A stretch of DNA of 64,000 nt from Octopus sinensis (taxonomy: Eukaryota). Numbering within the stretch: the first letter of the stretch is position 1; the number at the start of each line of letters is the position of its first letter. Location of the stretch: contig NW_021831285.1 in NCBI RefSeq assembly GCF_006345805.1, forward strand, positions 124,001-188,000, written 5' to 3'. The notes beneath the pieces were generated by a model, which searched no databases, was not told where the DNA came from, and was given only the letters and a program-made list of their open reading frames with translations. Shown piece after piece: positions 1-64,000 of this stretch. Both the position numbers and the translations under genes were made by a program.

Positions 1-329
1 TGACAGTAAATATTCGCCAATACCGAGTGGGAACCATTTTTCCATCAACCGGATAGACTTCTGAGCACGTCCATTTTTTTTCTCACATTTACGAAGGAGG
101 TTGTCTGCGTGCTGGGAGAAGCAGAGGTGCATGTCAAGGGTTACTTCTAGAACCGTCTGACTTTTGTAGAAGGGTACAGACACATTGTTCAGCTTCAAGT
201 CGACTGAAGTCCTTCCCAATCTTTTGTCGGATGTGAAAATTGTGATAAAGTTAAAGTTGTACAGATTGCAATTCTTTAGTTTTGAGTTCAATATCTCTTG
301 GAACAATGGCCAGTTCGCCGCACTGTAAT

Positions 330-1716
330 TGTATAGAAATTGTATTAGACAATACAATTGCCGGACTTAAAAATGATTAGAATTATTTATAATAAGATTT
401 TAATAAGCTTGGCTCTCTATTAACCAATGACCTACTCCCACTGGGCTCAGGCACACTCATCCTAATACAAAAAGCCAACAAAACCTCCGTCCTGTAATAC
501 TACTAAACACTCTGAGAAACCTTTTCACACTCGTTGCACTCGGTCGCATAACCCGAACTGTTAATGAATATCTCTCCCCCAGTCACAGCGGATTCAGGAC
601 TGGAAGATCCACAGCTGATATAGTCTGGAATCAAATGGCGCTGCGCTGTCCAGCAAAAATTCAAGAAAGCTACGGCTATCCTTGATATCGATATGTCATA
701 GGCTTTTGACTGTGTCCGTCGTGACCTACTGATCGGGGTTCTGGAAAGCTTCCTAGAGGTGGATGAAGTGAGAATGATACGGTTACTACTTACTAAGACA
801 GAACTTTCTGTTCGTATTGGGTCAGTCTCCTCCAGGCGGTTCAAAACGAATGTCGGCACACCTCAAGAGGATTCTTTCTCCCCCCTGCTATTTGTAATCT
901 ATCTGGAAGCCGCCTTGAGAGATTTGAGAACTTTCTATAATGATTCTATCACCGAAATTGTATATGCCGACGATGTGGACAATAGATGATCTAATTCATC
1001 TACTAAACAATTTCTCACGGGTGCTTAACAAATGGTTTTCGATAATTAACACTTCCAAAAAAGAATTGACGGAGATAAAACGAATGGACATCAGAATTGG
1101 TAACGTCAACAAACTCGGCTCTTTACTTGGAGACAGTGAAGACATTTCTTGCAGAAAGATGCTTGCTACCGCAGCTCTGAACAGAATACGTAAAAATAGC
1201 TCCAAGCTTGGCCGATAAATCGGGCCCTCAGATCAAGGCTTTATAATGCATTCGTAAAGCCTGTTCTACATTATACAACTCGTCAACATGGGGGATCTCG
1301 GACACTGAACTGAAGACTATAGATCTTTTCACCGTAAACAACTACGTCTCTTACACGGAATACAGTGGCTATCAAAAATTAACAATCTATCTCTGTATAG
1401 ACATTACGATGCTACGCCGTTGTCTCAAGAAATCGTTGGAGCCCGGTCGAAATTATTTGGTTATACTTTGCGAATGGACCCCAGAGCTCCGGCCAATCGC
1501 ACATTGGACAATTATTTCTCCAAACATGGAGATAAATATTGTGGAAGACCTAGATTCACTCTTCCGGCAGTTCTGGAAAGGGATCTTAGACTTCATAGCA
1601 AAAGTTTCAAAAACTGGGACGACCTAGAATCTTTGCGGGATTTCGCCCGCAACAAAGGGGCATGGACGAGGATGGTCCAGAAAATTATTTCGCTTGTGAC
1701 ACGTGTGGGATTATAA
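330..1716 (+). mobile_element. Decayed RTE-clade non-LTR retrotransposon (RT region)
   Basis: Frameshifted pieces NLRPVILLNTLR, SHSGFR, NVGTPQEDSFSPLLF, YADDVD, NKLGSLLG, LFGYTLRM. Collinear with the RTE at 31607-34547. Confidence 0.85.
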
Positions 1717-1749
1717 CTTTGTTTATGTTCCTACGAAATGTGTTATAAT

Positions 1750-2260
1750 AATGGCTCTCTATCAGAAGACGCTGAAGATGTACTAAGGAGAAAAACACTG
1801 GGAGATGCGACACTAATTAAACTGCTTTACAACGCGTTTGTGAACCCGATCCTACAGTACAACGAGGGACATGGAGAAGGCAACTATTAAAACTAAATAC
1901 GTTTCATAAAAGGCAACTAAGAAGCTTATATTGAATGAAGTAGTCACAAAGAATATCAATCACGGATATTTACAATAGACTTATGTGCTCCTACATCGGC
2001 TGGGATGTGATAGATGCCCCGTGGAGACTATTTGAGCATGTACTAAGAATGAACCCAGATGAACCCACTAACAAAGCGATGGAAGATTACTTTGACAGTT
2101 GCGACAAACCCTTCCGCGGACAATCTGAATTGACATTACCGACTGCCTTAAACAAAGACCTAAATCAAGTGAGGAAAATCTAAAAACAGGGGGACGACCT
2201 GGACGAATTGAAATCACTCGCATTTGAAAGAGGAAGATGGAAAAACTAACCATAAATATT
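1750..2260 (+). mobile_element. Second decayed RTE 3' fragment
   Basis: LLYNAFVNPILQYN, PWRLFEHVLRM, FRGQSELTLP match the C-terminus of the RTE ORF. Confidence 0.7.
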
Positions 2261-2387
2261 GTTTCTTTGAGTCTCGTCCAAGTGCTGTATTAAGAATACA
2301 TTTTAATTGAATTACTTTGTGAAGATAGGTTAAGTTATCCAATTAAGTCGTTATCCGATCTTTGGAGATCTCATAAAACAATTTTCT

Positions 2388-3488
2388 TCATTCATCCTGT
2401 TCATTCGGAATTTCGAGAAGCTTTGATAAAGACAATCCCGTGACGTCTTCTATCATTGATAGCCATCGAGTTTTCGGTCGGCCTGGATTTCTCTTCCCAG
2501 TAATATTGCTCAGTATAATAATTCTTTCCAATAAACCAGAACGGGCGACATGCCAAAAAAACGCCAATCTGTGTTTTAGGATTTTACCTTCAATCAAAAT
2601 GGCTGTATCCAAACGGTGAGTATATCGATGTTGGTTATTTTGAACGTCCAAAGAATTCTCAGTAAACTCCTCCAGCACCAAAGTTCAAAAGCATCAATTT
2701 TTTTATCTATCCGTTTTTTCAGTATCCATGTTTCAGCGCCGTATATAAAAACCGGAAACACAATCGAATTGACCAGTCTTCGTTTGATTCTTAAGCAAAT
2801 ATCTCTGCTTTTCCTTATAATGTTCATTTTCAGGAAAGCACTTCGTTCCATGGGAATTTGCTACTTGATTTCCAAACCTAGGTCACCATTTTGATTAATT
2901 AAGAATCCAGAAAGACAACATTATTGTAACTCTTTATTTTCTCATTCCAATTTTTAGCTCAATTCCATTATTAACAGTCGTTTGTTTTGGCCAGTAACGT
3001 TGTATCGTCGACATAACGAAAATTATTGACGTCCCTGTCTGCAATTTTGATCCCGACATTCGATACAGTATCCAATTCAAACATGATCATTTCGGCTTAA
3101 ATATTAAATATGATGAGAGATAATAAGAAAAATTACCCCTTTACTAATTGTGAACCATTCGGTATCTCCTTACACTGTTCTAACAGTAGCTCCTTTGTTC
3201 TTAAAAATATATTTGATAAGCAATATTAGATGGCATTGAATCCAAATTCTTTTAACGCGGACCACAACATGTCATGTATAACGGAATCAAAAGCTTTCCG
3301 AGAAAGCATGTGAATACACTTTTTTGGGATTCATGGGATTTTTCTATAATCGATCGGAAATTTTCTATATGATCAAATGTATTTCGTCTCTTCCTGAATT
3401 CTGTTTGGACACCCGGTAAAGCCATTTCGGCATTTGGCATTAGCAAGGCCGAAATAAATTTTTTACACGATATTTCTAATACATACAA
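2388..3488 (-). mobile_element. Decayed RTE (BovB/RTE-1-like) RT fragment
   Basis: RNTFDHIENFRSIIEKS, SIVFPVFIYGAETW, IDAFELWCWRSLLRI, GKRNPGRPKTRW. Confidence 0.8.
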
Positions 3489-3630
3489 GCTTTCAACATG
3501 AAACTAATGTTATAAAGAGACACATTTGACAGTGGGAAACACTGAACATTTTTCTTTTTTAAAAAGTGTAATTTTGAATTGTTATAAGGAGAAATAACAG
3601 GATTTCTTCTACAATTTGAGACACTTTTTA

Positions 3631-3900
3631 AAATGATTAATTTGAAATATGAGTCAGATCTGAAAAAAGATTTATGGTAAGCTTAGACAGCTTTTATAAA
3701 TTTCTCTTTCCGAAGTATCCCAACTTAATACCCTTAGCTGCAAAGATTTTGTCAATTTTTGGAGCACATATTTATGTGAACAACTTTTTTCTTTAATAAA
3801 CATAAACAAAATAAGATTTCGATCGAGGCTCACCTACACTCATCTAATTGAGATTCTAAGATTGATTATAGCTACAAAAGCACAAACCGAGATGAACAGA
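3631..3900 (+). mobile_element. hAT transposase C-terminal (dimerization domain) remnant
   Basis: Frameshifted KILSIFG-STYLCEQLFSLININK...RSRL motif. Confidence 0.55.
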
Positions 3901-4288
3901 TTCTGCTAAAACTTTCAGAAGATTTCATATTTTAACGTCTCCAGATCCGAACTACTATTCACTACATGAAAGTGATTGCTTGGAGTTATTTTTTGTCTCT
4001 GCTTCGCTAATCCAATATCGTGAAACCTCCAATCGTAAGGATAACATTAAAAATGACCATATACACTAAGCCTAAAAAACCGTTTTTATAAATACGACAT
4101 ATTTGGCAAAAATAGCCGAAATTTTTCGTTGTCAATATTGAAAGGAATTCTTAAATTTACCCTAAATTATATTATTTTGTATTGTGTTATATATCTAAAT
4201 TAAAAATGTTATTCACACGGTCAAGTCAAAGGATATGTCTACATAATTACCATCTCGATAAATAACATCCATGCTGATTGGTCTAGAT

Positions 4289-5916
4289 CAGGGGTGGCCA
4301 ACCTTTTTCACCGGCGAGCTACTTTTCATTTTGCGATTTTTTGGAGATCGACTTATATATTTTAATATCAAAAATTTTATTTTACAATTAAAAATTAATG
4401 CGATTTTTGGCATTGTAATTCACTTGCGATTATTTCAAATTCTGGCTCGTATAAGCTTATTGCTATTCTCATGCAATCCCCAAGATGGTCATCCGTTAAA
4501 CGTGTCCTGTATTGAGATTTTATCATTTTCATACTTGAAAATGATGTTTCGGATAAATATGTGCTTCCAAAGCATGAAAGAATTCGTTGATACGAATCAA
4601 TCAAAATTGGATATTTTTCCTGAGACATAAATTTCCACATGTTGACATTTGAATGTAATTTTAAAGTGATGTCATTTTTTAGATTTATAATTTCTATTTG
4701 ACTGTTTCTTCGATCAACGTCAAAAATCTTGCTAAATTCTTCTGAAATATTTTCGATGTCTACATCCATGAACGGAGAAACAAAGAAACTGCATAATATA
4801 GTAATTCTTGAAATCGCTAAATCTGTTATTAAACTCGTTCATTATTTTTTCTAGTACCATAGCAAATTCATTGACATAATGATTTTTATTCACAAGTTGT
4901 TTTGTGAATTCATCTTCAATGTTAGGAAAATGGGTAAAATTTTCTCTTTCTGATTTGAGATATCCATAATTCCAACTTCATTATGAAAGCATTTATTGAA
5001 CTGATCATATCGATAATATATCTATTCTTTCCCTGTAATTCTAAATTGAGTTCATTCAGTTGCTGGTAATATCGGTTAAAAATGCCAAGTTTATTAGCCA
5101 ATCAGGATTTTCAAGAAAATGCCAATTCTTGTTGTTTTCTTTAGAAAATTCTTTAATGTATGATAATAATTCTCTGAAACGACTGAGAATTAATCCCTTG
5201 CTTAACCATCTTATGTCACAATGTAAAGGTAGATCGCCATAGATTGCATCGACTTGTTCTAGAAAAAGTCGAAATAATCTTCTTTGTAGTGGCTTGGCTC
5301 GGATGGAATTAATAATTTTAACTGTTGTCTCCATAACATAGTTGAAATTTAACATTTTCCCACATAATGCATGTTGGTGAATGATGCAATGATATGATAA
5401 AAATTTCGGAAAATGTTCATCTTTCCGACAAAATGCAATAAATCCATTTTGATTCCCAATCATTGCAAGGGCTCCATCTGTTGTTATGGATACAAGTTTC
5501 TTCATTAACGGTAATAATTCGAATGATAACAAAAACGTTTTGAAAGAATTATAAATATTTTCACCAGTTGTTCTTTCTTTCATAGGTATAATAGCAAATA
5601 ACTCTTCCTTGACAGTTAGATCATGAAAGATTAAACGGGAAAATACACATAGATGGGCGATATCAATAGCATCGTTTGATTCGTCAAACTGTAGAGAAAA
5701 ACACGAACATGCGTAAAGATCCTTTTTTAACTGCGAAAGAAGATTTTCAGAAATGCTTTCAGCCCTTCTGACAATTGACTGTTTTGAGAGCTGAAGCTCT
5801 TTGATGCAATTTGAAATTTCCTGTTTATTTTTCATACCATCAAATAGTGAATCGGCAGCTTCCAAAAAACAAGATTTTAAAATTTCCCCATCAGTGAAAG
5901 GTTTTTTGTGTTTTAC
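4289..5916 (-). mobile_element. SPIN/GTF2IRD2-like hAT element, 5'-truncated
   Basis: TIR CAGGGGTGGCCAAC at 4289 preceded by GTCTAGAT, matching the Charlie-type target consensus NTCTAGAN. ORFs 5056-5865 and 4395-4769 contain SLQFDESND, TTDGA, HCIIHQ, DIRWLSKG, GSTYLSETSFS. The other TIR is absent. Confidence 0.9.
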
Positions 5917-5934
5917 GACTAGACTAGAATCTAG

Positions 5935-6070
5935 ACTCTAGATTTACATAGATTGTATAATCTTTCATTTGAGATTTTCCTTGCCCAGAAGATTCCGATC
6001 AATATACGGATTTGATTCCTATGAAATGGATCTAACTTCACTAAATCATTTTTGAGGTTCTCCATGTTCC
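5935..6070 (-). mobile_element. Short RTE RT C-terminal fragment
   Basis: DPFHRNQIRILIGIFWARKISNERLYNLCKSR aligns with DSFHRRQLRSLLGLNWP in the full-length RTE. Confidence 0.6.
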
Positions 6071-6502
6071 AAAATTATAGAGCAGGACTTTTATGTGGAT
6101 ACAAAAGTTGAATGTTCAACGTCAAGGAACAACGGATTGTGACATTTTTGACGAAATGAGAAAATATGCCTTGATGGTATCCTTCAAGCGTAGTGTGGAT
6201 ACTCCGCTTAGCGACTTTGAGGCAAACTCGACTGAGACAATCGTTTTTTTGCCAGAACAGTGAATAAAGACTTTCTATAATGATGATAATTAGATGTTTT
6301 TGGAGACGGTGAACAATGCAAAGAAGCCATGTTAAGTTTCATATCAAGACCTCTTTCCTTAACCACATAACATCCATTTAGAATTTCCACATCCAGCTGA
6401 AGTGGCGAGAGTTCTCAGCTGAGTCGTTCTAATGCACTTCATGAAGCGACTTTTAGAAGTTTACTATCCCAGAATTGATAAAATATATTGTTACCTCTAT
6501 AG

Positions 6503-8623
6503 CATAGGTTTTCACGAGAAATTTCTCGCGGCGCAAATGCTAATAAAAAATAATCTCGCGGCACATAATCAAAAATCAAAACATAATTATAAAATTCCAA
6601 ATTCAAAATTTATTATTTTTACATAATTTTTCTATGTCTGGCTCAATATTTGATAAGGCCAGTCGCATTTCTGAATCTAAATCCAGTAGATTTTCTCGCT
6701 TATTTGTTTTAATGTTTTGTAATGCAGAAAATCCCTTTTCACACAAATAAGTTGTTGCAAATTGTAGAATGATCCGCATTGCTTTATCTGTTATTTTTGG
6801 AAATCTAGAACGAATTTTGATCCACAATTCGCCAATATTTTATTCCGTATGTGATAATTTTAAGGTACGATCATTAAATAGTTCAATAAGCTCCATATTT
6901 TCGAACGGTGATAACTCATTACTATGACTAACCAAAAATGGATTCCGTATCTAAAACTAATTATTAAAATAAATACCCAATCATATTTTCAATGTCTATG
7001 TCTGGAAAATAATTATTGACTTTTTGTTCCAATGATGTCAAATGCTCATATATAAGACTTTGTATTATGGTACCGTCAGAATCTAAATTGGCTTTATAAA
7101 TTAGAATGCGAAACCATTAGTCTTAGGAAACATGCTAAAATCCCCACTTAATACTAGTCTTCTCCAATATGTAATATTCATTTTTAAAGCATTTAACTTG
7201 TCCGTACAACTCAAAATTGTCTCATTATTTCCTTGCATGCTTAGATTCACATCATTCAATATCGAAAATATGTCCGTTAGATATGCTAATTTTAATTTCC
7301 AATTCGAATTGCTGATCAATTCATGAAATTGATAGCATTGTTCTCTCGTGAAAAATTCAGCTATCGTGTCCTTTAATTCATACACTCTGGCCAGTGCCCT
7401 TCCCCGTGATAACCATCGTATTTCGGTATGTAACAATAAATTTTATAACTTGCTCCCATTTCATCGCATAAAGAATTAAAAATTCTAGAATTTTTAGATC
7501 GAGTTTTTATATAATTGATCATTTTTATGACATCATCCATAACTGATTTTAAAGAAGACGGAAGAGTTTTCGAAACCAATACTTCACGATGTAAAAAACA
7601 ATGTGTTGAAAGTATTTGATCATTCTGTGCTTTTAGTAAAGAAACCTGAATTTAATCATATAAAAACAATATACAAGTCCATTAAGTCTTCCAGACATAG
7701 ATGGTGTCCCATCTGTGCATACACCAACACAATTTTAAAGGAAATATTATGTTGATTAAAATAATCAAATATCAAATTGTACATATCAATTGCACGAGTA
7801 GTAGTAACTAATGCCTTGCAGAAAAGAAATTGTTCAATAATACTTTCTGACTTTTCAGTACGAATATAAATAAGCAGCTGTGCAATTCCTGCTACGTCAG
7901 TTGATTCGTCAATTTGCAATGAATATAAATTGTTTTTCATTATAGATACCACTTTTCTTCAATATCAAACGACATTGTACTAATTCTTCGACAAATAGTA
8001 TTGTCAGAAAAGGGAATTTTCAATAATTTTTTTTCAAATTCCACGCCAACATTGTTCGGACTATTAATTTGCATGCTAGAAGGATAAGATTTTCGGCAAT
8101 TGTATGAGGTTTCATTTTCTTGGCAATCAATTCCGATACTAGATAAGAGCACTTTACTGCATCTTCTGATTTTCCAAATGATTTTGAAAATGATTTTTTA
8201 CTTACTCTAAATATGTATATATATAATTATTAACACTACCTATGTTTTTTGCTAATTCTTTAAAATAATCAATTGAATAATCTTTATATTCCGGGTGCTT
8301 AGATAAAAAATGTCTACGAAGTTTAGATGGAACCATTGATTCATTCGACAACACCTCCATGCAAATCAGGCACTGGTGGTAAACTATTCCAGTGCCAAAC
8401 AGTCAAAACCCATAGATAAAAAAGATGATTTGTAATGACGAATACTCCGATGCACAGACATAACAAATAGCAACGTGATTATAATTTATTATAATTGTTT
8501 CATTATAAATAATTTTAAGTTAAAAATTAAACAAAAATAAGTAAATATAGATCTTCACGCGGCACATTTTTTATCGTCCCGCGGCACAAAAATGTGCCGC
8601 GGCGCAGTGTTTGAAAACCTCTG
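6503..8623 (-). mobile_element. Buster/Charlie-type hAT (ZBED5/FAM200-like transposase), decayed, with a 29-nt intron
   Basis: TIRs CATAGGTTTTCAC / TTGAAAACCTCTG. 8-bp TSD CTCTATAG at 6495-6502 and 8624-8631. The empty site is visible in the duplicate near 23690. Motifs LQIDESTD, HCFLHRE, TEIRWLSRG, FATTYLCEKGFS. Intron at 7646-7674. Confidence 0.95.
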
Positions 8624-8744
8624 CTCTATAGAATTATCAGAATATTCAATATTCTGTAATTGAAATAATCTTAATAATAAAATGGTATGGTGTGTGTCTG
8701 TCTGTCTGTCTGTCTGTCTGTGTGTGCACACCAACTTCAAATTG

Positions 8745-11340
8745 CAATACGATGTCCTCGACTTACATGATGAGGTCCTTAAAACCTTCCCCCCCAAAAA
8801 AATTAAAAAAAATTTTCTGCATTTTGGTTAAAATGAACAACTACAATGTCCTCGATTTACATGATGAAGTCCTTAAAACCTTCCCCCCCAAAAAAATTAA
8901 AAAAAATTTTCTGCATTTTGGTTAAAATGAACAACTACAATGTCCTCGACTTACATGATGAAGTCCTTAAAACCTCCCCCCAAAAAAATTAAAAAAAATT
9001 TTCTGCATTTTGGTTAAAATGAACAACTACAATGTCCTCGACTTACATGATGAAGTCCTTAAAACCTTCCCCCCCAAAAAAATTAAAAAAAAATTTTCTG
9101 CATTTTGGTTAAAATGAACAACTACAATGTCCTCGACTTACATGATGAAGTCCTTAAAACCTTCCCCCCAAAAAAATTAAAAAAAAATTTCTGCATTTTG
9201 GTTAAAATGAACAACTACAATGTCCTCGACTTACATGATGAAGTCCTTAAAACCTTCCCCCCAAAAAAAATTAAAAAAAAATTTCTGCATTTTGGTTAAA
9301 ATGAACCACTACAATGTCCTCGACTTACATGATGAAGTCCTTAAAACCTCCCCCCCCAAAAAAATTAAAAAAAATTTTCTGCATTTTGGTTAAAATGAAC
9401 AACTACAATGTCCTCGACTTACATGATGAAGTCCTTAAAACCTTCCCCCCAAAAAAAATTAAAAAAAAATTTTCTGCATTTTGGTTAAAATGAACAACTA
9501 CAATGTCCTCGATTTACATGATGAAGTCCTTAAAACCTTCCCCCCCAAAAAAATTAAAAAAAAATTTTCTGCATTTTGGTTAAAATGAACAACTACAATG
9601 TCCTCGACTTACATGATGAAGTCCTTAAAACCTTCCCCCAAAAAAATTAAAAAAAATTTTCTGCATTTTGGTTAAAATGAACAACTACAATGTCCTCGAC
9701 TTACATGATGAAGTCCTTAAAACCTCCCCCCCCAAAAAAATTAAAAAAAAATTTCGCATTTTTGGTTTTGGTTAAAATGAACAACTACAATGTCCTCGAC
9801 TTACATGATGAAGTCCTTAAAACCTTCCCCCCAAAAAAATTAAAAAAAAATTTTCTGCATTTTGGTTAAAATGAACAACTACAATGTCCTCGACTTACAT
9901 ATGATGAAGTCCTTAAAACCTCCCCCCAAAAAAAATTAAAAAAAAATTTCTGCATTTTGGTTAAAATGAACAACTACAATGTCCTCGACTTACATGATGA
10001 AGTCCTTAAAACCTTCCCCCCAAAAAAAATTAAAAAAAAAATTTTCTGCATTTTGGTTAAAATGAACAACTACAATGTCCTCGACTTACATGATGAAGTC
10101 CTTAAAACCTTCCCCCCAAAAAAAATTAAAAAAAATTTTCTGCATTTTGGTTAAAATGAACAACTACAATGTCCTCGATTTACATGATGAAGTCCTTAAA
10201 ACCTTCCCCCCCAAAAAAATTAAAAAAAAATTTTCTGCATTTTGGTTAAAATGAACAACTACAATGTCCTCGACTTACATGATGAAGTCCTTAAAACCTC
10301 CCCCAAAAAAAATTAAAAAAAATTTTCTGCATTTTGGTTAAAATGAACAACTACAATGTCCTCGACTTACATGATGAAGTCCTTAAAACCTTCCCCCCAA
10401 AAAAATTAAAAAAAAATTTTCTGCATTTTGGTTAAAATGAACAACTACAATGTCCTCGACTTACATGATGAAGTCCTTAAAACCTTCCCCCCAAAAAAAT
10501 TAAAAAAAATTTTCTGCATTTTGGTTAAAATGAACAACTACAATGTCCTCGACTTACATGATGAAGTCCTTAAAACCTTCCCCCCAAAAAAAATTAAAAA
10601 AAAATTTTCTGCATTTTGGTTAAAATGAACAACTCCAATGTCCTCGACTTACATGATGAAATCCTTAAAACCTTCCCCCAAAAAAAAATTAAAAAAAAAT
10701 TTTCTGCATTTTGGTTAAAATGAACAACTACAATGTCCTCGACTTACATGATGAAGTCCTTAAAACCTTCCCCCCAAAAAAATTTAAAAAAAATTTTCTG
10801 CATTTTGGTTAAAATGAACAACTACAATGTCCTCAACTTACATGATGAAGTCCTTAAAACCTTCCCCCAAAAAAAAAAAAAAAAAATTTTCTGCATTTTG
10901 GTTAAAATGAACAACTACAATGTCCTCAACTTACATGATGAAGTCCTTAAAACCTTCCCCCCAAAAAAAAATTAAAAAAAATTTTCTGCATTTTGGTTAA
11001 AGTGAACAACTACAATGTCCTCAACTTACATGATGAAGTCCTTAAAACCTTCCCCCCCAAAAAAAATTAAAAAAAAAATTCTGCATTTTGGTTAAAGTGA
11101 ACAACTACAATGTCCTCAACTTACATGATGAAGTCCTTAAAACCTTCCCCCCAAAAAAAATTAAAAAAAAATTTTCTGCATTTTGGTTAAAATGAACAAC
11201 TACAATGTCCTCGACTTACATGATGAAGTCCTTAAAACCTTTCCCCCAAAAAATCAAAAAATTATTTTCTGCATTTTGATTAAAATGAACAACGCGAATG
11301 TCCTCGACATTCATGATGAGGTCCATTAAAACCTTCAAGC
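8745..11340. repeat. Tandem satellite, ~94-bp monomer, ~27 copies, inside the Helitron
   Basis: Monomer TGCATTTTGGTTAAAATGAACAACTACAATGTCCTCGACTTACATGATGAAGTCCTTAAAACCTT-C(n)-A(n)-TT-A(n)-TTTTC. Length varies mostly through homopolymer runs. Confidence 0.97.
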
Positions 11341-11475
11341 CAAAAATCTCACGTATTAAGAATATCCTTGATGAAAACGACAGCGAGAATATTAACAATG
11401 ATGAACTCCCAATTATTCGCGATAAAGAAATTCAATTCATCCTATGTTTTTCTCTTTAAAATTAAATGCATATAT

Positions 11476-12765
11476 CAGGGGTCACCAAACTTTTTGCACT
11501 CGCGGGCCGGATTGACCCCAACACAATGAACGCGGGCCGGAGCACGTGCATAGGATTATAATTTTACTAGAAATTCATAAGTGTGTTTTTTACAATAAAA
11601 ACTAATTAAACAAAAATAAAGTAAAAAAAATTTTAATGAGAGCTATGGAACTGTGATCTTTTTTGATAAGTTCATCAATATTTGGTTTTAAATTCTGCAT
11701 CCTATCATGAGAATTGATTTTAAGTGTCCGTCAGTCAATCTTGCACGATGGGCAGACTTAACATATTTCATCCTCGAAAACGTTTGCTCACATTGGTAAG
11801 TTGTGCCAAATATAGAAATCATCTTTATCGCAAAATTCTTTAGTCTCGGAAACTCATCATCCTTGAGATATTCGTAGAACTCAGCGGTTTGGTCCGTCTG
11901 TGACAATCTTTGAGCTGTTCATTTGATTGTAGTCAATAACTTCTAATTGTAATTCATGTTGAACATTTTCAACATTACAAGAAAATGGATTTTCGAACAA
12001 AATTATATCGCTTTCAATTTTGTCAAGTTCAGAAAACTTATGTAAAAAATGATGTTTTATTCTTTGATAATTCCAATTTGGAAAGTAATGTCGATCTCAT
12101 TACAGTTTGCCTCACAAAAACTTTAAAACAAGAAAAGTGTGAAAACTGACGTACTCCAAGTTGTGACTCGAATAACATCAATTTTTGTCGAAATGCTTTA
12201 ATTATCCTGTAGAAATCACAAATTAAGTTTTCCTTTCCTTGTAATTTCAGATTTAGCTCATTCATGTGAGTTTTAACATCAACCAAAAATGATAATTTTG
12301 ATAGCCAAGCAAGATCTGATAATTCGGGATAATAGTTATTTTTACTGGTTAGAAAAATATCAATCTCACTTCTTCGGAGTTTATAAAATCTATTTATACA
12401 TTACCACAGCTAAGCCATCTAACTGCAGTGTAATATGGTAAGTCAAAATATCAGATCCAAAATCGTCAAGTAAAACTTTAAACTGACGGGATAACAGAGA
12501 GATGTTCGTGGCATATTAAACAATAGCTTTCTGCTTTAATTCATCTTTCGCAAAAAATACTTCAATTCCCATAATTTATTGAATACACGGCATTCGCGGT
12601 CAACCTTTCTTTTCATATTAGACATAGCAACAAAGAAAAATTTAACGTTAATGCTGATAAGTTTTTTTTCGAATTAAATCTTGCAAAATAGTTTATTTAA
12701 GTTAATTATTAAGGTATAATTGAATATCTCGAAATAGTGCGCGGGCCGTAGTTTGGTGACGTCTG
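11476..12765 (-). mobile_element. Internally deleted SPIN-like hAT nested in the Helitron
   Basis: TIRs CAGGGGTCACCAAAC / GTTTGGTGACGTCTG. TSD GCATATAT at 11468-11475 and 12766-12773. Motifs IFGTTYQCEQTFS and LNLKLQG. Confidence 0.95.
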
Positions 12766-12844
12766 GCATATATCATTATCGACCATGAATCAAATTAAAG
12801 CTATTATCATATTTGACTTTGACAGAATGTGCAATCACAGATTG

Positions 12845-13047
12845 CACGACTTTGAATAGAGTGTGCAATTAACAGATTTTGAAAAACCACTTTGATAGTT
12901 GAAACCACATTAGCACAATCATTAACACAATTTACCACCAATTGACGCACGACCTGAATAGAGTGTGCAATTAACAGATTTTGAAAAACACTTTGATAGT
13001 TGAAACCACATTAGCACAACCATTAACACAATTTACCACCAATTGAC
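12845..13047. repeat. 102-bp tandem dimer inside the Helitron
   Basis: GAATAGAGTGTGCAATTAACAGATTTTG... occurs at 12854 and 12956. Confidence 0.85.
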
Positions 13048-13426
13048 AGCGCAATCAGAAGAATTTGCGTAAAAATATTAACTATTTACTTGAGTTTTTG
13101 TAAAGATAGAATTTATTTTCGGTATGCCTCTTTTCCTAAACTTTTTTTATTATTCAAAAATATTTTTTAAATAGATAACCGAAGGAGGAAAAACGAAGCT
13201 GAAGAAAAAACGGTCAGCTTAATAAGGTAATTAATTAAATCTTTTTTGTGTGTCGCTTTTTTGTGTGTCGCTTTCTTGCCTGCCGCATTTCCGCCTGCCG
13301 CATCTCCCCTGCCCCATTTCCGCCAGTAAAAAACAAAAAAAGAAAAAAAAGGAAATTACCAAAGGAAAAATGAAAAAATTAAATATAAAAAAAATAAACC
13401 ACAAAAAATGAAAAAAAAAGTGTGCA

Positions 13427-13609
13427 ATGACAATAAACAAGGCCCAGGGACAGTCATTAAAGGTAGTTGGGTTATTTTTAGAGAGTGAGTGCTTTTCACA
13501 TGGACAGCTGAATGTGGGATGCTCGAGGGTAGGCAGAAGAGAAAATTTATTCATATATGCCAAGGAAGGACGGACGACAAACATCGTTTATCAACAGGCG
13601 ATAGAATAG
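13427..13609 (+). pseudogene. Helitron Rep/Hel helicase C-terminal fragment
   Basis: AMTINKAQGQSL...CFSHGQL-VGCSRV...TTNIVY, the Pif1-family helicase motifs V/VI typical of Helitrons. Confidence 0.92.
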
Positions 13610-13789
13610 GGTTACATTAAACCAGGTAGTTTTATACATCTACATAAACTTATAGTTGTTTGATGAAACAGGCCCTCCGCAGGAGCTAGGTCGCGGTGAG
13701 CGAAGCGAGCTGCCGAGCTAGTTTATTTTAAAAATAAGAATCCTCGAATATGTAATTAGCATCATCTTAAAAAAAATTAATTTTAATGT

Positions 13790-15480
13790 AAACTAATAAT
13801 TAGACGACTCTCAAATTTTTGCTTCCCGAGTTCCCCATAACTCCACTTTGATCTTCCCCGCCATGATCCTCAATCTCCTCCTGGGGCATGCAGTCTCTGG
13901 GCCTCTTAAGGGACTTGCTGATCTTCATAGAAAAATTATATTTCCGCCAGTCCCTATTTACGGAATTTGCAGAGTCCAGAATTTTACTGAAGCCATGTTT
14001 GTACTCGACAAACATGCTCTCCAGAGTGGCCTTCAGCGTTACAGTCTGGATGTAAGACCGAACACGTTCTTCAATCCCAAAAAGCTCCATGTACTTGCGG
14101 TAGATTGTTGAAACGATTCCATCCCACGTAGTGACAATTGGCACAATCTTCACCTTAGCCTTGTGAATCAGTTGTAATTCACTAGCTAAAATGTCGTATT
14201 TTTCTACTTCCACACTCTTTAGGTTATCTATTGAAGTCACACCCACTTCAATAAGCCATATTAGGTTCTCTCTTTTGTCGTAGAGGAAAATGTCGGGTTT
14301 GTTATATTGAATTTTCAACTCTGTTGGAATTGTTGTATCAACTCGTATTTCTGCCAAGGTGTTGCACATAATACTCTGGACAGAGTGATTTTTCAGTCTT
14401 CTGGATTTTTTGAATCCAAATCTACCGCACAAGTGCATGTGGATGCATCTCACAATTTCATTGTGTCTTCTCGTATAATCCGAATTAAGCATCCTGTTGC
14501 ATCTAGTTGCCATGTGATCAACCGTCTTATTGGAAGATTTACAGTGTGAACATTTTGAATTAGGGTCTCTAAAAAAAATATTCCTGTCTTGAAGAAATGA
14601 AAACATAGCTTCAGATTTAGGAGATATATTTCCTTTCTTAAGCCATGTTGAAGACGATTGAATATCAAAATTGTTATCATCAAGGGATTCAAATAGCTTC
14701 GAGTGAAGTGTTTCTTCTTGATATTGGACAGTAAGGAATCAATCTGCAATCTACTCAGTGATTTGGTTATCTCTCCTTGGGTGTTCGTTCCATATTTACA
14801 ATGCAGGAATTCTGTGATCGTGGCCATATGGGACTTTCTTTTCTGCTCGGCCCACAGAATTGCTGCCTTTCTTGGGGAGATTAACTTTCGCCTCTCCAGA
14901 TTTTCACGAAAGTCAAACAGCATTTTTTCCGACCTGAAGGTAATCGAGGCAAGCCCTCTTCCAAGTTTATCCCTCGGCAAATATAGCACTCCTTACAGGC
15001 TGGTTTCATATGAATATTTAGATCAATTAACAGCTTCCTGACAAATTTGTCAATTTCATCAAAAGCGGACGGTTCCAAATCCAGAAGGCCGATATAATAA
15101 TTGTACAAAGATAAAGCATGTTCATTAATTGCCTTAAACAAATTCACCGAATTTAGTTTCGTCTTCGACAATCTTTCGATACGTTGTTGAACCCCAATCC
15201 GTAAATTTTTCAAAGTCGATATCAGCTGGGGAGGTCCAGTGAGTGAATTTCCAGAGGAATAAGGACGACCATGAACATTTAAATCTACTCTTCCATTACA
15301 ATTTTCACTATTATTTTGAGTAGATGCGTCCATAGATATGGTTATTCCATTTTGTAACCCAACCATCCGTACACCACAAGAAATTTTTTTTCTTGTTGTA
15401 ATTAGCATAATCATAGCCAACTAAATTATCTACAATGACTTTGTTCGGATCATACTACCTTTTTCTGTAGTCAGCAGCTA
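13790..15480 (-). mobile_element. R4/Dong-like non-LTR retrotransposon, 3' part (restriction-like endonuclease)
   Basis: LYLPRDKLGRGL, CCHC knuckle (CSHC...HMATRC), YTRRHNEIV, KPDI...IEV, KYDIL, TWDG. Frameshifted. Confidence 0.88.
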
Positions 15481-15744
15481 AACAATTGAATATACACATG
15501 TGTTTTCTAATTCATGTGTTAAACTGATAATTTTTTTGGAAAAGTGAATTTATATTATTAAAAAACGTTCACAATCAATTTACACTTTTTTATTGTAGTG
15601 GGACCGAATAAACGCTACGAAACTCGACATCCCATCCGGAGAATCTACTTCCATGTGGAGTCCGTATGTGATGAGATGTCCCTTTTTAGAATTTTTTTTG
15701 TTTTTTTTTTTAAAAAAAATTAAGTATATAAAGACCAAATAAAG

Positions 15745-16584
15745 GGTACATATGTAGTAGTTGGCGGCCACTTTTTAGCGAATTTTAAAAAAACTATATT
15801 TTTTTTAGTTAAAAAAATATATAATTAAAAATAATACAATATAAAAATAATAAAATCCCACGCTACTTTAATTTAAATGAGAAGTGAGGTCAATCTATTC
15901 AATCTACCCACAAATATGTCAGAAGCTATCAATTTCATGCAATCCAGAGGAATCATCCCAAAAAAAAGTGTGTCGCAACGGACACCAAATGACTTTAAAC
16001 ATTGGCAGCTCTCCGGCTTGGAATTGCTAGGTGTGCGTAAATTTATAATATAATAGGCGGTGAAGGAATGATTGTGGAAATTGACGAAAGTCATTTTTCA
16101 AAAAGGAAATACAACAGAGGCAGAATGTTGCCTGAGCAATGGGTTTTCGGCGGAATCTGCAGAGAAACGAACCAATGCTTCTTAGAAGCAATACCTGACA
16201 GAACAATGAAGACCCTTACGAAGGCTATTCTTGAGAATGTAGAAGAAGGCACCATTCTCATATCAGACTGCTGGAAGGGTTATTCAACAAAAGATCTTCA
16301 GGATGCAGGATATCAGCACCTGCAAGTGAATCACAGATATTGTTTTGTTGATCCAACTACGGGTGCACACACCCAACATAAGAATTTGAAACAATCATGG
16401 AGTGCATTGCCTTACATTGTCCCCCAGAATCAAAACTAAAATAAAAAAAATAATTAATAATTTTGTATAAAAATAATTAATTTTTTTATAGTAATATTAT
16501 TTAAAAAAGGTAATTATTCACCAAAAAAAATATAGTTTTTTTAAAATTCGCTAAAAAGTGGCCGCCAACTACTACATATGTACC
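15745..16584 (+). mobile_element. Merlin (IS1595-like) DNA transposon, internally deleted, intronless
   Basis: ~60-bp perfect TIR starting GGTACATATGTAGTAGTTGGCGGCC. TSD AAATAAAG at 15737-15744 and 16585-16592. Empty site near 25755-25762. Motifs GGEGMIVEIDES, WVFGG, SDCWKGY, VNH, FVDP. Confidence 0.95.
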
Positions 16585-16599
16585 AAATAAAGTTTTAAT

Positions 16600-17450
16600 T
16601 AATTAGTATGACCCTAGGATAGCGTGTGAATTTCCGCGGACAATTGCACACGAAATCCTCTGGAAGAGCCACGACGTCTCCCGCGGATCACCTGTTTTTT
16701 TGGTGATTAGACCACCCAATCTTCGAATGAACGAAAAACTCTCTGTTCCAAAGACTCTGGAAGTCTCCACAGCGATCGGCTGGAAAAGATATCTGTCTGC
16801 CAGGAAAGAGTATTTCTTTTTCTTCAACTCTTCAGAACGTTTTGCAGCAGAGCCAGGAAAGGATGCCGAACTTCCGAATGAAGAAGGTCCAAACGTGTCA
16901 GGGCAGGTAAAATCCCAAACAAGTGCTTTCCCTCTCGTGTACGGGTAGATGGTTACGCCGTCTGGGCGTTTGCCATCCCCTCTATCGAGACCAGCTGGTT
17001 CGAGTTGAGAGTGGAATCCGGCAGCGTCCATGGCCCTTTTGATGATGTCATTGGCGGCGGAATGTCGGGGAAAACGACCGGCACTACGAGTGCAAGAAAG
17101 TGGGTGCCTTCCCAATGGACCAATCCTCTTTCCACATTTGCAGGGGTGTGGGGTGCACATCGGTAAGCCGAGACGTAGACATAGGCCGATCCTAATGGTA
17201 TCGTCGTCCAGTTTACAGCCGGTAGACGCAATAGGACAAGCGCTTATCCAGGAGCCAGAATTGGGTTGTGCACCCGATCTGAGACATATGATCCGTTCTT
17301 GGTCCATGCACAGTTCGATAACTCTGTAAGTCTCCCTGCACCAGATTTCGTCCCAATGTCTCTGTGAAGATTCCACTTCGGGGAGTCTCAGACCAAGGCT
17401 TTTTAGAATTAGCATATCAATACAGTCGAGTAAGATGATGTCCGGCTTGC
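16600..17450 (-). mobile_element. CRE-like non-LTR retrotransposon, 3' fragment (RLE domain)
   Basis: SGSWISACP, LCLRLGLP, CKCG...H...C, RH, KRPDG, WDFTC, ELKKKKY, PIAVET, QRISCAIVRGN. Confidence 0.85.
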
Positions 17451-17474
17451 TATTCTCGATATACTCCTATGGTA

Positions 17475-17755
17475 CAGCGATACAAATAAAAAACGGAACA
17501 CTCATTTTCTCGATTTTTTTCTATTGAATGCATGATTTATTTTAACAAAAATAGAATTTTTAGAAGACAAACATAACTTTAGCCTTAAAAAAATAAAAAC
17601 AACTTATATTTCGGACCGTAATTAAATCCAGTTTTGTCTAAACAAAATAAAAAAGAGAACAAAATAAAATTCTCTATTTTTACAGAGTTATAAAAAAAGC
17701 ATTATATAGAAAGAAATTGAGAAATTGGCTGTTCCGTTTTTTATTTGTATCGCTG
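17475..17755. mobile_element. Tc1/mariner-type MITE
   Basis: Perfect 26-bp TIR CAGCGATACAAATAAAAAACGGAACA flanked by TA on both sides. Duplicate at 26644-26924. Confidence 0.92.
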
Positions 17756-17788
17756 TATATTATTTTTTGTTTGAGAGTCATTTTCCAA

Positions 17789-18010
17789 TTATGCAATTCC
17801 ATCTGCTTCAACAATCGCAACTTTTTCTCATTTTTCAATCTCAAAGGAAATTCCTGTTAAAACAGACGGTCACCGTAGATCTTATAGAGGTCTTTGACAT
17901 ATTCTAATAAACAAACCACAAAACAGTTTTAGTAAAGTAATCGCGCTGGTGTTACCCTCTTTTGGATGCGTTTTTTAATCGCTTCCAGTTGCCTCTCTAC
18001 CTCGATAGTT
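17789..18010 (-). pseudogene. Decayed ABC ATPase (ABC-F-like) fragment
   Basis: With two 1-nt frameshifts it reads RQLEAIKKRIQR...LLE/VKDLYKIYGDR/VLTGISFEIEK*EKVAIVEADGIA, resembling an NBD N-terminus up to a degenerate Walker A. Cut off next to the MITE. Duplicate at ~26958-27180. Confidence 0.5.
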
Positions 18011-18483
18011 CTTTTAGGACCTCAATGTCATTTTCCGATGTCAGCCCTTTTCCAATCAAGGTTTTGATGTAAAACGGATGGAAGCCTATTTCTTGATCTT
18101 CCTCTAAAAGATGAGGAGTGTAAAAGTATTTCATCGGAGGACATTATTAAAAAATTAATATTCAAAAAATCATTAATCGTTTGAGAATGTAAATATATGT
18201 GAGATAAATAAAAAATTCTATTATATTTTTGCAGAAAAACAGAACAGCCAGAAACTTTTATCACTTTTCCTATTCACAAAAACTGCTGTCGAAATGTAAA
18301 CGAACCCATCCATGCCACAAGCGACCCTAGACTTAGCAATATAAAGACTCTATATCGACTCAAAGGCTCGGGACACTTTTTTCTTGTAAAAAATGAAATT
18401 AATATTTCGGATCAATTAATTATTGTGTTGAATATTAATCTTATTTATAATTCAAAAATAAAATACATTTGGCTCCTGTTTAG

Positions 18484-20791
18484 ATGGTTCGTTCGTCATC
18501 AATTTGCAAAGTAAATGAAATTATAATGAATATGGAAAATTTACTAAGCTGCAACCTCTGGTAGTTACAGGCTTTAAATTTTTAGTTCTAATTACTTGTT
18601 GAAGGCAGTCATTATTCACTGTGGACATTCATTTTGCCAGTATTGAGTTATATATAGTTCATATAGCGAGTGTGTTGACATGCCAGCTGACCACCTTGAC
18701 TATTACTGTCCTGTCTGTTCCCACAAATACACGCACAAGTAATCAGTGGTCATGTTTCAGTTCTGCCTGGAATGACGTAATCATTTCTGATTTGGCAGCA
18801 AAATTGCAGAAAATTAAAAAAACTGTGAAAGAAGAAATCAAAGGAAAATGTTTTGTCTTTTTATATTGTTAGCATTCAAGGCTGAATTATCATCACTTCC
18901 AGTTATAAAAAGAAATAAAGTGATCAAATGCACTAAAAATAATTCAAAAAAACTACACGAGGTGGAAAACTCTCACAATCAATCACTCAATGACACTTTG
19001 ACCAATCAGAAAGACAGTCAAATTAGCTATTTGGGCACAATTCCTATGGGCAGTAAAAATTGTTACAAAAATTATAAAAACCCAATCGTCGTCAGGAATG
19101 CAACTTTAGACGATTGGATTGATTCCACTAATCACAACTCGACTGTCCAAGCCGATGAAAACTCTCACATTTTCCACTCATTGACCAACGAAGAATCCCG
19201 TTTTGAAAATTTGAGTTTTCCAAACAACAAACAGACTGATTTCTCCTCTGTTATACATGTTGACTCTGTCTCTTCTCGTTTTGAAAATTTGAGTTTTCCA
19301 AGCCACAAACAGAAGGTTGTCTCCCCTGTTATATATAATGACTCCGTCTCTTCTCGTTTTGAAAAATTGAGTTCTCCAAACAACAAACAGACTGATGTCT
19401 CCACTGTTATACATGATGACTCCGTCTCTTCTCGTTTTGAGAATTTGAGTTCTCCAAGCAACAAACAGAATGATGTCTCCACTGTTATACATGATGACTC
19501 CTCTCTTCTCGTTTTGAGAATTTGAGTTCTCCAAGCAACAAACAGAATGATGTCTCCACTGTTATACATGATGACTCCTTCTCTTCTCGTTTTGAGAATT
19601 TGAGTTCTCCAAGCAACAAACAGAATGATGTCTCCACTGTTATACATGATGACTCCTTCTCTTCTCGTTTTGAGAATTTGAGTTCTCCAAGCAACAAACA
19701 GAATGATGTCTCCACTGTTATACATGATGACTCCGTCTCTTCTGGACAGAAGATCTTGGAATTAGTTGATGAGTCCTTCAATAAGGAACTTACTCTTGTC
19801 ACTACCGACAACTTTGATTCTCAAATGGGCAATGGAATGGGAATAGAGGACATGTCTCAAGACCTGTTTGAATCCGACTCCCAAAATGGGGGACTGTGAG
19901 AATATATAGTTCTAATTATAGAGAAATAAACCACGATGTATTAGAAACGGTTTTCGTCACTTCCACCTCTCCTCGGACGTCTGATCACAAGTACGCTGAC
20001 TCTCAGACCACTCCGAGTTCAGTGGGGAAGGAGAACTATTCCTTGGTCTCCTCTGGTCTCGGTTCTGAGATTGTTGTAAGCTTTATATGTCCAGATTATT
20101 TAAAATAGCAACAAATTCTCCATTTTTCAGACTTTTTTGGAGTGAGTTATAGCACTAGTTTTAATGCGAATGTGACATCCCATGTGGTCGTTGAAGGTCG
20201 GCATTGTGACCTTATTTTGTCCAGGTTCCTCTGGACTGTGCAGTCGTACTCTCAAATACTTGAATGGAGTGGCACAGGGTTGCTGGGTTGTCGACTCAGC
20301 CTGGGTTATTGACAGTCTTGTACACAAAAAATGGATTTCTGAGGTTGAACTGGTCTGTTTGGAATTCGAAGGAGATTTATGAAGTTATCGGAGACACTGA
20401 TTTCGGGAAGCTGCATTATGGGCCAAAGAAGAGTCGGGTTGATAGCAAAAGGTTGTTTGAGGGGATGGAAATATGCTGTGTTGGGAGTTTTTCCATGATT
20501 TTGTTGGGTTTGTTTGTTGCGGGGATTTGTAGAGGACTTGAATTGTCTCGTCATGCTTGCTGGTGCAAGTTTGGGGGATTTTTCGAACATGTCCAATTCG
20601 TTTCGAAAGTCGGTGGTTGTTGTTGAGGTCATCGACGAGTTCATTTTGCCGAATTTGATTCGTACGTGGTTTTGTGTATTTTAGGCTATCGTGACGAAGG
20701 CAGGGTTCATTTGGTTGTTCTGGAATGGCTATTGGATTCCATTTCACTCCATCAACTCAGGCCGTTTTCTGAATATTCACTCGATTTGTAG
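18484..20791 (+). CDS. BRCA1: BRCA1-like protein (RING + tandem BRCT), ~682 aa after correcting one 1-nt deletion near 19500
   Basis: Ten GT-AG introns: 18561-18585, 18640-18666, 18739-18760, 18850-18872, 19896-19921, 20076-20108, 20197-20224, 20344-20371, 20508-20532, 20662-20684. RING CNLC...CGHSFCHEC...CPVC. BRCT motifs VSSGL, SRTLKYLNGVAQGCWVV, GPKKSR, LFEGMEICCVGSF, EWLLDSI. Confidence 0.92.
19205..19743 (+). repeat. 78-bp (26-aa) coding tandem repeat in BRCA1, 7 units
   Basis: Units start at 19205, 19283, 19361, 19439, 19516, 19594 and 19672; consensus ENLSSPSNKQNDVSTVIHDDSVSSRF. The second BRCA1 copy has 4 units. Confidence 0.95.
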
Positions 20792-21472
20792 TATTTATTT
20801 TAAAATGATTTATTTGGTAAGAGCTCGTCGAGGAGACATTTATTAGGTTAGGATGTCTACCGTCGTTAATTTGATAAAGATTTGTAAAGATATTTGTGTT
20901 TCCCGCGCTGGTCACAAGCAGGATGGTGACTTGTGTATACTTAACAGGTCGATTTACACATTTTGACATTAAATTAAAAACGAAAATAATTTGATATAAA
21001 AAGGGTTTAGCGTCATTTTAATTAAAAAATGATATTTTTAAAAGATGTTATATAATCTTAGTTTTTCTTAAAAATGCCACTGAATACCAAAATCTTGTAA
21101 ATCTACTGCTCCGACAATTAGAATTGACTACATTTAAATTCCAAAAATACAAACTTATAAAAAACCAAATCAAATCGTGAAAATTGATGATTAGTATATT
21201 TGCTATTTACAATTCATAGTCTTTATCTGTTGGAACAGAATAACAAAGACACACTTTTTTGGACTGAAGTCGTTTATTTAATGAAAAGATAAGAAAATAA
21301 GTAGAATATTGCAGACTTGAGGGTGAAAGAAAGGATTTGGCCTATTTTATGCAGAAATGAATTGCTGAATAAACTCTGCGTCCTGAGGAAAATGGTTAAT
21401 GCAGCAGCACGTTCGGGATGAAGAGTGTGAGTAATGAGGTGGACCCACCTTTTGATTTGAAAGAGGAGGCAG

Positions 21473-22110
21473 TGTAGAAAGTGAGTTTTTATAAAAAGTT
21501 GTAAATAAAACGAAATAAAATTTTTCGTTTCGTTTAAATTATTTTTATCATTTTCATTTTATGTATCACTATTCACAATTTTCATGTTTATTGGTTCTTC
21601 AGATCTTTTTTTATTTTAAAACAATTGATATGAAGACATTTTCAAATTCTGATAAACATTATGAACGGTAGTGGTACTAATACAATTTTTCTTGTAATCG
21701 TTTTGAATATTTTTAATTCTGCACATGTTTACACGCGTACTCATTTTGTGGCGTTTTTTATAGTGTGTGTTTAATAAGAGCGAATTGCAAATACTCCTTG
21801 ATACTGTTCCCTATGTGGCCAAAGCTTCAACTATTTATTTTAAAATTTTAGCAAGTATCGAGACATTAATATTTTTGATTACATTTTTTCCATATCTTGA
21901 AACATTTCAATCATTATTATGTCTTATAATCATTTCATCTCCTACGTTTATATTTTCCTCATCATATCGCCATTTTCTTTATTTTCTCTCCGATTTTTGA
22001 AGATTTTCCAGAATCTTCATATTTTTCTGTTCATTTTCCGAGCATTCATTTTTTTCGTAATTATTTCTTTTGGGTCAGTTCCATCGAATGCCATTAATGC
22101 GTTTATTTTA
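21473..22110 (-). mobile_element. Decayed Ginger-like (integrase) element, 3' fragment
   Basis: KWRYDEENINVGDEMIIRH resembles the integrase C-terminus at 47617. Terminus begins TGT at 21473. Duplicate at 30406-31040. Confidence 0.45.
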
Positions 22111-25100
22111 TCAATGTTAGGAAAATGGGTAAAATTTTCTTTTCTGATTTGAGATATCCATAATTCCAACTTCATTATGAAAGCATTTATTGAACTGATC
22201 ATATCGATAATATATCTATTCTTTCCCTGTAATTCTAAACTGAGTTCATTCAGTTTGCTGGTAATATCGGTTAAAAATGCCAAGTTTATTAGCCAATCAG
22301 GATTTTCAAGAAAATGCCAATTCTTGTTGTTTTCTTTAGAAAATTCTTTAATGTATGATAATAATTCTATGAAACGACTGAGAATTAATCCCTTGCTTAA
22401 CCATCTTATGTCACAATGTAAAGGTAGATCGCCATAGATTGCATCGACTTGTTCTAGAAAAAGTCGAAATAATCTTCTTTGTAGGGGCTTGGCTCGGATG
22501 GAATTAATAATTTTAACTGTTGTCTCCATAACATAGTTGAAATTTAACATTTTCCCACATAATGCATGTTGGTGAATGATGCAATGATATGATAAAAATT
22601 TCGGAAAATGTTCATCTTTCCGACAAAATGCAATAAATCCATTTTGATTCCCAATCATTGCAAGGGCTCCATCTGTTGTTATGGATACAAGTTTCTTCAT
22701 TAACGGTAATAATTCGAATGATAACAAAAACGTTTTGAAAGAATTATAAATATTTTCACCAGTTGTTCTTTCTTTCATAGGTATAATAGCAAATAACTCT
22801 TCCTTGACAGTTAGATCATGGAAGATTAAACGGGAAAATACACATAGATGGGCGATATCAATAGCATCGTTTGATTCGTCAAACTGTAGAGAAAAACACG
22901 AACATGCGTAAAGATCCTTTTTTAACTGCGAAAGAAGATTTTCAGAAATGCTTTCAGCCCTTCTGACAATTGACTGTTTTGAGAGCTGAAGCTCTTTGAT
23001 GCAATTTGAAATTTCCTGTTTATTTTTCATACCATCAAATAGTGAATCGGCAGCTTCTAAAAAACAAGATTTTAAAATTTCCCCATCAGTGAAAGGTTTT
23101 TTGTGTTTTACGACTAGACTAGAATCTAGACTCTAGATTTACATAGATTGTATAATCTTTCATTTGAGATTTTCCTTGCCCAGAAGATTCCGATCAATAT
23201 ACGGATTTGATTCCTATGAAATGGATCTAACTTCACTAAATCATTTTTGAGGTTCTCCATGTTCCAAAATTATAGAGCAGGACTTTTATGTGGATACAAA
23301 AGTTGAATGTTCAACGTCAAGGAACAACGGATTGTGACATTTTTGACGAAATGAGAAAATATGCCTTGATGGTATCCTTCAAGCGTAGTGTGGATACTCC
23401 GCTTAGCGACTTTGAGGCAAACTCGACTGAGACAATCGTTTTTTTGCCAGAACAGAGAATAAAGACTTTCTATAATGATGATAATTAGATGTTTTTGGAG
23501 ACGGTGAACAATGCAAAGAAGCCATGTTAAGTTTCATATCAAGACCTCTTTCCTTAACCACATAACATCCATTTAGAATTTCCACATCCAGCTGAAGTGG
23601 CGAGAGTTCTCAGCTGAGTCGTTCTAATGCACTTCATGAAGCGACTTTTAGAAGTTTACTATCCCAGAATTGATAAAATATATTGTTACCTCTATAGAAT
23701 TATCAGAATATTCAATATTCTGTAATTGAAATAATTTATTTTAAAAATAAGAATCCTCGAATATGTAATTAGCATCATCTTAAAAAAATTAATTTTAATG
23801 TAAACTAATAATTAGACGACTCTCAAATTTTTGCTTCCCGAGTTCCCCATAACTCCACTTTGATCTTCCCCGCCATGATCCTCAATCTCCTCCTGGGGCA
23901 TGCAGTCTCTGGGCCTCTTAAGGGACTTGCTGATCTTCATAGAAAAATTATATTTCCGCCAGTCCCTATTTACGGAATTTGCAGAGTCCAGAATTTTACT
24001 GAAGCCATGTTTGTACTCGACAAACATGCTCTCCAGAGTGGCCTTCAGCGTTACAGTCTGGATGTAAGACCGAACACGTTTTTCAATCCCAAGGAGCTCC
24101 ATGTACTTGCGGTAGATTGTTGAAACGATTCCATCCCACGTAGTGACAATTGGCACAATCTTCACCTTAGCCTTGTGAATCAGTTGTAATTCACTAGCTA
24201 AAATGTCGTATTTGTGCAGTTTTTCTACTTCCACTCTTTAGGTTATCTATTGAAGTCACACCCACTTCAATAAGCCATATTAGGTTCTCTCTTTTGTCGT
24301 AGAGGAAAATGTCGGGTTTGTTATATTGAATTTTCAACTCTGTTGGAATTGTTGTATCAACTCGTATTTCTGCCAAGGTGTTGCACATAATACTCTGGAC
24401 AGAGTGATTTTTCAGTCTTCTGGATTTTTGAATCCAAATCTACCGCACAAGTGCATGTGGATGCATCTCACAATTTCATTGTGTCTTCTCGTATAATCCG
24501 AATTAAGCATCCTGTTGCATCTAGTTGCCATGTGATCAACCGTCTTATTGGAAGATTTACAGTGTGAACATTTTGAATTAGGGTCTCTGAAAAAAATATT
24601 CCTGTCTTGAAGAAATGAAAACATAGCTTCAGATTTAGGAGATATATTTCCTTTCTTAAGCCATGTTGAAGACGATTGAATATCAAAATTGTTATCATCA
24701 AGGGATTCAAATAGCTTCGAGTGAAGTGTTTTCTTCTTGATATTGGACAGTAAGGAATCAATCTGCAATCTACTCAGTGATTTGGTTATCTCTCCTTGGG
24801 TGTTCGTTCCATATTTACAATGCAGGAATTCTGTGATCGTGGCCATATGGGACTTTCTTTTCTGCTCGGCCCACAGAATTGCTGCCTTTCTTGGGGAGAT
24901 TAACTTTCGCCTCTCCAGATTTTCACGAAAGTCAAACAGCATTTTTTCCGACCTGAAGGTAATCGAGGCAAGCCCTCTTCCAAGTTTATCCCTCGGCAAA
25001 TATAGCACTCCTTACAGGCTGGTTTCATATGAATATTTAGATCCATTAACAGCTTCCTGACAAATTTGTCAATTTCATCAAAAGCGGACGGTTCCAAATC

Positions 25101-28100
25101 CAGAAGGCCGATATAATAATTGTACAAAGATAAAGCATGTTCATTAATTGCCTTAAACAAATTCACCGAATTTAGTTTCGTCTTCGACAATCTTTCGATA
25201 CGTTGTTGAACCTCAATCCGTAAATTTTTCAAAGTCGATATCAGCTGGGGAGGTCCAGTGAGTGAATTTCCAGAGGAATAAGGACGACCATGAACATTTA
25301 AATCTACTCTTCCATTACAATTTTCACTATTATTTTGAGTAGATGCGTCCATAGATATGGTTATTCCATTTTGTAAACCAACCATCCGTACACCACAAGA
25401 AATTTTTTTTCTTGTTGTAATTAGCATAATCATAGCCAACTAAATTATCTACAATGACTTTGTTCGGATCATACTACCTTTTTCTGTAGTCAGCAGCTAA
25501 ACAATTGAATATACACATGTGTTTTCTAATTCATGTGTTAAACTGATAATTTTTTTGGAAAAGTGAATTTATATTATTAAAAAACGTTCACAATCAATTT
25601 ACACTTTTTTATTGTAGTGGGACCGAATAAACGCTACGAAACTCGACATCCCATCCGGAGAATCTACTTCCATGTGGAGTCCGTATGTGATGAGATGTCC
25701 CTTTTTAGAATTTTTTTGTTTTTTTTTTAAAAAAAATTAAGTATATAAAGACCAAATAAAGTTTTAATTAATTAGTATGACCCTAGGATAGCGTGTGAAT
25801 TTCCGCGGACAATTGCACACGAAATCCTCTGAAAGAGCCACGACGTCTCCCGCGGATCACCTGTTTTTTTGTGGTGATTAGACCACCCAATCTTCGAATG
25901 AACGAAAAACTCTCTGTTCCAAAGACTCCGGAAGTCTCCACAGCGATCGGCTGGAAAAGATATCTGTCTGCCAGGAAAGAGTATTTCTTTTTCTTCAACT
26001 CTTCAGAACGTTTTGCAGCAGAGCCAGGAAAGGATGCCGAACTTCCGAATGAAGAAGGTCCAAACGTGTCAGGGCAGGTAAAATCCAAACAAGTGCTTTC
26101 CCTCTCGTGTACGGGTAGATGGTTACGCCGTCTGGGCGTTTGCCATCCCCTCTATCGAGACCAGCTGGTTCGAGTTGAGAGTGGAATCCGGCAGCGTCCA
26201 TGGCCCTTTTGATGATGTCATTGGCGGCGGAATGTCGGGGAAAACGACCGGCACTACGAGTGCAAGAAAGTGCGTGCCTTCCCAATGGACCAATCCTCTT
26301 TCCACATTTGCAGGGGTGTGGGGTGCACATCGGTAAGCCGAGACGTAGACATAGGCCGATCCTAATGGTATCGTCGTCCAGTTTACAGCCGGTAGACGCA
26401 ATAGGACAAGCGCTTATCCAGGAGCCAGAATTGGGTTGTGCACCCGATCTGAGACATATGATCGTTCTTGGTCCATGCACAGTTCGATAACTCTGTAAGT
26501 CTCCCTGCACCAGATTTCGTCCCAATGTCTCTGTGAAGATTCCACTTCGGGGAGTCTCAGACCAAGGCTTTTTAGAATTAGCATATCAATACAGTCGAGT
26601 AAGATGATGTCCGGCTTGCTATTCTCGATATACTCCTATGGTACAGCGATACAAATAAAAAACGGAACACTCATTTTCTCGATTTTTTTCTATTGAATGC
26701 ATGATTTATTTTAACAAAAATAGAATTTTTAGAAGACAAACATAACTTTAGCCTTAAAAAAATAAAAACAACTTATATTTCGGACCGTAATTAAATCCAG
26801 TTTTGTCCAAACAAAATAAAAAAGAGAACAAAATAAAATTCTCTATTTTTACAGAGTTATAAAAAAAGCATTATATAGAAAGAAATTGAGAAATTGGCTG
26901 TTCCGTTTTTTATTTGTATCGCTGTATATTATTTTTTGTTTGAGAGTCATTTTCCAATTATGCAATTCCATCTGCTTCAACAATCGCAACTTTTTCTCAT
27001 TTTTCAATCTCAAAGGAAATTCCTGTTAAAACAGACGGTCACCGTAGATCTTATAGAGGTCTTTGACATTCTAATAAACAAACCACAAAACAGTTTTAGT
27101 AAAGTAATCGCGCTGGTGTTACCCTCTTTTGGATGCGTTTTTTAATCGCTTCCAGTTGCCTCTCTACCTCGATAGTTCTTTTAGGACCTCAATGTCATTT
27201 TCCGATGTCAGCCCTTTTCCAATCAAGGTTTTGATGTAAAACGGATGGAAGCCTATTCCTTGATCTTCCTCTAAAAGATGAGGAGTGTAAAAGTATTTCA
27301 TCGGAGGACATTATTAAAAAATTAATATTCAAAAAATCATTAATCGTTTGAGAATGTAAATATATGTGAGATAAATAAAAAATTCTATTATATTTTTGCA
27401 GAAAAACAGAACAGCCAGAAACTTTTATCACTTTTCCTATTCACAAAAACTGCTGTCGAAATGTAAACGAACCCATCCATGCCACAAGCGACCCTAGACT
27501 TAGCAATATAAAGACTCTATATCGACTCAAAGGCTCGGGACACTTTTTTCTTGTAAAAAATGAAATTAATATTTCGGATCAATTAATTATTGTGTTGAAT
27601 ATTAATCTTATTTATAATTCAAAAATAAAATACATTTGGCTCCTGTTTAGATGGTTCGTTCGTCATCAATTTGCAAAGTAAATGAAATTATAATGAATAT
27701 GGAAAATTTACTAAGCTGCAACCTCTGGTAGTTACAGGCTTTAAATTTTTAGTTCTAATTACTTGTTGAAGGCAGTCATTATTCACTGTGGACATTCATT
27801 TTGCCAGTATTGAGTTATATATAGTTCATATAGCGAGTGTGTTGACATGCCAGCTGACCACCTTGACTATTACTGTCCTGTCTGTTCCCACAAATACACG
27901 CACAAGTAATCAGTGGTCATGTTTCAGTTCTGCTGGAATGACGTAATCATTCTGATTTGGCAGCAAAATTGCAGAAAATTAAAAAAACTGTGAAAGAAGA
28001 AATCAAAGGAAAATGTTTTGTCTTTTTATATTGTTAGCATTCAAGGCTGAATTATCATCACTTCCAGTTATAAAAAGAAATAAAGTGATCAAATGCACTA

Positions 28101-31040
28101 AAAATAATTCAAAAAAACTACACGAGGTGGAAAACTCTCACAATCAATCACTCAATGACACTTTGACCAATCAGAAAGACAGTCAAATTAGCTATTTGGG
28201 CACAATTCCTATGGGCAGTAAAAATTGTTACAAAAATTATAAAAACCCAATCGTCGTCAGGAATGCAACTTTAGACGATTGGATTGATTCCACTAATCAC
28301 AACTCGACTGTCCAAGCCGATGAAAACTCTCACATTTTCCACTCATTGACCAACGAAGAATCCCGTTTTGAAAATTTGAGTTTTCCAAACAACAAACAGA
28401 CTGATTTCTCCTCTGTTATACATGTTGACTCTGTCTCTTCTCGTTTTGAAAATTGAGTTTTCCAAGCCACAAACAGAAGGTGTCTCCCCTGTTATATATA
28501 ATGACTCCGTCTCTTCTCGTTTTGAAAATTGAGTTCTCCAAACAACAAACAGACTGATGTCTCCACTGTTATACATGATGACTCCGTCTCTTCTCGTTTT
28601 GAGAATTTGAGTTCTCCAAGCAACAAACAGAATGATGTCTCCACTGTTATACATGATGACTCCGTCTCTTCTGGACAGAAGATCTCGGAATTATTTGATG
28701 AGTCCTTCAATAAGGAACTTACTCTTGTCACTATCGACAACTTTGATTCTCAAATGGGCAATGGAATGGGAATAGAGGACATGTCTCAAGACCTGTTTGA
28801 ATCCGACTCCCAAAATGGGGGACTGTGAGAATATATAGTTCTAATTATAGAGAAATAAACCACGATGTATTAGAAACGGTTTTCGTCACTTCCACCTCTC
28901 CTCGGACGTCTGATCACAAGTACGCTGACTCTCAGACCACTCCGAGTTCAGTGGGGAAGGAGAACTATTCCTTGGTCTCCTCTGGTCTCGGTTCTGAGAT
29001 TGTTGTAAGCTTTATATGTCCAGATTATTTAAAATAGCAACAAATTCTCCATTTTTCAGACTTTTTTGGAGTGAGTTATAGCACTAGTTTTAATGCGAAT
29101 GTGACATCCCATGTGGTCGTTGAAGGTCGGCATTGTGACCTTATTTTGTCCAGGTTCCTCTGGACTGTGCAGTCGTACTCTCAAATACTTGAATGGAGTG
29201 GCACAGGGTTGCTGGGTTGTCGACTCAGCCTGGGTTATTGACAGTCTTGTACACAAAAAATGGATTTCTGAGGTTGAACTGGTCTGTTTGGAATTCGAAG
29301 GAGATTTATGAAGTTATCGGAGACACTGATTTCGGGAAGCTGCATTATGGCCAAAGAAGAGTCGGGTTGATAGCAAAAGGTTGTTTGAGGGGATGGAAAT
29401 ATGCTGTGTTGGAGTTTTTCCATGATTTTGTTGGGTTTGTTTGTTGCGGGGATTTGTAGAGGACTTGAATTGTCTCGTCATGCTTGCTGGTGCAAGTTTG
29501 GGGATTTTTCGAACATGTCCAATTCGTTTCGAAAGTCGGTGGTTGTTGTTGAGGTCATCGACGAGTTCATTTTGCCGAATTTGATTCGTACGTGGTTTTG
29601 TGTATTTTAGGCTATCGTGACGAAGGCAGGGTTCATTTGGTTGTTCTGGAATGGCTATTGGATTCCATTTCATTCCATCAACTCAGGCCGTTTTCTGAAT
29701 ATTCACTCGATTTGTAGTATTTTATTTAAAATACGATTTATTTGGTAAGAGCTCGTCGAGGAGACATTTATTAGGTTAGGATGTCTACCGTCGTTAATTT
29801 GATAAAGATTTGTAAAGATATTTTGTGTTTCCCGCGCTGGTCACAAGCAGGATGGTGACTTGTGTATACTTAACAGGTCGATTTACACATTTTGACATTA
29901 AATTAAAAACGAAAATAATTTGATATAAAAAGGGTTTAGCGTCATTTTAATTAAAAAAATGATATTTTTAAAAGATGTTATATAATCTTAGTTTTACTTA
30001 AAAATGCCATTGAATACCAAAATCTTGTAAATCTACTGCTCCGACAATTAGAATTGACTACATTTAAATTCCAAAAATACAAACTTATAAAAAACCAAAT
30101 CAAATCGTGAAAATTGATGATTAGTATATTTGCTATTTACAATTCATAGTCTTTATCTGTTGGAACAGAATAACCAAAGACACACTTTTTTTTGGACTGA
30201 ATTCGTTTATTTAATGAAAAGATAAGAAAATAAGTAGAATATTGCAGACTTGAGGGTGAAAGAAAGGATTTGGCCTATTTTATGCAGAAATGAATTGCTG
30301 AATAAACTCTGCGTCCTGAGGAAAATGGTTAATGCAGTAGCACGTTCGGGATGAAGAGTGTGAGTAATGAGGTGGACCCACCTTTTGATTTGAAAGAGGA
30401 GGCAGTGTAGAAAGTGAGTTTTTATAAAAAGTTGTAAATAAAACGAAATAAAATTTTTCGTTTCGTTTAAATTATTTTTATCATTTTCATTTTATGTATC
30501 ACTATTCACAATTTTCATGTTTATTGGTTCTTCAGATCTTTTTTTATTTTAAAACAATTGATATGAAGACATTTTCAAATTCTGATAAACATTATGAACG
30601 GTAGTGGTACTAATACAATTTTTCTTGTAATCGTTTTGAATATTTTTAATTCTGCACATGTTACACGCGTACTCATTTTGTGGCGTTTTTTATAGTGTGT
30701 GTTAATAAGGCGAATTGCAAATACTCCTTGATACTGTTCCTATGTGGCCAAAGCTTCAACTATTTATTTTAAAATTTTAGCAAGTATCGAGACATTAACA
30801 TTTTTGATTACATTTTTTCCATATCTTGAAACATTTCAATCATTATTATGTCTTATAATCATTTCATCTCCTACGTTTATATTTTCCTCATCATATCGCC
30901 ATTTTCTTTATTTTCTCTCCGATTTTTGAAGATTTTCCAGAATCTTCATATTTTTCTGTTCATTTTCCGAGCATTCATTTTTTTCGTAATTTATTTCTTT
31001 TGGGTCAGTTCCATCGAATGCCATTAATGCGTTTATTTTA
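22111..31040 (+). repeat. Second unit of a direct tandem segmental duplication (first unit 4916-22110)
   Basis: Collinear copies of the hAT ORF, RTE fragment, R4-like, CRE-like, MITE, ABC fragment, BRCA1 and Ginger fragment. First unit 17195 bp minus three TE insertions and three 78-bp repeats gives ~8931 bp, versus 8930 bp for this unit. Confidence 0.95.
27651..29717 (+). pseudogene. BRCA1: BRCA1-like second copy with several 1-nt deletions (pseudogene or consensus errors)
   Basis: Same exon-intron layout as copy 1 and four repeat units. At least six single-base homopolymer shortenings break the frame. Confidence 0.8.
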
Positions 31041-31574
31041 TTTTCATCTTGTTTTTTTAATGTGACGGTCACATATAATATACTAGTTTATTAAAAAAGA
31101 AACTAATTAACTAAGTAATTTTTCTAACCAAGTCCAGAGCCTTTCGAAGTGACACATATAAACCAATTTATTTACGAAACCAAAATTTAATTAAGGTTAA
31201 AATATTTAATTAGGACTTTCAATCCTGATTGGTAGTCTCTCTTCTCCTTTTAGGAGAAGAGTCTGCTGCTTGTTCCTCTTCATTCTCTATCTCTGCGTCA
31301 GTTGTTGTGCGTCTTTTATCTTTGAATGGAGTGTCCTGGCGGCATGCCATTTCTACTAGTTGATCGGTCGCAGAGGCATATTCCTCGCCAGTTATCTCAT
31401 TCCATGCTTTGTGTCAATTATCATGCTTCTAGCGTCCTTTTGAGCACAATCGATTGGATGTATGTCATTGTAAATTTTCAATATATAGTTTATCCATATA
31501 ATTTTTGAGCATCTTGTGAACAACACCATCCCAGGTCAGAACACGGGATAATTTTAAACTTGCATTTTTTTTTT

Positions 31575-34500
31575 GGTTGAGGTGGTGACGTGCCTCTCTT
31601 GCACTAATGTCTATTAAGCATTCGAAACAATCTAATGAACTAACAATCCTTACCTTCAATGTCAGAGGTCTGAAAACCGTGGCTAAGAGGCACCTTCTAT
31701 GTACTGATCTCGAAAAATACCAGGGCTCTATATGCTGTCTACAGGAGACTAAAGTAAAACACGGACTTGACGAAATACACGGAAATTATCGCCTAATACT
31801 GCTTCCCTCAGAATCTATACATTATGGACAAGGATTCGCAATACACAAGAACCACACCTCCAGACTATATCGATATTGGAAAGTCAGCGATAGGATCAGC
31901 GTCTTACAACTACGTACAATCTCAAGCAGCAAGTCGAGGAGACTCACGTCAATTGTCAATGTCTACGCGCCACACAGTGGACGTATTCAAAAAAATCCAG
32001 AAGAACTTGATATCTTCTATGAGGAATTAGGAAGGACATTAACAGACCTCGGTTCTTCGTACTTTCTGTTTGTTGCCGGGGACTGGAATGCGAAAGTTGG
32101 AACCCGTAAGGGAAACGAAAGTTTTATTGGCCATCACGGAAGAGGAATCAGAAACTATCCAGGAACTGTTCTAGCTGAATTCTGTCGGGTCTTTGACCTA
32201 TTCCTATGCAACACCGGTTTCCAGCATCCCGCGCGTCACAAAACGACGTGGACTGGCCAACGACCCTCACCGACCGCAGGGTCCGTCAACATTTTCAACC
32301 AAATTGACTACATCGTCTGTCGAGCCGGGGAAAAATCGCTTCTCCGAGACTCAAGGTCTTATGGAGGTGCAGCTACTTACAGTGATCATAAAATTGTCTC
32401 TGCCAAGTTTGCTATGAAGACATCAATTGACCTACGACGAAGGGGGCCCAACGCTGATGTAAGGATAAGGCATAAAATCGAACAACTGTGCTCATCTACG
32501 CTGGTCAGAGACAACTACCAACTGTCAATCATGAAATCTCTTGGAAACATAAATGCCGAACTTTCTCCAGGAGGTGCCTGGGCGGAGACAATGAAAGGGA
32601 TCCTCTTGGCAGCCGACGAGGCAATTGGCCTTCGGTCGCAAGTACTATGCAACAAAGGTATACACTCTGATCTCCCTGCCCTCATCAAAGAACAAAAGGA
32701 GCTAAGACTACAACTGGAAAACACATCTGATCCGAAGAAGAAACAAATCTTACAGAATAGACGTTCATCTACCCAAAAAAAATCAAAATGTTGAACAAGA
32801 CAAACTTCACTAACAAACTCGACTTAATAGCTGCAGGAATTGAACAGCTAAAGGACTCTTCAAAAATGTTTACGGCAATCCGCCTACTCAACAGGAAAAA
32901 ACAAACTAACAAACTCAAAATCCATGACAGCAATGGAAGATTCATCACAAATCCCAAAGAGCAGGCTGAATATATAGCCTCGTATTTCGAGAGTATATTA
33001 ACCGCTCACGGAGAAATATCCGATTACACCAGCGGATACACCACTCATCTCAGCCTACCTATCACCACCGGTGAAGTATCAACTGCAATAGCCAAACTTA
33101 AAAATGGCCGCTCCTCTGGACCGGATGGAATAAATTCAGAACTGTTTAAATACGGACCGCCTGCACTAACAGACAAACTGGCGGAGCTACTCAATGGTAT
33201 GTTTATGAAAAAGGAATTCCTCGGTCTTGATTCCGGATTATTAATACCGATCCAAAAGCCTAACAAGCAGGCTGGGCCTGTCGAAAATCTACGCCCTATA
33301 ATCTTGCTAAACACCTTACGGAAACTTTTGGGATTAGTTACACTGAACCGAATAAGAGAACAAGTGGACAACTATCTATCCCCGAGTCATAGTGGATTTA
33401 GGACAGGAAGATCCACCGCCGATGCTGTCTGGGCCCACAAGTGGTACTGCGCTATCACCCAGAGATACAAAAGTGCAACAACAGTCCTGGGAATAGACCT
33501 GTCTAGGGCCTTTGACACGGTACGCCGTGGTCTACTCCTCAAAATACTGGAACAATTCCTGGACCCTGACTCTGTCAATATGATAAGAGTACTACTATCG
33601 AACACAAAGCTCAAGGTGCGGGTCGGCACGGCGTTTTCCCGTGAATTCACGTGCAACGTCGGTACCCCTCAGGGAGACGCCCTCTCGCCGTTGCTATTCG
33701 TGATCTATCTGGAGACGGCACTACGAGACCTTCGAAAATTCTATGCTGGCAATATCGTCGAAATTGTATATGCAGATGACGTCGACTTCGTGTCAGACGA
33801 CAAATCGGCCTTACTTCGACTCCTTGAAGTGGCACCTGCTGAGCTGAACAGATGGTTCCTTAAAATGAACGTTGGAAAAACCGACATCGTTGAAATCATG
33901 AGGATGGAGAGCAGCTCAAGTGAAGCCTGGCGCAAAACGAACAAACTCGGTTCTCTACTTGGGGACGGCCATGATATTGTCAGAAGAAAGGCTCTCGCTT
34001 GGGCCACGATGAACAAGATAAAGAAAGAGTGGATCGGCAAACGACGACTCTGTACGTCACTTCGTCTGAGGATGTATGAAGCCTTTGTCAAACCAATCCT
34101 GACATATAATTCGGCGACCTGGGGAATGTCTAGTACTGAACAACGTGGACTCGATTCTTTTCACCGCAGGCAACTTAGATCCCTACTGGGATTGAACTGG
34201 CCTATAAGAATCAACCAGGAATCGCTATACAATAGATGCAGAACTGGCCCTCTGAGTGTGGAAATCGTCATATGCGGTGGAGGTTATTTGGCCATATTCT
34301 ACGAATGGACATGCTTGCCCCAGCTAACATAGCAATGGAGGGCTACTTCCTGAAAGAGGGATCGAGCTTCCGTGGACGTCCACGTGTTACGCTGCCGGAA
34401 ACACTTGACGGAGACCTGAAATGTGTGAAGAAAAGGCTAAGGAGTGGTGAGGATCTGGACGAGCTGAGGAAACTCGCTCACGACAGAGGAGGTTGGAGGA

Positions 34501-34584
34501 GGCTGGTTCAAAGGATTGTTTTTAATGCTGCACGAGTAAAATTATAACTAATATGATTCTACGTATGTTGCAAATAATAATAAA
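31575..34584 (+). mobile_element. Near full-length RTE-clade LINE (APE endonuclease + RT, ~980 aa, two 1-nt frameshifts)
   Basis: TFNVRGL, CLQETK, AGDWNAKVG, NQIDYI, SDHK, GTPQGDALSPLLF, YADDVD. (TAA)n tail. Frameshifts near 32780 and 34269; the latter is intact in the copy at 50280. Confidence 0.95.
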
Positions 34585-35580
34585 ATAATTTCGTTTAGAG
34601 TAGTGAAAGTGCATTTGCAAGGATCATATTGTGAAGTTTCTCAACTTCCACTTGTTTAGCGGTCCTGAGATGTTGCCACTTCGATTAAGGTTATTTACTT
34701 TTTAATTTTGTCATAAACAAAGATATCCGTTTATTGAAGTTGACTTTATTTTCTGTTATAATTGACGTGTCAACTCTAATTCCCACATTTTGAGTTGACA
34801 ATATCGACTGAACTGAATGAGTCTTTAATTTCCTGTTCTTTTTAATTCCATACATTCGACAAATATGAATATGGACACATTTAACCACTTCGTCATGTCT
34901 TCGGAGGTAATCGCTATTGAGCATTTTACCACACTGAGTGGCCAGATGATCAACAGTTTGTTTACTTTTTTACAATGATTGCATAACGGCCTCGTGCTTG
35001 CAAAAAACAAATTTCTATCTTGCAGAAGACAGTATAATGCTTCACTTCGGGGGCCATTATTTCCTTTGGCTAACCATTCTGAGGAAGTAGAAAGATCGAC
35101 ATTTGATTCATCCAAGCATTTGAACATAACAGAGTGTAGTGACTTGAACTTTATTTTGTTCAGCAAATATTTTTTCTGAATGTCTTTGAGAAAATTAGTA
35201 TTTATGCTTTCTGTGTCAGCAATAGCGTATTTAGAGGTAAGAAATCCTGCGATTGTAGCCAAATGGCATTTCTTTGTTTTAATAACTCGCAGAATCCCCG
35301 ACCTTCGCAAACACACAGCCGAGTGTTTTTCCAAGCTTTTAAGGAATTGCATGAGTATTAATTCGCTCTTGAACTAGATGGAGGCAAGTCCTCTTCCAAA
35401 AGTTTTGCGGTCTAAATACAGCCTTTCTTTATTTGCAGGCAGGAGATGTAACTTGAGTGTCGTGAGCAGTCGACGTATTTGTTTATCAATGTCATCAAAT
35501 TCACATGGCTCAATATTAATTAGCCCAATATAATAATCATATAGGGACAATGCATATTCATTTATGGCATAGAATAAATT

Positions 35581-36565
35581 GGTACTTTTGTCGAAGTGGT
35601 CGCAGTTTTTTTAGAAGATAATTAAAATTAATTAATTTTTTTAGTGAAAAATAGATTATTTAATTTATAACCCTCTATCAAATATTTAAATGGTTATTAA
35701 AATTATTTAAAAATTTATTTAACCAATTTAGTCATTTTAGTACGCGGCATCCAAATTCCAGGACTGTAGAAGGAATTTATGTCTTTTACAATCTGTGCAA
35801 AAGATTCCTTATAGTTCTGTATTTGTTTTCGCCACATAAATTCTGAAAAAATAACTAACTAAAAAACCTGCGAAATAAGATCCCAGAGATGTCTTACAGC
35901 TCCTCTTTGAGCTTTATTCTTGCATTTTGCACTTCCCCACATTCGTTCTACTGTCTGGGTGTGCACTCCCGTCGTTGGATCCACAAAGAATTTTCTGAAT
36001 ATATTATATTTCCTTACTTATGGTTAACGGTTTCGTGTGGTAGCCGTTTTCAACCAATTGATCAGTTGAATACCCTAAATGTTAATCAAATAATGCTAAC
36101 CTTTCCAGCAGTCACTATAAATAATGCTTCCCACCTCGACATATCGAATTACTAGACTGAGCAGTGTTTCTCTGCTCCTATCCGCGACTGGTTGCAGAAA
36201 ACACTGTTTGGTGGCTCGACAAATACCACCGAAGACCCACTGTTTTGGTAAAACTCTTCCAGAGTTGTTTTTCCGTTTGGAAAACATACTCTCGTCTACC
36301 TCCACAATCATACCAGGACCACCTGAAATAAACATTAATAATACCAATTTTGCCGTCAGATCTTTTAACAAGTGCGTCCACACAGACTTCACGTAAAAAC
36401 ATAGCCCAATCGACATATGTATGTTCACCCCAATTGTATTCGTGATGAAGCCATTTGAAGGTATGCCTATCGTAACTCATAAGTATAGTAGGCGGCGATG
36501 ACATCCTCAAATGGCAATCTACAATTCTCTAACCAGGTATCTAGAATTATTTCGACAAAAGTACC
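35581..36565 (-). mobile_element. Merlin DNA transposon with four micro-introns in its transposase
   Basis: 15-bp TIR GGTACTTTTGTCGAA. TSD AATAAATT at 35573-35580 and 36566-36573. Introns at 36323-36344, 36075-36100, 35995-36017 and 35843-35867; removing them restores KIGGPGMIVEVDES, DCWKGY, NHKKFFVDP and YFAEFMWR. The copy also has a few 1-nt frameshifts. Confidence 0.92.
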
Positions 36566-38355
36566 AATAAATTCACCGAATTCAACTTTGTTTTTGACAA
36601 CATAGTTATTCTTTTTTTACATTCTCCATTATTGAATTCATAACTTTATTCTTGGCTATCGTGGTCCAACAGGAGGCGAATCGAGGAGGCCCAACAAAGG
36701 GCCCTCAGATTAACCGATCGTTGGTCACATGATAGCCAACGCCCCGGTCCAGCCTCTCTGGAAGACCTCATCAAGCTGAACCTGGGCCCGTCAGCGACTG
36801 CTCCGCCAAAAACGGCCCGCCGCCCTGTGCGATCTTGTGTGGGCTCGTGGAAAGACCACCGAGCGAGGATGAGGTCCCTGGTTGAGTGCATCGGGATCAC
36901 GTGACATTTGTTCGGTTTTTAGCGTGGTCTTGGTGATTTAACAAATAAATAACTTTATTCTTGAGGACATTACTTCCTCCATCTTCAAATACGTCCAAAT
37001 AGCGATATCCATTGATTCCTTCCAAAGTCTCGCAGCATGATAAAGATTTGACATTAGAGGCCGATTTTTCAGAGTTCATGTCAAAAAATTCTTTAACAGC
37101 TTCCATCATTTTAATAACAGTGTCCTCTTTAAGAGCAAATATCTTTAGATCGTCAATAAAATATAGGTGATTGGTAGAAAATGTCAACATATTTAGATCC
37201 TACTGATTAATTTGCAATTTGGGAAATTTAGAGTTCAGGATCCTGCTTAGGGGATCCATTACCATAACAAATAGCAATGGGGATAATGAATCTCCTTGCA
37301 AAATGTAGATTTACTTTCCAGATGTAGATTTACTTTCCACTTCTTGACTATACTTTTCACAAAGTTAATAATCCAGAGTGGAATTCCAGAGCTGTCCAAT
37401 ATGTGGAATAAAAATTGGTGATCAACCGAGTCAAAGGCTTTCTTTACATCCACCCAAGTAGAGTACAGACTGTTTCCATACTCCTTGTTCAAGCATTGAT
37501 TAATAAGTGCTTGCTCTTTGGCACCCTGACATTGCTTTCCGGTTCCGAGTTGATTGTCTGAAATCAGTCCAAATCCATCCACAAAGTCAAAGAGTTTAAC
37601 ATTCACACACTTCGTTACAAGCTTGTACAAAGTTGGCATACACGTTATAGGACGTAAATCCTTTGGATTCTCACAATCATCCTTTTTTGGAATCAAGTAA
37701 GTTAATCCCGTGTAAAACCAACTCTCGGGCATGTAATCACCCTTGATTATCCGGATTACTTCATTACACAAGAATTCATGTAATGATTTCATTTTCTTGA
37801 TGAAAAAGTTTTACGTTCCATCACATCCGCACGCCTTCCAATCAGGCATTTGAGCATATCTTTAACCAACTCATTTGTGAATTAAGGTTCCATAGCTTCA
37901 CCACCGGTAGACCTCACATCCACACAATTATACGAAACGTGATCCATATTTTTCTTTCTCCAGACGTCCTCCCAGAATAACAAACACTCATAATCATCAA
38001 AGCCATATAAGGTTACTTCATTATTCGATGATAAGTTTCGGTAAAACCTTCTGCGGTTTAATTCAAAGCACGCATTGTCTTTTCGGAACTCTTTCCTCGA
38101 GTTATAAATTGATATTTGTTTCTCTTTAATTCTGATTAGATCATTCATTAAAGCCTCAATTCTCATTAGCTCTCCCTTTTTAGATTTCTTATATCCGTAG
38201 CGGCAGAGAATATCCATTACATTTTTCTTTTCAGATTGAGGTAATGCTTGTCTCGAAAAGGAATTCACTAATTTAATTTCAGCTGCTAATTTCGAAATTT
38301 TGTTTTCTGTATTTTCCAACCATGTGCTTTTTGTTTTATGTCTTATAGTTAAGGC

Positions 38356-38750
38356 CAGGGGTGTCAAACATGCGGCTCATTGCTATGTTTGGTTCGACAT
38401 ATGTATGTGAACAGCTTTTTTCATGTATGAAAATGACAAAAACTGCTCAAAGAACAAAACTAACTGATGAACATTTATCCTCTTTAATAAAAGTCGGAAC
38501 TACACGAATAGCTCAGGCTGACATATCTCGATAGTGATATCTGTTTCTTTGACATCATTTGGATTTTAAAATTTTTCTTTGCATACTCTAAATTGATTTC
38601 TTAAATACATTTGGTTGAGTATTCCGTTTTTGTATTAAAATTGATTTCTTAAATACATTTGGTTGAGTATTCCGTTTTTGTATTAAAATTGATTTCTTAA
38701 ATACATTTGGTTGAGTATTCCGTTTTTTTATTAAGTTTGATCTTCAATTT
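38356..38750. mobile_element. Solo hAT end followed by a 48-bp x3 tandem repeat (38590-38735)
   Basis: CAGGGGTGTCAAAC at 38356; no partner TIR found. TTGATTTC recurs at 38593, 38641 and 38689. Confidence 0.65.
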
Positions 38751-39048
38751 TTATTATTACTGCGATTACACTTGAATCATTTAATTTTACGTGACGAATT
38801 AATGGAATTTTAGCTCTCATGGTTGCATCCCAAAAAATTTTATCGACAAACTCAACATTTTTGGTCATAAAGAAATAGGCATTGATATTCTCTTAGTTTT
38901 TTTAGTTAATTTTGTTTTTATTTTCTCCATTTTCTGTAAAAATTGTAATATTCAGTAATGTTAAAAATTAAATTTTTTTCGGTTAGATTTAAAGTTTTCA
39001 ACATTTTTGGTAAAAAGAGATTTTTGATTTTCAAATTCAGACATCTAA

Positions 39049-39788
39049 CTATTTTATGCACTTATAACTGGAGAATAAGATTAAATAATGAGTTTTCGAG
39101 GGAATTAACATAATTTCCCGGATTAATGACTTTACCCAGTGGTTCTCAAATGCGGCTTCGCAATTTATTTTTGCTGCCCCCAATTTAGTGTCAATTAGGA
39201 AACAAATACAAGAGTCGGTGCTAAGACAAAAACCTCCCTCTTTTCCCATCACTAATCCACTTCTTTCTTGACTCCGCATCCACACTTTGGAAGTCTCAAG
39301 TCGTAAGCTCTTCAGCAAATCATCACACTCAAAGATCTAACTTACAAAAAAAGCTAAAAAGGTTCGATTTTCATGTCTCGTGACGATGGATGGCATCTAC
39401 TTAACAACTTAGAAAATTTCCAAACACTTGGTTTATGTGGAAAGTCACAAAAAAGTAACAAACGTGTAATTTTTAATAACTGGCGGTTAAAATGAATTGA
39501 AACTGTCAGAGAAATCTGACAATTCAGGAGAGATTGATTGACTACAATTGTCGTGAATATCAACATTGCTTGACTGGCAGTAGGTATTCACAAGAGAGGA
39601 ATGTATGCGTGAGTATATTTTGGAATGACTGTCAGCCTAGACATCACTAATTATAAATCTCCCTTTAACATTGTCTGGACTTGTCTCTGAAAAGCAGAGT
39701 CAAAAGAAGAAATGATTATCTGAGAAACTGTCCTTGCCAAGTCTTTTAAAAGATCGGATTCATCAGATAAGGTCACATTAATTGGCAT
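39049..39788 (-). CDS. Probable multi-exon host gene, product unknown
   Basis: ATG at 39788 (MPINVTLSDESDLLKDLARTVSQ), several open coding-like segments separated by candidate short GT-AG introns, last ORF ending at 39049. The exact splicing is not resolved. Confidence 0.4.
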
Positions 39789-39995
39789 TTTTGAATACCA
39801 CAAAAATTAACAACAATTTCCCTCTCTTTGATTTATATTTTATTATAACTAGGGTAACCAGAAAAAATAAAATTTTTAATTCGAATACATCTTAAAAAGT
39901 GATCAATTTAATAATTATAAAAAAATTACTAATAAAAAAATAAATTATAATTAATAAAATATTTGTAACCACATAAATCTGTGGATATTTTTACA

Positions 39996-41805
39996 ATGAA
40001 CCACGATCTGCCATTCGAGCTCAGTCAATTATATCAAACCCCTGATATGCTCATCCAGGAAGAGGAATCTCTCCATGATAGTGTTGACTTAAGCCACATC
40101 AGTCAACAGATCCTAAAAACACTTGACAGCGAACTGGGGGACTTGGAAGAGGAATTATGTGTGCCAGATTTATCTAAATTTCACATAAATCCATCAGAAA
40201 TTTGGTAATTGACACTCATGACAAATAGGCAAAATGATGGGGAAGAATCTAAGAATGTTTTTAGCAGAGTATTTCATCCAGACACGGTATTACATGTATT
40301 TAATTATTAAAAATAAAGTTGAAGGACACTATTTGGCATCAGAGTCAAATTCACTACGATGAAAGTAGAATTTATTTCAAATAAAACGTAGAACTAACGA
40401 CACCACAAGAAAACACACAAAATAGTAGAAATCTAATAAATTCCTGCATAAATAATGAACACGAAAACATAAATAATTTAAATATATATAATTTAAACAG
40501 TAAAATGTTTTATTAATAAAAGTTCTTCAACAAAAGTACAACCAACTCGAATCTCTCTACAAAAGGCGAGGCGAGTATCTGGACGAAATAAAAAAGGACC
40601 ACGAGGATCAAAGGGACCGCCTGACCTGCCAAATTCGTGACCTCAAGCACAGAGCAATCCTGGCCGATCTTACTGTGGAAGAAAAACAAGCAGAAATAGT
40701 CAATCTCAAAAAGACACAAATCACGAGAGAGGAATTGCAGGAGCAGTCAGAAACGCTACAAAAATTGAGAAATATAAACGAGAATGTATTTGTGTGATGT
40801 GGAGTGCAGTTGAGAGAAGAACTTTCGAGGAGTCGGGACCACGTGAGGGCCCTCAATCAGGAGATTGTCCACCTCACCTCTCAGGACGCTCTTTGGAAGG
40901 TACAAAATAGCCACGAGAGCATGGTCAAGCAGCTTAAATCGGATTTTCAAGAACAATTATGCTCACTTGAACAGAAATGTGCTGATTATTTGAATCAGTT
41001 GAATATTAAAGTTGATTTGTTTCATTTATTTTTAGAATTCCGAACTGGTTAACCTGAAAGAAGAATTTGATTGTTATAGGCGCGAAAATATTGACACAAT
41101 TAATGTCCTTGTGCGTCAACTTGAGAATAAAAACGAAGGGACAAACGAAGGTGTTTTTGCATTTTTTATGAACAGAAAGCCTAAAGAGAGAAAACATATC
41201 TTTAAAGCAGTTCAATGTCGATTTACAAGTTTATTCCAAAGTTCAAAATCAATAGGAAGAAATAGCCGACCTTGCAGAGCAGTTGAATTCATACGAACAG
41301 TCCAAAGACAGTCAGAATGAGATCTCTGCTTCAAATTCGCCCAAAGACGAACAAATCTTAGCCTTGAAGGACCAAATTGAGTCAATGGAGACTGAGAGGG
41401 TTATTTATGCGAAGGAAATGGAAGAAAGGCTCAAAGAAAAGGCAAATACAGTCACATTCTTGGAACAGGAATTGATGAATTGTGCCCAGAAAATAACGAA
41501 GTAGGGTCACCTCCTCATTTTAGAGTCGAGGAGAGATTGGCAGGGTGTCTAGAGAGTGGATTGAGGCAGGAGGAGGCTCACTCAGCGGAGACTGAGACCC
41601 TCACTGAGGAGATTGGTCGATTAAAGTGGTAATGTAATTTGATTGGTGTAGAGGGTGTCTGTCCGAAAAGGGAGATGAGTTGCAGGCAGCTGAGAAGGCG
41701 TACGTCCGTCTGTCGGAGGAGGTCGGGAGAATGGAAGAGATGAAGCATGCCTACAACACTACTCTGCAGAATATTAAGAGTATTCCACCCCAGGAAATTG
41801 TCTAA
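39996..41805 (+). CDS. Coiled-coil protein, ~517 aa, CEP152/Asterless-like (name tentative)
   Basis: Ten GT-AG introns of 23-32 nt (40205-40228, 40287-40318, 40365-40391, 40500-40522, 40786-40809, 41011-41035, 41151-41175, 41229-41255, 41501-41523, 41626-41651) give one open frame. It has an acidic N-terminus, then QLESLYKRRGEYLDEI...QIRDLKH, resembling the conserved CEP152 block as I recall it. Confidence 0.8.
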
Positions 41806-41928
41806 GGAGATGTCATTCAATATGTCTTAGGGCTCACTGCTTCTTCCGATGAACCTCATTTTTTTGATAAATATAAAATGTGATTTGATTAATTATTTTT
41901 AAATAATGTGTTTTGTTTAGTTAGTGTC

Positions 41929-42182
41929 ATGTTTGGGAATAAAATACACGGTAAAGTCATATCGAATTGGCCTGGACAGAAACAGCTAGGTTTTGTTGCA
42001 TTTTTGCCACTTTTTTTCCTTGGGGGTGCCTTCATTGAGTTCACAATGATTCATTTACGGATTAATGGAATTAATTTTTGTTAGTATTTTGTATGCTCAT
42101 TGTAGACGAGGTATTCAAGCACAATCACTCTAACAAGATGGCCCTCCAGATTATTCAATCTGAAAAGTTTAACCACCAATAA
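41929..42182 (+). CDS. SMIM4: Small integral membrane protein 4 / complex III assembly factor UQCC5, 75 aa
   Basis: One 26-nt intron (42080-42105). WPGQKQLGFVAFLPLFFLGGAFIEFTMIHLRINGINFYEVF matches the SMIM4 pattern PG...G...FLP.FF......E..MI......FY.V. Confidence 0.85.
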
Positions 42183-42540
42183 AGTGTTAATTGTGTCTAT
42201 AACAATAAATTATGATGTCAACATTTTATTTAAGAGTGTCCTTGGGTAACGAACGCAGTCGCATTGCAGTAAATTTACTCTAAAAGAAAGAAATGCTGAA
42301 TATTTATCAATTGACTGTCATTAAATGCGTATTATTTATTTAAAATTATAAGCATTTGAGAATATTCAAACAATTTCTACAGCTATACAGCAGAGAAAAG
42401 TCCCCAAATTTGGAATTCCCTAGATGGCATTGCAAGAAAAGTGGCCATTAAAATCCATTCGTTTATAAGTTGAATTCAGTCTTGACTCTACAGGCGAAAG
42501 TCTTAAGCATGTTTGGTCAATGATGCATACATCACCGTTT

Positions 42541-42963
42541 TCAGGAGAAGGTGATGTTCAAAAAATTGACAAGACAAGTGATAAATATAAACGGTCTTTT
42601 AGTCTGCTGATTGTTATTCCTGTTGCTTTTGAAATTAAATATTGATGCAATTATGTATGTGACAAATATTTCTATCATCGACAGAAATGTTTGAACCAAA
42701 CAAGGAAAAAGAGAATCCAGAGAAAATGTTATAAAGTTTCCGAGTGAGAGAAATAATCTCCATACATCATGATCGGGGAGTAGGTGTGGAGCATAACCAT
42801 TTAGATAAAATGGTGTAAAACTCTCAAAAAAGGAATAAGAAAGCCGATTAATACCAAAACAAAAAAAAGTATAAAACATGTCATCCCCAGATGCTTTTAT
42901 TTTTTTGTATGCTAAAATAAATTTTATAATCCTATTTAAAAGATTAACAAAAAAATTCTCCAA
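42541..42963 (-). CDS. Hydrophobic ORF, possibly part of a multi-pass membrane protein
   Basis: 423-bp stop-free frame in AT-rich DNA with several hydrophobic segments. Family not recognised. Confidence 0.35.
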   Translation of the reverse strand: MENFFVNLLNRIIKFILAYKKIKASGDDMFYTFFCFGINRLSYSFFESFTPFYLNGYAPHLLPDHDVWRLFLSLGNFITFSLDSLFPCLVQTFLSMIEIFVTYIIASIFNFKSNRNNNQQTKRPFIFITCLVNFLNITFS

Positions 42964-43291
42964 TAAAGAATCCTTTAGGGAAAGCTAGATTGTAGCATTT
43001 ATAAAAAACCTTTAGGCTTTCTCTGGCCAATAAGCTCGAAAGACCACCAAGAGAAAATTGACCTAAAAGTCAAAAGTTCCGGTTACTCGCTTTAAGACTG
43101 AAAAAATATGGTAGCATTTATCAGTTCTCTAGCCTCTATAGAAGACATTTACCGGAGCTATTCTGAATCAATTGTTTCTAACAATTTTCGGAGAATACTT
43201 CTCTTCTTAGACAAACAACTTCTTTAAAATAGCCCAAACTTTTAAAAAATATCCACTGAACCTCTGGTTTTCTTCAAAGTCAAAAAACAAA

Positions 43292-43959
43292 ATGCTGGAG
43301 TTGAGCAAAGATGAGATTTTGTCTTTATCCCGTAAAAATCAAGAGTTTACAGCAGAAATACACCACCGATTGCATGAAATTTCTGAACGGCAAAAAACAC
43401 TCGCTTTAGTTTAAAAGGAAATTAAGAAAATAAAAGCCTGATCTAAGGTCCTTATGAAACTTCATAGGAAAAAAGATGAAAAAGATGTCGATTTTAACCT
43501 CAACGTCCTTTTTGGGTTGATATTGACGGACTCCCTACTGAGAAGCAAACAGGTTTTCCGTTCAGCTCTAATCACGAGGAAATGATACACACATTTGGTC
43601 ATGATTGCTACGCCACCATGCTTCTTGGAAGTGTTAAAATCTTTCCTGAAAAAACAGTCTATCCTTTTCATAACTTGCGTCTTGTTTGGCAACGTGCATA
43701 AGAAATCAGGACGTTACAATCAGGAGAATGTCGTCTGATCGAAGAAAAGTCTTAGTAATGTTTCCTTTTGATATGGACTTCATGGACTTCATAGACACGG
43801 TTTCGTTTCTCTGGAGAAGACTTTTCTTGTAATTTAGAAAAATATGTAGGATCATATTGGTGCCTTGGCGCTAAAAAAGAAGAGCGAACGGTCCATCATT
43901 CAGCAACTTTTAATTCTGATGAATCTGTTCTTTGGCAAGGAATCGCTTTCTGGCTTTAA
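43292..43959 (+). pseudogene. Bacterial-type M20D amidohydrolase (HipO/ILR1/YxeP-like) pseudogene with a large internal deletion
   Basis: In order: HHRLHEI; NVLF-VDIDGLPTEKQTGFPFSSNHEEMIHTFGHDCYATMLLGSVKI; LRLVWQRA*E; LIEE...YGLH; then directly SGEDFS...HHSATFNSDESVLWQGIAFW. Contains stops and frameshifts; no introns seen. Confidence 0.85.
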
Positions 43960-44669
43960 TCACAACTACAGAAAACTCTGAAGAGCGTCCGCCGATTAAT
44001 AAAGACCGCACTGAGCTTATGGCTTATACCTAAAAGGATATTCTGACTTTAAATTGTGATTAAGCCTTTGGAAACCCATTCATAATTTTTCCTAAATGAT
44101 TCTGTGCCCTCTAACCCTTTAAAACTGTTAACGTGATGGCACAATCAAATGAGTTGATCTTTGAACCCACTTTTGAGAATCAGAAATCTCTTCCAAATAA
44201 AATCCACATCATCTGAGTATGCCGCTACATTGATCTTTCTGGAGTTGGAGTTATTTCCAACTCCAATTCCTAAGATGGCTAGTAAATGCTGCAATTCTGT
44301 TGCTTTCCGATTTAAACAGTTTTTAAAAGTGGGCAGCAATTGATTCTGATCTTCGGATTTCTTCATAAGACCATTTCCTGGATAGGCTGCAATCAAAGCA
44401 CTCTCTGGTTCTATATACTCTAATATAATTTCTGGTCTTTTCATAGCAGTGTAAAAACGCACAAAATTTTCTTCCATACTTGCTGCAACCAATCCTGTTG
44501 AGATTTCTCCTCGTGTGCAAAAAGTTTCAAGGGTATGAATGGCCCCAATCAAATTTTTCATTTTTATTTCGCTTAAATAAACAAAATAAGTCGAACTTTT
44601 GTACCAGGCCCTGATAAAAGCTAAGAGAAGGTATGGTAAAAGGATTGACTAAACTCAGCAATATCTTCC

Positions 44670-45138
44670 TATTCCTACACGTGCCACACACGACCTTCTG
44701 TACCAACGATTTCCAGCTTCCGCGGTTTTAGGCCAGTATCCGAAGTTCGTCAAGATCATCACAGGTCTTCAGGGTTTTCTTTAAAAGCCTCAAGTCGTCT
44801 TGCAGTACAACCGGTAGGGTTGTTCTGGGTCGTCCTCGGAATTTTAGGTCATCTGATAGGAAGTATTCTTCCATGGTCACGTAGGGCGTTGAAATTGGAT
44901 CCATCCTCAAGATGTGTCCAAATAACCTCCAGCGGCCATTGACGATGTCCCGGCTAATTGGCCCCGAGATCTTGTAAATAGTCGAGTTGCTGATTTTCTT
45001 CGACCAGTGTAGGCAGTTCAGGGAACGAAGCTGGTTTCTGTAGAAAGAATCGAGGTTCTTTAAATCTAAATCAGAAATGCCCAATGCTGAGGAGTTGTAG
45101 AGTAGTACAGGTTGACGAAAGCGTTGTAGACTCTAGAG
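44670..45138 (-). mobile_element. Decayed RTE 3' fragment
   Basis: YNAFV, LDSFYRNQLRSL, RWRLFGHILRMD, FRGRPRTTLP. Confidence 0.85.
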
Positions 45139-46028
45139 CAGGGGTGCGCAAGCTTTTCGGGTTTGCGGCCGCATAGCATTTTTTTTCCTTCTCTTCTACG
45201 GCCGCACATTTTCTGCATTATTTTTTCGATATTAATATAGTAATTTTTTTTAATTATTACAAGTGACCGCATAAGTTGCCCATTGTCATCGAGACCGAAT
45301 GAGTTCTTGGACAGGAAATGCTCTCGTTCATCAGGGACATCATATTATTAAAATAAATAATTATTTCATGGACAAAAGATAAGAAAGAAGGAAAATTAAT
45401 TAAAAGAAATGTATTATACAAGTTATTCTAATGAAGGCCAGGATCTTTAGTATTTTTTGTGAGCTTATTGAAATCCACTGGTAGGATAGATATCATTATG
45501 CGCAAACATGACTCTAAGTTTGCATCCGTTATCCGAGATCTATATTGACTTTTTAAATATTTCATTTTGCTGAATTGTGTCACGTGAAAGTGGAATTGCT
45601 TCAAAGTTATGCTCCTTGTCGGGATCAATGCATTTAACTGATTCCATGATACATCTTTTCACAAGTTCGCCGTCTGAAAAAGGTTTTCCAGCAGATCCAA
45701 GGATATGAGCAACTCGAAAGGATGCTTCAACTCTTGCATTTGCCACATTTAAAAAAGTTTTTAAACATTTTTTTGTTGTCTTAATTTGTATTTCAAATTT
45801 TCGACGGAATCTTCTCTTGAACACTTGGACTTGACAACTAGGTGGTCTAAATGTCTTTGAAAATATTGTTTAGCATTGTCCCGTTTTATAGTTTTCACAA
45901 TCTCATGGCACAATAAGCATTGCATGCTATTGTTGTCTGTTTCGACTACGAAGTATTCACTTTCCCAGTTGATATTAAATTTTCTTTTTTCTTCATTCAA
46001 AGAACGTCGTCTTTTAACAGGTAATGAC
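45139..46028 (-). mobile_element. Internally deleted SPIN-like hAT
   Basis: TIR CAGGGGTGCGCAAGC preceded by CTCTAGAG. Motifs RKFNINWESEYF, CLLC, KPFSDGELVK, KYLKSQYRSRIT. The start codon region is split by the next element. Confidence 0.85.
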
Positions 46029-47588
46029 TAGGGCAACCGAAAGTCAACAAAGTCAACTTGAGTTTTTTGTTTAATTATAGTGTTAAAATGATATTAGTCA
46101 AATTATTTCGATAAAAAAATGTATATATAAAAAGTTATAAAAGCAACAAAGTCAATTTTCTACTCTTACCGTCAACTTTTATTTTATTGAGCAACTTTTT
46201 TACTCTTATTGTCAACTTTAATTTTATTGAGTAATAAAAATTTATAATAACATTTTTTTTAATATTAATATAATTTCATAGTGCACGTTTCTTCGGTTTT
46301 TGTTGACTGCTTTTTTACAATACCTAAAAACAGGAGTTCCAACACTAAGCGAATTTCTTCTATTGTTAAAAAATATCCTAAGGAGTTTTCATCTTCACTG
46401 GATGGAAAATTATTCTGCAAATTATGTAATTCCTACGTAACTGCAATAAGTAATGGTTTATTGATAAGCACATACATTCTATAAAGCATATTCTGAGAAT
46501 CCCAGATACGAATAATACTTTGGATACTCATAGTAAAAATGAGGTTATTGCTGATTGTTTTGCCGTGGATCTTGAAAATGCATTTTTATCAGCAAATATT
46601 CTACTTCATAAGTTACGAAATACATCAATTATTGATTTTTTTAACAAATATGGACATTCTGTTCCTTCGGAAACCAAATGCAGAGACATTGTTACATTTC
46701 TTGGTGAAAGGATGGTTTCACAAATTATTAACACAGTTTCAAATGAACAAATTGTTTTAATGATTGACGAAAGTGATTTTGGAAAAAAAAAGTATATTAA
46801 TTGTCTTGTTGGAACGTTAAAAAATCCACAAGAATATTTTTTAATTGATTGTATTGCAATTAATACAGCTCCCAATTCCGCGATTATATGTCAAATTATT
46901 GATGACGTCATTTGCAAACTCAATGTTGATAGGAAAATTTTTATTTACTTATTTCTGATGCTGCTTCATATATGGTTTCTTCTGGAAAAGTATTAAAGCA
47001 ATTATATTCAAATCTATTTCATTTCACTTGTGTGGCACATTTATTACATAATTGTGCCTTCAGAATTAAATCACATTATCCAGAGGTAGATAAATTAATA
47101 TCGTGCGTCAAAGCACTTGTTGTCAAAAATAATTCACGACGTCAATTATTTACAGAAATTGGATATCCACCCGAGCCCATTGTAACTAGATGGGGCAGTT
47201 GGCTAAATGCTGCTGACTATTATGTAAAAAATTTAACACAAATCATCAATATTTGTAATGGTATAGAAGAGGAATCTTTATTGATACAAAGAGCAAAGGA
47301 ATCCGTTATGAATGAATTTCTTCATACGAATTTAGAAGACATAAGCCGGCAATATCATTTATTAACAGATATTTTAATGGAAATTGAATCTAATAAATTC
47401 ACATTCATTGAATTTCCTACCTGAAAATGTTAAATATTATTTAATGTTGTGCTTTAATAAATAAATTTTTGTTTCTTAGGGCAACTTTTTATGCATATTA
47501 TGTCAACTTTTTTTATTTTTTAAAGCAATTTAGTTGACTTTTAAGGTCAATTTTTTACATTTTTAAGAGCAACTTTCCGGTTGCCCTA
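46029..47588 (+). mobile_element. TAGGG-type hAT (CGGBP1-like N-terminus, DUF659-like transposase)
   Basis: TIR TAGGGCAACCG at both ends. TSD GTAATGAC at 46021-46028 and 47589-47596. Motifs DGKLFCKLC, LMIDES, SDAASYM (frameshifted), CVAHLLHN, TRWGSW. Confidence 0.92.
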
Positions 47589-47599
47589 GTAATGACATA

Positions 47600-48158
47600 A
47601 ATAAATAAAGCCGTTTATGATAATTACTTTTAAAAACCTTTTTAAAGCTGGAGAGAAAATGAAAAAACGTCGTAAGTGGAAATATGACGCAGAAGACATT
47701 GAAATTGGAGATACAGTGCTGCTGAAACACGACAGGGATGATAACCCTGGTAACCGGAGATACCCATTATATGACGAACTGGATATAAATAAGTACACAG
47801 TTTCAGAAAAATTTGAAACTACGTGTACTATTAATAAAGATAATGGAGAATCAGTATCCACCGTTCATTTTAGTAGATTAAAAAAAATTTGATTAAAATT
47901 TTGATTTTTTTTAAAAGAATTAATTCTTATTTTTTATTGACTCCCACTAAACAAATAAAATTTTAATTATTTTAAAAATGTAAAGCACAAATGAATGATG
48001 TGTGATTTATGCAACAGGCAGAAATATAAAAACTAATAAAAAAGAAGAAAATCAAAGTTAATTATATTTTCTGATGATTTTTAGATTATATTTATATTTT
48101 TTTGGTAGTTTTTTCGATGGTGGGTTATCCAACCCGGTGGGCTATAAAACCGGTGACA
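47600..48158 (+). mobile_element. Ginger-like element 3' end (integrase C-terminal domain)
   Basis: IEIGDTVLLKHD...RRYPLY...VHFSRLKKI. Terminus ...AAAACCGGTGACA, i.e. a TGT-type end as in Ginger elements. Confidence 0.55.
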
Positions 48159-48297
48159 TAGTATACCAATAGAAAGGACAGATATTTTTGATCCGTTGGA
48201 TATTGAAGAATTTCTTGCATATGAATATGCAGAAAATGATATAATAGAAGAGATGGACAATGGCGGAAACATTGAAAATGAAAATGATGAAAATATA

Positions 48298-50883
48298 CAC
48301 TCCTCGCCAAAAAAAATGATTCAAAATTCATATTTAGTTTTTCTTTGAAAATCTTATAAATATTCTAATTTCAAAAAACTTAGTAGATTAGTTGTAATTA
48401 TTATGATTTAATTTTAATAAAATATTTGCTAATTACATTAATTTGGAAAAATTAAAAGCACAACACACAATATGTTAGTATATGTCAGTGACAAAAAAAA
48501 TGATTCAAAATTAAAAACTTTGTAATTAATATCTGGTATTTCCTCCTTTTGCCATAAAAATATCCCAACAACGTTTTTTCATAGATAAAACAAGTTTTTC
48601 AATATAATATTTAGGAATATTTTCCCAAATATGAAGAAGTTCCTGCTTTAATTCTTCAGCATTTTTCAAATTAATTTTACTGAGTTCCGCTTTTATATGA
48701 GCCCATAAATGCTCAATTGGATTTAGATCAGGTGACTGGGATGGCCAGTCTAGTGTTTTTATATTTTCTTTATCAAAATAATTCATGATTAACTTCGCTG
48801 TATGACACGGTGCATTATCCTGTTGAAAAACAAAGTCATTAAGTCCCATTTTTGCAACTGATCTCGGTAGGCTGTTGACTAAAAGATTTAAATATTTTGC
48901 AGAATTCAATGTTCCGTCAACAAAAACTAATTCTCCGACGCCGTTAAAAGAAAAACATCCCCCATATCATGATTTTCCCTATTTTTTGTTTTCAAGCCAA
49001 ATCAACCTGTTCCAAATTTCACTGTTGTTGAAATATTTTTGGAATTAAGTTGTTCACCGCTCTTCCTATATACTATTTTTCGAGTTTTGTTTGGATTGGC
49101 GTAAAAAATGCATTCATCTGAGAAAATTGTGGTTTTCCATTTTTCATCAGAAATGGCAAGAAATCTTTTCGTTATTTCTAATCTTTTTTTAGTGTGTCTT
49201 ATATTCAAAAATGGCTTATTTTTGTGCGATTCGTCCAAATATACCATTTTCATTAAGATTTCTTATAACTGTTCTTGAGAAAATTGCTTTATTGGTTAGT
49301 TTCGTCATTTCACTTGAGATCTCTTTAGATGTTTTTGTTGGATTTTCTTCAGAATACTTTATCAATTCTTTCAAATCATTTTTATCAAGTATTTTTGGGC
49401 TTCCAGATTTAGGACAGGAAGATCCACCGCCGATGCTGTCTGGGCCCACAAGTGGTACTGCGCTATCACCCAGAGATACAAAAGTGCAACAACAGTCCTG
49501 GGAATAGACCTGTCTAGGGCCTTTGACACGGTACGCCGTGGTCTACTCCTCAAAATACTGGAACAATTCCTGGACCCTGACTCTGTCAATATGATAAGAG
49601 TACTACTATCGAACACAAAGCTCAAGGTGCGGGTCGGCACGGCGTTTTCCCGTGAATTCACGTGCAACGTCGGTACCCCTCAGGGAGACGCCCTCTCGCC
49701 GTTGCTATTCGTGATCTATCTGGAGACGGCACTACGAGACCTTCGAAAATTCTATGCTGGCAATATCGTCGAAATTGTATATGCAGATGACGTCGACTTC
49801 GTGTCAGACGACAAATCGGCCTTACTTCGACTCCTTGAAGTGGCACCTGCTGAGCTGAACAGATGGTTCCTTAAAATGAACGTTGGAAAAACCGACATCG
49901 TTGAAATCATGAGGATGGAGAGCAGCTCAAGTGAAGCCTGGCGCAAAACGAACAAACTCGGTTCTCTACTTGGGGACGGCCATGATATTGTCAGAAGAAA
50001 GGCTCTCGCTTGGGCCACGATGAACAAGATAAAGAAAGAGTGGATCGGCAAACGACGACTCTGTACGTCACTTCGTCTGAGGATGTATGAAGCCTTTGTC
50101 AAACCAATCCTGACATATAATTCGGCGACCTGGGGAATGTCTAGTACTGAACAACGTGGACTCGATTCTTTTCACCGCAGACAACTTAGATCCCTACTGG
50201 GATTGAACTGGCCTATAAGAATCAACCAGGAATCGCTATACAATAGATGCAGAACTGGCCCTCTGAGTGTGGAAATCGTCAATATGCGGTGGAGGTTATT
50301 TGGCCATATTCTACGAATGGACATGCTTGCCCCAGCTAACATAGCAATGGAGGGCTACTTCCTGAAAGAGGGATCGAGCTTCCGTGGACGTCCACGTGTT
50401 ACGCTGCCGGAAACACTTGACGGAGACCTGAAATGTGTGAAGAAAAGGCTAAGGAGTGGTGAGGATCTGGACGAGCTGAGGAAACTCGCTCACGACAGAG
50501 GAGGTTGGAGGAGGCTGGTTCAAAGGATTGTTTTTAATGCTGCACGAGTAAAATTATAACTAATATGATTCTACGTATGTTGCAAATAATAATAATAAAG
50601 TCATCCATATGCTTTTTCCTAAAATAGAGATATTAAATCATATAAAAAAAGATATTTGTATAGATAATATTTTTGAATCATTTTTTTTGTCACTGACATA
50701 TACTAACATATTGTGTGTCATGCTTTTAATTTTTCCAAATTAATTCAATTAACAAATATTTTATTAAAATTAAATAATAATAATTACAACTAATCTACTA
50801 AGTTTTTTGAAATTAGAATATTTATAAGATTTTCAAAGAAAAACTAAATATGAATTTTGAATCATTTTTTTTGGCGAGGAGTG
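48298..50883 (-). mobile_element. Tc1 (DD34E-type) transposon with ~213-bp IR/DR-type TIRs, a 28-nt intron and a nested RTE
   Basis: TA on both flanks. TIRs at 48298-48510 and 50671-50883. Motifs IFSDE, VKFGT|GKIMIW, FQQDNAPCH, WPSQSPDLNPIEHLW. Intron at 48979-49006. Confidence 0.95.
49406..50599 (+). mobile_element. 5'-truncated RTE copy, nearly identical to 33395-34584
   Basis: Intact 322-aa ORF 49591-50559 and (TAA)n tail. The 5' junction has GATTT microhomology with the Tc1 target. Confidence 0.95.
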
Positions 50884-50949
50884 TAAATCATGAGAAAGAA
50901 ATTAACAAACATGACATTGAGGTCATGTTAAGTTACATCAAGAGCAGTG

Positions 50950-51090
50950 TAGTCATTGACATTTTAATAAGATTTTTTATGTTAATAAAAATACTTTTTT
51001 GTTAATCAAAGTTTTATTAAAGGCAATGGGCCTGAGATTTTATATGACCCTGAAAATGGGCCTCAGGGAAAAAAAGGTTGAGAAACACTG
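50950..51090. mobile_element. Solo hAT terminus
   Basis: Ends GGTTGAGAAACACTG (reverse complement CAGTGTTTCTCAACC) with GGGCC subterminal motifs. Confidence 0.6.
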
Positions 51091-51399
51091 ATGTTAACGA
51101 CAATTGAAAAAAATTTATTAAAAAACATTGAAAACGAGCATGATGTCTTACTAATCTCATCTATAAGACGTTAAAAAGAAAATATACTGATATCTAAAAA
51201 AACTAATGGAAATTAAATTTTACTTTAAAAAAATTAAGATTTTTTATTAAATCTTTTTAATAGTTCAATCAGTTTTTTAAAAGTAAAATTCGCGATCATC
51301 AGCATTAAATTAGTTTAAATTGTTTATTCGAAGAAAAGTGTTGGCTGTTGCCTCTTCCAAAAAATCTACACAATCTGAATAAGGCGTAATTAAATAAGA

Positions 51400-51670
51400 A
51401 CATGGTTTTGAATTCGACTGTACAACTTATTTTTCGAGAATTTAATAGATTAATGCATTCTTACGAGCTAAAAAACTTATTTGAATCTGCATCATTAATT
51501 GATTTTTGGTGTAAAATGATATCAAAATATTCAAAAAATTGATTATATAACCGATTAAAAATGAAGTCACGAATAATTCTTCTTCCCATGGAACAACAAT
51601 GCTGGAGTAAAGATCAGATTGGTGAACAATTGCTCAAAACGAAAAAGAATAAATTAATACAGCCAATCAA
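51400..51670 (+). mobile_element. Decayed hAT C-terminal remnant
   Basis: LKNLFESASLIDFWCKMISKY...IILLP...KTKKNKL resembles the Buster-type dimerization domain. Confidence 0.45.
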
Positions 51671-51764
51671 TTTTAAATAGATAATTTCGAATAAGAAACC
51701 GAAAAATATCCTAATGCTATAAGATTTAATTATTTGATTTAAATAATAAAAAAATCATTTAAAA

Positions 51765-54700
51765 ATGCGACTGTTGTTGCATTTCAGATTAGTGAACATA
51801 TTTAGTCAAAGGGATTTGAATTTTCGACAAATTATATTTCGGAATCGACAAAAAGATGAGGTGGACAAGTTTTCAAGCTGGTCAGATCGATTTTGGGATG
51901 AAGAGGGACCACTATCAGCTTTACATTCTTTGAATGACTTGCGTATTCCGTTTATAGTCAGCGCTTTATCGATTACGAATTCAAAAGCTGATCAACCTTT
52001 GGCTGGGTATCGAATATTAGACGTTGGTTGTGGTGCTGGAATTTTAAGTGAACCATTTGAATTGAATTGAAATGTTTATTTTCTATGTAACAAACTCGTC
52101 ACTAGATTAAAAGGGGAGAGAAGAGCCAAACGAAACCAAGGAGACGGAAGAAACAAGTTTGTTTGCTGATTGGGGTCAATTCTAATGGGACACCAGATGT
52201 CCCTTCGATAAAAATAACGACCCCTTGCACCACTATTATTTAAGTGATGCAACAGTTTTTCAATGATCGTACCGATCCCTCCAGCTCTGGGGGTAGTTTG
52301 ATTTTAAGTCCAAGCCATGTGCCAGTTTAATGGCATATCTCCGCGTTTTCTCCAAAAGATCAATATGTTTCTTTCCTTCGCAGCTTCCGAACCATCCTTG
52401 AGATCCATAGATCAGGAAGGGTTCTATACACGCAGAGTATACGTATAAGAACGTTTCCGGTTTCAGCTGGAATCGCATCAGAGCTTTCAACATTTGGGTA
52501 GCCTTGTTCTTTCTCTTCCTTATATACATCTTGAATGAACCAGTTGCATCCACAACTATTCCGAGGTATTTAAGATCATCCACGGGTTTTATCGCTCCGG
52601 TGTTAATACAAACATCAGGTTTCCTTCTCCTTTTACCAATCCAGCAAACAGTGCTTTTTTCAAAAGATAAAGACAAGCCTTTATCCTGGCACCATTTGCC
52701 AATTTTTTCGATATGACTGTGGGTTCTTTTCCACGATATTGATTTGCTCATAGAGAAATCCATAATTAAAATATCATCTGCGTAGATGACCATCTCCATG
52801 CTAGGGAGATCCACTTGAGGGATGTCGCACATCACACAGTTAAATAAAAGTGGACTGATGACAGATCCCTGCGGAACTCCTCTCTTAAGCAAAATTCTCT
52901 TCGATAATTGGTTACCGACCCGTACAAACGATTCTCTTTCCGAGAGGAAACTCTTCATCCAAACTAGGGCTGTCTTTCCAACGCTAAAATTGTATAAAGT
53001 TCGTAATAGCCCGGCATGCCAGACGCTATCAAATGCTTTTGATATGTCTAGACATGCAGCCGTAAGATACTCTTTTTTCCTTTGTGCTGTAGATATGGCC
53101 TCCTTTAACAGTGAAAAGCAATTTCCAGTGCCCTTGTTCCGCCGAAAACCCCAATGCTCTTTCAAGAGATACTGTTTATCTTCAATATAAGTTGATAGTC
53201 TTTTAAAGACAATTTTTTCCATGATTTTTGAGATAGAACATATGAGGCTGATTGGTCTGTAATTTGCAGGATCCGAACTCGGTTTTCCTTTCTTCGGGAT
53301 CATGCGAACAATTGTCCTCTTCCATGCTTGGGGAACATGTCCAATACTCCACGAAGAGTTAAATAGCTTCCATAGTTCATATAACAAAGGCATTCCCGCC
53401 TTTTTGAAGATAATCATCGGTATGTAGTCCCAACCAGGGGATTTATTTTTACATCCGTGTATTGCTGATTTGATTTCTTCCATAGAAATAGCTCCACATA
53501 ATGGCCCCTCCGTAAGCGATAGTAACTCCCAAATACACGTCTCATTTTGTATAGTCTGAGAAATCATAGACAAAGGGTCCACTTCTTGAATCTTAGCTAG
53601 CTGCTCTTTTAACTTCTCAGGTACCTCCTCTCTTGGAATCAGATTGCCATCACTGGACTTGAGTTTTATCTCTCCACCCTTTTTATCAGAACTCATCTTT
53701 GAGAAAAGTTTCCAAAAATTCGGATTTTTATGAGAGAGTTTAGAGCATTCTTTTTTCCAGCTCTCCTCTACTATATCCTTAGATAATTCCTCTGATAAGT
53801 TTTTATCGATTTTATTCTTTGTTTGAGGAAGATAGCGTCTTGCGGGTCCCAACACCGCTTTAGTTTACTTTCCAAGTTCCTTTTTTCACGAAGTAGTTCG
53901 GATTGCTCTTCATTTATCAATCGATTTTTGTACGAGAAGAGAAACCTCTTTTTTCCATAGTCCTCCAGATAATTTCGAATAATGTTCCTTATTCTTTCAT
54001 CCAAATAATTGATCTCGTCAAGATTTAGTATTTTCAATTCTTGAGTATTTGCAAATTTCATAGACATATAAAAGTTAAAATGATTCCAATTAATGTTGCT
54101 GATATTATAACCAAGAAATACATCCTCAGTGAGAACTGCTCCCGTTCGTAGTTTCATCGTTTGCGGAAGATGGTCACTCCCAACATCATTTTCAACATAA
54201 GGCCGGTCACACAAACCACTTAAGGCATTTGCAACAATAAACAATCCTAATCGATCACCACCTTGCTGCTGAAAGTGGTTAAGCTCTTCAGACGTTAAAA
54301 TTTGAAAATTTGAGGTTTTTTTGATCTTAAGTAAACAATTTCCATCCTGATTTGACTTCACGCACCCATATGCAGTATGCTTCGCATTTAAGTCTCCAAC
54401 AAGAATTGGATTCTCATTTCCTTCCATAAAATTTTGCTCGTTTGGGAGCTAATGTACTGGGAATAGATCCTTCAGAAAAATGCATCAGGGCTGCCCAGAA
54501 CAGGGCGAAAATTATTTCCAATACATTTATTAATGGATCATTAAATTATCAACACAATTCTCTCGAACAACTTTCTAAAGATTTATGTGGGTCTTTTGAT
54601 CGTGTCGTTGCATCCGAAGTTATAGAACACGTTTCAAATAAATCAACGTTTATATCAAATGCTTCTAGAATGCTTACTGTTGAAATATATTTGAAATGTA

Positions 54701-55008
54701 CTTTATAGAATTCAGGTAGTCTTATCGGTACAACAATAAACAAAACATTTGTTTCATTGGTTTTTGGAATATATGCTGCTGAAAGATTGCTTAAACTTGT
54801 TCCGAACGGAACCCACAATTGGGATCTCTTTATTTCTCCTGAAGAATTGAATCATTTATTTAATAGCTGTTTGATCATTTATTAATTTTGTTTAGTCGGG
54901 TTAGTTGCACAGAAATGGCAAGGAATTGGATATTTTCCATTTATAGATAAATGGTATTTGTCAAACATATTTAATATTAACTATGGTTTTCACGCAACTA
55001 AGAAGTAA
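51765..55008 (+). CDS. COQ3: Ubiquinone biosynthesis O-methyltransferase, 269 aa once the LINE is removed; exon interrupted by the LINE
   Basis: EVDKF...WDEEGPLSALHSLNDLRIPFI, ILDVGCGAGILSEPF|ARLGANVLGID, FDRVVASEVIEHV, TINKT...AAERLLKLVPNGTHNW. Introns at 54679-54708 and 54869-54895. Confidence 0.92.
52060..54432 (-). mobile_element. 5'-truncated LINE (partial APE + RT, Jockey/I-like) inserted in the COQ3 exon
   Basis: GDLNAKH, SDHLP, KSPGWD, RPISL, LDISKAFDSVWHAGLL, GVPQGSVISPLLF, YADD. (TTCAA)n-like tail next to 52060. Possible TSD TTTG at 52056-52059 and 54433-54436. Confidence 0.93.
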
Positions 55009-55104
55009 TAAATAGTTTTAATTCTTATATGATTTGCTAATTTTGGATTTCTACCGATATTATAGTCTCCACAAGTATAAGTCGCTGTATTCTTCGATGC
55101 AGTA

Positions 55105-56487
55105 CAGTAAACATCGGTTAATTGCATAACATTTGTCCACGGAAAATCTTATGCAATTAACCGATGTTTTAATAAAAATCAATAATTTTTTTAATAGTCA
55201 AGAAAAGAAAATAATCAAAAACGTTTAAAAAAATCATTAATTTTGGACTGTCTAGTCTTCTGGCAAAGGCGTAGGACGCTTTTTTCTAGTTCATAGAAGT
55301 TGTCCATATCCATTTCACTTGTTAAATCGCTGTTAGTAAGAAACTGGCGTATTAATCTGCATGCACCCATAGCTTCCGAACTGGTTGTTTTCACGGGTAT
55401 GGGATCTTCATCGTCCTCATCGTCTTCACAAGAAATATCTCTTGACATTAAACATATTTCTTCATCGGACATGATTCCGATACATTCTTCATCCTCATTA
55501 GCAACATCCATCGTTATTTCGTCACATTCAATGTCACTAAATATATTTTCCCCCACTTCCTCATGGAATCCAGCCTTACGGAAACAGTTGTAAATTGTTG
55601 CTATTTTGACTTCCCTCCAAGCCATTTTGAGCATGTGTAGCGCATCCAAAAGAGTGATAGAATTCACAACGGATTTGAGACAGGCATCGTCTGAATCAAT
55701 TACGGCAATCACTCTTTGTAAAAATGCCAATCTGTAGTTGTGCTTTAGACTTTTTATGATCCCCATATCACATGGCTGAATGCATGCGGATGTGTTTGGT
55801 GAAATAAAATACAATTTAACATTTGATAGATTTTCTCCAGCATCTTTTGGATGCGCAGCACAATTGTCAAGGACCATGGCTATATTTCTTTTTTGTATTT
55901 TCATTTTCTTGTTAACACATGATAACCAGTTTTTAAAAATGCGTGATGTCATCCATGCATTCTATAATTCTACTGAAATTGATATGCTACCTTATTGACA
56001 ACGTAGTTAACTGGAAGTGTTTTGATTCCTTTGAAGCACCTAGGATTCTTTCTTTTCCCAATGACCATCAATGGGTGTTTGTCCGAACCCGTCATGTTGC
56101 AGGATACCATTACAGTTATTCTATCCTTCATTTTTTACTTCCAATCGGTATTTAATTTTTACCTTTGACCTCCTTGAATAAACAAATTGATTATTTCCAA
56201 TTTTTGAGAAAGTGTAAGATCACGACGTAACGAAGATGACATGTGTAATAATAATTAAATTTTAAAATTACAAATTATAATTATTCAATTATGCGAAAAT
56301 TTTTATAAGAAAAAATAGTAAATGTTCCCAATGAGAGTATGCAATTAACCGATTTATGCAATTAACCGATATGCAATTAGCCGATATTTTTTCAATGGAA
56401 ACCATATAAGTTATGGTTTTAAACATGAATTTATGCCATTAACCGATTTATGCAATTAACCGATATGCAATTAACCGATGTTTACTG
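55105..56487 (-). mobile_element. pogo/Tigger-like transposon, internally deleted, with a 29-nt intron
   Basis: TIR CAGTAAACATCGGTTAATTGCATA flanked by TA; subterminal GCAATTAACCGAT repeats. Motifs KDRITV, YVVNK|NAWMT, LDNCAAH, IQPCDMGII. Intron at 55962-55990. Confidence 0.94.
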
Positions 56488-56553
56488 TATTCGTTTTTAT
56501 ACAAAGGCTAGGGGAAAAGGTTTTGTAAGCAGTCTTAATTCGTCTCTCTAATA

Positions 56554-56620
56554 CAGGCATTCTCAACCTTTTTTGTTGATCGCCCCCTTAGATTTTATTG
56601 CTCCCTTGTCCACATACAGT
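56554..56620. mobile_element. Solo hAT terminus
   Basis: CAGGCATTCTCAACC followed by a GCCCCC subterminal motif; no matching TSD-bounded partner. Confidence 0.5.
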
Positions 56621-57039
56621 TTAAAAATTTTTCTGTATTGTCCCTTAATTGGTTTTTCTGTACATAACTCAAAAATCACAATATAAAACAATAAATCAAA
56701 TCTAAAAATTGAATTTTTATTAAAAATTATTAGTGAGACCCTTGATATTGATGTTAACTCGCTAAATATTCAATGTCGGGTTTACTTCTGCTCAACTTTA
56801 GGCGTATATCTCTGCTCAACTCATTAATGGACCCGGCATATTAATGGACCACATCAAAATTTCATTAATATCTATTACATTCATATAAAAGTAATGTATC
56901 AAACCTCTTTATTTTTAAACGTATGTTGGGTCGATTATTATGACTTCCAATGCAGCTAAGTACATACGACTATGTCACAAGTCAGCCAATTAGCAATACG
57001 GACAATTATGCCTCAGCAACTGAACCTAACCTAACACGT

Positions 57040-57300
57040 GAAAATGTTATTTCAACGCTAAACACAGGAGTAGGAAATATGGAAAAATCTCGCTCAAAGA
57101 AGTATTTAGGAGTCTCCTTTCGTGACAACCCTTATACAGACTACACTCCATCAATCTACATTGGATGAGAATTTGTTTGCTTTTATACACCTCAAAGACC
57201 AATCCTCTGGCTAGTCGGTCTCTTGAAAGATAAAACGTATGCTTGTTTTCAAGTTTGACATTTATTTGGTGGCGTATCAAGCATATTTTTTGGGAACGGT
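57040..57300 (-). mobile_element. Highly decayed R4-like fragment
   Basis: FYLSRDRLARGL matches the LYLPRDKLGRGL motif of the other R4-like copies. Confidence 0.5.
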
Positions 57301-58238
57301 CTCACAATATCAACGAGTGGCAGTATTCAACGTTATTTAAACCCGGTAGCACAATAACACTGGTAGGACTTGTTATCAAGCATATTTTTGTCAATATTCT
57401 CAAATTCATATTGTTCAAAATCAATGAATACGATTTAGTAGTTATACCACGGCAATGCATACTCGCTACCTGGGGAAAAGTTCATTAAAACTTTTAGTAC
57501 GGAAGCTTAGGAGACCACAAAGAGATTGACAGCGAGGGTGGGAGGAGACGGTTAAGGTCTGAAGTCGTTGGGCTAGAAGGGATGTTTTGCTCTGAGAGAA
57601 TTCAAAACGGCGGGTGTCGTGAGGAAAATAGAACTTGTCAAAACGCCAAACTTGACAGCACCGTGGACATCGTTATCCATGAGTTTACTATTTACTTTTA
57701 CTGTAAAGGTAGTCGTCGTCAATCGCGACTGCAGGCGCATTATGGGAGGTTGGGCAAGCAGGAGGTTCTGAATTAGCAAAATAGACATGGAGCCAACAAA
57801 CAGAAAAACTGTTCTGGTTGTAAAAATCTAGTTTATGTTTGACGATCGTAGCTAGCAAGTGAGAAGTGGTTTTGTTACGGATTGTGGATAAGAGAAAACC
57901 GAAGCCGAAAGAAGCAAAACAGAACAACGTGAGCCTATCAGGTTGCCTATCGGAAGCCAAGCCCATCAATTGGAGTGGAATACAAGCAGCTCTATGAATT
58001 CTAGGCAAGATTGCCGGAGACTTAGAAGTTTGATGGATAGAATGAGTCCCAAACATGGAATCAGAGAAAGGAGAGGATTCTGTGGAGTGGCGCGGATGAG
58101 AAATCGCGAACGGAAAGGAAAGGGTGAAAATAAGGGGGCGTAGAAAAAACAAATAAAATAGATAAATAGGATGAGAAACAAGTATGCGACAAAATATGAT
58201 CAGAACGAATAATGGATTGAATAAAAAATAATTAAAAA

Positions 58239-58298
58239 TGCCTCGAGTGGGGGTCGAACCCACGACCTTAGGATTATGAGACCTACGCGCTAACCACT
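58239..58298 (-). pseudogene. tRNA-Met(CAT), elongator type, missing its first ~13 nt
   Basis: Anticodon arm TAGGT-CTCATAA-TCCTA with the 31:39 T-T pair typical of elongator Met. T-arm GTGGG-TTCGACC-CCCAC, 3' acceptor strand TCGAGGCA, then a TTTTT terminator. The 5' acceptor and D-stem strands are absent. Confidence 0.85.
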
Positions 58299-58299
58299 A

Positions 58300-59200
58300 A
58301 AGAGATTTCGGAGGCTATAGGTCCGGGAGGTGGAATGTAATTCGAAAACTTTTTCAGCTTCGATAAGGTGTCTCACTTAGTGGAGACGTCTTGAATTTCA
58401 GGTTGTTTCTGATTAAAGTGACCAAATCACCGCCTCATTTCGCTTACCAGTCCAGCCTGATAGCCTTGTAGCCCGCGAATGAAGGCGTCTGATCATTAGG
58501 AGATAGTTTGAGTTCGTGAATCATGGCCACCTGGGGTTAAGCTTGTCAATGTTCCCCATCCGTGAGGTGCTAAGTCCTTCTGGCACTATACAGTTGTTAA
58601 GAGGGGACCTCCTATTTTTCTTGATTTACATTACCAATGACAAATCTCAATGATTCAAAACCTTCAAACGCTAGGGTTGAGAAAGCCAGACCCGTTCAAA
58701 CACGTATTGGAATTCCACAAAAGAAACCAGAGAAATGTGCCTGGAATTTGTTTGATTTAATTCTGTACCTGTTTAGACATATTTTAATGTAACACGGCAT
58801 TCTATCATCAATCCATTGACAAAACGACGTAGACTAGAATCAAAAAAGCAAATAGACTGCATTCTCTGCAAAGATACACATAGACATTTACTTGTGGATT
58901 TGCGATGATATGAGGGACTGGCAACAAATAATGACCACAAGCTAATTCGCGTCTGACTGTATAAAGCGTACAACCAACTAAAAAAACTTGCGGATAAAAA
59001 ACAAGAAACTTTCATTTTGAACAATTCAATAATGAAAAAATCAAACAAAAGTACGCAAACAGACTACAAGAAATGCACGACGATATTGACCCCAAGAAGC
59101 ATGGAAATACGATATGGAATACAATGGCCAGTACAATAAAGTGGACAGCTCTAAATGTCATTGGATTCACTCAAAAACAACGCAAATTTCACAATAAAGA
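58300..59200 (+). mobile_element. Decayed RTE 5' region (GC-richer leader, then APE remnants)
   Basis: QIDCILC...LLVDLR*YEGLATNNDHKLI aligns with NQIDYIVC...LLRDSRSYGG...SDHKIV in the full RTE. Confidence 0.6.
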
Positions 59201-59490
59201 ATTAAGATTGAAAATTTCCTGAATAACGAGACTGTCTGAATTAGAGTTTGTTTCTTCAAAAATCTCAAATGAGTGACCGGAACGAATTAATTGGATTACC
59301 GTTTTTTATGCAACGGGACACTGCTAATGTCACGAGATCATTGAAGACAAAATTTTGATTATGGACCAAATGCGGAAAATCACATGAGACCCGTAAGGAC
59401 TGTGGCATCATATTGGTAATTAATTTTTGAATTTAGAAATAATAAATTTCTACTGAAAAATATAAATCAATTTTAAATCTTCAAGTGCTA

Positions 59491-60185
59491 ATGGGACCGC
59501 CTCCGCCTTTAGATTTCAGTAACCCAGACAATGTTAAGGAATATTTCAAAAGAATATACATCGAGTACAGATACTCTTGCTTTGATGAAAATGACCCAGA
59601 GGGTAATTAATACTGGCATTCTCAGGCTGTTACCGCTTGGCCACGTTCTTAGACAACATCAAAAACAAATATTCCCGGGCTGCAAGAGTATATAAAAGGG
59701 GTTGCTTTGATCTCAAACACGCCCGTTCGTGTGTCCGTTACGGGGCATATCATTTGAAGGGAATTGGAGGACTTGATCCTTCTGTTGAGGCCAGCAGAGA
59801 GTGTTTCGAGAGAGCATGTGAACTAGGGTCACTTGAGGGTTGTCACAACCTTGGATATTCCCTCATCACAGAACAAGACTCGGATGTCCAACGTGGGGTT
59901 CAAATTTTGCAAGATGCCTGTTCGAATGGGCTGCCTCGAAGTTGTATTAATCTCAGCCGCTTTTCCCTAAAAAATAACATGGAAAGTAAAGCTTTGGAGT
60001 TTGCCAGGAAAGCTTGTGAGTTGAAGGATCTGAGAGGATGCCTTCTCTTTGCTGATTTGATTGAGAAAGGTGTTGGGGAAGCTGTTGGAGGAGTCCAGGA
60101 GGCTGAGAGGATTAGGAGAATTGCTAATGAAAAATATAAACCAATCTATCGTTCAAACGAATCTTCTTTATATGGAAGAGGTTGA
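59491..60185 (+). CDS. COA7: Cytochrome c oxidase assembly factor 7 (Sel1-like repeats), 223 aa
   Basis: One 23-nt intron (59603-59625). LDF...VKEYF..I.IEYRYSCFDENDPEGCYRL...SC.RYGAY..KG.GGL...ACELG...GCHNLG. Confidence 0.92.
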
Positions 60186-60469
60186 TTATTTGTAATTATT
60201 AAAATATTTTCGCTAATAAAATACGTAAAATAACACATCGTATCGACATTACACTGTTTTAAGAGACAAAGCTCTCTCAATGTAAACCAACTTTAAAATT
60301 ACTCAATAATCTGAGCTGACCGCCATAATGGATCAAATGGTGCTGGATTGATGAGTCTCATCCACAAATCTATCCTATTTACTGACTCTTCCTGTCAATC
60401 ATTATCTTAATTAACATACATCATACACAATTTCAAACATCTATATCCCTCTCCCGTCGAGCTGTTCCA

Positions 60470-61200
60470 GTGGCTACATTCCATCCTAGCAAAAATATAT
60501 TTATCTTCCGTGACATAAATTCAAAAAATCCAGTCTGGCTTTTTAAATCAATGCCAAGACCAGCGAAGCATACAACTAATGTCGCAACTGAAAAATCTAG
60601 TCATATTCAACGACCCATAATTACACAAAAGGTGTGCTCAAAAGGTCTAATGACACTAATACATCTCAAGATCGCATTCATTAACTCTAAACTAAACCGA
60701 AATAGATGTTTGGAGGCTTTTGCAAGAAACTATACCTACTCAATTTGGAAATTTACTAATATGCAATATTTACATGCGGCCAATGGGATTATGTCAGAAA
60801 CATTTTACTCCAGATCTTCACCCAGTTGACAAAATTGACATCTTCCTTATTTTCAATGAGCTGAACGCAAAGCACCCGCAGTGGTTTAAGTCACAAACAG
60901 CTTACTCGACCGAAAGGTCCCTGCTTGAGCAACTTAACAACCTAGTCATTCTTAAAAATCTGTCTTTGAAAACAAAAACTCCACACACAGAAAGACAAAC
61001 TTACTTCGCCCGACCCGACTCTTTGCTCTGCTAACCTGGTGTCAGTGACTAATTGGAATGTAATCTACAACTGACGGAGTGACCATATCCCGATAGCTAT
61101 ACGTGTCCAGGTCAAATCCCCTCTTAGAAAAGCAGCCCCCACTTTGAAATACGATTACAATCAAGCCGATTGGGTTAACTTTACTCGCAAAATTGATTAA
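60470..61200 (+). mobile_element. Decayed LINE APE endonuclease remnants
   Basis: FRDINSKNPVW, ICNIYMRP, ELNAKHPQW, SDHIPI. Confidence 0.6.
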
Positions 61201-61396
61201 GAACTGATAACTCTTGATGTAAATTATTATGACTTGATAGACAATGCTGTTAAACAATTCAACCAGACAATCCTGATTGGTCGGAAGCAGTTAGTAAAAA
61301 TGAGGAAAATCGGGTTAAACACTATAAAAATTTCCTTTTTGGATGCTACCGCTAATCGAAGAACGAAATTCGTTAAAAGGTTGGGTGGATCTCACA

Positions 61397-64000
61397 TTTA
61401 TTACATAATCTCAAGTATCCTCGTATCTTCACATCTTGGAACCTTTCAAAATTGCAATTTATTACATAATCTATTACATAATCTCAAGTACCCTCGTATA
61501 CTAAAATCTATAGACATCCCAAATTGCATAATAAATTACGCAATTTATTACGAAATCTATTACATAATCTCAACTATCCTCGTATCTTCACATCTAGGCA
61601 CCTCCGAAAATTGCATAATATATTACGCAATTTATTACATAATCTCAAGTACCCTCGTATACTAAAATCTAGAGACATCCCAAATTGCATAATAAATTAC
61701 GCAATATATTACGAAATCTATTACATAATCTCAAGTATCCTCGTATCTTCACATCTAGGCACCTCCCAAAATTGCATAATATATTACGCAATTTATTACA
61801 TAATCTCAAGTACCCTCGTATACTAAAATCTAGAGACATCCCAAATTGCATAATAAATTACGCAATTTATTACGAAATCTATTACATAATCTCAAGTATC
61901 CTCATATCTTCACATCTTGGAACCTCCGAAAATTGCATAATATATTACGCAATTTATTACATAATCTCAAGTACCCTCGTATACTAAAATCTAGAGACAT
62001 CCCAAATTGCATAATAAATTACGCAATATATTACGAAATCTATTACATAATCTCAAGTATCCTCGTATCTTCACATCTAGGCACCTCCCAAAATTGCATA
62101 ATATATTACGCAATTTATTACATAATCTCAAGTACCCTCCTATACTAAAATCTAGAGACATCCCAAATTGCATAATAAATTACACAATATATTACGAAAT
62201 CTATTACATAATCTCAAGTATCCTCGTATCTTCACATCTAGGCACCTCCCAAAATTGCATAATATATTACGCAATTTATTACATAATCTCAAGTACCCTC
62301 GTATACTAAAATCTAGAGACATCCCAAATTGCATAATAAATTACGCAATATATTACGAAATCTATTACATAATCTCAAGTATCCTCGTATCTTCACATCT
62401 AGGCACCTCCCAAAATTGCATAATATATTACGCAATTTATTACATAATCTCAAGTACCCTCCTATACTAAAATCTAGAGACATACCAAATTGCATAATAA
62501 ATTACACAATATATTACGAAATCTATTACATAATCTCAAGTATCCTCGTATCTTCACATCTAGGCACTCCGCAAAATTGCATAATATATTACGCAATTTA
62601 TTACATAATCTCAAGTACCCTCGTATACTAAAATCTAGAGACATCCCAAATTGCATAATAAATTACGCAATTTATTACGAAATCTATTACATAATCTCAA
62701 TTATCCTCATATCTTCACATCTTAAAACCTCCAAAAATTGCATAATATATTACGCAATTTATTACATAATCTCAAGTACCCTCGTATACTAAAATCTATA
62801 GACATCCGAAATTGCATAATAAATTACGCAATATATTACGAAATCTATTACATAATCTCAATTATCCTCATATCTTCACATCTTGGAACCTCCGAAAATT
62901 GCATAATATATTACGCAATTTATTACATAATCTCAAGTACCCTCGTATACTAAAATCTAGAGACATCCCAAATTGCATAATAAATTACGCAATTTATTAC
63001 GAAATCTATTACATATTCTCAAGTATCCTCGTATCTTCACATCTAGGACCTCCGAAATTGCATAATATATTACGCAATTTATTACATCATCTCATCTCAA
63101 GTACCCTCGTATACTAAAATCTAGAGACATCCCAAATTGCATAATAAATTACGCAATATATTACGAAATCTATTACATAATCTCAAGTATCCTCGTATCT
63201 TCACATCTAGGCACCTCCCAAAATTGCATAATATATTACGCAATTTATTACATAATCTCAAGTACCCTCCTATACTAAAATCTAGAGACATCCCAAATTG
63301 CATAATAAATTACACAATATATTACGAAATCTATTACATAATCTCAAGTATCCTCGTATCTTCACATCTAGGCACCTCCCAAAATTGCATAATATATTAC
63401 GCAATTTATTACATAATCTCAAGTACCCTCGTATACTAAAATCTATAGACATCCGAAATTGCATAATAAATTACGCAATATATTACGAAATCTATTACAT
63501 AATCTCAATTATCCTCATATCTTCACATCTAGGCACCTCCCAAAATTGAATAATATATTACGCAATTTATTATATAATCTCAAGTACCCTCCTATACTAA
63601 AATCTAGAGACATACCAAATTGCATAATAAATTACACAATATATTACGAAATCTATTACATAATCTCAAGTATCCTCGTATCTTCACATCTAGGCACTCC
63701 GCAAAATTGCATAATATATTACGCAATTTATTACATAATCTCAAGTACCCTCGTATACTAAAATCTAGAGACATCCCAAATTGCATAATAAATTACGCAA
63801 TTTATTACGAAATCTATTACATAATCTCAATTATCCTCATATCTTCACATCTTAAAACCTCCAAAAATTGCATAATATATTACGCAATTTATTACATAAT
63901 CTCAAGTACCCTCGTATACTAAAATCTATAGACATCCGAAATTGCATAATAAATTACGCAATATATTACGAAATCTATTACATAATCTCAATTATCCTCA
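61397..64000. repeat. 161-bp satellite (86+75-bp subunits) with a ~1130-bp higher-order repeat; runs off the window
   Basis: ORF starts recur every 161 bp. Diagnostic variants recur at offset 1130 (62481/63611, 62561/63691, 62721/63851). Confidence 0.97.

Follow-up and report, generated by a model that had tools for sequence, protein, structure and literature searches.

DNA transposons with introns include the P element, Ac, Tc1, Minos and Drosophila pogo, and in the Drosophila P element retention of intron 3 yields a truncated repressor. Plant CACTA transposases are likewise intron-containing (PMC4158355). In dicyemid genes, introns are GT-AG, AT-rich and very short (median 27 bp; PMC6736024; PMC6543705), splice signals are reported as reduced, and introns are reported to be shortened but to stay at ancestral positions (Ogino 2010). 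The published genome of D. japonicum, whose host is Octopus sinensis, has 36.7% GC and 49% repeats. The sole other animal group with introns below 30 bp is the myxobolid myxozoans, which are also parasites (PMC13644364).

The transposases described here come from a window of 64,000 nucleotides (the whole stretch of DNA analysed). They resemble other intron-containing transposons in that GT-AG introns split the transposase open reading frame (ORF), host splicing is needed and intron content varies among related families. They differ in intron length (22–33 nt, under the minimum of ~30 nt that is commonly given for animals; PMC13644364), in the presence of four superfamilies within one 64-kb stretch, and in an intron density that equals that of host genes in one element, Merlin-1. 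The introns are like dicyemid host-gene micro-introns in size, GT-AG ends and AT-richness (Ogino 2010; PMC6736024; PMC6543705). However, those introns are reported from conserved host genes and occupy ancestral positions, whereas these lie in transposases with intron-free relatives, which would imply gain. Myxobolid introns are similarly small, but these parasites have no octopus link, and the tie to the O. sinensis assembly speaks for dicyemids instead. As with introners (PMC9860276, PMC12130899), transposons are tied here to intron gain, but introners are transposons turned host-gene introns, whereas the present case is the reverse: the introns are tiny and non-repetitive, sit within the genes of transposons and, at 22–33 nt, fall far short of the size of an element. 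Domesticated transposase genes scored for intron gain (PMC3369469, PMC3257199) offer the same logic, namely that the ancestral state is intron-free and any intron is a gain, although those genes are single-copy, unlike the mobile families here with terminal inverted repeats (TIRs), target-site duplications (TSDs) and empty sites. No report of transposase introns in dicyemids was found in the literature searched; transposase introns and dicyemid micro-introns are each already known, and their combination seems unreported. We regard intron-bearing transposons in a tiny-intron animal as neat, and not as fundamentally new.

Short GT-AG segments in four transposase genes

The elements and segments concerned are as follows (slashes mark joins).

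6503..8623, minus strand: hAT-A, a defective Buster/ZBED5-like hAT copy; TIR CAKAGGTTTTCA, 8-bp TSD CTCTATAG
7646..7674, minus strand: hAT-A micro-intron, 29 nt, GT-AG; join GRLNGL/VSLLKAQN, colinear with nine homologues
7083..7114, minus strand: additional hAT-A candidate micro-intron, 32 nt, GT-AG; continuous ORF ..FSMFPKTN/DSDGTIIQSLIYEHL..
6951..6976, minus strand: hAT-A candidate micro-intron, 26 nt, GT-AG; join ..KYDW/IRNPF, equivalent to the conserved motif YDWVRNPF
8207..8239, minus strand: hAT-A candidate micro-intron, 33 nt, GT-AG; spacing from YFKEL to SYLVSE restored
22020..23132, minus strand: hAT-B, a related hAT whose 371-codon ORF runs unbroken over the hAT-A intron site; TTDGALAMIGNQNGFIAFCRK..YHC continuous
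35581..36565, minus strand: Merlin-1, 985 bp, 5'-deleted, with two 1-nt frameshifts; 15-bp TIR GGTACTTTTGTCGAA, 8-bp TSD AATAAATT
36323..36344, minus strand: Merlin-1 intron 1, 22 nt; KIG/GPGMIVEVDES, colinear with 12 homologues
36075..36100, minus strand: Merlin-1 intron 2, 26 nt; YSDCWKG/YSTDQL, colinear; not in Merlin-2
35995..36017, minus strand: Merlin-1 intron 3, 23 nt; VNHK/KFFVDP, colinear; not in Merlin-2
35843..35867, minus strand: Merlin-1 intron 4, 25 nt (26 nt in the copy at L001); RHHLGSYFA/EFMWRK in L001, as in the consensus HLESYLAEFMWR
15745..16584, plus strand: Merlin-2, an 840-bp internal-deletion derivative; 62-bp TIR, TSD AAATAAAG
16031..16056, plus strand: Merlin-2 micro-intron, 26 nt; ..LELL G/GT..AG/GC GGEGMIVEIDES
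48298..50883, minus strand: Tc1 with long inverted repeats and an internal direct repeat (IR/DR-like); TA TSD
48979..49006, minus strand: Tc1 micro-intron, 28 nt; TVKFGTG/KIMIWG matches TVKHGGGSIMLWG of 5cr4, gap-free at the correct join
55105..56487, minus strand: pogo/Tigger, 1383 bp, with an internal 484-bp deletion; 24-bp TIR, TA TSD, DDE_1 homologues
55962..55990, minus strand: pogo micro-intron, 29 nt, with an in-frame stop inside; VNYVVNK/NAWMTSRIFKNWL (read VNYVVNK/NAWMTSRIF), colinear with P0003 and P0005

An initial annotation had described seven GT-AG segments of 22–29 nt, one each in hAT-A, Tc1 and pogo and four in Merlin-1. All seven were located on the minus strand, exactly where it had put them, each beginning with GT and ending with AG and of the claimed size; their G+C content is 17–29% and no length is divisible by 3. 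The count of seven was too low, as the window has as many as four more micro-introns (one in Merlin-2 and three candidates in hAT-A, including the 32-nt segment absent from that annotation). The same GT-AG ends bound the micro-intron of Merlin-2 and the 32-nt candidate of hAT-A. At the local base composition, GT..AG at one fixed pair of ends has a chance of ~0.003, and seven of seven a chance of ~2e-18, a conclusion unaltered if a few alternative boundaries are allowed per junction. If retained, each intron introduces a frameshift or a stop, and precise removal gives an open frame colinear with homologues, without gaps, in all four transposases. The restoration of transposase motifs claimed previously was borne out at all seven junctions by colinearity with intron-free homologues, at Merlin intron 4 only after a nearby 1-nt frameshift is counted; both that intron and the Tc1 junction have an extra 1-nt lesion of the copy nearby. 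On sequence grounds, the segments are genuine host-sized GT-AG introns interrupting conserved transposase motifs.

The hAT-A element is ~50% identical to ZBED5-like transposases, with FAM200/ZBED5 and Dimer_Tnp_hAT domains and several frameshifts, each of 1 nt. Its exact empty site, a single CTCTATAG, lies at 23690-23697 in a paralogous segment (a duplicate within the window at 99% identity). Retention of the segment at 7646..7674 shifts the frame, and removal of that at 7083..7114 gives the spacing seen in homologues. The candidate at 6951..6976 requires a 1-nt frameshift of the copy just upstream, and removal of 8207..8239 leaves 26 residues between YFKEL and SYLVSE, versus 25 in P0165, with the frame off by one in the copy. 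The hAT-A intron is absent from two related hAT families (hAT-B and hAT-C); no second hAT-A copy was found in the compared loci, and this intron is known from one copy.

Merlin-1 is ~50–54% identical to IS1595/Merlin transposases (domain DDE_Tnp_IS1595), and its four introns in ~220 codons match the density of host genes. Merlin-2, which has an exact empty site at 25751-25761 in a paralogous segment, is 64% identical to Merlin-1 in amino acids, and the two group as sisters with modest support (0.83 on 106 columns). Intron 1 has the same position and phase in Merlin-1 (22 nt) and Merlin-2 (26 nt), and the intron sequences are unrelated. For both intron 1 and intron 4, position is conserved while sequence and length drift; intron 4 differs by one T between copies, which leaves the spliced frame unaffected. 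An early doubt over intron 4 (taking out 25 nt leaves EFMWR out of frame) was dropped after comparison with L001, according to which the window copy has an upstream 1-nt frameshift and the intron is real.

The Tc1 inverted repeats are 215 bp long with 96.7% identity, the terminal motif is repeated inside each arm, and a LINE fragment matching L003 interrupts the element at 49406-50598. The Tc1 catalytic domain matches that of Sleeping Beauty SB100X (5cr4; E = 1.3e-42), and 7 codons downstream of the intron junction a run of G holds a 1-nt frameshift. No second Tc1 copy was present in the compared loci, and its intron is known from one copy. For pogo, copies at 94–99% identity occur in L001/L002, L003/L004 and L010, and three loci that diverge by as much as 5.5% carry an identical intron. 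The near-full-length copy in L001 has a ~505-codon ORF with only two interruptions, the intron and a single nonsense codon, so that even the best pogo copy elsewhere still carries one nonsense codon. Annotated protein P0040 runs into the 29-nt intron and then stops, the form of a retained-intron product (DNA-binding part plus first catalytic D), and P0001, the one annotated model to cross the intron site, does so with a longer intron. Among the database proteins matched by the pogo, Merlin and hAT queries, none was a spliced product of these elements.

Several introns have TTAAT/TTAAC-like motifs and T-rich 3' parts, in a small sample of 9 transposon and 8 host introns. No sign of tandem duplication of flanking exon sequence as an intron origin was seen in introns judged by eye.

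Host genome and state of the copies

Introns of host genes, and retrotransposons that serve for comparison, were found at these positions.

54679..54708, plus strand: COQ3-like host gene intron, 30 nt; spliced product colinear with UbiG 4kdc
54869..54895, plus strand: COQ3-like host gene intron, 27 nt; spliced product colinear with UbiG 4kdc
40786..41651, plus strand: coiled-coil host gene with six predicted GT-AG introns of 23–27 nt, based on ORF continuity across frames only
31589..34329, plus strand: LINE with endonuclease and RT (Pfam Exo_endo_phos and RVT_1), without micro-intron; sole frame break a 1-nt shift in an A8 run
52263..54448, minus strand: LINE with RT and endonuclease (Pfam domains), without micro-intron, inserted in a COQ3 exon

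Host introns measured in the window are thus 23–30 nt, in keeping with the earlier description of the transposase introns as host-sized, and the transposon introns (22–32 nt, or up to 33 nt with the hAT-A candidate) fall within the host intron-length distribution. Because the window's own genes have introns of 23–30 nt, the genome is that of a micro-intron animal, and host introns mostly below 30 nt (30 and 27 nt in the COQ3-like gene, 23–27 nt in the coiled-coil gene) are as in dicyemids. Contigs of Octopus sinensis assembly GCA_006345805.1 contain several transposon families of the window at 94–99.6% identity. No Dicyema-labelled sequence was among the database matches, and the dicyemid link is indirect, coming from the families shared with O. 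sinensis contigs and from data published on GC, repeats and host. The window genome is most likely that of a dicyemid mesozoan, a parasite of octopus. The match in intron size is then expected and not surprising, since dicyemid introns are normally of this size. An ENSA-like gene on L003 has a candidate 30-nt intron inside its unconserved N-terminus, and tRNA and Rfam scans returned a single borderline tRNA-like match.

All four elements combine a TIR with a TSD of superfamily length (hAT 8 bp, Merlin 8 bp, Tc1 TA, pogo TA) and a transposase type that matches the superfamily (DDE_1, DDE_Tnp_IS1595, FAM200/ZBED5 with Dimer_Tnp_hAT, and SB100X 5cr4). The previous view of them as mobile copies and not domesticated genes is therefore right as to origin, and TIRs, TSDs and the empty sites of hAT-A and Merlin-2 point to recent mobility, but no window copy encodes a complete transposase even after splicing. 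Internal deletions affect pogo and both Merlin copies, frameshifts affect hAT-A, Tc1 and Merlin-1, and the LINE fragment affects Tc1; apart from the introns, the damage consists of 1-nt shifts and large deletions, with no 20–30-nt block among it. The window copies are dead derivatives, moved in trans or decayed after insertion.

The retrotransposon ORFs had been offered as an intron-free internal control. The LINE ORFs do lack such introns, as expected because these elements are copied through RNA, but any RNA-copied element would show the same. The endonuclease/RT frame switch of both LINEs was considered as a hidden micro-intron and ruled out, as each is a 1-nt shift in a run of A without any GT-AG block.

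Origin of the transposase introns

The reading we consider highly probable is that these are true spliceosomal GT-AG micro-introns in the transposases of resident DNA transposons, in a host with introns of ~23–30 nt that is most likely a dicyemid. Host machinery would then have to splice transposase mRNA to obtain an open reading frame, because every intron shifts the frame or bears a stop. The initial annotation had suggested intron gain into resident transposons and a comparison with the closest homologues to polarise it; outgroup pogo, Merlin and hAT genes on genomic contigs proved to be single-exon and sister families lack some of the introns, which makes gain the parsimonious choice, with the polarity of gain versus loss read against outgroups only 44–55% identical. 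By this comparison the introns look gained within the transposon lineages. Gains would have taken place while the families resided in the host lineage, with Merlin intron 1 probably acquired before the Merlin-1/Merlin-2 split and Merlin introns 2–4 and the hAT, Tc1 and pogo introns later. The intron-bearing masters were presumably transposition-competent, because the families went on amplifying after the gain.

It is improbable, in our assessment, that the introns were instead ancestral to the transposon families, shrank along with host introns and were lost by intron-free relatives. Two families with no more than 64% identity have Merlin intron 1 in common, dicyemid genes are reported to shorten introns at ancestral positions (Ogino 2010), and loss dominates among CACTA transposases (PMC4158355), all of which would suit such a history. 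However, pogo, Merlin and hAT have single-exon genes as their nearest genomic homologues, 12 of 12 Merlin and 9 of 9 hAT aligned homologues are colinear (many on contigs too short for introns), and, within the same genome, the hAT intron and the second and third Merlin introns are missing from sister families.

The introns could also act as a regulatory switch, an alternative raised in the initial annotation, in which stage- or germline-specific retention gives truncated repressors, as with the P element third intron. Since every intron is frame-shifting or stop-bearing, retention would truncate the product upstream of, or inside, the catalytic domain, and P0040 has just such a form. Most host introns share this property, however, and we think a switch unlikely; it is compatible with spliceosomal introns in resident transposons, as an addition and not a replacement.

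Every window copy has other lesions and GT..AG pairs are common in an AT-rich genome, so the segments might be unspliced junk (repair filler or footprints in dead copies) that only resembles introns. That is very unlikely, given that GT and AG stand exactly at the insert ends in all seven segments, in the micro-intron of Merlin-2 and in the 32-nt segment of hAT-A (GT-AG ends also mark the remaining two hAT-A candidates, which need a 1-nt shift), that other lesions are never 20–30-nt blocks, and that segment sizes equal host intron sizes. Moreover, the pogo segment is common to three loci and so older than the amplification, and different segments lie at the same codon phase in two Merlin families.

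Least probable of all is that the window is octopus DNA whose elements came by horizontal transfer from a dicyemid, with parasite-sized introns that octopus cannot splice: the same families do occur in GCA_006345805.1 at 94–99.6% identity, with proteins annotated as octopus, but the ordinary COQ3-like and coiled-coil genes have 23–30-nt introns and the surrounding genome is therefore that of the micro-intron organism, at least five unrelated families including LINEs are near-identical, which co-assembled parasite contigs fit better than parallel transfers, and identity to the Merlin of Octopus bimaculoides is no more than 42%.

Probable intron gain in a micro-intron lineage

The data suggest that several Octopus sinensis reference contigs, and the proteins named from them, are parasite DNA. 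The transposase ORFs will be truncated by gene-finding and read-mapping programs that accept no intron shorter than ~30 nt, as exemplified by RefSeq models P0040 and P0001. The junctions form a concrete set that is testable.

Transposase genes normally start intron-free, and therefore each intron in them would be a dated gain. With 7–11 gains over four superfamilies, the introns of this window would argue for active intron gain in a lineage described as conservative in exon-intron structure, because sister families differ in introns and Merlin-1 intron density equals that of host genes. A more speculative extension, which we put forward tentatively as a minority possibility, is that the reduction of splice signals in dicyemids has gone far enough for any short GT/AG-bounded, AT-rich insertion to be spliced out, so that a ~20–35-nt frameshifting indel becomes an instant intron and not a lethal lesion. 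Young, datable transposon families would then log introns gained de novo (Merlin-1 four, hAT-A up to four, Tc1 and pogo one each), and intron presence or absence would differ between sister families. If this is true, the dicyemid lineage would be a natural system for the rate and mechanism of animal intron gain.

Micro-introns in the transposases

All seven micro-introns placed by the initial annotation within transposases of four DNA-transposon superfamilies were confirmed. Each lies on the minus strand and has GT-AG ends, a length of 22-29 nt that is not divisible by three, and a G+C content of 17-29%. The probability of GT..AG at a fixed pair of ends is ~0.003 at the base composition of the window, and its occurrence in seven of seven segments cannot be chance. 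The set was incomplete, as up to four more introns are present, one in Merlin-2 and three (two of them candidates) in hAT-A.

Elements, introns and host genes in the window
6503-8623: hAT-A; TIRs, TSD CTCTATAG
6951-6976: hAT-A candidate intron, 26 nt; joins YDW|IRNPF and restores colinearity, adjacent 1-nt shift needed
7083-7114: hAT-A clean intron, 32 nt
7646-7674 (-): hAT-A reported intron
8207-8239: hAT-A candidate intron, 33 nt; restores colinearity, adjacent 1-nt shift needed
15745-16584: Merlin-2, the second Merlin
16031-16056: Merlin-2 intron, 26 nt, GT-AG; codon and phase as in Merlin-1 intron 1, sequence unrelated
35581-36565: Merlin-1; TIRs, TSD AATAAATT
35843-36344 (-): Merlin-1 introns 1-4
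40.5-41.7 kb: host coiled-coil gene; six GT-AG introns of 23-27 nt, demanded by ORF continuity
48298-50883: Tc1; TSD TA, 215-bp inverted repeats with internal direct repeat
48979-49006 (-): Tc1 intron
51766-52063 and 54443-55007 (+): host COQ3/UbiG-like methyltransferase gene; introns of 30 and 27 nt
55105-56487: pogo; TIRs, TSD TA
55962-55990 (-): pogo intron

Restoration of conserved motifs upon removal held for pogo, Tc1, hAT-A and Merlin-1 introns 1-3, but Merlin-1 intron 4 required a 1-nt frameshift of the window copy. Excision from pogo converted ..VNYVVNK / VAYQFQ* into ..VNYVVNKNAWMTSRIFKNWL.., which is precisely colinear with relatives without introns (..NNKNAWMTG..). The Tc1 join TVKFGTG|KIMIWG matches TVKHGGGSIMLWG of Sleeping Beauty, hAT-A GRLNGL|VSLLKAQN..THC is colinear with nine ZBED5-like transposases, and the Merlin-1 junctions KIG|GPGMIVEVDES, SDCWKG|YST and VNHK|KFFVDP are gap-free against twelve homologues. 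The fourth Merlin-1 junction appears out of frame in the window; a second copy (locus L001) reads RHHLGSYFA|EFMWRK, which reveals an upstream 1-nt frameshift in the window copy. This intron measures 25 nt in the window and 26 nt in L001, a change that leaves the spliced frame unaffected.

A different Tc1 family (L005 5580-5990) has uninterrupted VKHGGGSIMFWACFS at the site of the window Tc1 intron. Lengths divisible by three occurred in none of nine clean TE introns, versus four among the eight introns of host genes ((2/3)^9 = 0.026), possibly a detection bias, since a stop-free in-frame insert would escape notice as an intron.

Insertion and decay of the elements

TEs form the bulk of the window (G+C ~35%, standard genetic code), including two LINEs, several hATs, two Merlins, one Tc1 and one pogo/Tigger. 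The elements had been described as mobile copies; TIRs and TSDs of the expected length bear out their ends, but none of the copies is transposase-competent even if spliced. A 484-bp deletion in pogo removes the first catalytic aspartate, the two Merlins are deletion derivatives, a LINE fragment sits in Tc1, and hAT-A, Tc1 and Merlin-1 carry 1-nt frameshifts, most within homopolymer runs. As homopolymers are also where the LINE ORFs lose frame, some of these shifts may be long-read assembly errors, and the copies are perhaps less decayed than apparent. Sites of 1-nt frameshifts in LINE, Tc1 and hAT ORFs, the majority within homopolymers (A8, A5, G5), include 32770-32790, 53800-53860, 48960, 7740 and 36038. 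The near full-length pogo of L001 has just two interruptions, the 29-nt intron also present in the window copy and a single nonsense codon.

A segmental duplication within the window (4916-22000 versus 22111-30929, 98.1-99.5% identity) differs between copies by hAT-A, an ~5-kb block holding tandem repeats and other TE pieces (~8670-13725), and Merlin-2. The hAT-A and Merlin-2 sites are empty in the other copy, with the duplicated octamer single at each, which indicates that both insertions are recent.

Both LINEs have endonuclease and reverse-transcriptase domain matches, and no GT-AG blocks were found in their ORFs in the window. Elements copying through processed RNA are expected to have intron-free ORFs. 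The LINEs, offered earlier as an internal control, thus gave the outcome expected for any element copied via RNA.

Additional hAT-like ORF fragments, from other subfamilies, lie at 12041-12400 (-), 45764-46027 (-) and 46454-47421 (+). Tandem arrays occupy 8700-12000 and 61400-64000; one with an ~80-nt unit (..CAATGTCCTCGACTTACATGATGAAGTCCTTAAAACC..) adjoins hAT-A, and that at the right end has an ~160-nt unit with strong C-over-G skew. A borderline tRNA-like match at 58239-58315 (-) (29.5 bits, threshold 29; no ARAGORN call) could be the head region of a SINE derived from a tRNA.

Gain versus inheritance

Comparison with the closest homologues favoured gain: the nearest relatives of pogo (P0005), Merlin (P0047) and hAT (P0164) outside the window genome each consist of one exon on a genomic contig (gene length = 3 x codons + stop), and many other Merlin and hAT homologues lie on contigs too short for introns. 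Merlin-2, which groups with Merlin-1 (64% identity, support 0.83), lacks introns 2 and 3 (SDCWKGYSTKDLQDAGYQHLQVNHRYCFVDPTTG continuous), and the reported hAT-A intron is missing from the related families hAT-B (22020-23132) and hAT-C (P0163, single exon, L005). One older gain (Merlin intron 1) followed by several family-specific later gains would be parsimonious. An identical pogo intron occurs at three loci with up to 5.5% divergence among their elements, so it predates family amplification; intron-bearing pogo masters would then have been functional, hence spliced.

Probable dicyemid origin and implications

Host genes in the window have introns of 23-30 nt versus 22-29 nt for the seven segments, in agreement with the proposed host size, and show that the surrounding genome is that of a micro-intron organism. 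Removal of its two introns aligns the COQ3/UbiG-like protein gap-free with E. coli UbiG (4kdc). A 2.4-kb LINE (~52064-54440, -) splits this gene within the SAM-binding motif (ILSEPF|ARLGANV); since the joined flanks are colinear with UbiG, the present copy or allele of this essential-looking gene is disrupted.

Introns this short are known, among animals, from dicyemids and myxobolid myxozoans alone (PMC13644364); in dicyemids the median length is 27 bp (PMC6543705), and Dicyema japonicum (GC 36.7%, repeats 49%) lives in Octopus sinensis (PMC6736024). We infer that the window is dicyemid DNA. Its pogo, Merlin and LINE families have copies of 94-99.6% identity in O. sinensis contigs (GCA_006345805.1; loci L001-L005 and L010 on VCDQ01003768.1, VCDQ01013287.1, VCDQ01013470.1, VCDQ01013367.1 and VCDQ01002209.1), although the sole tie of VCDQ01013367.1 (L005) is a hAT with 63% protein identity. 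Given the micro-introns in the window's own genes, the contigs listed are probably co-assembled parasite sequence, dicyemid contamination rather than octopus; their proteins carry octopus names (tigger 4-like, ZBED5-like). An endosulfine-like gene (L003 2884-4101, -) has an annotated intron of ~900 nt; an ATG and 30-nt GT-AG intron just upstream of the main exon would give a compact 92-codon alternative, of the kind expected in a dicyemid. Standard pipelines can miss such micro-introns, as illustrated by two pogo-type models: P0040 (RefSeq-style) continues into the pogo intron before stopping there, and P0001 passes over the site by means of a longer intron.

Transposase genes interrupted by introns are familiar (P, Ac, Tc1, Minos, pogo). 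Introns also occur in CACTA transposase genes (PMC4158355). Dicyemid micro-introns are likewise well known, and our literature search found no report of the two in combination. Nothing about the mechanism is unusual; the novelty lies in the size class, the number of superfamilies involved and the evidence of repeated recent gain. As every TE intron breaks the frame, regulation by intron retention, in the style of the P element, would be possible. The finding would carry greater weight were the gains the product of a continuing, low-barrier process by which short indels become introns.

Follow-up and report, generated by a model that had tools for sequence, protein, structure and literature searches.

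Contig NW_021831285.1 of the Octopus sinensis assembly carries a gene-like region that resembles a compact BRCA1, and it raises three questions: whether the gene is a BRCA1 orthologue, whether it is intact and to which animal it belongs. We analysed 64,000 nucleotides around it (positions 124,001 to 188,000 of the contig; hereafter the window, whose own coordinates are used below). The locus probably encodes a BRCA1 orthologue with a repeat-bearing linker from an animal that has micro-introns. This animal is most likely a dicyemid mesozoan (Dicyema sp.) living in the octopus kidney, and the frame breaks of the gene are probably sequencing errors.

A compact RING-BRCT gene and its relation to BRCA1

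Three-frame reading combined with a splice model gave the following features for the first of two copies of the gene.

18484..20791, + strand: BRCA1-like gene copy 1, 11 exons
18484-18560, 18586-18639, 18667-18738, 18761-18849, 18873-19895, 19922-20075, + strand: copy 1 exons 1-6
20109-20196, 20225-20343, 20372-20507, 20533-20661, 20685-20791, + strand: copy 1 exons 7-11
18550..18715, + strand: coding region of the C3HC4 RING (C23 to C60), exons 1-3; helices are predicted on either side (residues 8-86)
19819..20006, + strand: SQ cluster (aa 414-467), a stretch of 53 residues with four SQ motifs, encoded by the 3' end of exon 5 and by exon 6
20019..20776, + strand: coding region of the tandem BRCT, aa 472-678, exons 6-11

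The gene starts with the ATG at 18484 and ends with the TAG at 20789-20791. All ten introns are GT-AG, with lengths in order of 25, 27, 22, 23, 26, 33, 28, 28, 25 and 23 nt, and five of them begin with GTA. Splicing and expression are predicted from the DNA alone. The spliced product of copy 1 has about 682 aa. It begins with a C3HC4 RING, continues with a linker that is rich in Ser and contains the 26-aa repeats, and then has four SQ motifs and a tandem BRCT. An earlier sequence-only reading had proposed a protein of about 680 aa; the size was right, but the frame requires both the removal of ten micro-introns and the bridging of a missing base at 19501/19502. With the introns removed, the BRCT region aligned unbroken with human BRCA1 across five exon junctions (query 472-678).

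The RING contains all eight ligands (C23-x2-C26-x11-C38-x-H40-x2-C43-x2-C46-x10-C57-x2-C60), and Pfam zf-C3HC4 matched the product at 22.2 bits (cut-off 21). In a phmmer search of the PDB, residues 8-86 aligned with residues 9-89 of the BRCA1 RING (1jm7_A) at E 5e-4, and TRIM21 scored better (E 1.5e-7). Judged by similarity, the RING by itself is not diagnostic of BRCA1, TRIM RINGs being more similar. The SQ motifs lie at residues 414, 426, 434 and 466 (DSQM, MSQD, DSQN and DSQT), a density matched in just 77 of 5000 composition-preserving shuffles.

The tandem BRCT was more informative. Against the PDB (phmmer), aa 472-678 matched BRCA1 at E 1.7e-27, BARD1 at 1.9e-10 and MCPH1 at 3e-6; the bit scores were 99.7 for BRCA1 and 43 for BARD1, a gap of about 17 orders of magnitude in E. 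Pfam BRCT was found at 25.4 bits. S483/G484 and R527/T528/K530 align with human S1655/G1656 and R1699/T1700/K1702, so that VSSGL and RTLKY pair with human VVSGL and RTLKY, and the equivalent of human M1775 is also a methionine. The stretches CSRTLKY, GPKKSR and EICCVGSF, which are specific to BRCA1, are present. The features that the sequence-only reading had listed as retained (RING, SQ cluster, VSSGL and RTLKY) were all located in the spliced product.

BARD1, the obligate partner of BRCA1, likewise combines a RING with a tandem BRCT, but it has ankyrin repeats between them, and no Ank family was detected in the copy 1 product (Pfam, E<=0.01). That the gene encodes BARD1 or a lineage-specific RING-plus-BRCT fusion is very improbable. 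Such an identity could draw on the undiagnostic RING and on the protein collections, in which the full 682-aa protein found no orthologue and one weak Sphagnum RING/BRCT protein; the scores of the BRCT pair, its BRCA1-specific stretches and the lack of detectable ankyrin repeats argue against it. The label "miniature BRCA1" given earlier is thus borne out by the order RING, linker, tandem BRCT, by BRCTs nearer to BRCA1 than to BARD1 and by the missing ankyrin repeats.

Compared with human BRCA1 (1863 aa), the protein shares the N-terminal C3HC4 RING with equal first-loop spacing, the SQ cluster before the BRCTs and the C-terminal BRCT pair, aligned end to end with equivalents of the pSer pocket residues S-G and R-T-x-K and of M1775. 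It differs in having about one third of the length, in lacking the large exon-11 region and an evident PALB2-type coiled coil (by eye, residues 389-471 show no obvious heptad-like pattern), in having Leu at the positions of F1704 and R1835, and in the 26-aa minisatellite of its linker. Small BRCA1 orthologues are already known, and a miniature BRCA1 is therefore a known kind of protein. C. elegans BRC-1, of about 600 aa, is also a compact invertebrate RING-linker-BRCT2 protein from a reduced repair toolkit; its partner BRD-1 (BARD1) has been demonstrated, whereas none was found here, and we know of no tandem coding repeat in its linker. BRC-1 is treated as the BRCA1 orthologue in PMC6211622 and PMC9097270.

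By analogy with BRCA1 elsewhere, the N-terminal RING would act as an E3 module and the C-terminal tandem BRCT would provide a pSer-x-x-Phe pocket, separated by a fast-evolving Ser/Asn-rich linker. The protein may thus be a ubiquitin ligase whose BRCTs anchor it at DNA breaks to repair factors that are phosphorylated, and the SQ cluster is likely to be a target site of ATM/ATR. For BRCA1 biology the gain is modest, namely one further compact orthologue, which shows once more that the RING and BRCTs alone are indispensable and that the linker can evolve freely, here through expansion of a minisatellite.

A head-to-tail duplication and a coding minisatellite

Self-BLAST and reading of the junctions placed the gene in two head-to-tail units.

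4916..22111, + strand: duplication unit 1, made of a hAT piece, a 7.2-kb unique stretch and a shared block
4916-6505, + strand: hAT piece of unit 1
6506-13718, + strand: 7.2-kb stretch lacking in unit 2, containing a 95-bp satellite at 8748-11336
13719-22111, + strand: shared block of unit 1, with copy 1
15745..16581, strand not assigned: DNA transposon of 837 bp, in unit 1 only, which has terminal inverted repeats and encodes part of an IS1595/ISXO2-type transposase
22112..31041, + strand: duplication unit 2, made of a hAT piece (22112-23700), 31 bp and a shared block (23732-31041) with copy 2
27651..29717, + strand: BRCA1-like gene copy 2, with ten introns letter-for-letter as in copy 1, four repeat units, eight single-base deletions and a few substitutions
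19199..19743, + strand: coding minisatellite of copy 1, 78-bp (26-aa) unit, 7 units, within exon 5 (TRF score 929)
28364-28672, + strand: coding minisatellite of copy 2, 4 units

A direct repeat of ACCAAATAAAG borders the 837-bp transposon on both sides. Over 7.3 kb, the shared blocks differ by 41 substitutions (~0.56%), 18 one-base indels and 7 longer indels.

A true recent tandem duplication and two haplotypes joined end to end have nearly equal claims. We give slightly less than an even chance to a single locus whose haplotypes, or whose variants carried by different parasites, were assembled head to tail; the gene would then be single-copy, and 7 versus 4 units would be a VNTR polymorphism between its alleles. 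The divergence of ~0.56% lies below the 1.24% heterozygosity of Dicyema japonicum (PMC6736024), the differences are allele-like (two insertions, a VNTR and SNPs), a separate haplotig of the gene occurs nowhere in the O. sinensis assembly, and a host sample carries parasite DNA as a population. Against this, the contig is a gap-free long-read contig with a clean junction at 22111/22112, and its 188 kb show no further pair that resembles a false duplication. Assembly of haplotypes agrees with our main explanation in everything except copy number.

TRF and alignment of the units confirmed the counts reported earlier, 7 in copy 1 and 4 in copy 2. The copy 1 array measures 545 nt (7x78 minus 1), and only one open frame on the + strand runs across it. 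Units U1-U3 diverge at 6-11 of 78 positions, while U4-U7 show 0-1 differences, and U4-U6 differ from U7 in a single column. In copy 2, V1 is identical to U1, V2 and V3 correspond closely to U2 and U3, and V4 is identical to U7. The three surplus units of copy 1 are fresh copies of the last unit. These relations suggest an old core, U1-U3, followed by one young unit that is present once in copy 2 and four times in copy 1; array length probably changes by slippage or unequal exchange between near-identical units. That repeat length outpaces divergence of the flanks, as had been proposed, is supported as far as the assembly goes: the copies show 0 substitutions over 900 bp upstream and ~0.56% over the duplicated unit as a whole, and their arrays differ by three whole units. 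The same reading had the repeat largely replacing the central region; this overstates its extent, since it covers 182 of about 375 linker residues in copy 1.

The 78-bp unit was absent elsewhere in the 2.7-Gb O. sinensis assembly. The exon 5 piece gave zero matches in protein collections, and no relative of the minisatellite was detectable in 1.84 billion representative proteins; the one match to the piece in an exhaustive HMMER search (E 2.4e-4), a Lys/Asp-rich repeat protein, was judged a composition artefact. The in-frame minisatellite is probably a lineage-specific linker insert. Like other coding minisatellites (VNTRs) of disordered linkers, it has a unit length divisible by three and a cluster of young, near-identical units, and unit number varies between near-identical copies, here 7 versus 4 within one assembly. 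No description of a coding minisatellite in any BRCA1 orthologue was found in the literature searched.

The sequence-only reading had offered a tunable spacer or a multivalent phospho-docking array as speculative roles for the repeat. Most likely, the array is a spacer whose varying length the protein tolerates. Single-sequence AlphaFold modelling of the exon 5 piece gave a mean pLDDT of 47.6 with the first 97 residues unstructured, which is too weak to use; it drew the repeats as beta-hairpins (pLDDT 50-80) instead of disorder. This model would question a mere spacer, yet perfect repeats are prone to such models. An S-P site occurs in six of the seven units of copy 1, and each unit junction (six in copy 1, three in copy 2) reads S-S-R-F, in agreement with the pSer-x-x-Phe consensus for BRCTs of the BRCA1 type. 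If phosphorylated, the repeats might be built-in ligands for the protein's own BRCT pair, and such valency-tunable self-docking might serve auto-inhibition or phospho-dependent self-assembly at breaks, replacing lost adaptors of a drastically reduced genome; we regard this as a long shot. Conservation of the units is uninformative because they are too young.

Frame breaks in the two copies

The sequence-only reading had treated both copies as intact genes. As assembled, both are frame-broken, and copy 2, which lacks eight single exon bases, has stops throughout its translation.

19501..19502, + strand: one missing base in copy 1, where CCTTCTC of U5 and U6 is CCTCTC in U4; a TGA follows at 19523-19525
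near 27932, 27949, 28452, 28480, 28524, 29348, 29410 and 29499, + strand: single-base deletions of copy 2 relative to copy 1

All nine missing-base sites lie in homopolymer runs, no lesion is common to both copies, and neither copy has a stop-creating substitution. Where the duplicated units differ by one-base indels, all 18 of these are likewise in homopolymers, and an indel:substitution ratio of 18:41 is far above normal mutation. LINE copies that are otherwise 99-100% identical vary mainly in length, from 1185 to 1190 nt. A 35-nt GT..AG micro-intron that could rescue the frame of copy 1 was found and rejected, as the same letters occur in every unit.

The frame breaks most likely arose as homopolymer errors when a long-read consensus was left unpolished, and therefore the animal itself probably has an intact copy 1 at least. 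If the frameshifts were real, one or both copies would be decaying pseudogenes, and the parasite would be losing BRCA1 or have a working copy outside the assembly. This is unlikely, although the assembly shows both copies broken, contigs C8459 and C7512 carry two older 5' fragments of the gene that are truncated and full of stops, and the region is transposon-rich and rearranging. The deletions of copy 2 are also somewhat concentrated within the gene: 8 of 14 fall inside its 2.1 kb where about 4 are expected, mildly above random error. Decay is hard to reconcile with changes confined to single bases in homopolymers and never common to both copies, with a copy 1 that is one base from intact and free of stop-creating substitutions, with the conservation of residues critical for BRCT function, with similar length noise in identical LINE copies and with the absence of any other BRCT half from the assembly.

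Origin of the contig

The window has 35.4% GC, consists mostly of transposons and has a CpG observed/expected ratio of 0.88. Two sets of genes were found in the one assembly. Rpb1 domain 2 is encoded both by long-intron genes on scaffolds of 68-118 Mb and by micro-intron genes on contigs of 0.4-0.65 Mb, and the latter contigs carry the same LINE as the window. The micro-intron pattern recurs in further genes of sister contigs, and C9300 carries an essential gene attributed to the parasite, for a Pol I-type subunit. The octopus BRCA1 and RNA-polymerase genes lie on chromosome scaffolds and have kb-long introns; host BRCA1-like BRCT exons were located on scaffold C10, 1.2 kb apart, and the assembly thus has two BRCA1-like BRCT loci. 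Searches with the BRCT family and an approximate BARD1 BRCT query, which have low sensitivity across micro-exons, found a putative host BARD1 gene on C4 and just RFC1- and TopBP1-like genes on the parasite contigs, with no BARD1 there.

Among animals, introns below 30 bp have been recorded solely in myxobolids and Dicyema japonicum, and dicyemid introns are mostly <30 nt with a 5' site reduced to GTa (PMC13644364). O. sinensis is a host of D. japonicum, whose genome has 36.7% GC and 49% repeats (PMC6736024). Since small contigs of this kind are where the second gene set, with its micro-introns, is found, we assign the gene most likely to a dicyemid, and the small size of the protein fits the published reduced genes and 22-33-nt introns of this group. 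DNA of dicyemids in the kidney of the sequenced octopus would have been co-assembled into small unplaced contigs. No near-identical match emerged from the protein collections. Among other sources, a ciliate was rejected (TAG serves as stop, and in-frame TAA or TAG is absent), a myxozoan has the wrong host, and of the remaining octopus parasites considered none fits as well as a dicyemid.

The gene would belong to the octopus itself if it were a retained compact paralogue or a transfer from parasite to host, to which we attach next to no probability. The assembly is labelled Octopus sinensis and RefSeq annotates neighbouring small contigs as octopus, but octopus genes of the same assembly, including the BRCA1-like BRCT on C10, have kb-scale introns on chromosome scaffolds, the repeats of the gene's contig lie on small contigs only, among the matches listed, and the CpG ratio likewise speaks against it. 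The premise of the earlier reading, a single ordinary genome, probably does not stand: the gene is most likely that of a parasite and not of the nominal organism.

The unplaced contigs of a chromosome-level, RefSeq-annotated octopus assembly thus appear to contain much of the genome of a second animal. Whoever searches this assembly for features new to cephalopods, be they compact genes, unusual introns or young transposons, risks describing the parasite; the same contigs offer a long-read resource for dicyemid genomics. A second genome fits the duplicated BUSCO score of the O. sinensis assembly, which at 5.2% is unusually high (PMC10700109). Proteins labelled "Octopus sinensis" already derive from such contigs (P0088, P0114), with one RefSeq match at 100%.

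Gene model and domain assignment

The BRCA1-like gene is present twice in the window:

18484-20791, +, copy 1
27651-29717, +, copy 2

The sequence-only reading had placed a BRCA1 of ~680 residues at the first interval, which proved exact, with an ATG at 18484 (an in-frame TAG lies upstream) and a TAG stop at 20789-20791. No frame was open end to end; the copy 1 reading frame was interrupted by ten GT-AG segments of 25, 27, 22, 23, 26, 33, 28, 28, 25 and 23 nt, half of which (5/10) started with GTA. Removal of these short introns yielded 11 exons and a protein of ~682 residues, so the size held, but the frame is broken as assembled by a TGA at 19523-19525. The strongest support for this predicted splice model is an external alignment, in which the spliced C-terminal 207 residues matched the crystallised human BRCA1 BRCT pair end to end over five exon junctions.

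We then assessed the domains of the copy 1 protein. Pfam models of the C3HC4 RING matched residues 23-61, and all eight ligands were present, in agreement with the claimed retention of the RING. The BRCT scored 25.4 bits (Pfam cut-off, 21.3), and the Pfam search found no ankyrin repeats. In a search of every PDB chain, BRCA1 was the best match of the BRCT pair (E 1.7e-27), followed by BARD1 (1.9e-10) and MCPH1 (~3e-6). The same alignment bore out the proposed pocket residues, pairing VSSGL with human VVSGL and CSRTLKY with human CERTLKY; compared with human BRCA1, the M1775 equivalent is kept, whereas the F1704 and R1835 positions are Leu. The RING scored higher against TRIM RINGs (1.5e-7) than against the BRCA1 RING (5e-4, residues 8-86 on 9-89), so it is the BRCTs and the architecture that support BRCA1 orthology. 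The SQ cluster was also recovered, with four SQ motifs in 53 residues (414-466), a density above 98.5% of shuffles. Compact BRCA1 orthologues are already known, notably C. elegans BRC-1, and the protein encoded in the window is another. BRC-1 is treated as the BRCA1 orthologue in the literature (PMC6211622, PMC9097270).

Source of the contig

A search with RNA-polymerase largest-subunit domain 2 revealed two gene sets in the O. sinensis assembly. In one, located on scaffolds of 68-118 Mb, exons are separated by 0.7-3.7 kb; in the other, located on contigs of 0.4-0.65 Mb, 14-29 nt separate the pieces. These small contigs bear the same very young LINE as the window, and among the matches listed all window repeats occurred on small contigs only. 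Repeats of the window include:

31589-34583 and 49318-50595, very young endonuclease/reverse-transcriptase LINE
8748-11336, 95-bp satellite, ~27 copies
61399-64000, 161-bp satellite, at least 16 copies, running to the contig end (C7756:188496)

The parent contig, C7756, terminates within the 161-bp array. The LINE has at least 40 copies over small contigs, 99-100% identical and differing mostly by one-base length changes; its nearest named relatives come from Phytophthora, Elysia, Sycon and 'Octopus' (41-57% identity).

A search of the assembly with the human BRCA1 BRCTs returned the window gene and, on scaffold C10, a separate set of exons with 1.2 kb between them, the octopus's own gene. RFC1- and TopBP1-like genes with micro-introns were found on other small contigs. 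For animals, the only documented introns below 30 bp are those of Dicyema japonicum and of myxobolid myxozoans, in which the 5' site is cut down to GTa (PMC13644364). Isolated from O. sinensis, D. japonicum has a GC content of 36.7% and 49% repeats (PMC6736024). The window has a GC content of 35.4%, and transposons make up most of it. Taken together, these results strongly suggest a dicyemid source for the contig. This probable source lineage is famous for gene and intron shrinkage. A ciliate source was rejected, as the TAG stop and the lack of in-frame TAA or TAG argue against it.

The second animal gene set with micro-introns covers roughly 100 or more small contigs of 0.2-1.3 Mb, and this fraction may, as a rough guess, amount to tens of Mb. 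Example contigs are:

C7756, C9300, C9002, C8318, C12461/C12597, C8703, C1794, C8597

An identical polymerase-subunit fragment was observed on two of them (C12461:405691-406187 and C12597:12874-13370), which suggests haplotigs or redundant contigs in the parasite fraction. Two RefSeq proteins labelled 'Octopus sinensis', P0088 and P0114, originate from these small contigs; in P0114, a 'T-complex protein 1 subunit beta-like' sequence is joined to a reverse transcriptase. It has been documented that duplicated metazoan BUSCOs reach 5.2% in O. sinensis versus 0.4-1.9% in other chromosome-scale octopus assemblies, and that only 86% of its bases lie in chromosome scaffolds (PMC10700109); both values agree with a co-assembled second animal. 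Our literature search found no report of parasite sequence in this assembly, and its apparently substantial presence in a reference deserves more attention than the gene.

Head-to-tail gene copies and frame breaks

Self-alignment resolved a head-to-tail pair of units, each with one gene copy, and two older gene fragments were found on other contigs:

4916-22111, unit 1: hAT piece, 7.2-kb stretch with the 95-bp satellite, shared block with the gene
22112-31041, unit 2: hAT piece, 31 bp, shared block with the gene
15745-16581, DNA transposon of 837 bp with terminal inverted repeats of ~50 bp and a transposase fragment of the ISXO2/IS1595 type
C8459:218395-219447, 5' gene fragment, including 480 bp of upstream sequence
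C7512:59715-60134, 5' gene fragment

The 837-bp transposon, of the kind called Merlin in eukaryotes, is present in unit 1 and absent from unit 2. Self-alignment of the 188,496-nt contig detected no comparable pair elsewhere, and no copy of the gene's BRCT half occurred in the assembly beyond copies 1 and 2. The two fragments are truncated and stop-ridden, share 75-86% nucleotide identity with the window gene, and stop no later than the first repeat unit. Substitution divergence between the units was 0.56%, under the published D. japonicum heterozygosity of 1.24% (PMC6736024). A recent true tandem duplication and two haplotypes assembled end to end explain the pair equally well.

The frame breaks were then compared between the copies. 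The copy 1 array measured 545 nt instead of 546: in U4, its fourth unit, CCTCTC stands in place of the CCTTCTC of U5 and U6, producing the frameshift that leads to the TGA. Copy 2 lacks eight single bases relative to copy 1, in exons 4, 5, 9 and 10, and stops recur throughout its translation. No lesion was common to both copies. Over the 7.3 kb common to the units there were 41 substitutions and 18 one-base indels, all 18 in homopolymer runs and 14 of them copy 2 deletions, an indel-to-substitution ratio far from that of ordinary mutation. The same length noise appeared in LINE copies otherwise 99-100% identical, which vary from 1185 to 1190 nt; one such AA-to-A difference truncates an ORF in the window. 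We infer that most or all of these lesions arose as errors in a long-read consensus that had not been polished. The view of copy 2 as a pseudogene is kept alive by a mild excess of deletions within its gene (8 seen, ~4 expected).

The 26-residue repeat and a second gene candidate

The claimed difference of seven versus four repeat units was reproduced: TRF returned two arrays of a 78-bp unit, one of 7.0 copies (19199-19743) and one of 4.0 (28364-28672). The array lies within exon 5 in a single open + frame, and its unit is divisible by three. Because long reads greatly exceed the 545 nt of the array, assembly collapse is a very unlikely source of the difference, whether the units are a duplication or haplotypes. 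Aligned unit by unit, V1-V4 of copy 2 correspond to U1 (identical), U2 and U3 (similar) and U7 (identical) of copy 1. The three extra units, U4-U6, differ from U7 in one column (G, T or missing), and at least two amplification steps are needed because extra units bear the derived T. The array thus combines an old, diverged three-unit core with one amplified young unit. Between U1 and U7, 6/8 differences change the amino acid; such mostly amino-acid-changing differences among old units indicate weak sequence constraint. The 78-bp unit was found nowhere else in the 2.7-Gb assembly, two very large protein collections contained no credible relatives, and our literature search found no description of a coding minisatellite in the BRCA1 linker. 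Single-sequence AlphaFold of an exon 5 piece (18875-19501) left the first 97 residues unstructured and, without an alignment, drew each unit as a beta-hairpin (pLDDT 50-80), a model considered unreliable for perfect repeats, which may have produced it artefactually.

By homology, the copy 1 RING would recruit an E2 and the BRCT pair would read pSer-x-x-Phe marks on repair partners; checkpoint kinases could plausibly target the SQ cluster. No part of BRCA1 is known to be less constrained, in any lineage, than the RING-BRCT linker, and here a minisatellite has grown within it. S-S-R-F occurs at every unit junction and S-P in 6/7 units, and it is attractive to suppose that the array is a source of repeated phospho-motifs, perhaps for the BRCTs of the same protein; however, this reading rests on a four-residue pattern, and the units are too young for conservation to count. 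We rather regard the array as a spacer that varies in length and is tolerated.

Only one other non-transposon gene candidate was noticed in the window:

59607-60185, +, Sel1-repeat open frame, 192 codons (Pfam E 1.2e-8)

It resembles the cytochrome-c-oxidase assembly factor COA7.

Follow-up and report, generated by a model that had tools for sequence, protein, structure and literature searches.

The window (the whole stretch of 64,000 nt that was analysed, to which all coordinates refer) consists almost entirely of transposons and satellites. The former comprise LINEs with endonuclease and reverse-transcriptase domains, hAT-like elements, a pogo element and two Merlins, which are here called element 1 (35581..36565; 985 bp, sense on the minus strand) and element 2 (15745..16584, plus strand). 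The only clear non-transposon gene found in the window specifies a COA7-like protein with Sel1 repeats (59491-60185, plus strand; Pfam Sel1, 35 bits; ATG at 59491). This host gene has a single intron, a 23-nt GT..AG segment (59603..59625, plus strand) located between ...DENDPEG and CYRLATF.... An HMMER search of all representatives with the COA7-like protein returned mainly multi-repeat Sel1 proteins. An internally deleted pogo/DDE_1 transposon (55215-56260, minus strand) carries a 29-nt GT..AG intron (55990-55962, minus strand) between ...YVVNK and NAWMTSRIF, so that tiny introns in this genome are not peculiar to Merlin. A possible second pogo intron, of 25 nt, follows the remnant of the N-terminal helix-turn-helix (~56163-56139). 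As neither TAA nor TAG occurs in frame in the long ORFs of the window, the genetic code in use is the standard one. For this reason a ciliate host of the Paramecium type, suggested by the size of the introns, was rejected. A microsporidian host is unlikely in view of the TTYAG 3' splice sites and the mix of transposable elements, which is of metazoan type.

Element 1 is a defective DNA transposon of the Merlin superfamily. It terminates in a perfect 15-nt inverted repeat (GGTACTTTTGTCGAA / TTCGACAAAAGTACC) which starts with GG and occupies 36551..36565 (the 5' end in sense orientation) and 35581..35595 (the 3' end in sense orientation); both elements begin GGTAC. The 8-bp target-site duplication, AATAAATT, is also perfect, with its left copy at 35573..35580 and its right copy at 36566..36573. 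A preliminary description of this DNA had drawn the element with these boundaries, inverted ends and duplication, all of which were found again. Exon 2 alone matches the Pfam family DDE_Tnp_IS1595 (PF12762) with 28.5 bits (cut-off, 27), and this domain is present in all close database homologues (52-68% identity). The D, D and E of element 1 (in VEVDES, YSDCW and TVERMW) fall in the columns that are conserved among 17 relatives. On the strength of the domain match, the DDE columns, the GG ends and the 8-bp target duplication we assign element 1, as had been proposed, to the Merlin superfamily.

The coding remnant, which is read from the minus strand, is distributed over the following exons: the remnant of exon 1 (36345..36541; ...TWLENCRLPFEDVIAAYYTYEL / HTFKWLHHEYNWGEHTYVDWAMFLREVCVDALVKRSDGKIG), exon 2 (36101..36322; GPGMIVEVDES...IIYSDCWKG), which includes the first two catalytic Asp residues, exon 3 (36018..36074; YSTDQLVENGY / HETVNHK), exon 4 (35868..35994; KFFVDPTTGVHTQTVERMWGSAKCKNKAQRGAVRHL / GSYFA) with the catalytic Glu, and exon 5 (35715..35842; EFMWRKQIQNYKESFAQIVKDINSFY...LVK) with a stop codon at 35717-35715. 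A slash denotes a break in the reading frame, to which we will return.

Between these exons lie four short segments, all on the minus strand, with the lengths and positions that had been noticed earlier: intron 1 (36323..36344; 22 nt, phase 1, in the first Gly codon of KIG|GPG; 18% GC), intron 2 (36075..36100; 26 nt, phase 1, WKG|Y), intron 3 (35995..36017; 23 nt, phase 2, NHK|KFF) and intron 4 (35843..35867; 25 nt, phase 1, YFA|EFMW). Each segment allows one GT..AG reading only. The 3' ends are TTTCAG, ATTTAG, ATTCAG and TTTCAG, respectively, the 5' signal is reduced to GTa or GTt, and internal A residues provide potential branch points. Removal of the segments restores the frame and residue-for-residue colinearity with the 17 relatives, with 0 gaps at the four sites. 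Retention of intron 2 or intron 3 brings an immediate stop, and that of intron 1 or intron 4 shifts the frame. The introns have a G+C content of 21% overall (18-23% each) compared with 41% for the exons (31-45% each). As a yardstick of host size the window offers the 23-nt intron of the COA7-like gene and the 29-nt intron of the pogo element (n=2 introns). Taken together, the unambiguous GT..AG boundaries, the restored colinearity, the low G+C content, the stop or frameshift on retention and the host-matching size indicate that the four segments are very probably spliceosomal introns. It is also true, as had been pointed out, that none of the four lengths is a multiple of three, yet the probability of this by chance is (2/3)^4 = 0.2. 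Introns this short have been reported in very few animals. The median intron length is 22-27 bp in myxobolid myxozoans and is similarly short in Dicyema japonicum (PMC13644364), while most introns of Thelohanellus kitauei measure 20-25 bp (PMC4986447).

What the preliminary description had overlooked is the decay of element 1, which is without the N-terminal part of its transposase and retains three frame breaks after splicing. These lie at 36481-36460 in exon 1, at 36045-36029 in exon 3 (between ...ENGY and HETVNH) and at 35891-35878 in exon 4 (between ...RHL and GSYFA). In the alignment with the 17 relatives each break is flanked on both sides by homologous sequence, and thus no other choice of splice sites rescues the frame; alternative splicing as a means of frame rescue was ruled out, the breaks being intra-exonic. 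Alignment with L001, L003 and L007, all of them full-length relatives, shows that the coding homology of element 1 starts at ...TWLENCRLPF, only ~25 nt inside its terminus. A deletion has thus removed the 5' untranslated region together with ~60 or more N-terminal codons, among them those of the CxxC zinc-finger region. The Zn_Tnp_IS1595-like N-terminal region is kept in all three of these relatives, and its absence from element 1 is a matter of decay of that copy. The start codon of 'MSSPP...' is non-native, and the 5' deletion may also be the cause of the short, 15-nt inverted repeat. Autonomy requires a transposase frame that is intact after splicing, and element 1 does not have one. The three frame breaks and the N-terminal deletion mark it as a dead, non-autonomous copy, and as a source neither of transposase nor of spliced transposase mRNA.

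Element 1 is inserted in the decayed ORF of a non-LTR retroelement (34600..37300, minus strand), of which the reverse-transcriptase motif QGDSLSPLLF...YFIDDLK and the C-terminal region are recognizable. If the flanks are joined and one copy of the duplication is removed, an open minus-strand reading is obtained (...KTKLNSVNLFYAINEYALSLYDYY...), which runs ...KTKLNSVNLFYAINEYALSLYDYYIGLINIEP...LYLDRKTFGRGLASI downstream of the reverse-transcriptase motif. Paralogous copies of the retroelement at 15180-14989 and 25199-25008 possess SVNLFKAINE in unbroken form (...KTKLNSVNLFKAINEHALSLYNYY...). The earlier claim of a cleanly split target holds insofar as the insertion is precise; the target itself is a decayed retroelement ORF rather than a host gene. 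That element 1 transposed as DNA with its introns aboard, as the preliminary description had already proposed, is shown by its inverted ends, by the target duplication and by the empty site as reconstructed. The same retroelement remnant holds a 291-bp insert (36655-36945) of 57% GC between two copies of a 15-bp direct repeat, ATAACTTTATTCTTG (36640-36654 and 36946-36960). This resembles a retroposed, SINE-like insertion, although it lacks a poly-A tail and matches nothing in Rfam.

Element 2 is an internally deleted Merlin with a perfect 62-nt inverted repeat, and its target duplication of 8 bp reads AAATAAAG (15737-15744 and 16585-16592). It matches DDE_Tnp_IS1595 with 39.7 bits and retains a remnant of the zinc finger (CRNGHQM...WNC). 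The internal deletion extends from ...AWNC to just before GGEGMIVE, and the third catalytic block is degraded and unrecognisable. Elements 1 and 2 share 63.5% amino-acid identity over exon 2 and nucleotide similarity over only ~50 nt; they belong to different Merlin families. The window also contains two duplicated segments (13719-22111 and 23732-31041; 98-99.4% identity), in which a tandem array of 78-bp period accompanies retroelement ORFs. Only the former segment harbours element 2, and the latter provides its empty site with a single AAATAAAG at 25754..25761. Since the empty site lies in so nearly identical a segment, the insertion of element 2 is recent, and a source of Merlin transposase was active not long ago.

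The preliminary description regarded element 2 as continuous at three of the positions at which element 1 has introns. This is correct for position 2 (DCWKGYS) and position 3 (VNHRYCFVDP), but at position 1 there is a 26-nt GT..AG candidate (16031..16056, plus strand) with the same codon and phase as intron 1, and the junction of the internal deletion lies inside it. Its removal joins the ATG at 15916 in frame to GGEGMIVE.... Position 1 reads IIGGEG unspliced and LLGGEG spliced, and the consensus of the family is KIGGEG.

The DNA of relatives was retrieved by exact-protein look-up and locus search, and ~12 of them were inspected at the DNA level. The possibility that the intron positions are ancestral across Merlins had been raised at the outset; in none of these relatives is one of the four positions, where covered, interrupted by an intron. 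Uninterrupted at all four are the frameshifted L001 from a bioreactor metagenome, L002 (Logan SRR14454025), L003/L004 (ENA metagenomes ERZ27277143 and ERZ23500236), L008 from the spider Trichonephila clavata, which consists of a single 528-nt exon, and L007, L009, L010, L011, L013 and L014. L005 and L006, for which coverage is partial, are uninterrupted at the positions covered. Several relatives have introns elsewhere. L003 contains three, of 45 nt before KIGG, 39 nt in FLVMV|VPNR and 38 nt at FK|VNH, and L002 has two of them, the first and the third, in common with it (42-45 nt before KIGG; at least 38 nt at FK|VNH). The 51-nt intron of L010 has its position in common with the second of L003 (FLV.V|VP.R), and that of L012 (57 nt) is situated inside KRK..NAGR. 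The introns of L002, L003/L004, L010 and L012 are canonical (GTAAGT...TTTTAG; 38-57 nt) and belong to eukaryotes in metagenomes. On this evidence, introns in Merlin transposase genes are common and lineage-specific.

The introns of element 1 are private among the sampled relatives. Because its four intron positions are intronless in all of them, the comparison supports a lineage-specific gain, and most likely the introns were acquired after the split from these relatives. The preliminary description had also favoured gain in this lineage, on the basis of element 2. The conclusion holds, resting now on the ~12 relatives, whereas element 2 is weak evidence on the direction of change: it belongs to another family, is internally deleted, is uninformative at position 1 and falls into a polytomy with element 1. 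The latter was observed in a maximum-likelihood tree of 52 Merlin proteins, in which the two elements and a clade of 12 members form a polytomy (SH-aLRT 88). The mapping of intron positions on a Merlin phylogeny had been suggested earlier; this tree does not order the three branches, and hence does not distinguish gain from loss between the two families of the window. At the deepest level of Merlin ancestry gain is trivial, since Merlin derives from intron-free bacterial elements of the IS1016/IS1595 type (PMC8101967). Only one copy of the element 1 family is present within the 64-kb window, and the protein searches yielded no other. Those conducted with the element 2 ORF, the LINE reverse-transcriptase ORF and the exon 2 ORF gave nothing above 68% identity and no match of a query to itself, an exact search with the 25-nt terminus of the element against metagenome contigs gave no match, and a locus search for further copies of the family gave distant relatives only.

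Three other readings of these data have to be considered. Element 1 is a pseudogene with three further frame-disrupting lesions, and in such a setting the four segments might be small AT-rich insertions and no introns at all. However, all four run from GT to AG, fall within a 5-nt range of length and have the size of host introns, and the removal of every one restores frame and colinearity with 0 residues lost or gained. The true lesions look unlike them, being single frame slips within exons, and we regard this explanation as very improbable. The introns could also predate the divergence of the two Merlin families. In that case introns 2 and 3 would have disappeared from the lineage of element 2, for instance when it recombined with a reverse transcript of spliced mRNA, whereas intron 1 would have stayed. 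The GT..AG segment 16031-16056, which agrees with intron 1 precisely in codon and phase, and the in-frame connection of ATG 15916 to GGEGMIVE on its removal, speak for such a history, as do the position of both elements in one unresolved clade (SH-aLRT 88) and the abundance of active reverse-transcriptase sources in the window. In CACTA transposases, moreover, loss of introns has prevailed over gain, with reverse-transcriptase-mediated loss as the commoner route (PMC4158355). Nevertheless, the unspliced IIGGEG fits the consensus at least as well as the spliced LLGGEG, the 'gtgtgc' of element 2 may be leftover zinc-finger coding sequence, and an in-frame join has a one in three chance. Nor are the two families closer to each other than to intron-lacking elements of other organisms. 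We consider both the greater age of the introns and their loss by this route unlikely.

A further reading concerns introns 1 and 3, which are situated 7 and 11 nt downstream of the first and third introns of L003. They may be homologous to these introns as found in L002 and L003, having slid by 7 and 11 nt and shrunk to host size, so that only introns 2 and 4 would be new. L003 is the most similar relative (69% identity), it and L002 carry introns before KIGG (42-45 nt) and at FK|VNH (at least 38 nt), and the chance of two of four introns falling so near to them is, as a rough estimate, ~0.04. Against this, the positions differ and so do the phases (0 versus 1, and 0 versus 2), and the same-clade sequences P0001, P0174/L007, P0003/L008, P0179 and P0002/L009 are intronless at both places. 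Intron sliding beyond a few nucleotides is generally regarded as rare. Homology through sliding is thus quite improbable in our estimation. A stronger form of the gain hypothesis, in which all four introns arose de novo at ~22-26 nt within the mobile element and in an animal lineage known for extreme intron shortening, is put forward only tentatively, and we would sooner doubt than assert it.

Merlins form a superfamily of DNA transposons in eukaryotes, with bacterial relatives in the IS1016/IS1595 group (Feschotte 2004, summarised in PMC8101967), and are defined by inverted repeats of 24-462 bp that start with GG and by target-site duplications of 8-9 bp (PMC8101967). Element 1 resembles them in its DDE_Tnp_IS1595 domain with D, D and E, its GG ends and its 8-bp duplication, and in sharing 52-69% identity with Merlin-type proteins from spiders, nematodes, rotifers and microsporidia. 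An N-terminal zinc finger is found in the full-length relatives and, as a remnant, in element 2. Element 1 differs in the length of its inverted ends (15 nt, compared with 62 nt in element 2 and the reported 24-462 bp), in the loss of the N-terminal domain and the broken frame, and in having its coding region split by four introns of 22-26 nt at positions unseen in the sampled relatives.

The myxozoan Thelohanellus kitauei is reported to possess 179-185 DDE_Tnp_IS1595 sequences, together with hAT, Tigger/pogo and LINEs (PMC8101967, PMC4986447). This mixture of Merlin, hAT, Tigger/pogo and LINE elements is similar to that of the window, and the introns of this species are mostly of 20-25 bp. 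On the other hand, PMC8101967 and PMC4986447 describe no introns in Merlin elements (the word 'intron' is absent from PMC8101967). Proteins of T. kitauei were not among the named matches, the best identity of any match being 68%, and it is therefore improbable that the window comes from the annotated assembly of this species. The most likely host is a myxobolid myxozoan or a dicyemid. The introns of myxobolids and Dicyema (PMC13644364) are comparable to those of element 1 in length (22-26 nt), GT..AG boundaries, GTa/GTt 5' signal and internal A residues, and the host gene of the window has a 23-nt intron. Those of element 1 differ in that they reside in a mobile element rather than in conserved host genes, and at lineage-specific rather than animal-conserved positions. 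Spliceosomal introns whose number varies by gain and loss are known from the DNA transposons of the CACTA superfamily (PMC4158355). These belong to a different superfamily, occur in plants and have introns of normal size, and their history is dominated by loss, with one putative gain.

The explanation that we consider likely is that element 1 represents a decayed, non-autonomous copy of a Merlin family whose transposase gene contains at least four genuine ultra-short introns, in a host with introns of ~20-30 nt. An intact master copy would give rise to transcripts from which the U2-type machinery of the host removes the tiny introns, and the product would be a DDE transposase estimated, by comparison with the full-length relatives, at ~300 residues. 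This enzyme would bind to the inverted ends, which begin with GG, cut the element out and insert it at a target cleaved with an 8-bp stagger. With DNA as the intermediate, the introns would be carried by every copy, including defective ones moved in trans. Element 1, from which the 5' region and the DNA-binding N-terminal part are gone and in which the frame is broken three times, could have been mobilised only in trans, and would have landed in this manner in the retroelement ORF. That splicing occurs in vivo and that an autonomous master exists are points which we infer, as we do the timing and mechanism of the gains. Tiny introns in element 1 are what is expected of a DNA transposon in a tiny-intron genome, and do not make it a new kind of element.

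The interest of such a family lies in the fact that transposon families are multi-copy and datable, so that introns private to one of them offer a rare handle on the timing and mode of intron gain. In size, the introns of this host seem to reach, or nearly reach, the minimum reported for animals. Provided that intact and expressed copies exist, the family could show whether introns of 22-26 nt were born at that size or shrunk to it, and might reveal a dependence of the transposase on the unusual splicing of the host; the single dead copy demonstrates only that the family exists. Should de novo gain be true, the Merlin family, and the pogo family with it, would constitute a datable, multi-copy record of the origin of tiny introns, and the near-coincidence with introns of the relatives would point to preferred sites of gain. 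For annotators, the lesson is that intron-blind gene callers will fragment transposase genes in tiny-intron genomes.

The remainder of the window contains a number of other repeats. A young LINE (31607-34332, plus strand) has ORFs with endonuclease (PF03372) and reverse-transcriptase (PF00078) domains, and a second, partial copy (49406-50595, plus strand) is 99.8% identical to it. Its best database relatives show only 49% identity overall, and partial matches from Octopus sinensis reach 55-57%. The hAT-like element is present in two copies (4916-6502 and 22111-23697) that are 99.5% identical and give a weak DUF4371 match; an open stretch of 371 residues is located at 23132-22020. Rfam and tRNA scans of the window returned nothing beyond a borderline Rfam tRNA match at 58239-58315 (minus strand; 29.5 bits against a gathering threshold of 29), which is not called by ARAGORN and may be a tRNA-derived repeat. 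Lastly, satellite arrays are found at 8748-11336 (95-bp period, 27 copies), at 19199-19743 and 28364-28672 (both of 78-bp period), and at 61399-63999, where 16 copies of a 161-bp period run past the end of the window.
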